This document shows, in pieces, positions 1 to 39,274 of a stretch of DNA of 39,274 bases. A model generated the notes under the pieces. That model worked only from the letters and a program-made list of their open reading frames with translations, was not told the origin of the DNA and searched no databases. The stretch spans positions 1-39,274 of the forward strand of contig DATDTY010000068.1 in the NCBI GenBank assembly GCA_035290625.1. The letters are read 5' to 3'. This stretch comes from Candidatus Nanoarchaeia archaeon (GTDB taxonomy: Archaea > Nanobdellota > Nanobdellia > Woesearchaeales > DATDTY01). A program made the position numbers and the translations under genes. Numbering within the stretch: position 1 is the stretch's first letter; each line of letters opens with the position of its first letter.

Positions 1-3000
1 AAGATTGCCTCAACCGAGTACACGGTTGATTATGCGACCGGGAATGTGACCTTTAAGTCTTCCTATGCAGGAACAACGGTTCGGGCAGTGTACAGCTATG
101 GAGGGAAGATACAGATTATAGGAGGGAAGGCGCTGTCGAACGTCTATGACTTCATGCAGGCGAACCAGTCGGATGTGTTTACGACTGCTACAGGATCCAT
201 TTATAACAGTTATGTGGATTTCATTTTAGGGAATGGGACGCCAAGTTCCAATGGAAGGTTTATTGATGATACTGAGGCCGATTGGAACTTAGGTGTATTC
301 CTCAATACCAGCACAAACAGCTCAGGTAATGTTACTCTAAATCAATCTGGCGGAGAATATGATTCTGTCGGCAATTTCACAAGCCAAATATTCAACACGG
401 GAAATAATGCTACTTGGATTAATCTAACCAGGGGGTCTCTTGAGCCTGCTGGAACAAATATTACATTTAGAGTTAGAAGTTGTAATGATGCTGACTGCGA
501 CGGCGAGGTTCTGAGTGATGAGTTGACGTATCCTTTTACGATAAATACAACAGTTGCTCCTAATAGTAGATATTTCCAGTATCAAGCAAGGTTCCAGACT
601 AATGATACGGCTGCGACGCCGGTTTTGGAATGGGTTAATATTAGCTATTCCACTCTTGCAATATCGGGCGACAAGGGAGTTATTAACGAGTCAACAACTA
701 AAACACTAGATTTCAAGAGTGGGTTTGGTTGGAGTACAACTTCAAGCGGAGGGATATCAAGGAATGTTGATTCAAATACATGGAACTTTGTTTGGAGAGG
801 GCCAAGTAATGGAACCTTTAATAGGCAGTACAGCTATGATACTACGGTTAAAGATACGGGAGGCAATGCTGTGGTGAACACGACGGCGGAGCTCCTGGAT
901 ATTTTTGGAATGTCGCTCTTTACTGATTTGACGAATTCCAGCGGATCAATACCTACACAAACATTCACGCTGTATACCTATGGGCCTCATACCGGAAGCA
1001 CACCCACAAGCCAAGGTCCCTTCACATTGTATCTTAGAAAATATGGATATAAGTTTGTTGAGACGCAGAAAGTGTTTAGCGGGAAAACAAGCGAGGAGGT
1101 TTCCTTGGAGACTGATTCTTTCGTAACTGAGGGGGTTTCTGCTCCGGAGGCGTTAGCGGTTGCCGGAATAAAATATAACGAGCCAATAAAAGTTGCTTAC
1201 GGAGAGGAGAGTAATACGAGTTTTGGAACTTCTGGGCAGTTAAGACATTTTCCGATAACAGATTCTGAGTATTTTGCATTATTCAGAAATGGGACCAAGA
1301 TGTTCTTAGGAACAGATTTCTCTGCGTTTAGTTGCCTATCGGGAGGGATTACGTTTACGTCAGATGAGACCGGAAATAATATAACTGCAGTGTATAGTTA
1401 CGGCGGAAATGCAACATTAGTAAATGGTTTATCTGATACGAGAACTATAGATGAATTATATGATTTCTTAAAAGCAAACCTGTTTAATGGGTTTAATACT
1501 TTGGACGGAACTGCTTATATATCAGACATAAATCTGGTTATAGGAAATGCGAGTGACACGGGTTCTTTGGCAAGCCCAACTGCCTCACTTACATATACAT
1601 GCAGCCGTTCTTCTGTGTTTAGTTCTGTGGGGGGGTTCTTGGACTTGTTAGGAACAACGGTTGGGGGGGCCCTAAGTATGCGTTCCCAAACTGGGTATTC
1701 TTATTCTCCAGGAAAACAGGTTGTTGCCTATACAACTGTATTAGATGCTGACTCCAGATTAGTCAGCGCCACGGTTTCTGCCAAGATGTACTATCCTAAC
1801 ACGACATTATTAACAAGCGGGGTCGCGACAGCGGTAAGCACAGGCCGGTTCCTCTTCGCTTATAGCCTGCCTCTCACTGTGCCTGAAGGAACCTATACCG
1901 TTACATTCGATGCAAACTATCTATCTGGCGAAGTACATGACACAATAGCCTTCTTGGTCGAGAAATCTTTGGCACCGCTAAATATTCTTGCAACGGTTGG
2001 GTCAATATACTCTCCGGGCGACGAGGTAATAGTTTACCCAACAATAACAAATTCAAACGGAAATCTGGTAAATGCGACCGTCAATGTTTCTTTATATTAT
2101 CCCAATGCTACGTTGTTAAATAAAAGTAGTGCAACAGAGCAGGCTCTTGGGAGGTATAGATATAATGTTACGCTTCCCTATTCAGCTCCTGTTGGCACCT
2201 ACGAGGCCAGGCTAGACGCAAGCTATTCCAATGATGAATCCCACTATTCGTTGTCGTTTGTAGTAAGCTCTGTTCTGCAGGAGATCTTTACTCTTGTGAA
2301 TAACACCAATACGACCCTAGACACAATTAACACGAAGATAGATATTATAAACATGACTGTGAATGATATTAAAAACACAGTAAATATTATCAATTCAACA
2401 GTCACGAGGATTGGGGTTAATGTTACAAGTATCCATGGAACACTTAATACTGTTAATAGTACGGTAAACAATATTGACTCAACGGTTGCGCTTATTAATT
2501 CGACGGCCAATATCATTAATTCTAATGTGACGTATATGGGCACGTTGCTTGAGAATATCAACAGTAGCGTCCATTTCATCAATAGCACTATTGTTTATAT
2601 TAACAGCACGGTCACTAATATCAATACTACGACTACCAATAGCGGGAGCACGATAACACTAATCAATAGCACAATATATGACGTCTTTGATCTTGTTGCT
2701 GGAAAACTAAGTATAGACGTAGATACCGGAAGCAGATACGCCCCGGGAGATAATGTAAACATTGTAGTTACTGCCACGAATAGCAGTGGAGGCCTTATCA
2801 ATGCTTCAGTTGATGTTGAGGTGTTCTATCCAAATGCAACGAGACTAAATAATGGAAGCGCACAGCTTGGGGCCGCAGGCAGGCTTAATTACAGTTTCCC
2901 ATTGGATGCCTCTACGCCATTAGGGACGTACAGGGCAAATGTTGACGCGAATTACTCAGCGAATGAGATTCATAAGAACGTTGTGTTCCTTGTAGCGACC

Positions 3001-6000
3001 GCAACTGCGGCTGTTGGCGGCGCTGGTGGGCTGCCCTTAAATATATACAACGATGTCGGAAAATCATATGCGCCGGGAGACACTGTGTATATATCTTCAA
3101 ATGTAGTAAACTCATCGGGGAGCCGTGTTAATGCGACAGTTAATATTACTGTTTACTACCCATCTGGATCTGAATTTGACAGCGGAGGGTCAACAGAACA
3201 ATCGCTTGGCAGGTATGAGTATAGTTTCGAAGCGCCAGCAACAGAAGGTACGTATAGTATAGATATTGATGCAAATTATTCTGGCAATGAGATACACGAC
3301 ACCCTGGCGTTTGTTATCACGACGGGCACGGGCGGAAGCAACGCCACCTTCCCTCCTCAAGTTATTGTAGACGCCCCAAGCACCATTAACATAGACACGA
3401 AGTTTGATATCATAGCCCTTACAAAGTCATCAAGTGGGCTATTAATCGATTGCACAGACGGAGCAAATATAACCATCCGGAACACGCTAAATAGTACAAA
3501 TGTGATTAGTAACGAGCCAATGAGCAAGTTCTCAACCGGATTGTATAATTACACTTGGTCTACTGGAACGCAAGCGACTTACTTAGCAACCGTAACGTGC
3601 AGCAAGATTTCAGCAATAGCTTATACTGGAGCAAAGGAATTCTCTACGCAAAATGTTGCTGGCGCAACTGGCGGCGGGGGGGCTGCTGGCGGGCTTCCAT
3701 TGAATATGTTTTCAGGTGTTGGCTCCTTTTACTCACCAGGGGATAATGTGTTAGTGGTTTCTACGACAACTGATAATAATGGGTCCTTGATTGGCGCGAT
3801 GTTAAATGTGTCCTTGTATTACCCAAATGCCACATTATTAAATCATAGCCTTGCCGTTGGGCAAACAATCGGAAGATTCAGATATAACTTTGCGCTTCCG
3901 CTCTCTGCTCCGATTGGGTCGTATGAGGTAAGGATAGATGCCAATTATTCTGGCAATGAAGCACACGATTCTTTGGCTTTTGTCATAAGTTCTGTACTTC
4001 TGGAAATATTTAACGTTGTGAATAATACAAATACTACAGTGAACACTATCAGCCAGACGGTTGATGTTATAAATACTTCTGTGAGTAATATTGATGCCAC
4101 CGTGAATGTTATCAATTCGACTGTAAATAGGATTGACGCAAATATTACGAGCGTTCATGGAACTCTAAATACAATAAACAGCACAGTGAATTTGATTAGC
4201 AGCACAGTAATGGATATTAATTCCACTGTCATTGATATTAACAGCACAACGAATACTATTAATTCAGTTGTGACGAGAGTTGATGCGAATGTCACGAGCA
4301 TACAAGGGACCGTGAACAGCATCCAGTCAAATATAACATTCATTAGCACGTTGGTTGAGAATATCAACAGCAGCGTATATTTCATTAACAGCACTATTGT
4401 TTATATTAACAGCACCGTCACTAATATCAATACTACGACCACCAATAGCGGGAGCACGATAACCCTGATCAATAGCACAGTATATGACGTCTTTGATCTT
4501 ACTGCTGGAAGGATAAGTATAGATGTTGCTACCGGAAGCAGTTATGCTCCTGGGGACAATGTGAATGTTGTGATAACTGCTATCAATAGCAGCGGCGCCC
4601 TTATCAATGCTTCAGTTGATGTTGAGGTGTTCTATCCAAATTCAACAAGATTAAATAATGGAAGCGCCCAGCTTGGGACCGCCGGCAGGTTTAATTACAG
4701 TTTCCCATTGGATGCCTCTGCGCCGTTAGGGACATATAGAGTTAATGTTGACGCGAATTATTCGAGCAATAGTGTTCATAAGAACGTTGTTTTCGAGGCT
4801 GTTTGGGTTGAAAATCCGGAAGTTGTTGTTGATGCTCCTGCCGTCATCAATACCGGGGTTCCGTTTGATCTAATAGCTATGATAAGGTCGGCGGGCGGCT
4901 CTCTTGTTGACTGCAGTGATGGAGCCAACATAACTGTAAGGAACACGTTGAATAAGACGGACGTGATCATAAATGAGTCAATGACTAACTTTGGCCTTGG
5001 GCTTTATAATTATACGTGGTCTACTGGGGCACAATCCACTTATCTGGCGATCGTAACCTGCAACAAGATTTTAAGTAAGGAGTATGTAGGGGTAAAAGAA
5101 TTCTCCACCCAGAATGTCGCTGCTTCGGGCGTTGGCGGAGGGGGTGGTTCCACTGGAGCCCTGCCTCTGAATATGTTTTCTGATGTAGGAGGATTCTACT
5201 CGCCAGGGGATGATGTGGTTGTTGTTTCAACGGTAATGGATAACAACGGATCTTTGGTTGGCGCAATGGTAAACATTACGCTGTATTATCCAAATACCAC
5301 GCTGCTGAACCACAGCCTGGCTATGCCGCAGGCTGTTGGGAGATTCAAATATAACTTTACGCTTCCGCTCTCTGCGCCAATCGGAACCTATGAGGCCAGA
5401 ATCGACGCGAATTACACAAATGACCAGATTCACGACAGTCTCACTTTTGTGGTAAGCTCAGCTATAGAAGCAATCAAGATGAATGTGACGCAAATGATAA
5501 ATCAGATTGATGGTGTGATTGTCCCGTCCTTAAAAGAGATCAACCTTACCACCCAGGATAGTTATGATTACTTGCTGAACAATATATTCCCCCTGGTTAA
5601 CTTAACAAACACAACGTCGTTGGATATTAAGAATGAAACTGCCTCACTTCTGCTTAAGTGGGGCACCTATAATGCTGAACAATTATACAATATCTCGAAT
5701 GTTACGTATAACAATTCACAAAGAATATTAAGTTATATCGGAACCCCTTCTGATGATGAATCTGCTAACACGCTGTTCGGTGAATTTGCTTATACCAAGA
5801 ATAGGATTAGCGATATCGATGCAAACGTATCAGAGATCAAAAGAATCGCAGCAGAGGTTAATGTTACCTCAATTATAATCAATTCAACTATTTCAACCGT
5901 GCTATTGGAAGTTGATGATTTAGAGGAGCTTCATCAGTGCGCCATAACCCCAAATTCAACCCTATGTACGCTGCTTAATGATATAAAATTAAACACTCAA

Positions 6001-8379
6001 AATATTTATAGTGCGGCCCTGGCTATCAATACCACTACGTCTGCCTTGGGCCTGTTTACAATATCTTCACTGGTTGCCGGCAGCCCGAGATACGCTAATG
6101 AGAATGTGTTGGTAGAGGCGAGCTTTACAACACAGAACGGCTCGTTTGTTGCTCCAGATTCGGTCGTTCTCACCATTTTTGACAGTAATAATAATAAATG
6201 GGCTAATGCTACACTAACAGATTTTACTGAGTCCTCTTTGCATGTTTGGAAGTACTCTAAATCTTTAGGGGCAAACCCAACAACGGGGATGTATACTGTT
6301 CACTTGTTGGGTAGTTACGGTGGAGTTAATGCTTCGAAAACCACGCAGTTCAGAGTAGCGACTGGGGGCCCGTACATGGTGTTCTTGGATTGCCCGCTCA
6401 CTGCTACTGTGGGTCAGGACCTGAATTGCAATGTGAGGATACAGGATGAGGGAGAAGCAGCAACAGAAAGCACCTGTGATGTTTGGGTGGATAGCGATGG
6501 CGATACTGAACTTGACGCAGGAGAACCGCAAACGCAGTTTAGTAAGAAAACCACTCCATTGCAAAATGTCACACAATCTGTTTCAATAAATGTTCCAAGC
6601 ACGTATGCAAACGGGCTCTCTATCGCACGTGTCAGTTGCAGCTATGCGAATTCAGCTCAGCCTGATTCAACTGCATCAGACAGTGTAACCTTTGAAGCTG
6701 GCGCAGAGGAAGCGCCAACCACAACGGGGGAGGCCGGTGGCGGAGGCGGCGGTGGAGGCGGAGGCGCGGCACCAAGCGCTCCGGCTGCTCCGGCACCTGC
6801 GGTCTCACCAACCGTGGACTTCCAAGAAGTCCTTGATGTCCAGTATTATCTACAAGAAGGAAGCGTAATCACTTTCAGTCTTGATGGTGTAAACGTTCAT
6901 ACGATAACTCTTACCAAGGTTGGAGAAGACTTTGTAATTTTGATGATAGAGACGACCCCCATAGAAGTCATAGCCAGAATTGGAGAGCCCCAGAAGATTG
7001 ATTTGGAAAATGATGGTGTGTATGACCTCCTGATAAGATTGAACGATATCATCGATGGTATAGCAGACATTAGCATTGAAAGAATAAAAGAAACGGTTCC
7101 TGGGGCTATATTATTTGACGTTAAGGTTAAAATCCTGCCTCGATATATGGAAACGCCTTCTGGAAGTTCAGTGGCGGCAGAGGTGAGCTTGTACCATGTT
7201 GGGGGGCAAGGCGTAAAAGATACAGAGGTTGAGTATATGATCAAAAACGCAAAGGGGGAGGCTGTTGTGTCTGAGCATGAAATTGTTGGAATTGAGAATA
7301 AACTTGTGCTTCTCAAGGAGATCTCGATTCCGAAAGAGGTTGAGCCTGGTGAATATGTGTTTTTTGTCGAGATGAAGTATAACCAAAAGACAGCAAGCGG
7401 CGCGGCGAGGTTCAATATAGTTGGGAAAGGGGTTGAGGAGAGGCTTGCGCCAAGCAGGGGGCCCTCTAGTCTGCTGATTGTATCAACGCTGTTGCTCATC
7501 ATGGGCGGGCTTGCTTCCTTGGCTCTGCAACTCAAAAAGGGAAGTATTAAAAAGAAGTATATGCAGATTATACGCATGAAAGCCTCGATCGTTTCCATAG
7601 CAATCTTGGCGGCGGTTGTGCTCGCCTCGTTATTGCTGAATGCGTCGGTTTGGGGGATGGTAAAAGGGGTATTAGATTCCAAGGAGGTTTACATTACTTG
7701 GGTGTTGTTGGTTGGCACCATAATCCTTTTCAGTTATCTGCTTTATGAGATCAAAAAGAGAAACTCTTCTCGAAATGGTAGGAGGAAACACGGGCTGCCA
7801 AATAAACGGAAGGGCGGCGAAAGGGCGAAACGAAGAGAGCACGAGTTCAGCGAGATGAGGGTTGCGCCGCCTGCTGAAAAAATACAGGAGATTGCAAAAC
7901 CAGACAGAGAAGAACGCACACAGGAGAAGAGGGAAGAGAAAGAAGAGATATCCGCTGTTCCTCCAGTCAAGAGTTCTGAGACTATAATCACTAAGCATTC
8001 AGATTACGTAGTAAAAAGGGAAGATAGCCTGATTACCAAGCATTCAGACTATATAGTAAAAAAAGAACCGGCAGTGAGTGGGGAATTCAAAGTAATCCCT
8101 GCAGAGAACGCGTCGGCGCAGGGCAGGACCCAAATAGAAGAAAAGGATCCAGCAAAAGAACTTTCAAAATTGCTCGAGGAAGATGGCATTCGCCTTGAAA
8201 AAAAAGAGGGTAAACACCCCCTTGAGTTAACGCCGATGCAGATTGCAAATGAGAAATGGAGGTTGTTAAAAGAATTAAGGCGGCTAAAGGAAGCTTACAA
8301 ACAGGGAGTTATTCCAAATGAGGGGTATGAAGAGACAAAGAATGTGTTGATTAAAAGGATACAAGATCTGAAAAGGTGA
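1..8379 (+). CDS. Giant repetitive cell-surface/S-layer-like (glyco)protein, 5'-truncated by the window edge (>2790 aa)
   Basis: Frame is open from base 1 (KIASTEYTVDYATGNV...). It has seven clear ~95-aa Ig/MG2-like modules (YxPG[DK]xV...YYPN...GR...GTY...DANY...HD), two I/V heptad stalks, two Cys-containing modules, very dense N-x-S/T sequons and a Gly/Ala/Pro linker. Three hydrophobic helices lie at ~7470-7750, then a charged tail ending in a SHOCT-like motif. Confidence 0.9.
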   Translation, partial: KIASTEYTVDYATGNVTFKSSYAGTTVRAVYSYGGKIQIIGGKALSNVYDFMQANQSDVFTTATGSIYNSYVDFILGNGTPSSNGRFIDDTEADWNLGVFLNTSTNSSGNVTLNQSGGEYDSVGNFTSQIFNTGNNATWINLTRGSLEPAGTNITFRVRSCNDADCDGEVLSDELTYPFTINTTVAPNSRYFQYQARFQTNDTAATPVLEWVNISYSTLAISGDKGVINESTTKTLDFKSGFGWSTTSSGGISRNVDSNTWNFVWRGPSNGTFNRQYSYDTTVKDTGGNAVVNTTAELLDIFGMSLFTDLTNSSGSIPTQTFTLYTYGPHTGSTPTSQGPFTLYLRKYGYKFVETQKVFSGKTSEEVSLETDSFVTEGVSAPEALAVAGIKYNEPIKVAYGEESNTSFGTSGQLRHFPITDSEYFALFRNGTKMFLGTDFSAFSCLSGGITFTSDETGNNITAVYSYGGNATLVNGLSDTRTIDELYDFLKANLFNGFNTLDGTAYISDINLVIGNASDTGSLASPTASLTYTCSRSSVFSSVGGFLDLLGTTVGGALSMRSQTGYSYSPGKQVVAYTTVLDADSRLVSATVSAKMYYPNTTLLTSGVATAVSTGRFLFAYSLPLTVPEGTYTVTFDANYLSGEVHDTIAFLVEKSLAPLNILATVGSIYSPGDEVIVYPTITNSNGNLVNATVNVSLYYPNATLLNKSSATEQALGRYRYNVTLPYSAPVGTYEARLDASYSNDESHYSLSFVVSSVLQEIFTLVNNTNTTLDTINTKIDIINMTVNDIKNTVNIINSTVTRIGVNVTSIHGTLNTVNSTVNNIDSTVALINSTANIINSNVTYMGTLLENINSSVHFINSTIVYINSTVTNINTTTTNSGSTITLINSTIYDVFDLVAGKLSIDVDTGSRYAPGDNVNIVVTATNSSGGLINASVDVEVFYPNATRLNNGSAQLGAAGRLNYSFPLDASTPLGTYRANVDANYSANEIHKNVVFLVATATAAVGGAGGLPLNIYNDVGKSYAPGDTVYISSNVVNSSGSRVNATVNITVYYPSGSEFDSGGSTEQSLGRYEYSFEAPATEGTYSIDIDANYSGNEIHDTLAFVITTGTGGSNATFPPQVIVDAPSTINIDTKFDIIALTKSSSGLLIDCTDGANITIRNTLNSTNVISNEPMSKFSTGLYNYTWSTGTQATYLATVTCSKISAIAYTGAKEFSTQNVAGATGGGGAAGGLPLNMFSGVGSFYSPGDNVLVVSTTTDNNGSLIGAMLNVSLYYPNATLLNHSLAVGQTIGRFRYNFALPLSAPIGSYEVRIDANYSGNEAHDSLAFVISSVLLEIFNVVNNTNTTVNTISQTVDVINTSVSNIDATVNVINSTVNRIDANITSVHGTLNTINSTVNLISSTVMDINSTVIDINSTTNTINSVVTRVDANVTSIQGTVNSIQSNITFISTLVENINSSVYFINSTIVYINSTVTNINTTTTNSGSTITLINSTVYDVFDLTAGRISIDVATGSSYAPGDNVNVVITAINSSGALINASVDVEVFYPNSTRLNNGSAQLGTAGRFNYSFPLDASAPLGTYRVNVDANYSSNSVHKNVVFEAVWVENPEVVVDAPAVINTGVPFDLIAMIRSAGGSLVDCSDGANITVRNTLNKTDVIINESMTNFGLGLYNYTWSTGAQSTYLAIVTCNKILSKEYVGVKEFSTQNVAASGVGGGGGSTGALPLNMFSDVGGFYSPGDDVVVVSTVMDNNGSLVGAMVNITLYYPNTTLLNHSLAMPQAVGRFKYNFTLPLSAPIGTYEARIDANYTNDQIHDSLTFVVSSAIEAIKMNVTQMINQIDGVIVPSLKEINLTTQDSYDYLLNNIFPLVNLTNTTSLDIKNETASLLLKWGTYNAEQLYNISNVTYNNSQRILSYIGTPSDDESANTLFGEFAYTKNRISDIDANVSEIKRIAAEVNVTSIIINSTISTVLLEVDDLEELHQCAITPNSTLCTLLNDIKLNTQNIYSAALAINTTTSALGLFTISSLVAGSPRYANENVLVEASFTTQNGSFVAPDSVVLTIFDSNNNKWANATLTDFTESSLHVWKYSKSLGANPTTGMYTVHLLGSYGGVNASKTTQFRVATGGPYMVFLDCPLTATVGQDLNCNVRIQDEGEAATESTCDVWVDSDGDTELDAGEPQTQFSKKTTPLQNVTQSVSINVPSTYANGLSIARVSCSYANSAQPDSTASDSVTFEAGAEEAPTTTGEAGGGGGGGGGGAAPSAPAAPAPAVSPTVDFQEVLDVQYYLQEGSVITFSLDGVNVHTITLTKVGEDFVILMIETTPIEVIARIGEPQKIDLENDGVYDLLIRLNDIIDGIADISIERIKETVPGAILFDVKVKILPRYMETPSGSSVAAEVSLYHVGGQGVKDTEVEYMIKNAKGEAVVSEHEIVGIENKLVLLKEISIPKEVEPGEYVFFVEMKYNQKTASGAARFNIVGKGVEERLAPSRGPSSLLIVSTLLLIMGGLASLALQLKKGSIKKKYMQIIRMKASIVSIAILAAVVLASLLLNASVWGMVKGVLDSKEVYITWVLLVGTIILFSYLLYEIKKRNSSRNGRRKHGLPNKRKGGERAKRREHEFSEMRVAPPAEKIQEIAKPDREERTQEKREEKEEISAVPPVKSSETIITKHSDYVVKREDSLITKHSDYIVKKEPAVSGEFKVIPAENASAQGRTQIEEKDPAKELSKLLEEDGIRLEKKEGKHPLELTPMQIANEKWRLLKELRRLKEAYKQGVIPNEGYEETKNVLIKRIQDLKR
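2551..2990 (+). repeat. Intragenic duplication, copy A (copy B at 4357-4796)
   Basis: Anchors gagaatatcaacag (2551/4357) and cataagaacgttgt (2971/4777) share a constant 1806-nt offset, with long identical stretches between them. Confidence 0.95.
4357..4796 (+). repeat. Intragenic duplication, copy B (copy A at 2551-2990)
   Basis: Colinear and highly similar at nucleotide level to 2551-2990. Confidence 0.95.
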
Positions 8380-8460
8380 GCTAGAGGCATAGCCCCGCCA
8401 AAAGCCCATATTGCGCAAACATCAATCGCGTGACAAAAAGGAGGGGAGCTTACAAGAGAG

Positions 8461-9051
8461 ATGAAAAGGCTATTTTTTATGATTCTGTCACTTGTGGTGA
8501 TTGGGATATTAACTGGAGGCAGTACTAATGAGTCTGTTGATGTTACGGCTGAGAAAATTTCACAATATGGGGGGGTGACGGAAAATACAAGTATGAGAAA
8601 CGCGTCTGGGGTTGCTGCTGAAGAGAACAATGATATTTCTTGGCAAAAAGAAGATTCTTGGCCGTCTTCAGAAAAAAACACAGAGCCTGAGGTTAAGAGG
8701 TATAAACAGAAAATAACAAATAATGAGCCCTTGATTCTGGAAGGAGATGTTGTGTTTGTTATAAACAACACACATTACATCCAAAGGAACGATATTGTTG
8801 TCCGCGATAACGCCACTCTTTTGATTACAAATTCTTTATTTGAACATAGGAATGCGCCGGGTCGTTGGAGTAGTCTGGAAGCCTTCAACACTTCGCGCGT
8901 AAGTATTCAGGATAGTGAGATTCGATCGAGCAACGAGATTGACTGGAATTTTCGAAGCAATAGCTTTTATATTTTGAAGGATGTGGAGGAAGAACTGTCC
9001 TTCATCAGAGTGCATTTTGTGCTGACTCCCCCAAAAGTTGTTGAAAAATGA
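8461..9051 (+). CDS. Secreted/membrane-anchored hypothetical protein with beta-helix-like C-terminal half
   Basis: N-terminal signal-like segment MKRLFFMILSLVVIGILTGG, purine-rich RBS-like stretch upstream, repeating beta-strand pattern (DIVVRDNATLLITNS, SRVSIQDSEI). Confidence 0.7.
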   Translation: MKRLFFMILSLVVIGILTGGSTNESVDVTAEKISQYGGVTENTSMRNASGVAAEENNDISWQKEDSWPSSEKNTEPEVKRYKQKITNNEPLILEGDVVFVINNTHYIQRNDIVVRDNATLLITNSLFEHRNAPGRWSSLEAFNTSRVSIQDSEIRSSNEIDWNFRSNSFYILKDVEEELSFIRVHFVLTPPKVVEK

Positions 9052-9292
9052 TACTGTCGTCCTTGATGCGATCGTTAATGTTCCCATTCTCTCGTTCAAT
9101 GGGATTGTTGTTGTGTTTTAATCCTGCTGATTTAATAGGAACTCCATGCGTTTTCTTTGCAACCCTTCTGACAAGTTTAGATCGTGCTGGTTTGTAATTC
9201 TCAAATCCTTCACTCGCAAACTTGATGGGCCTTCGTTTTTTCTTAACTTTGTCTTTCTCTGGCAGTTGTGTACAATGTACTGAGATTTGCAA
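9005..9292 (-). pseudogene. Remnant of a DDE (IS6-like) transposase/integrase-core gene
   Basis: IKFASEGFENYK...HGVPIKSAGLKHNNNPIERENGNINDRIK resembles the second-D and NNxIE catalytic region of IS6-type transposases. No intact N-terminus or terminal repeats seen. Confidence 0.6.
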
Positions 9293-9562
9293 TATTTATA
9301 CCTGAGCCATAACATCGCCTCAGAAGAAGCACAGAACGCTTAAGGATAGGGTATCATTCATTGATTGGCGGCGTCGTGTTTCCGAGATTTTCGAATAAAT
9401 ATTTTCCCAGCGTCGGTTTTCCGGTGGAAACTGAGGTCAAGGCCAAAATCAAATATTCTTCTTGGATTTACAATGTAGCTACAATGGAAATAGCGGTGGA
9501 ATTGTTAGAAAAACTCCGCGTTTCCGCAATCTTTAAAAATCAGCTAATGTTTCTACTGGACA

Positions 9563-9600
9563 GTATATAAATAGACGTTGTATAGACATTGTACATAGAC
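9563..9600 (+). promoter_or_regulatory. TATA box followed by tandem ATAGAC(G/A)TTGT repeats (candidate operator of hppA)
   Basis: gtatataa, then atagacgttgt (9571-9581), atagacattgt (9582-9592), atagac (9595-9600). Confidence 0.5.
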
Positions 9601-9615
9601 CTTGGGGGTGCCGCA

Positions 9616-11661
9616 ATGGTATTGGATTTTGTGTTTATCGTAGGGATGTTATCAATAGCTGTTGGGGCGTACTTCTTCATGTATGTTGCCAGGCAGGCAA
9701 CAGGCACAAAAGAGATGAGAGCGATCTCAGACTCTATCAAGGAAGGAGCGATTGCATTCATCAAAAGGCAGTATGGAACGATTGCGCTGTTCTCTGTGAT
9801 TATGGCCCTATTGATTGGAGGATTGTATTTCTATAAGGGTGATCCGGGGCTGGCATTGAGGACAAGCATTGCAATCATCTTGGGGGCTGCAAGTTCTGCG
9901 ATTGCAGGAATAATTGGGATGTATGTTGCAGTGATAACCAATATAAGGACTGCTGCTGCTGTGAAGAAATCACTTCCATTCGGATTAAAGGTTGCTTTAC
10001 GAGGGGGGGCGGTGTCAGGCATACTGGTCATTTCATTGAGCCTGATGGGAGTTGCAGGATTGTACTGGCTGTTTGGAGCAGATCCGCTGAAGACTCCTTT
10101 CCTTATTGTTGGATATGGGTTTGGGGCAAGCTTTGTGGCATTATTTGCGCAGCTCGGAGGGGGGATCTATACAAAGGCTGCTGATGTAGGAGCAGATCTG
10201 GTCGGAAAGGTTGAGGCAGGCATACCAGAGGATGACCCAAGGAATCCTGCTGTTATTGCTGATTTGGTAGGGGATAATGTCGGAGACTGCGCAGGAAGGG
10301 GAGCTGATTTGTTCGAGAGCACTGCTGCTGAGAACATTGGAGCTATGATCCTGGGAGTTGCATTGTTTCCAGTTTTTGGGGCAAATGGAGTCTTATTTCC
10401 ATTAGTGGTGATTGCAGCAGGGATGATTGCGAGCATTATCGGGATATTCTCTGTGAAAGCTAGGGAAGGGGAAGATCCAATGAGGGCATTGAACCGGGGG
10501 TTTTATGTATCTGCTTTTCTCGCATTGATCGGGATAGCAATAAGCGTGTATTGGCTGCTGAATGCCAATGTATGGTTCTTCTATGCAGGAATGGTTGGGA
10601 TTGTGATGAGTGTTTTGTTCCTGCTTATCACTGAATATTACACGAGCCATGGATTCAGGCCTGTCAAGGAGATCGCAAAGGCGTCGCAGACAGGGCCAGC
10701 AACCAACATCATTTCAGGCATAGCAGTTGGGCTTGAGAACGTGTTTGCTCCTGTGATTGTGATATCCTTTGCATTGTATCTGTCGTATCAGTTTGGAGTC
10801 TGGTCAGGAGTTCCTCATGGAGGATTGTTTGGAACTGCTGTCGCAACTGTAGGCATGCTGTCAACTGTGGTATATGTCTTAGCAATGGACACCTTTGGCC
10901 CTATAACCGATAATGCAGGGGGGATTATTGAGATGTCCAATGCTCCTGAAGAGATAAGAAAGAGGACTGATAGCCTGGATGCTGTAGGCAATACAACAAA
11001 GGCATTGACAAAGGGGTATGCCATAGGCTCTGCTGCATTGGCTGCTTTCCTGCTGTTTTCAGCATATCTTGAAGAGGTTGCTGCATTGACAGGAAAGGCG
11101 TTTGATGTTGTGAATTTGGCAAGCGTTCCTGTGTTTATCGGAGGGCTTTTAGGAGCTATGCTTGTCTTCCTGTTCAGCTCATTGGCAATACGGGCTGTTG
11201 GAAAGACTGCCCAGTATATCATTGAAGAAGTCAGAAGGCAATTCAGGAATGATACGGGCATTATGAAAGGGACATCTAAGCCTGATTATGCTGCCTGTGT
11301 TGATATCACTACAAGAGGGGCGCTTAGGAATATGATCCTGCCTGGCCTGCTTGTTGTGGGTTTTCCGATACTTGTCGGGTTTATCCTGAAGGCAGAGGCG
11401 CTGGCTGCCTTCCTGATGGTAGGAACGATAGCAGGCATCCTCATGGCATTGTTTATGAATAATGGAGGAGGAGCCTGGGATAATGCAAAGAAGTTCATTG
11501 AGAAAGGCAACTATGGCGGGAAAGGATCAGATACCCATAAGGCTGCAGTTGTCGGAGACACTGTAGGGGATCCATTTAAGGATACTGCTGGGCCTTCAAT
11601 CCATGTTTTGGTGAAGCTGCTGGCTACGATAACGCTTGTCTTGGCGCCGCTGTTTATTTAG
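9616..11661 (+). CDS. hppA: Membrane-bound ion-translocating pyrophosphatase, K+-independent type
   Basis: Motifs GGGIYTKAADVGADLVGKVEAGIPEDDPRNP, DLVGDNVGD, GDTVGDPFKDT. GNTTKA carries the Lys diagnostic of K+-independence. Start moved to ATG 9616 after a GGGGGTG RBS. Confidence 0.97.
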   Translation: MVLDFVFIVGMLSIAVGAYFFMYVARQATGTKEMRAISDSIKEGAIAFIKRQYGTIALFSVIMALLIGGLYFYKGDPGLALRTSIAIILGAASSAIAGIIGMYVAVITNIRTAAAVKKSLPFGLKVALRGGAVSGILVISLSLMGVAGLYWLFGADPLKTPFLIVGYGFGASFVALFAQLGGGIYTKAADVGADLVGKVEAGIPEDDPRNPAVIADLVGDNVGDCAGRGADLFESTAAENIGAMILGVALFPVFGANGVLFPLVVIAAGMIASIIGIFSVKAREGEDPMRALNRGFYVSAFLALIGIAISVYWLLNANVWFFYAGMVGIVMSVLFLLITEYYTSHGFRPVKEIAKASQTGPATNIISGIAVGLENVFAPVIVISFALYLSYQFGVWSGVPHGGLFGTAVATVGMLSTVVYVLAMDTFGPITDNAGGIIEMSNAPEEIRKRTDSLDAVGNTTKALTKGYAIGSAALAAFLLFSAYLEEVAALTGKAFDVVNLASVPVFIGGLLGAMLVFLFSSLAIRAVGKTAQYIIEEVRRQFRNDTGIMKGTSKPDYAACVDITTRGALRNMILPGLLVVGFPILVGFILKAEALAAFLMVGTIAGILMALFMNNGGGAWDNAKKFIEKGNYGGKGSDTHKAAVVGDTVGDPFKDTAGPSIHVLVKLLATITLVLAPLFI

Positions 11662-11696
11662 TATAGTAAGAGGATTTGGCATAGGAAGAGGTTAAG

Positions 11697-12611
11697 ATGG
11701 TCATTGCTCCAGCTGAACCAGAGGTTGAAACCATAATTGTTAATGATACTACTACTATTGAGTGGTTTCCTTGTACCAAAGAGAAGCCTTCTTATACTAA
11801 GCCAATGATGATGAATCCTACAGGCCTTCTGCTTGAGTATTCCAGGAATAAAAGAGGAACCCCCCTTATTGCCCGGTCCCCTAAGGCAGGGGGGCATGGG
11901 GATGTCTTCTATGATTGCCATGCGATTACATGGTCAAGGATCGGGGGAGACAGCGATGCGTTTTTCAGGAGCGCTCTGCTTGATGAAGCCATGATTTTTT
12001 CTGAGGGTGCAGGAAACATCTTTCATTTTAGGGGGAAGGGATATGCACTGGCCCCTCCTTTAGATTCCTTTCCCCTGCACTGCGAGCTTTCTCAGGAAGA
12101 ATACAAGGAGGCAGTGGACAGGATTTCAAGCTCTCACCTCGATAAGGCTGTGATGGAAGTGAGGCAGATTATCCTTGAGAGAGATATGCGATGCAAAGAA
12201 AAGAAAATTCCTGCATTTTACCTGCATCCCATGACGAGCCTTGACCCTTATTTTTTTGAAGTAAAGGATGGCACGGCAGATCTGGTTACGAGGGAGGCTG
12301 ACGGCAGGTACTACATGTTCAGGTACCAGAATGGGCTGTACCATATCTCTCAAATCCCTGGACAGGATCCGATCCCTGCTTGGGAAATGACGGTCATTGG
12401 AGATGCTCAGGGACGGATTGCTGAAGACTCGTCATTAGAAGTGCTTGTGACTGAAGGAAATACTTCCAAAAAGTATGAAAGAAAGCGGTTTGGCATTGCA
12501 TGGAGCTATTCTCCCAAAGGAGAGGAGGAGAAAGCAAAGGAGATCATTGCCAAGGCATTAGAATCAGTAAAGAAAGTGAGGAGCCATCTCAAGGTATGGG
12601 AGGCCTTGTAG
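11697..12611 (+). CDS. Hypothetical protein
   Basis: 304-aa ORF, ATG start, co-oriented with neighbours; no family recognised. Confidence 0.7.
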   Translation: MVIAPAEPEVETIIVNDTTTIEWFPCTKEKPSYTKPMMMNPTGLLLEYSRNKRGTPLIARSPKAGGHGDVFYDCHAITWSRIGGDSDAFFRSALLDEAMIFSEGAGNIFHFRGKGYALAPPLDSFPLHCELSQEEYKEAVDRISSSHLDKAVMEVRQIILERDMRCKEKKIPAFYLHPMTSLDPYFFEVKDGTADLVTREADGRYYMFRYQNGLYHISQIPGQDPIPAWEMTVIGDAQGRIAEDSSLEVLVTEGNTSKKYERKRFGIAWSYSPKGEEEKAKEIIAKALESVKKVRSHLKVWEAL

Positions 12612-12621
12612 GTACACCAAA

Positions 12622-13071
12622 ATGAAAATGTCTTATATAAGGCAGGCAGTGGCGCAGAGAGTTAATGAGCGGCTCCAGGATATGGGATATGCAGGATATG
12701 GCGGCTTGGTTCGGTTTCGTGCTGATTTTGGAGAAGACTTAGGAATGGTCTATACCACAATCCAAATTTATATTGGCAGGGTAAGGAATGCAAAGCCCTA
12801 TCCTGCTATGAGGCGAGGCAATCAAGCGAGAGGCGATGAGGATCCTTTTGCAGCAACTGAACTGGAGAGCCTGTCAAAGCTCCTTTACGCTTTAAGGATT
12901 GACGGAGAAGAGCCTTTAATCCGGGCATTGAAATCAATATATCAGCATTTCCCCTATCCTCCAGAAAGCCAAGCTGGGCAAACGATAGACGAAAGACTAT
13001 CCCGGCTGGCTCCGGAAGACCGGCAGGCTCTGGAGGGATTGGTTGCAAGGTATGGAAAGATCCACTCGTGA
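12622..13071 (+). CDS. Hypothetical protein
   Basis: 149-aa ORF starting 10 nt after the previous stop. Confidence 0.65.
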   Translation: MKMSYIRQAVAQRVNERLQDMGYAGYGGLVRFRADFGEDLGMVYTTIQIYIGRVRNAKPYPAMRRGNQARGDEDPFAATELESLSKLLYALRIDGEEPLIRALKSIYQHFPYPPESQAGQTIDERLSRLAPEDRQALEGLVARYGKIHS

Positions 13072-13328
13072 CCTATGTGCTAATTGCTTTTTTTATTATT
13101 CTTTTTTGCAGAAATCGTAATGTCTTTCAATGGCTATCTCTTTTTCGTATCTCTCTTTCGTTGATTTTGTTATCATTGGATTTCTTATGATTTTCTTATT
13201 AGTTTATTATTATTTTTTAATGTTGTTTAACCTTTTTAAGTCTCTGGCGCCTTATTGCTCAATGATGCTTTCTATTTCTTTTGATCATTCGGTTTTAATT
13301 ATTTTTTAATTGATGGAGTGTGATTATG

Positions 13329-13501
13329 GAGGTTGGTGCGAAATCCTCGCAATGCTCGGGTTGCCATCGAGTTCGCACATGGCATATATGTCTGTGATAA
13401 TCGACATTCGTCCCGGATGGAGCATCCCCTCGAAGTCGATGCTTATTCATTAGCGATGTTGCTCACAAAATGATGGCAACCTTCAATTTCGCACCAACCT
13501 C
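13329..13501. mobile_element. 173-bp MITE-like structured element (family copy 1) with 16-bp terminal inverted repeats and a 9-bp flanking direct repeat
   Basis: gaggttggtgcgaaat (13329-13344) / atttcgcaccaacctc (13486-13501) is a perfect inverted repeat. gtgattatg lies directly outside both ends (13320-13328, 13502-13510). Inner stem ggttgccatc/gatggcaacc. Confidence 0.8.
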
Positions 13502-13544
13502 GTGATTATGAATACTATTATAAATGAGATTCGATTAGAAAACA

Positions 13545-14009
13545 ATGATGAAATACATTCTTTTACTGGGCCTCCTGTTTTTGGCAGCCTGCTCCTCATC
13601 AATCGACCCGTCATTGAAATTCCAGCTCCTGGAGGCTGCGGATTCCCTGCCAGACGCCCAGATCCTTCAAATCCTTGTCGCTGAGCAGAGCAGGTTTGAG
13701 GAATGCAGCACAGCCATCCATGCGGCATACCAGAGCAGAGGGAAGGAGCTAAGCAGGGAGCTGTGCGGAGGAGTTATCAGAAAGGAGATAGTGGAGGAAG
13801 ACAAAGATACGTATCGGGTCGAGTTCCATGTCGATTACCCTTCCTGCAGTGAGAGTGTGATTCCCATGGCAGCGCTTATGGATCTGGAAACTGAGGATGT
13901 CCAGGTGGTGTGGGCAGCAGGGCAGCGGCCTGATCCTGAGTATGTGCAAAGAGTCCAAGAACGGCTGCAGATAAGCGATTGCGAGAAGTTTGCTGAGCAG
14001 ATTACGTGA
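13545..14009 (+). CDS. Putative lipoprotein
   Basis: MMKYILLLGLLFLAAC-SSS lipobox-like signal; several Cys in the mature part. Confidence 0.75.
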   Translation: MMKYILLLGLLFLAACSSSIDPSLKFQLLEAADSLPDAQILQILVAEQSRFEECSTAIHAAYQSRGKELSRELCGGVIRKEIVEEDKDTYRVEFHVDYPSCSESVIPMAALMDLETEDVQVVWAAGQRPDPEYVQRVQERLQISDCEKFAEQIT

Positions 14010-14262
14010 GAAAATCCTGCTCTCTCTGCAGGTATTCTTCCTTCGAGATGCTTCCCGTGATATACTGGACCTGGAGCTTTTTAAGAGGGTCGTCTAATGC
14101 TGCGGGGTTTATCACGATGGCTGTTGGAGGCTCTGCCACTTCCTCAATGTTTATCTTGTCCACATAGGCTTTGCCCCAGTTCATTGTGACTGCCCCAATG
14201 CCGAGCGCGAAGACTAGCAGGAGGAAGGTGGCAACCAATGGGGTGAGGCCTTTCTTGTTCAT
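14002..14262 (-). CDS. Small class III signal peptide (type IV pilin/archaellin-like) protein with C-terminal SHOCT-like motif
   Basis: MNKKG|LTPLVATFLLLVFALGIG fits the prepilin cleavage pattern; DPLKKLQVQYITGSISKEEYLQ is SHOCT-like. Confidence 0.8.
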   Translation of the reverse strand: MNKKGLTPLVATFLLLVFALGIGAVTMNWGKAYVDKINIEEVAEPPTAIVINPAALDDPLKKLQVQYITGSISKEEYLQREQDFLT

Positions 14263-14564
14263 TTTCTAAGCTTCGACAGATACTCCTTCTGGAGGAGCAG
14301 GAGATAGATGAAAAGAGTGATGATGACCATCTCAAGCAGGGGAAAGACTACTGCAGGAACATCAATAATCTTTGCAATATCGAGCACAGTGATGATTTCT
14401 TCAAATATGAATATGACGATGGTTGCAAAGAGGTATTTCCAGGGAAGGAGGTAGGTGTTTTTTGCAGAACGGAACATATACCCGAACAGGATCAGGACAA
14501 TAATAACAAGGCCAAGATTATAGTAAGGGGCTGTAAGGCCGAGGGCGTCTGCAAAGCTGGTCAT
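14259..14564 (-). CDS. Small multi-pass membrane protein
   Basis: About three hydrophobic helices, PWKYL motif, 4-nt overlaps with both neighbours. Confidence 0.8.
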   Translation of the reverse strand: MTSFADALGLTAPYYNLGLVIIVLILFGYMFRSAKNTYLLPWKYLFATIVIFIFEEIITVLDIAKIIDVPAVVFPLLEMVIITLFIYLLLLQKEYLSKLRK

Positions 14565-14887
14565 TTCTTCCTCTTTTTGCCGCGTTTTCCGGCCTGCATT
14601 TCGTAGGTGTTAAGGACAATCTGGAACACCAGGGCTGCAATGACAAAGCCAAGCATAAAGGTAGGGTTGATGTGTGTAAGATAAGGAGAGCTGTAGACGC
14701 GAAACGCGCGAAACGCTCCAAGAACCTGCTGGAGCGCGAAAAGCACCAAAGCTACGATGAGGAATTTCCATGGCCTGAGGAACCGCTGATTGCGCGAGGC
14801 CTGAAACAAGGAGACTGCGATCATGCCGGCAACAACAGAAAGCAGGAGATTTGCAATTTTCAGGACGCCTTCAAGCTGCTCAACCAT
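14561..14887 (-). CDS. Small multi-pass membrane protein, probable paralog of 14259-14564
   Basis: About three hydrophobic helices, PWKFL motif at the equivalent position, GAGGTG RBS upstream. Confidence 0.8.
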   Translation of the reverse strand: MVEQLEGVLKIANLLLSVVAGMIAVSLFQASRNQRFLRPWKFLIVALVLFALQQVLGAFRAFRVYSSPYLTHINPTFMLGFVIAALVFQIVLNTYEMQAGKRGKKRKK

Positions 14888-14973
14888 TACACACCTCTTT
14901 TTGCCATGGCTTTTGGCGGGAGAGTATAAAAAGGTTGCGATGAGGTGATGTAAACTTGTTAACTTCTCGCTCT

Positions 14974-15131
14974 GGCTTTTTGCAGGGGCTTATCAGGGAT
15001 GCCGCCGAGTTCGCTTCCAGTTTCCTTTGTTCATATCGACATTCCCCGGGTTGGACGACCCCCTTGTCGATGCGCTTCTTTTTTGCTGCAAAGCTCACAA
15101 AAAGGCGGCACCCTTCCCCCTGCAAAAAGCC
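14974..15131. other. 158-bp structured element (family copy 2)
   Basis: 15-bp perfect inverted repeat ggctttttgcagggg/cccctgcaaaaagcc, inner stem gggatgccgcc/ggcggcaccc. Shares gagttcgc, atcgacattc, gtcgatgc and gctcacaaaa with copy 1. Confidence 0.8.
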
Positions 15132-15197
15132 TTGAGGCACTTGGAAACTTTACCTGATGCAAAAGATTTAAATAGCGGATTTCCCAAAAGAAGAAGC

Positions 15198-15809
15198 ATG
15201 CTGAAGCATAAGTATGAGGGAAAAGATCAGGTTGTTGTTGCCAATTGGAGGCTGAAATACAAGGATTACCACCATCTGAAGAATCTCTACACCACAATGC
15301 ACGAATGGCTTGTCGAGGAAGGATGGGCTTCAAGAAGCGACCCGGATTTTCCTGAGGATTACTTTGTGATGCGCGAAAAGCCCCATGAAGGGGGGAATGA
15401 GGTGTGGTGGACTGTCAAGAAGACTCCGGTTGACAAGGGAGGGCAAAACTCCTATTACCAGTGGGTCATGGATATCAATGTTCATGTCATCCTGCTGAAG
15501 GATGTAGAGGTTATCCACGAAGGCCAGAAGTTTAAGACCAACTGGGGAGAGCCTGAGATCAAGGCTGAGGCAAGGCTTATCATGGACAAGGATGATGTAT
15601 GGAAGAAGCATCCTTTGCTTAAATATTTCAATACGATCGTGCATAAGAGGATTTTGCTGGAGAAGTTTCAAGCGCAGGAGCTTGAGCTCTATAGGGAGTG
15701 CTATCGGTTCCAGGAGGCAATCAAGACCTGGCTTCAGATGAAAACATGGCTGCCTGAGCCTGAGCTTGGCAAGTTCTGGCCAGAGAAAGGCCTTGGAAGC
15801 GTGCAGTAG
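15198..15809 (+). CDS. Conserved hypothetical protein, tandem paralog 1 of 3
   Basis: Start moved to ATG 15198 behind TATA tttaaata (~15167). Pattern LKY...LYxxMHEWL...W..KK...Y...DVEV..EGQKFKTNWG...IKTWL is shared with the next two ORFs. Confidence 0.85.
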   Translation: MLKHKYEGKDQVVVANWRLKYKDYHHLKNLYTTMHEWLVEEGWASRSDPDFPEDYFVMREKPHEGGNEVWWTVKKTPVDKGGQNSYYQWVMDINVHVILLKDVEVIHEGQKFKTNWGEPEIKAEARLIMDKDDVWKKHPLLKYFNTIVHKRILLEKFQAQELELYRECYRFQEAIKTWLQMKTWLPEPELGKFWPEKGLGSVQ

Positions 15810-15866
15810 TACAGTTGAGGAATATCCGGCGATAGTTTTATAAACGCTCTGGGCTCTGAAGCGATC

Positions 15867-16412
15867 ATGGGTCCGCTTACAAAAGTTCCAGCTCCTACCT
15901 TGGTCATTAAGTATGAAGGGATATTTGATTTCGAAGGGCTGTACAAGACACTCGTAAGCTGGTTTATAGACCAGGGATACCGGTTTGAGGAGCTGAGCCT
16001 CAAGCATAAGGTGCCAAGCCTGGCTGGAACTGAACTGGAGTATATCTGGTTCGCATGGAGGAGGCATAATGAGTATACAAAATTCTGCGTTGACATGATA
16101 TTCAAGCTCTATGATGCAAAAGACCTTGATGTTATCAAGGATGGAAAGAAAAAGCGGCTTACAAAGGCGAGAATCCTGTGCGAGTTTCACGGGTATCTTG
16201 AGCTGGACTATTCCAAGCGGTTTGGAGGAAACAAATTTCTGCAGGGCTTGAATAAGTTTCTGCAGTACCAGATCCTCATGAAGCCGATGGAAGGGGTCAT
16301 CGGAAGCATGTGGTGGGATGAACTGTACTACAGGACATTGAAGCTTCATGCTGTGATAAAGGAGTACCTTGCTCTGGAAGCAAAAGGGAATGCCTATTTT
16401 GATATGTGGTGA
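15867..16412 (+). CDS. Conserved hypothetical protein, tandem paralog 2 of 3
   Basis: IKYEGIFDFEGLYKTLVSWF...KDGKKKRLTKA...LELDY...IKEYL; TATA ttttataa ~25 nt upstream. Confidence 0.85.
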   Translation: MGPLTKVPAPTLVIKYEGIFDFEGLYKTLVSWFIDQGYRFEELSLKHKVPSLAGTELEYIWFAWRRHNEYTKFCVDMIFKLYDAKDLDVIKDGKKKRLTKARILCEFHGYLELDYSKRFGGNKFLQGLNKFLQYQILMKPMEGVIGSMWWDELYYRTLKLHAVIKEYLALEAKGNAYFDMW

Positions 16413-16414
16413 AG

Positions 16415-16960
16415 ATGGTAGAAAGAGAGACAGTCATTGACAAGCTTCGCTTGACGTATGAAGGGTTGTTTGTTGCTACAGACCTCTATCAGATGATTGA
16501 TAACTGGTTCAGGCAGAAGGCGTATGATAAGAGGGAGAATAAGAATATCGAGAAGGTCACCCCTGATGGAAAATACATAGAAATCGAGCTTGAGCCCTGG
16601 AAGAAGATTACAGACTACGCCAGGATCGTGATTAAGATCCGGCTTATCATGAATGATGTCAAGGAGATAGAGATGGAGAAGGACGGGCTCAAGGTGAGGA
16701 TGAACCAGGGCAAGGTGCATGTCGTCATGGATTCATATCTTGAGACTGATTATGAGAACCGCTGGGAGGGGTCTCCTGTCTTTTATTTCATACGGGTTAT
16801 TTTTGACAAGTTTATTTTTAAGCCGCTGACTGGAGGATGGAAGAGCGAGGTTGTGCATGACACCAACCACCTGTACGGCCAGATCAGGTCGTTCCTGAAC
16901 CTGTATAAGTTCTCTACTGAAACCTTCACAGCTCCGCGGCCGCAGTATAATGCGCCGTAA
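16415..16960 (+). CDS. Conserved hypothetical protein, tandem paralog 3 of 3
   Basis: LTYEGLFVATDLYQMIDNWF...KDGLKVRMNQG...LETDYENRW...IRSFL; GGTGA RBS before ATG 16415. Confidence 0.85.
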   Translation: MVERETVIDKLRLTYEGLFVATDLYQMIDNWFRQKAYDKRENKNIEKVTPDGKYIEIELEPWKKITDYARIVIKIRLIMNDVKEIEMEKDGLKVRMNQGKVHVVMDSYLETDYENRWEGSPVFYFIRVIFDKFIFKPLTGGWKSEVVHDTNHLYGQIRSFLNLYKFSTETFTAPRPQYNAP

Positions 16961-17003
16961 TGTTTTTAAATGAGGTTCCTTTCTTTGGGAATAACGTTTG
17001 AGC

Positions 17004-17088
17004 GCCTCCGTAGCATAGTAGCTATTGCATCTGACTTGTATATACTAAAGGAATCAGAAGGTCGCGAGTGCAATTCTCGCCGGAGGCT
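17004..17088 (+). tRNA. tRNA-Thr(UGU) with 12-nt intron at canonical 37/38 (17041-17052)
   Basis: Acceptor GCCTCCG/CGGAGGC, D arm GCAT/TTGC, anticodon stem TCTGA/TCAGA with loop CT-TGT-A|intron|A, T arm GCGAG-TGCAATT-CTCGC; no encoded CCA. Confidence 0.92.
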
Positions 17089-17369
17089 TAATTATGCACC
17101 TTTTTGTTGTCCCTATGCTCTTTAAAGTCCCTTGCAAGGGAATTAAAGCTTCTTTGCATGTTTCTGATGTCGTGTTTATTGCCAGTTGAAGTTCTGAGCA
17201 GGGCTCCTGTTAATCCTATATTGAATATCACCAGCGACAAGATTATGTCCTCAATTGCCCATGAGCCTCCTGCCAATGCTCTTAGTATCTGATATGCAAT
17301 GTAAATCCCTAATAGGGCCAATACAATATACAAAGATAATTCCAGCCTATCTCGTTTATTTTTGTGCAT
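17088..17369 (-). CDS. Small two-helix membrane protein with C-terminal coiled coil
   Basis: 93-aa ORF, two hydrophobic segments, amphipathic tail; AT-rich context. Confidence 0.65.
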   Translation of the reverse strand: MHKNKRDRLELSLYIVLALLGIYIAYQILRALAGGSWAIEDIILSLVIFNIGLTGALLRTSTGNKHDIRNMQRSFNSLARDFKEHRDNKKVHN

Positions 17370-17511
17370 GCTTATCCGCCTAACCTTTTTATCAAGAGTA
17401 TTGTTAAAAGGATTATTAAGAGAATTATTACAAAATAAAGAAATTTAATCTGGCCTTTTTTCATCTTATTGAGGAAAAGAGCGGGCTATTTAACTGTTGT
17501 GGTGGAGAAGA

Positions 17512-18075
17512 TTAGCCCCAATAGCTCTCTGATTTAGCCAACAAGTCCTTTAAGAATCTCTTTCCGGTCTCTGTCTTGAATTTTGGGAGGTTCCTTCCTT
17601 TGAAATACTCAAGATACTTGAGGCTGTTCTCCTTATCAAAATTTGGAGGTATGTGTTCCCAGTCTATCTTAGCGAGGCCGTCTGCCTCAAGGACCAATTG
17701 TGCGTTATGGCTGTCCAGCCTGTCTTTTTTATAATGATGGCCGATTAGAGTTGTGATCTCTTTTACTTCTGCTTCAGGGTATCCGAGCTTTTCCAGTATT
17801 GGCTTCGCAAGTTTTGCTCCGATTTCATCGTGGGATTGCTTGCTTTTCATGAGATCATCAAAGGTGTAGCCTTTTTTGAGCTTTGGATAGCCGATGTCAT
17901 GGAGGTACATGGTTGAGACAAGAATGCGTTCGTCTCCGCCTTCAGCATCGATAAGCTCTCTCATCCAGTGAACGGTTAGAAGGGTGTGGGGGATATCCCA
18001 ATCAGGTTTTCCGTCCTTGAGGTAGGCTACTGCTTCAGATTTCAGCTTTTCTTCTGTTTCTGCATCTAATCTCAT
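17512..18075 (-). CDS. HD-domain (HDIG) phosphohydrolase
   Basis: H...YLHDIG...H...HH...EADGL metal-binding pattern. Confidence 0.9.
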   Translation of the reverse strand: MRLDAETEEKLKSEAVAYLKDGKPDWDIPHTLLTVHWMRELIDAEGGDERILVSTMYLHDIGYPKLKKGYTFDDLMKSKQSHDEIGAKLAKPILEKLGYPEAEVKEITTLIGHHYKKDRLDSHNAQLVLEADGLAKIDWEHIPPNFDKENSLKYLEYFKGRNLPKFKTETGKRFLKDLLAKSESYWG

Positions 18076-18284
18076 TATTTCGGAGGTGATTCGCTAACAA
18101 TAATTCTTAACTTTGGTTCAACTTTCGGATCAAGCCGCAAGTTCCTAAGCTCATAGCTCTTTATGCCCATCTTCTCTGCGTATACCTTTGCAGCCTGCTC
18201 TGACCTGAAGGTCTTGGGCCTCTTCTTTTTCGAGCCCTTGTGAGTCCCCCGGAGCCTGCAGCGCTTCATAAGACCACTTGCCAT
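18075..18284 (-). CDS. Small basic hypothetical protein
   Basis: RPKTFRSEQAAKVYAEKMGIKSY; ATG 18284 follows a TATA-like tttaaa; stop overlaps the next ATG (TAATG). Confidence 0.7.
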   Translation of the reverse strand: MASGLMKRCRLRGTHKGSKKKRPKTFRSEQAAKVYAEKMGIKSYELRNLRLDPKVEPKLRIIVSESPPK

Positions 18285-18394
18285 GCTAAACGGGGCTTCT
18301 CTGGCTCTTTTAAAGGTTTTGTTTTTTGACGGCGCATGGCACTTGTGAAGCAGCATCCAACAATTTTATATACTTCCGGCAGCTGGAGAAGGAT

Positions 18395-19486
18395 ATGCCC
18401 ACTGCCTGCATCATTGACGGATTCAGCGGATGCATGCTGAACAGCTGGGATTCGCAGCTTTTCCATAAGTTCTTTGCGATGAATAACTGGAAGGTTGTTT
18501 CTGACTGGAAGGATGCTGATCTTGTTCTGCTGAATACCTGCGCTTTTGTGAAGAGCGTTGAGGACAAGGTTGTGCAGAGGATTATTGAGATCAAGGCTGA
18601 ATTAAGACAAAACCAGAGGATGGTTGTTGCTGGCTGCTTTCCAAAAATCAATGATGAAAGGCTGAGAGAGATCTTTGAAGGAGTCAGTTTTGGGCCAAGA
18701 GAAAACACACAACTGAATAAGATTATTGATGCCCAGGTTAAGATTGAAGATGTCAGGATAAATCGATTGGAAGAGCAGTACCTGAACGGCGCGCCGAGCT
18801 CAAGATTCTACATCAAGATTGAAGATGGATGTTTGGGGAACTGCAGCTTCTGCGCGATTAAGGCTGCGAAAGGGAACCTGAAGAGCATTGAGCCTGAAAG
18901 GATTCTGGAGCAGTTCAGGAAAGGCAGGGAGGTTGGGTATAAGGAATTTGTTTTGCTTGGGGATGATATCGGGTGCTATGGAAGGGATATCAGGACAAAT
19001 CTGGTTGAATTGCTGAAGAGGATTGTCCAGCAAGACGGGGAATTTTACCTTTTCCTTCATTTTGTCCAGCCGAACTGGTTTCTCGATATGATTGATGGGT
19101 TTAGGGACGTGTTTGCAACAGGCAAGGTTACGGTGCTCAATATTCCGATACAATCAGGGAATGACCGGGTATTGAGGCTGATGCGGAGGCCGTATTCCAT
19201 GAAAGAGGTTCTGCCAGTGATGCAGAAGATTAAGGCGGAGTTTCCCTCTGTACTCCTTCAGACACACGTCATTGTTGGTTTTCCCGGCGAGACCTATGCA
19301 GAGTTCCTGGATAGCCTTGAAGCTGCAAAATATTTTGATGTTGTGAAGTTCTTTGGATTTTCTGAAAGGCCAGGAAGGAAGAGCGTCCTGAGTTCAGAGG
19401 CAAAGCTGCACCGGCAGGCTGCATTTGGGCTGATTGAGGGGCAGATTGAAGAGGGGAAGGGGACTTATTTGATTGTGCAGGGTTAG
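18395..19486 (+). CDS. MiaB/RimO-family radical SAM methylthiotransferase-like protein (no TRAM domain)
   Basis: MTTase N-terminal Cys motifs GCMLN..DS, NTCAF, VAGC; CxxxCxxC (CLGNCSFC); PIQSG and IVGFPGET. Start at ATG 18395 after ttttatata. Confidence 0.9.
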   Translation: MPTACIIDGFSGCMLNSWDSQLFHKFFAMNNWKVVSDWKDADLVLLNTCAFVKSVEDKVVQRIIEIKAELRQNQRMVVAGCFPKINDERLREIFEGVSFGPRENTQLNKIIDAQVKIEDVRINRLEEQYLNGAPSSRFYIKIEDGCLGNCSFCAIKAAKGNLKSIEPERILEQFRKGREVGYKEFVLLGDDIGCYGRDIRTNLVELLKRIVQQDGEFYLFLHFVQPNWFLDMIDGFRDVFATGKVTVLNIPIQSGNDRVLRLMRRPYSMKEVLPVMQKIKAEFPSVLLQTHVIVGFPGETYAEFLDSLEAAKYFDVVKFFGFSERPGRKSVLSSEAKLHRQAAFGLIEGQIEEGKGTYLIVQG

Positions 19487-19517
19487 GTTTAAATAGGATT
19501 GCACACTTTCTGCAGCC

Positions 19518-19982
19518 ATGACAGACATCCAGAAGGCCTATGAGGGGCTGAGGAAGAGGCATCCTGAGCTGCCACTCTTCTCAGAAGTTGATTCGTTGTT
19601 TGAGATCTCTAACATGGAGAAGGAGAGATTTCTGCTCAGGTCAATCCGCCGGTCTATCCTCGAGGAGATCGAATATCTGCTGCACAGCATGGAGCCGGTT
19701 TTCCAGCCTGAGAACTCTGTTGCAGGGATGCACGAGTGCAGATTTTTGCAGGAGGATGAGAAGCAGCGTTTTTTTGACCTCTACAGAAAACTTGCAGCAC
19801 TGCATCGGAAAGGGATTGCTGCTGCGCTGAGGTATCAGGAAGATGAAGAGGCTGCATTTATCGCATCAGTATGCCGGGTGTGGAAGCCGCTGGCTGCAGA
19901 TGTCGCCACCTACTTGGCAAAGATTGCTGGCGTATGGGAGAGAGAATCGGAATCTGAAGAAAAAGCAGGGTATTTTGGATGA
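19518..19982 (+). CDS. Hypothetical helical protein
   Basis: 154-aa ORF, TATA tttaaata upstream, ATGA overlap with adk. Confidence 0.8.
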   Translation: MTDIQKAYEGLRKRHPELPLFSEVDSLFEISNMEKERFLLRSIRRSILEEIEYLLHSMEPVFQPENSVAGMHECRFLQEDEKQRFFDLYRKLAALHRKGIAAALRYQEDEEAAFIASVCRVWKPLAADVATYLAKIAGVWERESESEEKAGYFG

Positions 19983-20605
19983 AGATTGTTGTGATGGGGC
20001 CCCAGGGCTCTGGAAAAGGAACGCAAGCGGAGAGAATTGTAAAAGAGTATAAAATCCCCCATATCTCCACAGGGGATATTCTCAGGAAGAATATTGCTGA
20101 TAAGACCCCTCTTGGAAAGACTGCAAAGTTGCATATTGACAAAGGAGAGCTTGTTCCTGACGCTGTAGTCAATGATATGGTACAGGAAAGGCTCGGCAAG
20201 AAGGACTGCAAAAAAGGATATCTGCTTGACGGCTATCCGAGAACATTGAACCAGGCAAAGGCATTGGAGAGGTATGACAAGGTGGAAAAGGTGTTTTTGC
20301 TTGAGGTTCCTGACGAGGTTTCTGTCAGGCGATTAAGTGCCAGAAGGCAGTGCTCAACGTGCGGCAAGATATTCGGGATCGATATCCCTCCGAAGAGGGA
20401 GGGAGTATGCGACAGCTGCAAAGGCAGATTATTCCAGAGGGATGATGATATGCCTGAGAAAATCAATACCCGGCTCAAGGAATACCACAAGGAAACAGAG
20501 CCTTTGGTTGGGTTCTATGGAAAAAGGATTGTTAGGCTGGATGGAACCAAGCCGATTGATGCTGTGTTTAAGGAGATTGCCAAGGTTTTGGAGGGATTGA
20601 GGTGA
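19979..20605 (+). CDS. adk: Adenylate kinase (long type, Zn-binding LID)
   Basis: GPQGSGKGTQA P-loop, HISTGDILR, LLDGYPRT, LID CxxC...CxxC, QRDDD. Confidence 0.97.
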   Translation: MKIVVMGPQGSGKGTQAERIVKEYKIPHISTGDILRKNIADKTPLGKTAKLHIDKGELVPDAVVNDMVQERLGKKDCKKGYLLDGYPRTLNQAKALERYDKVEKVFLLEVPDEVSVRRLSARRQCSTCGKIFGIDIPPKREGVCDSCKGRLFQRDDDMPEKINTRLKEYHKETEPLVGFYGKRIVRLDGTKPIDAVFKEIAKVLEGLR

Positions 20606-20689
20606 GGGGAGCGAAGTGCTATCTTGCAAACGAATTGGGTTTTTCTGAGACAGGAAGGTATGTTCTGGATACGTTGTTGAGATAATCTT

Positions 20690-21241
20690 TTACCCTTTAT
20701 CTCCTTTAAGCAACTCTTCCGGCACCTTAAGGGTTCCTTCTGAAAAAACAATATCTTTGCACTGGGAAATGGCTTCCTTGCATATGGCCATCATCTTATC
20801 ATAATTTTGCTCGATTTCCTTAATTTCAATAGATGTGCTGTATCTTGCTTTTTCCCTCTCATCAACATCTGACTGTCCTTCCTTTTCCCTATAAACCGTT
20901 ATTCTCTTAATAAAATCAGGATCATAGCTTATAATGGATTGATCTTTTACATATTCCAAGAAGAGCGCTGTGCATCTTTGATTTCTGCTCTCGACTCCGA
21001 ATTTGGACAAGATGGCTAATGCACAATAATAAAGGGTATAAAACCATTCTTCAGGCAGTTTGTAATCAAATCCTTGTTCCTTGTATAATGTACATAGCTC
21101 CAGATTCTTTTTTGCTTTTGTTATATATCCCTCTGCTTCTTTTAAGCTTGGTTTGATTGCCAGAAGACCTTTATGCTTCTTCCATTTTTTCTCATCTCTA
21201 AGAGCAGATGCAAAGCAAGCTCTCAAATTTTCCAAAGTCAT
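20690..21241 (-). CDS. HEPN-domain protein (toxin-like partner)
   Basis: KAKKNL...FYTLYYCALAIL...G..SRNQRCT...EREKARYS is a HEPN-type helical pattern; ATGA-coupled to the upstream MNT gene. Confidence 0.8.
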   Translation of the reverse strand: MTLENLRACFASALRDEKKWKKHKGLLAIKPSLKEAEGYITKAKKNLELCTLYKEQGFDYKLPEEWFYTLYYCALAILSKFGVESRNQRCTALFLEYVKDQSIISYDPDFIKRITVYREKEGQSDVDEREKARYSTSIEIKEIEQNYDKMMAICKEAISQCKDIVFSEGTLKVPEELLKGDKG

Positions 21242-21828
21242 TCTGACAGCGCCTTTACAAATTTGATAAAAGTCTCCTGTCCAAACAGGACAATGCCTTT
21301 TTTTACAGCATCTAGGTATGCCTTGTTTTGTTCTTTCAATTCTTTCTTAAATTCTTTTTGCGTCAGATTGATTGAATGTATTTTTTTGCTTTGTGTTTCC
21401 TGCATCTTAAACACCACATCATTAACTTTACCAAGATTCTTTTCCTTGGCAATTCCGATTATATCAATATCATTTGCTTCTTTGCCGTAGAGTATGCTTC
21501 CATAGAGTATCAAAAACTCGACCTTTTGCTGCAAGCTTGAAAAGTCATACAGCCATCTTTTGTATTTTAAAGTTTCTTGGGTCAAGGAGAGCGCCAAAGT
21601 TTTCTCTGTCAAGATATTGCCCCAGTTCAGTTTTATTGTGCTTGTGCTTGTTTTTCCGCTCCCAACAGGCTCGATAAGTATCAGACTGTCCTTTTCAAGC
21701 TTTTTGAGAATTTTCCATGTGCCCCACCTGCTCATCTTTAGCTCTTTTGCTAAAGACGTGGCAGTATGCCTGCTAAAATCCTTCAGCAAGATATTCATAA
21801 TTTTTTGTGATTTGCTCATTATCTTCAT
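21238..21828 (-). CDS. HTH-nucleotidyltransferase (MNT antitoxin-like)
   Basis: N-terminal wHTH (TATSLAKELKMSRWGTWKILKKLE), then ILYGS...ANDIDI Pol-beta-type NTase motif. Confidence 0.88.
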   Translation of the reverse strand: MKIMSKSQKIMNILLKDFSRHTATSLAKELKMSRWGTWKILKKLEKDSLILIEPVGSGKTSTSTIKLNWGNILTEKTLALSLTQETLKYKRWLYDFSSLQQKVEFLILYGSILYGKEANDIDIIGIAKEKNLGKVNDVVFKMQETQSKKIHSINLTQKEFKKELKEQNKAYLDAVKKGIVLFGQETFIKFVKALSE

Positions 21829-21830
21829 TT

Positions 21831-21870
21831 TGTTGATAGTTGTCAACAGATGGTTGATAGGATATATAAA
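21831..21870 (-). promoter_or_regulatory. TATA box and probable autoregulatory operator of the MNT-HEPN pair
   Basis: Inverted repeat tgttga-tagttg-tcaaca (21831-21848), second gttgatag (21853-21860), TATA TTTATATA on the minus strand (21863-21870). Confidence 0.6.
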
Positions 21871-21885
21871 CCTTCCTATTTTGAA

Positions 21886-22947
21886 TTAAGAAAAAAGGTA
21901 TCTAATAAGCACGGTTGCATAAGCTCCTTTTGGCAGGGAGAATTCAAGTTTTACGGTTTCTTTTGAATCATGCAGTATCTTGAAGCCTGTACAGGTTTCG
22001 AATGCGTTTCTTTCCGTGCCTTCAGAGCTGAGCTCAGGGAGCTGGGGGATGATGAAGTCTCTTGTGGTTAGGTTTTCTTTTTTTAGGATGGGATTAATGA
22101 GACTTTCATTGGTGCCAAAGCCAATCAAGGGCAGTTTTTTATTCTTTACATTTTTTGATTTTGATTTGTTTTCTATTGATCTGCATTTTTTTGGCATATG
22201 TTCTATTAATTTTTCTTTTTTTGGTTTATTCTCCATTGATTTAGGTTTAATTGAGGCTTCTTCTGTTGGATCCCTTTTAATTGAGTCTTTTAATAATTCA
22301 TTAAATAGCTTAGACTGGTAGGCATGGATGAATAGTCTTAATATTTTTGAGGGCATCTTCCTTAGGCAGCCTATTGCATCTGAGGGCTGGGTTTCAAAGT
22401 GCTCTCTCATCTTCTTTTCATAGCTTCCTTTGTGCTTCAGGAGAAGAGTTACCGCTTTGCTAAACTCTTGTTTTACTATGCACTTACCTATCTCTGCGTT
22501 GTCATTTGAGAATCTTTGCTCTCCGAATACGTTCGGGAAGACTATTGTTGCGTTTCTTGTATTTTTAAGGAATACTTTGTGCTCTTCAGGGGTTATCTCC
22601 CTTATGGTAATCTCAAACTGGTTTCCTTCGTGGTCTCCTAAGGAGATGGGCTCATGTAAGGAGCCTTTGTATTCTATCTTTAGGTTAGCATCATCAATGT
22701 CTCTTGCTTTCTTTCCTTTGATCGAGATATACTGTTCGGTTCTTGCTCTTTTGTCCTTGTTTCCTGCATAGCCAAAGCTGGATTCGGGGAGATTGAGGAT
22801 CCTGGAGAGCCTTGAGATGGCTTCGGGTGTTGAACGGTTGGTCTTGGAGAGGAGGTAGATATGGTAATTTCCGCCTTTTTCCAGGATGCCCTCTATTGGA
22901 AATATCTCCTTTACGATGAAGTCTTCAGGGGATTCTTTAAGCTTCAT
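21886..22947 (-). CDS. truD: tRNA pseudouridine(13) synthase TruD
   Basis: LKESPEDFIVKE, GYAGNKDKRARTEQ, GNQFEI, NVFGEQRF, AYQSKLFN, FSLPKGAYAT. Confidence 0.96.
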   Translation of the reverse strand: MKLKESPEDFIVKEIFPIEGILEKGGNYHIYLLSKTNRSTPEAISRLSRILNLPESSFGYAGNKDKRARTEQYISIKGKKARDIDDANLKIEYKGSLHEPISLGDHEGNQFEITIREITPEEHKVFLKNTRNATIVFPNVFGEQRFSNDNAEIGKCIVKQEFSKAVTLLLKHKGSYEKKMREHFETQPSDAIGCLRKMPSKILRLFIHAYQSKLFNELLKDSIKRDPTEEASIKPKSMENKPKKEKLIEHMPKKCRSIENKSKSKNVKNKKLPLIGFGTNESLINPILKKENLTTRDFIIPQLPELSSEGTERNAFETCTGFKILHDSKETVKLEFSLPKGAYATVLIRYLFS

Positions 22948-22999
22948 AGAGCCCGGGGATAAAAAGGCTTATAAAAAGGTTGAGGCTTTGCTCTGATGT

Positions 23000-23118
23000 G
23001 CGCCTGTAGCTCAGTCTGGATACCGGAAAAACTCCAGCTTTTCGGGATTGGCCGGTAGGACAAATAGAGCGAAAGGTTCCTAACCTTTAGGTCGGGGGTT
23101 CAAATCCTCCCAGGCGCG
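23000..23118 (+). tRNA. tRNA-Arg(CCU) with 44-nt D-loop intron (23020-23063)
   Basis: Acceptor GCGCCTG/CAGGCGC, D stem GCTC/GAGC, anticodon arm AAAGG-TTCCTAA-CCTTT, T arm GGGGG-TTCAAAT-CCTCC. The intron forms a BHB (GTCT/GGAC helix, GGA and AAA bulges, TACCGG/CCGGTA). Confidence 0.95.
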
Positions 23119-23161
23119 CTTCACAGTTAATTATAAAAGCTCCGAGTTTGTAATCTATTCC

Positions 23162-24259
23162 ATGTTCTCTCCAATCTACATCAGCGAAGGGCTTCGGATG
23201 TTCAGAAGGAAGCTGCGGGTCCAGGGAAGAGGATTTAAGCAGTATCCTGGAGATGCAGCGGACATTTGCAGGCAGATCATTGAGGACTGCTGGAATGGAA
23301 GATATTTCCAGACTTCAACAGGCCACTTCTGCGAGTTCTGGGTAAGGGATTTCAGCTGGTGCTGCAGGCCATTGCTTCGGCTGGGGTATAAGGAAGAAGT
23401 CAGGAAGACATTGGAGTACGCTCTGGGGATATATTCAAGGTGTGGAAGGGTGACTACTACGATATCTCCCAGAGGCGGGCCATTTGATTTTCCTAATTTC
23501 TCTCCTGATTCTTTGGCTTCTTTGATTCTTTGCTTAAATCAGGCTAAAGCTAAATCATTGATTTCTGGATACAAGGATTTTCTCAATAAAAAGATTTCTG
23601 AGTATGAGGAGAAGGTTTTGGACAGGGAAACAGGGCTTGTTAGACAAGGAATTCCTTTCTCTTCCATAAAGGATCATGCCAGGAGGAGCTCTTCATGCTA
23701 TAATAATGTCATGCTTGCGATGCTTGCAAGGGAGATTAAGAAAACTTCATTGGATAACCCCTTCAGGGGATTTAATTTTAAGAAGAGGGTAAAGGAGGAG
23801 TTCTGGAATGGGGACTATTTTTATGATGATATGGAGAAACTGCCTGTTGTGACGGGGGATTCGAATGTTTTTCCATTCTGGACAGGAATTTTTACTGAAA
23901 AGGAGATGATGAGACGTGCATTCAGGGCAATTGAAGAAGTAGGTTTGGATAAGCCTTTTCCTCTACGATATACCTGTAAGAGGTACAAGAGGCAGAGAAT
24001 GCTTATCTATGAAATTCTTGCACGGAATTATGAGAGGACGACAATATGGAATCATATAGGGCTTATGTATGTTTCTTTGCTGAAACAGGTTGATAGGAAG
24101 AGACACAGGAAGAGCATTGAGGATTATAAGGACGTGATAGGGAAACATAAAACATTCCTTGAGGTGTATAATCCTGCAGGGAAGCCTTATAAATCACTGG
24201 TTTACACCTGTGATGAAGGGATACTGTGGAGCAGTATGCTTCTGGAGATGTTGAGATGA
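23162..24259 (+). CDS. Glycoside hydrolase-like protein, (alpha/alpha)6 six-hairpin type
   Basis: FWVRDFS, aromatic-rich helices, FWNGDYFYD, TIW, FLEVY resemble amylo-alpha-1,6-glucosidase/invertase-like folds; exact family uncertain. Confidence 0.7.
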   Translation: MFSPIYISEGLRMFRRKLRVQGRGFKQYPGDAADICRQIIEDCWNGRYFQTSTGHFCEFWVRDFSWCCRPLLRLGYKEEVRKTLEYALGIYSRCGRVTTTISPRGGPFDFPNFSPDSLASLILCLNQAKAKSLISGYKDFLNKKISEYEEKVLDRETGLVRQGIPFSSIKDHARRSSSCYNNVMLAMLAREIKKTSLDNPFRGFNFKKRVKEEFWNGDYFYDDMEKLPVVTGDSNVFPFWTGIFTEKEMMRRAFRAIEEVGLDKPFPLRYTCKRYKRQRMLIYEILARNYERTTIWNHIGLMYVSLLKQVDRKRHRKSIEDYKDVIGKHKTFLEVYNPAGKPYKSLVYTCDEGILWSSMLLEMLR

Positions 24260-24960
24260 TGTTTTCTATCATTATTCCAACCTTGAATGAAGAGAGATAC
24301 CTTCCAAGGCTGTTGGGATCAATCAGGAACCAAAGATTCAGGGATTACGAGATCATTGTAGCTGATGCACATTCCAAAGATAAGACTAGGGATATTGCAA
24401 GGAGATTTGGATGCAGAATTGTGAATGGAGGGATTTCTTCCTTAGGAAGGAATAACGGAGCAAAGATTGCAAAGGGAGAGTATTTCCTCTTCCTTGATGC
24501 TGACGGGATGATTGCTGACAAAAGGTTTCTGGAGAAACTTGTAGATGTTATTAACAGAAGAAATGTGGAAGTAGGGTCTTGCTTGGCATTGCCTATTCAT
24601 GGGAGCATACTCGATAAGATTCTCCACATTAGCGCAAATGCCTATATGAGGATTGCGCAATGGACCAAGCCACTTGTTTGGGGACCCTGCATGTTTAGCT
24701 CAAAACAGCTGTTCGATAAGGTCAAGGGGTTCAACCAGAATCTGAGATTTGGAGAGGATCTTGATTTCGGCTATCGGGCTGCGAAACATGGTAAGTATAG
24801 GGCGATTCCTATATATTTTGGGGTTTCTCTGAGGAAGTTTAAGAAGGATGGGTATCTACGAACTATCTCTAACTATATCAATATAGGAATCCGTTATTCT
24901 CTTTTCACCAAGGTGGGCCAAAACCGCGTGAAGTATAGGTTTTATTCAGAGAAGAAGTAA
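24256..24960 (+). CDS. Glycosyltransferase family 2
   Basis: SIIIPTLNEE, EIIVADAHSKDKT, GRNNGA, FLDAD, GEDLD; ATGA overlap with the upstream gene. Confidence 0.95.
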   Translation: MMFSIIIPTLNEERYLPRLLGSIRNQRFRDYEIIVADAHSKDKTRDIARRFGCRIVNGGISSLGRNNGAKIAKGEYFLFLDADGMIADKRFLEKLVDVINRRNVEVGSCLALPIHGSILDKILHISANAYMRIAQWTKPLVWGPCMFSSKQLFDKVKGFNQNLRFGEDLDFGYRAAKHGKYRAIPIYFGVSLRKFKKDGYLRTISNYINIGIRYSLFTKVGQNRVKYRFYSEKK

Positions 24961-24966
24961 CGTGGT

Positions 24967-25806
24967 TCATCTGAGGAGCACAGAGTCAAATAGACGGTAC
25001 ATTGTTCGCAGAATTAGGTGGGTAAGTATTTTCTGTTTGTTGCAGCCCTTTCCATAACCAAAGTTTTTGAGCGGCCTTAACATTGAGTATCTTCCTGCAT
25101 TATGCACTATTGGGATTTTCTGGCCATTCTGGAGGTAGAGAACGCCCTCTTTTATTGTAAATTTAGCATCTTTAGCATCTAATGTGCTGATGATGAAGTT
25201 ATATTTAGGATTAAGCTCTTTGAATCCGTCTCTTTGGAGGACGTAATTAATAATTATCTGATCAGGTCCGAATCTGCCTTTGTCTTCTATGAGAGACACA
25301 ATTTCATTGCAGAGACCTATGAACTTGTATGATGGGCCAAGAAGAACTCCTGCATTGACTATCTTTTTTCCATGGAGGCACTCTTTCATTTTACTTGATA
25401 CCTTCCTGCTAAAGCAGGTTTTAAGGAAATAGGATTTGTACAGCTTGTTTGTGCCTTCATATGCTGCTCTGAATGCCCCCGTATCTTCTGAAAAAATGGA
25501 GCTTATGCCATCCTGAAAGATAATATCCCCTCCGTCAACAGACAATACCTGGTCGTACTCTTTTCTCTTGAGAATAATCGCCATTTCCCGCCACCTGATA
25601 TTGACTATGGCGCCGTCCTTCTTTGCCTTATGCACGATAACATTATTACGTTTCAACTCAGAAACTTGTATTTCAGTCAACCCATAATCTAAAACGATGA
25701 CATCTGTGTTTGTCAAGTCAACATTATCTTTTAGGGATCTCAACCAGTGTGTTACCAGAAAATCTCCGTATTTCTCATCAGACGATGTAAAGATAACATT
25801 TTTCAT
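24967..25806 (-). CDS. GT-A-like glycosyltransferase (nucleotide-diphospho-sugar transferase-like)
   Basis: VDGGDIIFQ DxD-like motif, NAGVLLG, DQIIIN, IVHNAG. Confidence 0.7.
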   Translation of the reverse strand: MKNVIFTSSDEKYGDFLVTHWLRSLKDNVDLTNTDVIVLDYGLTEIQVSELKRNNVIVHKAKKDGAIVNIRWREMAIILKRKEYDQVLSVDGGDIIFQDGISSIFSEDTGAFRAAYEGTNKLYKSYFLKTCFSRKVSSKMKECLHGKKIVNAGVLLGPSYKFIGLCNEIVSLIEDKGRFGPDQIIINYVLQRDGFKELNPKYNFIISTLDAKDAKFTIKEGVLYLQNGQKIPIVHNAGRYSMLRPLKNFGYGKGCNKQKILTHLILRTMYRLFDSVLLR

Positions 25807-25978
25807 AGCAATACCTTATCTTTTACGCTATTCTCCTCAGGTTTCGAGATCAAATAAAAATCCCAACAGCTGCAAGCGACGAGGCATCATAAACAAATGA
25901 TTTTTTTATGATTTTCGATTGATGGCTAATGCATGCCTTCCTATACGTGTTTTCCATAAATGTTAAGACTTTCACTCT

Positions 25979-27112
25979 TTATTCTTTGTATATTTTTTCC
26001 AGCTGGCGTATTGTGTTCTCTATCGCGTACTTCTTCACTGCAATTAATGAGCTTTTCTCCATTTTCTTCCTCAGCTTTGTACCTTTGAGTATTCTTGTGA
26101 TTCGGTCTGCCAGCATTCGGGGGTTGTTGGACGGGGCTATGAAGCCGTTGGAATCGTCTTTAACAATATCAGGAATTGCTCCTGCATTCACCCCCACGAT
26201 GGGCAGACCGCAGGCCATTGCCTCGAGAACAACAAGTCCTTCAGTCTCTATGGGAGACGCTGTTGCAAAGAGGGCTGCTGAGGAGTAGAGCTTTGGCAGT
26301 TTGTTGTGGGGAACCGATCCTAGGAACTTAATGTTCTTTACGTACTTGGCAAAGTCTTGGAGATACTTTTCCTGAGGCCCTGATCCTGCGATGACGAGCG
26401 TTGTATCTGAGGAGGTTTCCTGGATAGTCTTGAATGCTTCTATAAGGATATCAATTCTCTTTTCATAGCTGAGCCTGCCCACATGGAGTATTGTTCTTCT
26501 CTTTTTGTTTACCTTTCTCGGATAGAACAATGTTGTGTCCACTCCATTGGAGACTACACGGATTGGAGCAGTGATTCCGTGTCGTTTGAGCTCTTTCTTC
26601 ATCGCATTGGAAGGTGTTATTACTGTGTTGCACCTGTTGTAGAAGTGTTTTGTGTAGTTCCACGTAATTGATTTGGCAAATGGAAATTTGGACAGCTTTG
26701 CGTTTTTTATCGGCATCTTTACATGGTCAAGAAATTCTGGAAGAAGCGTATTATATGTCCCAATGACAGGTATGCCTTTGATTTTTCCGTATGCGAGACC
26801 CTCCCAGCCGAGGAAGGATGGCATGTGGCAATGTATGATGTCTGGCTTGAAGGCTGCAAGCACTTTAAGGCTTTGTGTTGAGGGCACGCCTATTGGGAAA
26901 TCAGGATATCTGAGGATGTCAATGCTTGGGAGATATGTGATCCTCATTTTAGGGATGGTTGTTCTTTTCTTTGCTGTTGTGAATATCATTACTTCATGGT
27001 CTTTTTTAGCGAGATACTTTGCTGCATTGAGAATTGATGTAACCACCCCATTCTGCGAAGGCAGAAATGTGTCTGTGAAGAATGCTATCCTCAGTTTAGG
27101 AGCTTTTGCAAT
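25979..27112 (-). CDS. Glycosyltransferase family 4 (GT-B); start codon non-canonical or uncertain
   Basis: LRIAFFTDTFLPSQNGVVTS lies upstream of the ORF-track start; VGRLSYEK and ETEGLVVLEAMACG motifs present. Confidence 0.92.
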   Translation of the reverse strand: MAKAPKLRIAFFTDTFLPSQNGVVTSILNAAKYLAKKDHEVMIFTTAKKRTTIPKMRITYLPSIDILRYPDFPIGVPSTQSLKVLAAFKPDIIHCHMPSFLGWEGLAYGKIKGIPVIGTYNTLLPEFLDHVKMPIKNAKLSKFPFAKSITWNYTKHFYNRCNTVITPSNAMKKELKRHGITAPIRVVSNGVDTTLFYPRKVNKKRRTILHVGRLSYEKRIDILIEAFKTIQETSSDTTLVIAGSGPQEKYLQDFAKYVKNIKFLGSVPHNKLPKLYSSAALFATASPIETEGLVVLEAMACGLPIVGVNAGAIPDIVKDDSNGFIAPSNNPRMLADRITRILKGTKLRKKMEKSSLIAVKKYAIENTIRQLEKIYKE

Positions 27113-28518
27113 ATCTCGCTCACCTTCTTCCCTTCAACCTTTCCCCTAAATCTTTTCATTGCAATGCCCATCAAAGCTCCCAGAGAGGCTCCTTTGTTCT
27201 CATCGATGATGAGCTTGATTGCCTTTTCTATCTCGGCATCGGATACTGTTTTAAATTCAGTTAGAGAGTATTTCTCATTTCTTAATTTTTTTGTGAGGAT
27301 GTCTATAATCGCCTCTTTTGGAATCTGCTTTTTTTCGTAGAAGTTGAGGACTTCCTTGAAATCCGCATGCGTCAGCTTTTTTGTGTCAAGGCCGAATCGC
27401 GACTTTATTTCTTTTGGAGTCGCTATTAAGGTGTTGGCTATGAATAAGGGCTCCAATGATTTGAATTCTTTGAAATAGGACGGAAGGCTGATTTTTCTTT
27501 TTACTGCTTCTTCTGCAAATTCTTTCGGTATCCTGTAGGTTTCCTGGAGCTGTTTTATTTCATCTGATAAGAGATTTGGAAGCTTTGCCTCAAGCATCGA
27601 TTCCGGTATCTTTATAGGCACAACATCTGTCTCTGGATATAATCTTGCGGCTCCCGGCAACGGCCTAAGGAAAGAGGTGGTAAAGCCAGGCTCTGCTTTT
27701 CTCACTTCGTTCTTTAGTGTTTTCCCCTGTTTTATTTCATTGAGCTGCCTCTGGATCTCCTGCTCGATAACTCTAGGGATAGACTTCAATTCCTGGAAGC
27801 CTTTTATCTCCGTCCTTGCGCCGCCTTTTATTGATACATTGACATCCTGCCTGATGGAGCCGATGCCGCGCTTCATCGAGCCAACGCTTCGGAGCATCAT
27901 CCCAATTATTGAGGCTGCTTCTTTCACATGCTCAGGATCCTGCAATGAGGCATCGGTTGATATCTCAAGAAGCGCAACCCCTAAGCGGTCAAGGCGGTAG
28001 GTGACTGATTCTTCGTTTTGGTCAATTTTTTTTGCTGCCTCTTCCTCCAGGAGGAGGGTCGGTATCGCTACGTTCCCTTTCGCGGTTTCAACATACCCAT
28101 TCCTTCCAATTAAGGCTGTGCGCTGGAAGCCTGTCGTGTTTGAGCCGTCAATGACTATTTTCCTCATGACCTGGATTTCGTCAACAATGGACATGTGAAG
28201 AAGGCGGGCCACGTTTACTGCGATTTCAAGCGCCTTCTGGTTTATGGTTTTTGGGGGTTCTTCATCAATTTCTATAAGACAAGAGCTTGTTGGCGCTGCT
28301 TCATAGACGTAATACTTCTTTTTTGCTTCTTCGTGCCTGGCAGCAATGTCAATTTCTCCTGTCTCTCCAACAACTGCCCGCAAATACCTTTTTATGCGAA
28401 TTGAGGCCTTGTTTGGGTCATTGACTAAAGAGGGGCAGTCGCAGAAGAGCTTTTTTGTGTCAAGCTGCTGGTGGACTTCCAGGCCTGCTTTGAAGCCGAG
28501 GTCTTTGTAATTGAGCAT
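27091..28518 (-). CDS. gatE: Glu-tRNA(Gln) amidotransferase subunit E
   Basis: GLEVHQQLDTKKLFC, RKIVIDGSNTTGFQRT, RLDRLG, RGIGSIRQDVNVS, RPLPGAARLYPETD. Confidence 0.97.
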   Translation of the reverse strand: MLNYKDLGFKAGLEVHQQLDTKKLFCDCPSLVNDPNKASIRIKRYLRAVVGETGEIDIAARHEEAKKKYYVYEAAPTSSCLIEIDEEPPKTINQKALEIAVNVARLLHMSIVDEIQVMRKIVIDGSNTTGFQRTALIGRNGYVETAKGNVAIPTLLLEEEAAKKIDQNEESVTYRLDRLGVALLEISTDASLQDPEHVKEAASIIGMMLRSVGSMKRGIGSIRQDVNVSIKGGARTEIKGFQELKSIPRVIEQEIQRQLNEIKQGKTLKNEVRKAEPGFTTSFLRPLPGAARLYPETDVVPIKIPESMLEAKLPNLLSDEIKQLQETYRIPKEFAEEAVKRKISLPSYFKEFKSLEPLFIANTLIATPKEIKSRFGLDTKKLTHADFKEVLNFYEKKQIPKEAIIDILTKKLRNEKYSLTEFKTVSDAEIEKAIKLIIDENKGASLGALMGIAMKRFRGKVEGKKVSEILQKLLN

Positions 28519-28571
28519 AGAGGTAAAAGGTGGCGGTAGGTTTATAAGGTTTTTTATGCGAATTTTGCTTC

Positions 28572-28791
28572 TCGGAGCAGAGTAAAGAGATTATTGTTTA
28601 GCGATATTCCAAACTAGCTCATACCATGCCTGTGCATTTTTGGTCGCTCCTTCGGAGCAGTTCGCCTTGTGCGTATGTGAGCGAGGAGCGACATATCCTC
28701 CGATGGGACGACCCCCTTGTCGCTGTGACGTCTTTTGATAAAGAAGGCTCACGGATGATGTTGCCTTCATTTTCAGAGCCCAATTCTCCGA
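28572..28791. other. Structured element (family copy 3, expanded/divergent)
   Basis: agttcgc (28659-28665), agcgaca/tgtcgct stem, 17-mer ggacgacccccttgtcg (28706-28722) identical to 15053-15069, gctcac (28747-28752). Outer boundaries are approximate (tcggag/ctccga). Confidence 0.65.
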
Positions 28792-28795
28792 AAGG

Positions 28796-28826
28796 CTTAA
28801 ATATTTGGGTATATACTGTATATACT
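28796..28826 (+). promoter_or_regulatory. TATA box plus two tandem GTATATAC palindromes immediately before the ATG
   Basis: cttaaata, then gtatatac (28809-28816), t, gtatatac (28818-28825), t, ATG. Confidence 0.65.
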
Positions 28827-29609
28827 ATGCAAATAACCAGAACTGTCCAGCAGATCGGAAATGGGGCCCATGTCTACCTGCCGAAGGAGATGACTGGGAA
28901 GAAGGTAGTGGTAAGCCTTGCCAGGAAAAGCATGGAGGAGATTGAGACAGAAATCCTGATGATCCTGAAGAAGCATCTGAGGCATATTTCAGGGGTATAC
29001 CTGTATGGGTCCTATGCGCGGGGAGAGGAGACTCCGGAGTCGGATATCGATGTGCTGGTGATCAGCGATGTTGATATCAAGAAGAGAGTTGGGGGATATG
29101 ATATTATCTCTGCGTCTCAGGAGCAGGTAGAAAAGACGATTGAAAACAACGCTGTGCTTCTCCTGCCTATCCTGAAAGAAGCGAAGCCGATCCTCAATGA
29201 AGCGTGGTTGGACAGGCCCAGCAAGCAAAGATTGACAAAGAGGAATACACAATGGTATATTGAGACCACAGAGAGCTCTTTGAAGCTCGCTGAAGATTGG
29301 ATCCGCGAAAGGGATACCAAGGTTATTGACTCGATTGTTTACCCTTTGATCATGAGATTGAGGGGATTGATACTCATTGGATCATTGCTACACGACAAAA
29401 AGTATTCTCATAAGCAGGTATTAGAGCACCTCATAAAAGGAGATATATCCCCTGATAAGGCAAATCAGCTGTATAGGATGTACAAGGAGCATAGGGATAC
29501 TCGGCCCGTATCAAAAAATTCCTTGGACTATGATGATATTAGTATGCTGTATCGGGTTGTTTACAGGCATTTCTGCAGGATAAGATCGTTATGGGAAAAG
29601 CTAAGATAA
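28827..29609 (+). CDS. AbrB/DUF2080-like DNA-binding domain fused to a nucleotidyltransferase and helical C-terminal domain
   Basis: VQQIGNGAHVYLPKEMTGKKVVV N-terminus; VYLYGSYARGE...SDIDVLVI MNT motif. Start moved to ATG 28827. Confidence 0.88.
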   Translation: MQITRTVQQIGNGAHVYLPKEMTGKKVVVSLARKSMEEIETEILMILKKHLRHISGVYLYGSYARGEETPESDIDVLVISDVDIKKRVGGYDIISASQEQVEKTIENNAVLLLPILKEAKPILNEAWLDRPSKQRLTKRNTQWYIETTESSLKLAEDWIRERDTKVIDSIVYPLIMRLRGLILIGSLLHDKKYSHKQVLEHLIKGDISPDKANQLYRMYKEHRDTRPVSKNSLDYDDISMLYRVVYRHFCRIRSLWEKLR

Positions 29610-29792
29610 GAAAGAAACTGGAGGGATATAAGAAACAATTGATAAAGCATATTTCCAAATTCAGGGAAGCTGAGGAAAGGGGGGGATGCGGGAAGCATGA
29701 ACTATATGGCAAGAGAGATGAAGGATTACATGAAGAGGATGGACCTATTGAAATCAAGAATGAAGCCAAGGAAAAAGTTAATACAAAAATGA
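29591..29792 (+). pseudogene. Small basic helical-hairpin protein interrupted by an apparent +1 frameshift in a G7 run
   Basis: Removing one G from 29679-29685 gives MGKAKIRKKLEGYKKQLIKHISKFREAEERGDAGSMNYMAREMKDYMKRMDLLKSRMKPRKKLIQK*, continuous and amphipathic. Confidence 0.6.
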
Positions 29793-31061
29793 ATCCGGCA
29801 GTATCCTCTCTGATATCTCTCCAGTGAGATTTGTCTTGAAAAGCTCTTTTACTTTTCCTGTGTCTTTTTCTCTGCTTAAGAGCCATCCTAACTTTACAAA
29901 CGCAGTCTCAGGAGTCATGTCCTCTGCAAAGACGCAGCCTAAGCCGAGAGAGAGCTTTCTTAAGTTTGTGTAGACTAATGGGTGCGCCCTGCCATAAAGC
30001 GTTTGGGAGGCTATTGCCACGATGACACCTTTTTTTATGGCTTTTTCAAGTTGAGGGATGAATGATTTCGGTCCGTTGACAGGGATATGGCCAAGGGCTG
30101 TTGCAGAAAGCACAATTCCTTTATATCCTTTGGATACATAGTAGTCAATAATCGAGGGGTCAATTTCAGGATGGATCTGGATCAGGGCTGTTTTGGGATC
30201 AAACGATGCTTCCAAGGCTGCTTTTCCGTCGTTTCTTTTTTTATAGGAAGCGTTGACGATCCTAATTGATCCCTCTAATGGCACCTCTGCAAGAGGAAGC
30301 TCATTGATTGGGCGGAATGCATCTCTTCTTGAGGTGTGCATCTTTCTTGTTTTTGTTCCTCTGTTGAGGATGCAATGGGAATCGTTTGTCGTTCCATGAA
30401 GGCAGGTTGCAACTTCTGCGCCATCCCAAGAGGTTGCTGCCTTGACGCTGCAAATCAGATTCATGAATGCGTCTGAAGAACCTCTGTCAATGGAGCGCTG
30501 TGCTGCGGTGAAGATGACGGGTTTTGGGAGGCCCTGGAGGAAAAAGGAGAGGGCTGCTGTTGAATAATGCAGGGTATCTGTGCCGTGGGTAATGACAACT
30601 CCGTCTGCTCCTGCATCAAGCTCTTTCTTGACCTCCTTTGCAATCTCAATCCATTCCTTTGAGGCTATATCCTCGCTCATCATTGCCATGACTTTTCTTG
30701 CTTTGATGTTTGCAATCCCAGCAAGCTCAGGCAGCATCTGGACATAGTCTTCTGCGGTGTAGTCTGCGTACACTCCTCCTGTCCTGTAATCCACCTTAGA
30801 AGCAATCGTGCCTCCTGTTGAGAGAATGGAAACTGTGGGCAGGCCTTTGGTATGCCTGAGCTTTAGCTTTTTTTCCTTTGGCTTTTCATAAGGCTTAAGG
30901 ACTTTGACCTTCTGGATCTTCTTCTTTTCTATGCAGATGTTGTATCCATTGTCAAGCTTGAGGACAAGGATGTCATCTCCCAAGAGCTCTGGCCTTTGGA
31001 TGATGACTCCTTCGAGCGTCTCTTCAGAAGTTGTGATCTGGACAAGGTCTCCTGGGTTCAT
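29778..31061 (-). CDS. gatD: Glu-tRNA(Gln) amidotransferase subunit D
   Basis: KLDNGYNI, STGGTIASKVDYRTG, THGTDT, QRSIDRGSSD, RKMHTSRRDAF; ATG 31061 is ~24 nt from a TATA box. Confidence 0.97.
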   Translation of the reverse strand: MNPGDLVQITTSEETLEGVIIQRPELLGDDILVLKLDNGYNICIEKKKIQKVKVLKPYEKPKEKKLKLRHTKGLPTVSILSTGGTIASKVDYRTGGVYADYTAEDYVQMLPELAGIANIKARKVMAMMSEDIASKEWIEIAKEVKKELDAGADGVVITHGTDTLHYSTAALSFFLQGLPKPVIFTAAQRSIDRGSSDAFMNLICSVKAATSWDGAEVATCLHGTTNDSHCILNRGTKTRKMHTSRRDAFRPINELPLAEVPLEGSIRIVNASYKKRNDGKAALEASFDPKTALIQIHPEIDPSIIDYYVSKGYKGIVLSATALGHIPVNGPKSFIPQLEKAIKKGVIVAIASQTLYGRAHPLVYTNLRKLSLGLGCVFAEDMTPETAFVKLGWLLSREKDTGKVKELFKTNLTGEISERILPDSFLY

Positions 31062-31103
31062 GGCTGCCAAGGAGGCTAAAGAACTTATAAACTTTTGTGT
31101 TTT

Positions 31104-31619
31104 TTAAAAAAAGTAGGATCTATGGTTAAACCTGCCATCCGAATTGGGCAAGTGGGTTGTCTGCATCATCCGCCCGGGATACCTCAAGGATAATGGTACG
31201 CCTGTTGAGGAAGCTTCCTCAATTGCGCGTTTTGAGATTTCTTCAGGAGAAATTCCATACTTCCCTGCAGTTTCATAGAATGCTGTGATCTCTGGCCGAG
31301 CCGCACCTGGCCCTTTCGCCGCAAGACAGGCAAATTCGTGGTCTTTAAGCTGTTTGAGTATGGCAAATCTCACTTTTGACTTATGGAATTCATCCAACCC
31401 TTCAAAGCGCAAAGCTTTGTTGAGCCCATTCGAACTTGTAATAAGATTCTCCAGGAGGCTGATATTCGGCTGTTCTGCCGCTTGATTAATTGATTCCAGA
31501 TTCTGTATGAATCTCGTGAAGTAAGTGGTTCCAACCCAACCATCAACACGGCTGTTGCTCGGAAAGTACACAGCTGACTGGAGCCCTGGCCCGTACAGCA
31601 TGAAGATTTCCCGGCTCAT
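31104..31619 (-). CDS. Hypothetical protein
   Basis: 171-aa ORF 7 nt downstream of cdc48, same strand. Confidence 0.6.
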   Translation of the reverse strand: MSREIFMLYGPGLQSAVYFPSNSRVDGWVGTTYFTRFIQNLESINQAAEQPNISLLENLITSSNGLNKALRFEGLDEFHKSKVRFAILKQLKDHEFACLAAKGPGAARPEITAFYETAGKYGISPEEISKRAIEEASSTGVPLSLRYPGRMMQTTHLPNSDGRFNHRSYFF

Positions 31620-31626
31620 TTCTGCA

Positions 31627-33897
31627 TCATCCCATATAACTTGGCTTTTCCTCTTTCATCTGCTTTGCCTGAGCAGAGCGGAAATGCTCCTGGATCTCAT
31701 GATAGGCCTTTTCAATCTCCTTGGTCACTGAAGGCTTTACCCTGCTGATGGCCTGCTCAAAGTGATATTGCGTGACTATTTTTGACTTGATATCTTCGCG
31801 GAGCGCAACGATGGCTGCTTCGCGGCAGATGGCTTCGATGTCTGCTCCGACATAGCCTTCTGTCAGGCTGACGAGGCGATCCAGATCAACATTGGAGAGC
31901 GGCATCTTTGATGTGTGGACCTTGAATACCTCCAGGCGAGCCAGGGCATCGGGGGAGGGGGTCAGGATGATCCGGTCAAACCTGCCTGGCCTGAGGAGCG
32001 CAGTATCCAGCATATCGGGCCTGTTTGTGGCAGCGATAACAACCACTTCATTAAGTTCGTCCAGGCCATCCATTTCTGTGAGCAGCTGGTTTACCACGCG
32101 CTCAGTAACATGAGAGTCTGAAGATGCTCCCCGTACAGGGGCAATAGCATCAATCTCGTCAAAAAAGATGATAGTAGGAGAGGTCTGCCGCGCCTTTTGG
32201 AATATTTTTCTAATGCCTTTCTCTGATTCACCTACCCACTTTGACAGCATTTCGGGGCCTTTTACAAGGATAAAATTCGCTTCAGATTCTGTGGCGACTG
32301 CTTTTGCCAGGAGTGTTTTCCCGGTTCCAGGAGGGCCGTAGAGGAGAATTCCTTTTGGAGGGCTGACACCAAGCGCCCTGAATGCTTCAGGAGTCTTGAG
32401 CGGCCATTCCACTGCCTCCTTGAGCTGCTGCTTGACTTCCTCCAAGCCCCCAATCTGGGCCCATTTGATATTGGGAATTTCAACCAAGACTTCGCGCATT
32501 GCAGAGGGCCTGACAACCTTCAGTGCTTCCTGGAAGTCCCTCTTGGTAATCCTGAGCTTCTCGAGCATCTCCGAGGGGATTGCCTCATCATCCTTCAGTT
32601 TAAGCTCCGGAAGAAGTCTCCTCAGGACAATCATGGCCGCCTCTTTTGCCAATGCGCTCAGGTCAGCCCCCACAAAGCCGTGCGTAACGGCTGCCATGTC
32701 CTTCAGAAGTACGTCCTTTGCCAGGGGCATGTTCCTGGTATGGATTTTGAGGATTGTGTGCCTTCCCTTCTGCTTTGGCACGCCAATCTCAATCTCGCGG
32801 TCAAACCTGCCGGGGCGGCGCAGCGCAGGATCGAGAGAGTTGGGGATATTGGAGGCTGCAATCACAACAACCTTCCCCCTGGATTTCAACCCATCCATTA
32901 AGGCGAGAAGCTGGGCAACCACGCGGCGCTCAACCTCTCCGTGCGTGTCCTCTCTTTTGGAGGCAATTGCATCGATTTCGTCAATGAAGATTATAGATGG
33001 GGCATTTTTTTCAGCATCTTCAAATTTTTTCCTGAGATTTTCTTCGCTCTGGCCGTAATATTTTGACATGATCTCGGGACCATTGATCAGGATAAAGTTC
33101 GCATTGGTCTCATTCGCGACTGCCTTTGCCAGCAGCGTCTTCCCGGTTCCGGGCGGACCGTGCAAGAGAACTCCCTTTGGGGCCTCAATGCCCAGGCGCT
33201 CGAAGAGCTCAGGATGTTTGAGGGGAAGCTCGACCATCTCACGGACTTTTGCCAGCTCTTCATCCAGGCCGCCAATATCCTCGTAGGTCACTTCAGGGAT
33301 CTTTTCCTCAGTGACCTCGACCGCCTCAGGGTTAAACACAATCTCCGTGAGCTCTGAGATGATGACTGGCTGCTTGGGCTGGGTATCCACGACGATGAAT
33401 TTCAGGTCGCCGAATCCAAAGCCCATAAATTCCTCATCAAGCATTCCAAAAACATCTTCGAAGAATCTGGAGTCTGACATCGTGGTCCTTCTCCTCCTTG
33501 TTCCGCCCAGAGAGATGATATCTCCCTTCACAGTGGCGCGGCCGAGCAGACCCTGCTTGAAATAAGAGGGAGAAGTCCGGACAATGATCCCTTTCTTTGC
33601 CGGGGCAATCGTGACCTTTTTTGCCTCCTTGACCTGGGCCTTGGTGATCTTGACCTGCTCGCCAATCCCTGTCCTGGAATTTCTCCTTGTAATGCCATCC
33701 ATGCGGATGATGCTCAAGCCTATATCCCCAGGATATGCCCTGTCCACTATCGCAACAGTCTTTCGCTCTCCTTCAAGCTGGACAATATCTCCAGGCCGGG
33801 CTCCCAGCGTCTTCATATGGGTTGAATCTATCCTGATAATGCCCTTGTTGACGTCGTCTTGAACCGCTTCTGCAACTTTGAGCTTGATTTCAGTCAT
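31627..33897 (-). CDS. cdc48: CDC48/VCP family AAA ATPase
   Basis: N-domain plus two AAA modules ([44 protein letters not shown]), C-terminal YMG HbYX-like motif. Confidence 0.98.
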
Positions 33898-34107
33898 GCG
33901 GAAGAGTGATGCTTTGGATTTTATAAAATGAGAAGTTTCAAGGAAGGAAGCTGGTGGAGGGAGGGGAAGCGAATTTCCGGACAGCGCCTTGAGGTTTTGT
34001 AAACGCGGGATCTATTACGGGAAACCCAGAATTCCATATCAGTTTTATTTCAAAAATTCGTTATTGAAAATTCGCCGGAGAGGGGCGCGTGAGCCACAAG
34101 TTGCTCT

Positions 34108-34530
34108 TTACTTCACCTGAGCGTCATTCGCCTGAACTCTGGGAAGCTGCAATGGAGGCGGCAGTCCAATGTCCTGGCTCAGGATAAGGGCCTGGATATG
34201 GCATTTCTGGACAATGCCGTTCAGCACATCCACCATGACCTCCTTCGGAATCTTCTTGTCTTTTTTCCAGCTTGCTGCGATGTCTTTCATCGTTTTTGGA
34301 TCGTCCAGGTAAATCACATCGCCATAGAGGCCTATAACACCGAGCCCGGGATCATAGGTGGTTACAAACTCGAAGGTGAAGCGGAGGCTGTCCTGCGACA
34401 TCTTTCCAAGGGGGAGCTTCTTCTCCTCGACGTTCTTTATCGCAACATTGTTATTTATTTTAATCTCGCCCTGAGTAGGAATTTTTTTCTCCACATTTAT
34501 TTTGCTGTAATTGAATCCAACAATAACCAT
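34108..34530 (-). CDS. Conserved archaeal hypothetical protein (possibly SecB-like fold)
   Basis: MVIVGFNYSKINVEK...FTFEF...ALILSQDIGLPPPLQLP pattern; fold call is recollection, not computed. Confidence 0.8.
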   Translation of the reverse strand: MVIVGFNYSKINVEKKIPTQGEIKINNNVAIKNVEEKKLPLGKMSQDSLRFTFEFVTTYDPGLGVIGLYGDVIYLDDPKTMKDIAASWKKDKKIPKEVMVDVLNGIVQKCHIQALILSQDIGLPPPLQLPRVQANDAQVK

Positions 34531-34636
34531 AGTATCACCAAGGCTGCGGGTGTTCCGGTTGTATATAAATATTCCTGTTTAGCATCTATCGTCGAAAACG
34601 TAAAATTTAAATAGAGCAGGCGGCTTAAACACCCAA

Positions 34637-34786
34637 ATGAAGAAATGCATCGTGTGCGACGCAGAGCCCGAATTCTGCGTGAAGGGCATCCCGCATGATG
34701 CGTATTGCAGGGAATGCGCGCAGGAGCATTTTAGCGAATTGGATCTGCTCGAACGGATAGAGAAGGAGGATCGAGCCCATGGCTGA
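34637..34786 (+). CDS. 49-aa zinc-finger microprotein (not in ORF track)
   Basis: MKKCIVCDAEPEFCVKGIPHDAYCRECAQEHF...: CxxC...CxxC; TATA tttaaata ~25 nt upstream. Confidence 0.8.
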   Translation: MKKCIVCDAEPEFCVKGIPHDAYCRECAQEHFSELDLLERIEKEDRAHG

Positions 34787-34940
34787 GGTCAGTATCTGGG
34801 TCTGGATTTTAGGGGTCGGCGTTCTTCTCTATATCGCCAGCCGAGTCTTCAGACTTTTTTCTCAGGAAGCCGCAATTGATAGAGAGATGGAGAAAGTCCT
34901 GACATCTGATGAACACAAAGTGAAGGGACAGTACGATTGA
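34779..34940 (+). CDS. 53-aa single-pass membrane microprotein (not in ORF track)
   Basis: MAEVSIWVWILGVGVLLYIASRVFRLF...VLTSDEHKVKGQYD*; GGAGG RBS; stop abuts the alaX ATG. Confidence 0.75.
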   Translation: MAEVSIWVWILGVGVLLYIASRVFRLFSQEAAIDREMEKVLTSDEHKVKGQYD

Positions 34941-35645
34941 ATGACACGGCAACTCTATCTTGAAGATGCATACCGGCGCGTCTTTGATGCAAAGGTTGTG
35001 AATATCTGCGAAGAAGGGATTATTCTTGATCAGACACTCTTCTACCCGGCTGGAGGCGGGCAGCCTTCTGACAAAGGGGCAATTCGGAAAGGAGCGAGCA
35101 GCTATCCGGTCTCAGAGGTTTCCAAGAAGGGAAAGGATATCCTGCATCGGATTGAAGGGAACGGGCTGGCTGCAGGCGATTCTGTTACAGGACAAATCGA
35201 CTGGGATCGGAGATACCGGCTCATGAGGATACATACTGCTGCCCATATCATCAGCGGAATTGCCTCTAAGGAGTTCCATGCAAAGATCACAGGCAACCAG
35301 CTGGAGATTGAGAGGGGCAGGATTGATTTTGACCTGGAGCGGTTCTCCCCCGATGTTGTGAGCATGCTTTTCGAGAAATCAAATGAGATCGTAAGAGGGG
35401 ATCTAGCTCTGAAGACCTATGACATGGCCAGGGAGGAGATTGAGAAGGACCCTGAGATGGTAAAACTCGCTATGGGCCTGCCGCCGCATCTGAAGGTGCT
35501 GAGGATTGTGGATATCATAGGTTTTGACCGGCAGCCTGACGGGGGAACGCATGTGAAGTCGACAAAAGAGGTAGGAGATATTGGGTTTTTACGGTCAGAA
35601 AACAAGGGGAAGAACAACAGGAGAGTCTATTTCACGATACCGTAA
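34941..35645 (+). CDS. alaX: Alanyl-tRNA editing protein AlaX (AlaX-M size)
   Basis: LDQTLFYPAGGGQPSD, RLMRIHTAAH, DGGTHV, KGKNNRRVY. Confidence 0.93.
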   Translation: MTRQLYLEDAYRRVFDAKVVNICEEGIILDQTLFYPAGGGQPSDKGAIRKGASSYPVSEVSKKGKDILHRIEGNGLAAGDSVTGQIDWDRRYRLMRIHTAAHIISGIASKEFHAKITGNQLEIERGRIDFDLERFSPDVVSMLFEKSNEIVRGDLALKTYDMAREEIEKDPEMVKLAMGLPPHLKVLRIVDIIGFDRQPDGGTHVKSTKEVGDIGFLRSENKGKNNRRVYFTIP

Positions 35646-35731
35646 GTTTTGCATTCTGTGTTAAAATAGACCGGCAGGATAGTATGCTAGAAGGCTATGT
35701 TAGGATATAAACTGGACAATGGATAACACAG

Positions 35732-36118
35732 TTAGATAACGTCTTCTTCATCAACAGAGACTTCTTCATCGGATTCGGGCTCATCGGATTCGGGCTTATC
35801 CTCCTGCTTCGATTCAGCCTGGGGCTTTCCTTTTTCTATGATCTCAATCTTGCCGAACCTTCCTGCAGTCAGCTGCATCTCGCCCTGCCACTCATTCACA
35901 AAGCCATTAGTAATCCTGATGGTGTCTCCTTTATTGACCTGGTCAATTTCATCGTTCCAGAGCGTGAGCTTGATTTCGCCGGTGTCATCCTTAAGCCGGG
36001 CGTTGCATACCCTGCCCTGCTTGCCGAATTTCTCCCAAGTCCGGGGGGTCTCCTTGTCAACGACAGCAGCAGTGATGTCCACGTTTCCCTGCTTTGGCTG
36101 GAGGTCTTTGATTGGCAT
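35732..36118 (-). CDS. ssb: Single OB-fold ssDNA-binding protein with acidic tail
   Basis: IKDL...GRVCNARLKDDTGEIKLTLW...NGFVNEWQGEMQLTAGRFG; acidic tail includes a 15-nt tandem duplication (PESDE x2). Confidence 0.9.
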   Translation of the reverse strand: MPIKDLQPKQGNVDITAAVVDKETPRTWEKFGKQGRVCNARLKDDTGEIKLTLWNDEIDQVNKGDTIRITNGFVNEWQGEMQLTAGRFGKIEIIEKGKPQAESKQEDKPESDEPESDEEVSVDEEDVI

Positions 36119-36195
36119 ACAGGCAATTAATCGAGGAGAGTATATAAAGATGACGGTGATGGGTTGACAAAAAGTTCGGGGGAGAGTTTAGCAAG

Positions 36196-37701
36196 TCAAA
36201 TGATTGCACCACAAGACTCTAAAGGCTCTCCATCCATCAGCCTTCTGAGTGCTGTTTTCAGCTCTTCAATCTTAATGCGTATCTGCTTTGTCGTGTCTCT
36301 TGAGCGGATCGTAATTGATTCGTCTTTCATTGAGTCGAAATCAAAGGTTATGCAGAAGGGGATTCCGATCTCGTCAGCTCTTGCATATCTTCGTCCGACG
36401 CTGCCTTTGGAATCATAAAACGTGTTAAAATCGTCTTTAATTTGACCATATACTTTTTTTGCATGCTCATCAAGTTTTGTGATCAAGGGGAATACTGCCG
36501 CCTTATAGGGGGCAAGCTTTGGATGGAGCTTCAGAACAATGTTGCCGCGCTGCTTGTCATCCTGATAGGCGTCGAAAAGGAAGACGAGGAACGCCCTATC
36601 AACCCCCTGAGAAGGCTCTGAAACAACATGGGGCACAACCCTTTTCTTTGTTTCCTCGTCAAAGAGGCTGAGATCCTGCTTGGAATGCTTGATATGCTGC
36701 TGGAGGTCAAAATCCCCCCTATCAGCAATGCCCTGCAATTCCTTAAAACCGAAGGGAAACTGATATTCGATGTCCCAGGTATCTCTCGCATAATGCGACT
36801 TTTCCTTCTCGAGATGCTGGCGGATACGGAAGTTACCGGGATTTGCTCCGTTGGCTGTGAACCATTCAATCTCCTTCGCAAGCCAATACGCCTGCCATTG
36901 GTTTTTTATGATGCTGGTGTTAAGGCAGGTCTCGATGGTCATCCTCTTCGGAGGAATGTTTTTTTCCTGCATCTCTGCAGAGAAGACGGCAAGCGTATGC
37001 TTCTGCACTCCATCAATCAGAGGGCATTCCTTCTTTTCAGGATGGCAAAAATACTCGATCTCCATCTGCTCAAATTCTCTGGCCCTGAAGAGGAAATCCC
37101 TGGGAGAGATCTCATTACGGAAGGCCTTTCCGATCTGGGCGATGCCAAAGGGGAGCTTCAGCCTTGAATTTTCTGCAATCAGCTTGAAGTTTGCGAAGAT
37201 GAGCTGGGCAGTTTCCGGCCTGAGATAGGCCTGGATCCCGCCTTCTGGGCCGATTTCCGTCTTGAACATGAGATTAAAGGGCTTTGCTTCCTGCAGCGTT
37301 CCTTTGCAATGCGGGCACTTGATGTTTTTTTCCTGGACGAGCTTTGTGGCCTCAGATACGGTCATGCCTTCTGTGGGAATATGAAGCGCATCTGCAATCA
37401 GATGATCCCCGCGGACCTTTTGGCGGCACTTGCTGCATGCCAGCATGATATCTTCAAAGCTTTCGACATGGCCTGAAGCTTTCCAGACAAAGGGATGCGT
37501 GATGATTGAGCCGTCCATACCTACAATATCTTTCCTTGAATGGACATGGAAATGCCACCAGGACTGCTTGATGTTGTTCTTCAGCTCTACTCCTAATGGA
37601 CCGTAATCAAAGAAGCCTGAAAGGCCGCCGTAAATCTCTGAGTTTGGATACACAAATCCCTTGCGCTTGCAGAACGCAGCCATTTCTTCTATGGTGAGCA
37701 T
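36196..37701 (-). CDS. glyS: Glycyl-tRNA synthetase (alpha2, archaeal/eukaryal type)
   Basis: YGGLSGFFDYGPLG, YLRPETAQ, FRNEISPR, REFEQME, GRRYARADEIG anticodon-binding domain. Confidence 0.97.
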   Translation of the reverse strand: MLTIEEMAAFCKRKGFVYPNSEIYGGLSGFFDYGPLGVELKNNIKQSWWHFHVHSRKDIVGMDGSIITHPFVWKASGHVESFEDIMLACSKCRQKVRGDHLIADALHIPTEGMTVSEATKLVQEKNIKCPHCKGTLQEAKPFNLMFKTEIGPEGGIQAYLRPETAQLIFANFKLIAENSRLKLPFGIAQIGKAFRNEISPRDFLFRAREFEQMEIEYFCHPEKKECPLIDGVQKHTLAVFSAEMQEKNIPPKRMTIETCLNTSIIKNQWQAYWLAKEIEWFTANGANPGNFRIRQHLEKEKSHYARDTWDIEYQFPFGFKELQGIADRGDFDLQQHIKHSKQDLSLFDEETKKRVVPHVVSEPSQGVDRAFLVFLFDAYQDDKQRGNIVLKLHPKLAPYKAAVFPLITKLDEHAKKVYGQIKDDFNTFYDSKGSVGRRYARADEIGIPFCITFDFDSMKDESITIRSRDTTKQIRIKIEELKTALRRLMDGEPLESCGAII

Positions 37702-37801
37702 GGCAAGGCAATGGTGAGAGAGGATTTATAAAGTATTTGGTGGAAAATGCTCTCGTAGAGAGTTATCGGGATGCAGTGGTTATTCAGTAGTTATTCAGTA
37801 T

Positions 37802-38884
37802 TTATTCCAAATTCTGCTGGCTACACATTGCATGTATTCCTCCTGCCATAGCTTTCCTTAGATTATAGGTGTTTGCCCATTGAGCATAGCCAGACCATCC
37901 TTGGAGGCTTTCGTGTATCGCCTCATAGGAGTATCGCCCCCCCCCAATTTTAGACATCTGCGGTTTTCTTTCAGAACTCTTTTGGAATTTCCTTAGATTG
38001 CTTCTTCTTAATAGCTTATAATGGTAGAAAATTCTGTATCCTAAAAAGGTGAGTCCATTTCTTAGCGGCATTATTTTTGATTTGTCAGTGTGAAGTTCTA
38101 ATTTTAATGTTTTAAGATAGGCATTTATTTTGTTTTGGCAGTGTCTAAGCGTATTTTTATCTTCATGGAGGACAACGAAGTCATCAACATATCGTATGTA
38201 ATATTTTGCTTTTAATTCGTGTTTCACGAAATAGTCCAATTCATTGAGATAGACATTGGCAAAGAACTGGGAGGTTAGATTCCCGAGGGGCATGCCTCTG
38301 CCTTTTACTTTTGTATCGAAATTGCTGAGGATTTTTTGGATAAGCCGAATAACTTTTTCGTCTGTTATTTTTCTTTTGATAATCCTTATCAAGATTTGAT
38401 GATTGACAGCCTCAAAATAGTGCCTGATGTCTGCTTTCAGCGCATAGCCTTGTATTTGGTTATTGTTTTGTGCATTCCTGACTTGTTTTCCATTCTTTGA
38501 TGCTTTTCTTTTAAATCTGTCAAATCTTGTGATGGCATTATGCGCTCCTTTCCTTAGTCTGCCTGCATAGGAGTCATAAATAAAGATTTTCTCATATATC
38601 GGCTCAAGAATATTGACAAGAGCATGATACACAACCCTGTCTCTGAACTTAGAGGCATGGATTACTCTTGTTTTTGGGTCTTTAATGATAAATCTCTGTA
38701 ATGGTTTTGGATTATAGGTTCCTGTTTCTAATTCATGCCGCAGTTTTTCCAGTTCGCTGCTGAGGTTTTTTTCGAATTCAATGACATACCATTTCTTTGT
38801 TTTTCTTTTTCTTGCCTTTTTGAAAGCCAATTCCAGGTTTTCCGGAGAACAGAGTTTTGTGTAAAGATTTTTGTAGGTTTTCAT
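37802..38884 (-). CDS. Reverse transcriptase of a diversity-generating retroelement
   Basis: 360 aa; PKTRVI...FRDRVVYHA, KADIRHYF, GMPLGNLTSQFFAN (DGR-type LGxxxSQ instead of QG), YIRYVDDF, FLGY; no maturase/endonuclease extension. Confidence 0.93.
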   Translation of the reverse strand: MKTYKNLYTKLCSPENLELAFKKARKRKTKKWYVIEFEKNLSSELEKLRHELETGTYNPKPLQRFIIKDPKTRVIHASKFRDRVVYHALVNILEPIYEKIFIYDSYAGRLRKGAHNAITRFDRFKRKASKNGKQVRNAQNNNQIQGYALKADIRHYFEAVNHQILIRIIKRKITDEKVIRLIQKILSNFDTKVKGRGMPLGNLTSQFFANVYLNELDYFVKHELKAKYYIRYVDDFVVLHEDKNTLRHCQNKINAYLKTLKLELHTDKSKIMPLRNGLTFLGYRIFYHYKLLRRSNLRKFQKSSERKPQMSKIGGGRYSYEAIHESLQGWSGYAQWANTYNLRKAMAGGIHAMCSQQNLE

Positions 38885-38898
38885 AGGTGCCCAAGAAC

Positions 38899-39006
38899 TT
38901 GGATTATTCCGATGGAGGAAGTCTCGTCTTTAGCAGATTTCGAGTTCGAGGGCTCCCTGTTGCAGTTGAGCCTGGCACCGCCAGCATCAGAGTCGAACCT
39001 GGCGAC
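38899..39006 (-). ncRNA. DGR template repeat (TR), approximate limits
   Basis: Non-coding region just upstream of the RT reads VARFDSDAGGARLNCNREPSNS..SSIGI with AAC codons, matching the C-type-lectin variable-repeat pattern of archaeal DGR targets. ccatcggaata matches ccatcggggta at the window end with A-to-G changes. Confidence 0.8.
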
Positions 39007-39233
39007 AAGCAGAGCAGAGTAGCAGATCCATCAAGGAACTGATTCATTCAGTTTCCGCTGGATGTTTCCAGCTTTCACCATGCCTTTAGTGTTCGCGTAA
39101 TCACTACTTGCTATCGGCATTGTATTTTATGGCATCATGTAAGGATGCGCTGATGAATCTGCGTGTAGCCCAAGTTCTGGGCAAGAATTATTTCTTTGTT
39201 CTCCTTTAATATGTTTCTCTTTTTCCCTGACCT

Positions 39234-39274
39234 TCATTTCCTCTGGAGAATTTTTGCCTGACGTACCCCGATGG
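39234..39274 (-). CDS. 3' end of the probable DGR target gene (end of variable repeat), running in from beyond the window
   Basis: Minus strand xCC ATC GGG GTA CGT CAG GCA AAA ATT CTC CAG AGG AAA TGA = IGVRQAKILQRK*, a GVR terminal motif typical of CLec-fold DGR targets, aligned with the TR 3' end. Confidence 0.7.
   Translation of the reverse strand, partial: IGVRQAKILQRK

What the first reader, a model, noticed from the sequence alone, without database searches (positions are those of the whole stretch)
13329..28791. Dispersed family of three intergenic structured elements: conserved core, covarying hairpin, unrelated closing stems
Seen: segments 13329-13501, 14974-15131 and ~28572-28791 share the same ordered motifs: (G)AGTTCGC, variable arm, A[T/G]CGACAT...GGA...CCCCT...GTCG[A/C]T, variable arm, GCTCAC, inner stem, TTC(A), outer stem. 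Copies 1 and 2 share gagttcgc, atcgacattc, gtcgatgc and gctcacaaaa; copies 2 and 3 share the exact 17-mer ggacgacccccttgtcg. The central stem shows a compensatory change (atcgac/gtcgat vs agcgac/gtcgct). The outer stems of copies 1 and 2 (16 and 15 perfect bp) are unrelated in sequence yet fully paired. Inference: selection acts on a folded single-stranded form, so this is either a multi-junction ncRNA/ribozyme-like motif or a non-autonomous ssDNA/RNA mobile element. I cannot assign it to any family I know. Three copies in ~15 kb suggest many genome-wide.
Basis: partly seen in the sequence, partly recalled or inferred. Interest (0 to 1): 0.9.

Follow-up and report, generated by a model that had tools for sequence, protein, structure and literature searches.

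The report
Hairpin-shaped mini-transposons beside archaeal promoters
The three look-alike elements are copies of a miniature non-coding transposon, present about 130 times in this small archaeal genome, that keeps a hairpin-rod shape and sits just upstream of gene promoters; the kind is known, but these two habits are unusual.

Summary
The shared motifs and the perfect outer stems of copies 1 and 2 are real. Copy 3 is a 5'-truncated copy without a closing stem.

The three are members of a family of about 131-140 copies in this 1.37-Mb genome. They are MITEs:
- The outer stem is a terminal inverted repeat of the form GGCT-N4-T[G/C]AAA.
- 37 of 94 full copies carry an abutting direct repeat of 7 nt or more (mostly 8-9 bp), against 2 of 465 in controls. 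Copy 1 has GTGATTATG on both sides.
- A 967-bp IS5-family insertion sequence with matching ends (GGCTCGATTGCAAGTT) lies in the same genome, one full copy plus five contig-end fragments. It is the likely mobiliser.

Two features go beyond an ordinary MITE:
- The ~165-nt rod of five helices covaries strongly. About 93% of cells are paired and 37-38 of 39 pairs show changes on both sides, within this genome and across 18 others.
- The family occurs in 36 of 150 same-order genomes sampled.

Pairing is almost purely Watson-Crick with no G·U excess, which points to DNA rather than an RNA gene.

MITEs and the IS both sit about 43-47 nt upstream of the start codon of a gene read away from them, next to its BRE/TATA.

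No Rfam match was found, and no RNA data exist. Verdict: a new variant of a known kind, of moderate interest.

The parts
13329..13501 (+). Copy 1: complete 173-bp MITE (subfamily with ends GAGGTTGGTGCGAAAT)
   Evidence: nhmmer and CM hits. It is 96% identical over exactly these bounds to a copy on contig C15. RNA fold -71.3 kcal/mol, z -6.43.
13320..13328 (.). Left target-site duplication of copy 1 (GTGATTATG)
   Evidence: Read directly. Found by the flank comparison.
13502..13510 (.). Right target-site duplication of copy 1 (GTGATTATG)
13329..13344 (+). Copy 1, 5' terminal inverted repeat (5' arm of helix P1). It pairs with 13486-13501.
   Evidence: 16 perfect pairs. P1 covaries across the family.
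13486..13501 (+). Copy 1, 3' terminal inverted repeat (3' arm of helix P1)
13358..13481 (+). Copy 1 core. Helix P2 is 13358-13368 with 13472-13481. GAGTTCGC lies at 13369-13376. Helix P4 is ATCGAC 13400-13405 with GTCGAT 13436-13441. The apical hairpin follows, and GCTCAC lies at 13461-13466.
   Evidence: Sequence, folds and family structure.
13518..13525 (+). TATA-like box (TTATAAAT) of the gene that starts at 13545. It lies 16 nt beyond the end of copy 1, and the start codon lies 43 nt beyond that end.
   Evidence: row C68 13329-13501: right ORF '+', gap 43, TATA at 16.
14974..15131 (+). Copy 2: complete 158-bp core of the subfamily with ends GGCTTTTTGCAGGGG. No target-site duplication lies at these bounds.
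   Evidence: CM hit 14973-15132, 76.1 bits. RNA fold -69.1 kcal/mol, z -6.62. 93% identical to copies on C24 and C80, including about 30 nt of flank on each side.
14948..15154 (+). Approximate longer repeated unit that encloses copy 2. Its ends resemble GTTAAGTAAAG...CTTTACTTAAC in the copies on C24 and C80. The bounds in the window are uncertain because the ends have diverged.
   Evidence: Alignment of C24, C68 and C80. On C59 the core is inverted relative to these outer ends. The outer ends resemble the terminal repeat GGTTAAGTCAAC of the IS6-family IS on C49:1-915.
28626..28780 (+). Copy 3: 5'-truncated copy of the subfamily with a 42-nt insert before AGTTCGC. It lacks the 5' terminal repeat and the 5' arm of P2.
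   Evidence: The CM matches only 28659-28757, model positions 41-137. Compared with the C55 and C7 copies. z -1.44 for 28566-28795. The 3' end (CAGAGCC, ending at 28780) lies 46 nt before the ATG at 28827.
28797..28805 (+). TATA-like box (CTTAAATAT) of the nucleotidyltransferase gene 28827-29609, just beyond the 3' end of copy 3
   Evidence: Sequence. Pfam NTP_transf_2 on 28827-29609.

Best explanation

Shown:
- The family has about 131-140 copies, roughly 1.6% of this 1.37-Mb genome by my arithmetic.
- Each unit is about 155-175 bp. Variants reach 200-300 bp through hairpin-forming inserts.
- The outer stem is the pair of terminal inverted repeats.
- Insertion duplicated 8-9 bp of target DNA.
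- A 967-bp IS5-family insertion sequence in the same genome has near-identical terminal repeats.
- MITEs and the IS lie next to core promoters. The element end is typically 14-17 nt from a TATA-like box and 43-47 nt from the start codon of a gene read away from the element.
- The ~165-nt interior is unrelated to the interior of the IS. It keeps an unbranched rod of five helices through many compensatory changes, with a few conserved unpaired blocks.
- The family occurs in a quarter of the sampled genomes of the same order. Public records holding the apical motif bear the labels Woesearchaeota, Nanoarchaeota or Nanoarchaeia, or 'uncultured Methanosarcinales'.

Inferred:
- The IS transposase moves the MITEs in trans by DDE-type cut-and-paste.
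- The fold is needed for propagation of the element, not for a host RNA function.
- It is read at the DNA level, as a hairpin or cruciform that brings together the two ends of an element too short to loop.
- The promoter position reflects targeting by the transposase more than survival of harmless insertions.
For: Family and sharp ends:
- A regex for the ordered motifs finds 31 copies.
- nhmmer gives 149 hits in about 140 loci, 102 of them full length. CM R1 gives 131 non-redundant loci.
- Pairs 96-99% identical end exactly at the stems.

Target-site duplications:
- With CM-defined ends, 37 of 94 full copies have a perfect direct repeat of at least 7 nt abutting the ends, against 2 of 465 with mismatched flanks.
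- The repeat is 8 bp for GGTCGC-type ends and 9 bp for GGCT-type ends.
- In other genomes 9 of 22 copies have one.

Parent IS:
- tblastn with related transposases finds C49:19067-19903, with 61-84% identity to the five query transposases over 279-280 aa.
- The IS is C49:19040-20006, 967 bp, with ends GGCTCGATTGCAAGTT.
- Fragments 99-100% identical end five contigs.
- NCBIfam IS5-family model NF033579 scores 98.9 bits with E 3.6e-28.
- A 957-bp relative in genome G015 has a perfect 16-bp terminal repeat and the 9-bp duplication GGAGAACTA.
- Of the 38 metagenome loci that encode relatives, both ends were found by pattern in 26. These are IS of about 0.96 kb with ends GGCT-N3-4-TT[GC][CA]AAGTT.
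- IS903B is printed with IR GGCTTTGTTGAATAAATC and a 9-bp direct repeat (PMC10569121, passages read).

Fold:
- Within the genome, 93.0% of 4450 cells are paired. 38 of 39 pairs have changes on both sides. 914 cells changed on both sides against 255 in shuffles. Slid controls pair at 35-49%.
- Across 22 elements from 18 genomes, 92.7% are paired, 37 of 39 pairs changed on both sides, and slid controls pair at 29-48%.
- 760 of 835 cells are Watson-Crick, with 14 G.T and 29 A.C. Both DNA strands of copy 1 fold equally well.
- Copies with an intact duplication have 94-95% Watson-Crick pairs, and copies without have 85-90%. This fits decay after insertion and selection on the active lineages.
- IS left and right ends disagree at positions 5-7 in 13 of 27 IS, whereas the MITE ends pair there in over 90% of copies.

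Promoter position:
- 62 of 93 copies have a TATA-like hexamer 14-27 nt from one end.
- Per flank this is 43 of 112, against 6.8% of 6000 random intergenic flanks.
- An outward ORF starts 38-52 nt from the end in 29 of 112 flanks, against 5.6% in the control, with a peak at 42-47 nt.
- In tandem gene pairs the distance to the promoter-side start is near constant, while the distance to the upstream stop varies from 2 to 144 nt.
- The same spacing holds in other genomes and for the IS itself.
Against: - No transposition event was seen. Contigs of four DNA runs show no empty site for the three window copies.
- The IS ends and the MITE ends are similar but not identical, at about 14 of 16-17 positions with small gaps, compared by eye. 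At least nine variants of the MITE ends coexist, so mobilisation by this one transposase is unproven.
- The transposase gets no Pfam hit at E 0.01 or better and lies below NCBIfam's curated cut-off of 140 bits.
- The complete IS copy on C49 has no recognisable target duplication.
- The alignments behind the pair counts were fitted to the structure by the covariance model, and copies share ancestry. Both inflate the counts (caveats stated).
- Within this genome G.T exceeds A.C in helices P1-P4 (110 against 69, and 24 against 6 in P4). This is a weak hint of strand bias.
- The promoter position could be what survives purifying selection in a genome that is about 87% coding, rather than targeting.
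- The conserved unpaired blocks have no explanation.
Confidence: 0.85

Rival explanations
1. The fold is selected at the RNA level. Read-through transcripts from either side fold into the rod, which then acts as a terminator, an insulator or a processing signal between closely packed genes. The MITE would be tolerated or kept for that service to the host. This reading accepts that the element is a MITE and differs only in why the fold is kept.
For: Strong covariation with conserved loops. The position lies between an upstream gene end and the next promoter. An RNA that must fold when read in either direction would also need Watson-Crick-only pairs. GTAA closes the apical hairpin in 13 of 22 elements from other genomes. 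Paired columns change less than unpaired ones within young clusters (3.2% against 8.1%).
Against: Pairing decays in copies that have lost their duplication (94-95% down to 85-90%), so single loci seem weakly constrained or unconstrained. No T-run longer than 4 is conserved (my reading of the alignments). The conserved loops are strand-asymmetric, yet insertion orientation is random (24 left, 32 right, 6 both).
Confidence: 0.2
2. The elements are genes for a stand-alone structured non-coding RNA or a self-cleaving ribozyme family.
For: Five covarying helices, conserved unpaired blocks and a conserved size of 155-168 nt across genomes. A TATA-like box lies upstream of each window copy, read by eye.
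Against: The copies have terminal repeats plus 8-9 bp duplications and over 130 dispersed copies with sharp ends. The flanking TATA boxes lie outside the duplications, occur on either side, and with their BRE-like purine run read away from the element. G.T pairs are 1.7% of cells and rarer than A.C. No Rfam family reaches its gathering score on the elements, and the best weak overlap is 19.2 bits against a gathering score of 55.
Confidence: 0.04
3. The hairpins are moved as single-stranded DNA by a Y1 (IS200/RAYT-like) transposase, as REPINs are.
For: The genome holds Y1_Tnp matches at six places, three of them full length at 175-186 aa. Hairpin substrates with covarying stems are what such enzymes use, which is my recalled knowledge of IS200/IS605 and REPIN-RAYT systems.
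Against: From recall, Y1 transposition makes no target duplication and needs no terminal inverted repeats. Here both are present. None of the three full Y1 genes lies beside a copy, comparing the coordinates. The ends match the IS5-type IS instead.
Confidence: 0.03
4. The elements are SINE-like retroelements copied through RNA by the genome's reverse transcriptase.
For: One RVT_1 gene lies in this window (37802-38884, minus strand) beside an RT-16 RNA motif. Target-primed reverse transcription also leaves duplications, which is recalled knowledge.
Against: The duplication length is fixed by end type (8 or 9 bp). The termini are conserved as GG...CC inverted repeats. There is no A-tail. Apparent 5'-partial hits are mostly copies with 5' inserts. 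The RT is closest to group II intron maturases, below the cut-off, and is single-copy.
Confidence: 0.02

Closest known systems
IS903 group of the IS5 family, and MITEs derived from IS5-family elements
   Same: Terminal repeats begin GGCT and share TGAA/TGCAA at positions 9-13 with the IS903B repeat, printed in PMC10569121 together with a 9-bp direct repeat. The target duplication is 8-9 bp. The candidate parent is an IS of about 0.96 kb with one ORF of about 282 aa, and its only NCBIfam hit is the IS5-family model.
   Different: The transposase is distant, with no Pfam hit and a score below the NCBIfam cut-off. The MITE interior is not a deletion derivative of the IS; only the ends match. The whole interior is a covarying rod. 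The elements lie next to promoters. The host is an archaeon of the Woesearchaeota/Nanoarchaeota label group.
Palindromic bacterial repeats that fold when transcribed: Correia elements, ERIC, Rickettsia RPE (recalled, not searched here)
   Same: They are short, non-coding, high-copy and nearly palindromic, so either strand can form a long hairpin.
   Different: The features of those families are recalled only. Here the pairing is kept through many compensatory changes across genomes of one order, and the insertion point is fixed relative to BRE/TATA.
REPIN-RAYT systems (recalled)
   Same: High-copy hairpin-forming repeats whose stems are kept by selection on the mobile unit.
   Different: As recalled, REPINs have no terminal inverted repeats or target duplications and depend on a Y1 transposase. 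Here duplications and IS5-type ends are present.
Integron attC sites (recalled): recombination sites read as folded single-stranded DNA
   Same: This is an analogy of mechanism only: structure is conserved, stems covary, and a few unpaired bases are conserved.
   Different: attC sites use a tyrosine recombinase, leave no duplication and are not dispersed mobile units. No membership is claimed.
Transcription-complex-targeted integration such as yeast Ty3/Ty1 and Dictyostelium TRE (recalled)
   Same: Insertion lies at a fixed short distance upstream of a transcription start.
   Different: Those are eukaryotic retroelements at Pol III genes. Here a DDE-type IS and its MITEs lie at archaeal BRE/TATA promoters, and tethering is not shown.

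Membership tests
MITE (non-autonomous DNA transposon) | Short, with no coding capacity | tested here: met
   Units of 155-175 bp, with variants up to about 300 bp. I did not check coding capacity; the inference rests on size.
MITE (non-autonomous DNA transposon) | Terminal inverted repeats | tested here: met
   P1 has 16 pairs, paired in 92.4% of cells within the genome and 94.0% across genomes.
MITE (non-autonomous DNA transposon) | Target-site duplication of fixed length | tested here: met
   37 of 94 copies have a perfect repeat of at least 7 nt, against 2 of 465 in controls. The length is 8 or 9 bp depending on end type.
MITE (non-autonomous DNA transposon) | Many dispersed copies with sharp common bounds | tested here: met
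   131-140 loci. Identity stops at the ends.
MITE (non-autonomous DNA transposon) | An autonomous element with matching ends and the same duplication length | tested here: met
   The 967-bp IS at C49:19040-20006 plus five contig-end fragments. The G015 relative has a 9-bp duplication. The ends are similar, not identical.
MITE (non-autonomous DNA transposon) | Observed mobility (empty sites or new insertions) | tested here: inconclusive
   No joint across the three copies in contigs of 4 DNA runs. Contigs drop rare variants.
IS5 family, IS903 group (for the parent IS) | DDE transposase of the IS5 family | tested here: inconclusive
   NF033579 is the only hit at 98.9 bits, below the cut-off of 140. 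Pfam gives nothing at E 0.01 or better. The G015 relative matched PF01609 at 37.9 bits. Catalytic residues were not examined.
IS5 family, IS903 group (for the parent IS) | Ends beginning GGC and a 9-bp duplication | tested here: met
   IS903B values as printed in PMC10569121. Some copies give 8 bp.
Structured non-coding RNA gene or ribozyme | Match to a curated RNA family | tested here: not met
   Rfam 15 at gathering score: only RT-16 elsewhere in the window. At the E-value threshold only weak hits far below gathering.
Structured non-coding RNA gene or ribozyme | Covarying helices | tested here: met
Structured non-coding RNA gene or ribozyme | Strand-specific pairing signature (G.U tolerated, A.C not) | tested here: not met
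   Across genomes G.T is 14 cells and A.C 29 of 835. Within the genome G.T is 110 and A.C 69 in P1-P4.
Structured non-coding RNA gene or ribozyme | Expression as a discrete RNA | not testable with these tools
   No RNA run holds the stretch.
REPIN/RAYT or IS200/IS605-derived palindromic elements | No target duplication, and a linked Y1 transposase | tested here: not met
   Duplications are present. Y1 genes exist but not beside copies.

The most novel reading that the evidence does not exclude
The rod is itself the substrate of transposition. A 165-bp duplex is too stiff to loop. Extrusion of the near-palindrome as a cruciform, or as hairpins at a replication fork, places both element ends side by side and rebuilds a normal terminal-repeat duplex in each arm. 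An IS5-type DDE transposase, held at the upstream edge of TBP/TFB-bound promoters, then cuts and pastes a folded DNA. This would be structure-dependent, promoter-tethered DDE transposition in Archaea. It would explain the Watson-Crick-only covariation on both strands, the better matching of MITE ends than of IS ends, and the fixed distance to BRE/TATA.
Probability: 0.25. Interest if true: 0.7.

Novelty: new variant of a known kind. Interest (0 to 1): 0.45.

Why it matters
- A family of junk-sized transposons fills about 1.6% of an ultra-small archaeal genome and is spread through a whole order. This bears on how such reduced genomes tolerate mobile DNA.
- If the promoter-edge position is true targeting, it is a natural safe-harbour integration rule for an archaeal DDE transposase, and it can be tested in vitro.
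- The case is a caution for RNA discovery. Textbook covariation in five helices with conserved loops occurs here in an element whose pairing signature points to DNA, so covariation alone does not show an RNA gene.
- The copies break assemblies. Many contigs end inside one, and they mimic RNA genes in intergenic scans of these archaea.

Tried and rejected
- Rfam: gathering search of the window and E-value searches of both regions gave nothing on the elements.
- tRNA idea (permuted or split tRNA): ARAGORN finds none at the elements, and the motif order and the duplications do not fit.
- MAFFT plus RNAalifold on 22 copies recovered only P1 and fragments, because the inner helices were misaligned. 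I replaced this with a hand-drawn structure on 9 similar copies and a covariance model.
- Parent by Pfam in the own genome. PF13610 gave one IS6-type IS with other ends. PF01609 gave one IS4-like IS with other ends. PF13586, PF00872, PF01610 and PF07282 gave none. From these I first concluded that the genome had no parent. That was wrong. The IS5-type transposase has no Pfam hit and was found only by tblastn.
- A search for longer elements bounded by MITE-type ends found none.
- BLAST of one copy against 40 same-order genomes gave short weak hits in only 2. The covariance model was needed.
- RNA evidence: no RNA holder is listed for the stretch.
- Empty sites: contigs of 4 DNA runs show no joint that removes a window copy. 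Raised depth at 16478-17585 and 22572-23125 is explained by tRNA genes.
- My first reading of cUUCGg tetraloops in the insert modules was wrong. The register gives 3-nt loops.
- Viral contigs: the apical 23-mer pattern has 0 matches.
- Literature. Five full-text searches found no description of this family, of its fold or of promoter-edge insertion. The terms were: MITE + archaea + DPANN; Woesearchaeota + MITE; insertion sequence + TATA box + archaea + target site + IS5; MITEs + compensatory mutations + stem-loop + prokaryot; IS903 + target + palindromic + 9-bp. The one relevant item is a MITE census (PMC11602168, passages read) stating that a Woesearchaea genome has 105 MITEs per Mb. Its supplements were not opened.

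Full report
**What is at the coordinates**

The 17-mer shared by copies 2 and 3 lies at 15053-15069 and 28706-28722. Copy 1 (13329-13501) closes with 16 perfect pairs and copy 2 (14974-15131) with 15.

Both fold far better than shuffles as RNA (z -6.43 and -6.62). Both DNA strands of copy 1 do so as well (z -5.95 and -5.70).

The stretch given for copy 3 does not fold better than shuffles (z -1.44). Compared with complete relatives, copy 3 lacks the 5' end of the element and is a truncated copy at about 28626-28780.

**Not a known RNA**

Rfam 15 at gathering score finds only an RT-16 motif at the far end of the window. Permissive searches of both regions give only weak hits far below gathering. 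ARAGORN finds no tRNA at the elements.

**A large family**

- A regex for the ordered motifs finds 31 copies in the 1.37-Mb, 84-contig genome.
- An nhmmer profile finds 149 hits in about 140 loci, 102 of them full length.
- A covariance model built on nine similar copies with a hand-drawn five-helix structure finds 140 matches. These are 131 non-redundant loci in the 371 kb of loci that hold all the nhmmer hits.
- Many contigs end inside a copy.
- Pairs of copies 96-99% identical lose all similarity exactly at the outer stems.

**They are transposons**

Flanks carry direct repeats that abut the stems. The longest left-right repeat is 8 nt or more in 43 of 98 copies, against 22 of 294 with mismatched partners.

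With ends set by the model, 37 of 94 full copies have a perfect abutting repeat of 7 nt or more, against 2 of 465 in the control. The repeat is 8 bp for ends of type GGTCGCATTGAAAAG and 9 bp for GGCT-type ends. Copy 1 has GTGATTATG at 13320-13328 and 13502-13510.

So the 'closing stems' are terminal inverted repeats. Across subfamilies they follow one formula, GGCT-N4-T[G/C]AAA(A/T). They are not unrelated, as two copies alone suggested.

Copy 2 belongs to a subfamily without a duplication at its own ends. Its copies sit in a longer repeated unit with other ends, and on C59 the core is inverted within that unit.

**The parent**

Pfam searches of the genome gave only an IS6-type and an IS4-like IS with different ends. 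IS256, ISL3, TnpB and DDE_Tnp_1_2 families gave nothing. I first took this to mean that the genome had no parent.

In genome G015 of the same order a PF01609 match led to a 957-bp IS. It has a perfect 16-bp terminal repeat, GGCTCGTTTGCAAGTT, and the 9-bp duplication GGAGAACTA.

Its transposase has relatives of 58-86% identity (one short fragment at 100%) at 38 metagenome loci. Both ends were found by pattern in 26 of these loci, on IS of about 0.96 kb with ends GGCT-N3-4-TT[GC][CA]AAGTT.

tblastn with these proteins then found an intact gene in the window's own genome, at C49:19067-19903. It lies in a 967-bp IS (C49:19040-20006) with ends GGCTCGATTGCAAGTT. Fragments 99-100% identical end five other contigs.

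This protein has no Pfam hit at E 0.01 or better, which explains the earlier miss. Its only NCBIfam hit is the IS5-family model NF033579, at 98.9 bits and below the cut-off of 140.

IS903B is printed with IR GGCTTTGTTGAATAAATC and a 9-bp direct repeat (PMC10569121, passages). The interior of the IS shows no likeness to the MITE core.

**The fold is kept by compensatory change**

| Measure | Own genome (A4) | 22 elements, 18 other genomes (A5) |
|---|---|---|
| Cells paired | 93.0% of 4450 | 92.7% |
| Pairs with changes on both sides | 38 of 39 | 37 of 39 |
| Cells changed on both sides | 914 (shuffles: 255) | 260 (shuffles: 71) |
| Covariation score | 0.407 (shuffles: 0.127) | 0.777 (shuffles: 0.205) |
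| Paired with 3' partners slid | 35-49% | 29-48% |

In the own genome P2 is paired in 98.3% of cells, with 5-6 standard pair types per position, 3-4 of them frequent.

Both alignments were fitted to the structure, and copies share ancestry. The counts are therefore generous, though the gap to the slid controls is large.

Conserved unpaired blocks include CTCGC-NN-NGCTCG, G[GC]TCGC, the apical hairpin CCCC-GTAA-GGG followed by ACAWCCCCCTT, and GCTCAC. Insert modules in longer variants are themselves hairpins.

**Which nucleic acid folds**

- Across genomes 760 of 835 cells are Watson-Crick, 14 are G.T and 29 are A.C.
- An RNA read from one strand should tolerate G.U and not A.C. This symmetry fits DNA, or a need to fold on both strands.
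- Within the genome G.T exceeds A.C modestly in P1-P4 (110 against 69).
- Orientation relative to the neighbouring promoter is random: TATA on the left only in 24 copies, on the right only in 32, on both in 6.
- Copies with an intact duplication have 94-95% Watson-Crick pairs, and those without have 85-90%. Single loci therefore decay, and selection seems to act on the lineages that still move.
- IS left and right ends disagree at positions 5-7 in 13 of 27 IS, while MITE ends pair there in over 90% of copies. These IS are not independent of one another.

From these points I infer, but have not shown, that the fold serves mobilisation. A cruciform or hairpin would bring together the ends of an element too short to loop.

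**Promoter edge**

- 62 of 93 full copies have a TATA-like hexamer 14-27 nt from one end.
- Per flank this is 43 of 112, against 6.8% of 6000 random intergenic flanks.
- An ORF read away from the element starts 38-52 nt from the end in 29 of 112 flanks against 5.6% in the control, with 24 in the 42-47 nt bin.
- The purine run and TATA read away from the element, and the duplication abuts them.
- In tandem gene pairs the distance to the promoter-side start is near constant, while the distance to the upstream stop varies from 2 to 144 nt.
- In the window, copy 1 ends 43 nt before the ATG at 13545 and copy 3 ends 46 nt before the ATG at 28827. The outer unit around copy 2 ends about 40 nt before the ATG at 15198.
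- The same spacing is seen in other genomes and for the IS itself.

I put targeting at about two in three. The alternative is survival of harmless insertions in a genome that is about 87% coding.

**Spread**

The model matches 36 of 150 other sampled genomes of the same order. One of these, G131, is unpublished; without it the count is 35 of 149.

The apical 23-mer pattern occurs in at least 126 stretches of the species-representative genomes. All 80 listed records are titled Woesearchaeota, Nanoarchaeota or Nanoarchaeia archaeon, or 'uncultured Methanosarcinales archaeon' for third-party MAGs. I did not check these labels. The pattern has 0 matches in viral contigs.

The window's genes are archaeal housekeeping genes such as GatD/GatE-type, CDC48 and TruD.

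**Other evidence sought**

No RNA run holds the stretch. Contigs of four DNA runs show no empty site.

Earlier notes of this scan on other pieces of the same genome reach the same reading. I saw them after my own MITE, promoter and G015-IS results. They prompted the metagenome search, which I then ran myself.

**In print**

Five full-text searches found no description of this family, its fold or its promoter position. A MITE census states that a Woesearchaea genome has 105 MITEs per Mb (PMC11602168, passages). Its supplements were not opened and may list such copies.

**Verdict**

The element is a MITE family with an IS5-type parent, which is a known kind. It has two unusual and testable traits: a covarying hairpin rod conserved across an order, and insertion at the upstream edge of archaeal core promoters.

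Noticed in passing
window 39014-39181 (-) and 37802-38884 (-): An RT-16 RNA motif (RF03019, 81.4 bits) lies just upstream of the only reverse-transcriptase gene of the genome. The gene matches RVT_1, and its best NCBIfam hit is group II intron RT/maturase at 166.8 bits, below the cut-off of 300. Its role is unknown, and no link to the MITEs was found.
   Followed up: partly
window 17004-17088 (+): tRNA-Thr(TGT) with a 12-nt intron. ARAGORN's default run and Rfam at gathering score both missed it. It was found when introns were allowed.
   Followed up: yes
window 23001-23118 (+): A tRNA-like gene with acceptor, D-arm start and T-arm readable by eye. It seems to carry an insert of about 35 nt in the D-loop region, a non-canonical intron position. 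ARAGORN does not call it properly. The high metagenome depth here fits a conserved tRNA.
   Followed up: partly
window 1-8379 (+): A giant ORF of at least 2792 aa runs off the window start and has MG2 (alpha-2-macroglobulin-type) domains.
   Followed up: no
window 15330-16349 (-) versus 15198-15809 (+): Two long overlapping ORFs. The + ORF has a TATA-like box 23-32 nt upstream of its ATG at 15198 and looks like the real gene. The 339-aa minus ORF has no Pfam hit and an odd composition.
   Followed up: partly
G000 contig C49:1-915 (L001) and contig C61 (L002): A 915-bp IS6-family IS has ends GGTTAAGTCAAC (NF033587, 126.5 bits). A roughly 1.65-kb IS4-like IS has 20-bp ends. The IS6-type ends resemble the outer ends of the longer unit that encloses copy 2.
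   Followed up: partly
G000 C49:16170-16517, C46:22216-22563, C18:70-417 and three fragments: Y1 (IS200-like) transposase genes occur in three full and three partial copies, some at contig ends. This is a separate small IS family in the genome.
   Followed up: no
L028 (G026:C40), about 1438-1640: An element is flanked on both sides by a direct repeat of about 25 nt (ATTCTCTAAA.GT.AC.TTCTCTGAT) and is preceded by the end of another copy. This looks like a tandem array or an insertion into a repeated spacer.
   Followed up: no
G000 contig C59:7593-7745 versus C24, C80 and window copy 2: The same core lies in the opposite orientation within the same outer flanks. This suggests inversion between its 15-bp inverted ends or independent nested insertion.
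   Followed up: no
L121 (G015:C16) 1186-2034: The transposase of the 957-bp IS carries one in-frame TGA at codon 131. Either it is a fresh pseudogene or the codon is read through.
   Followed up: no
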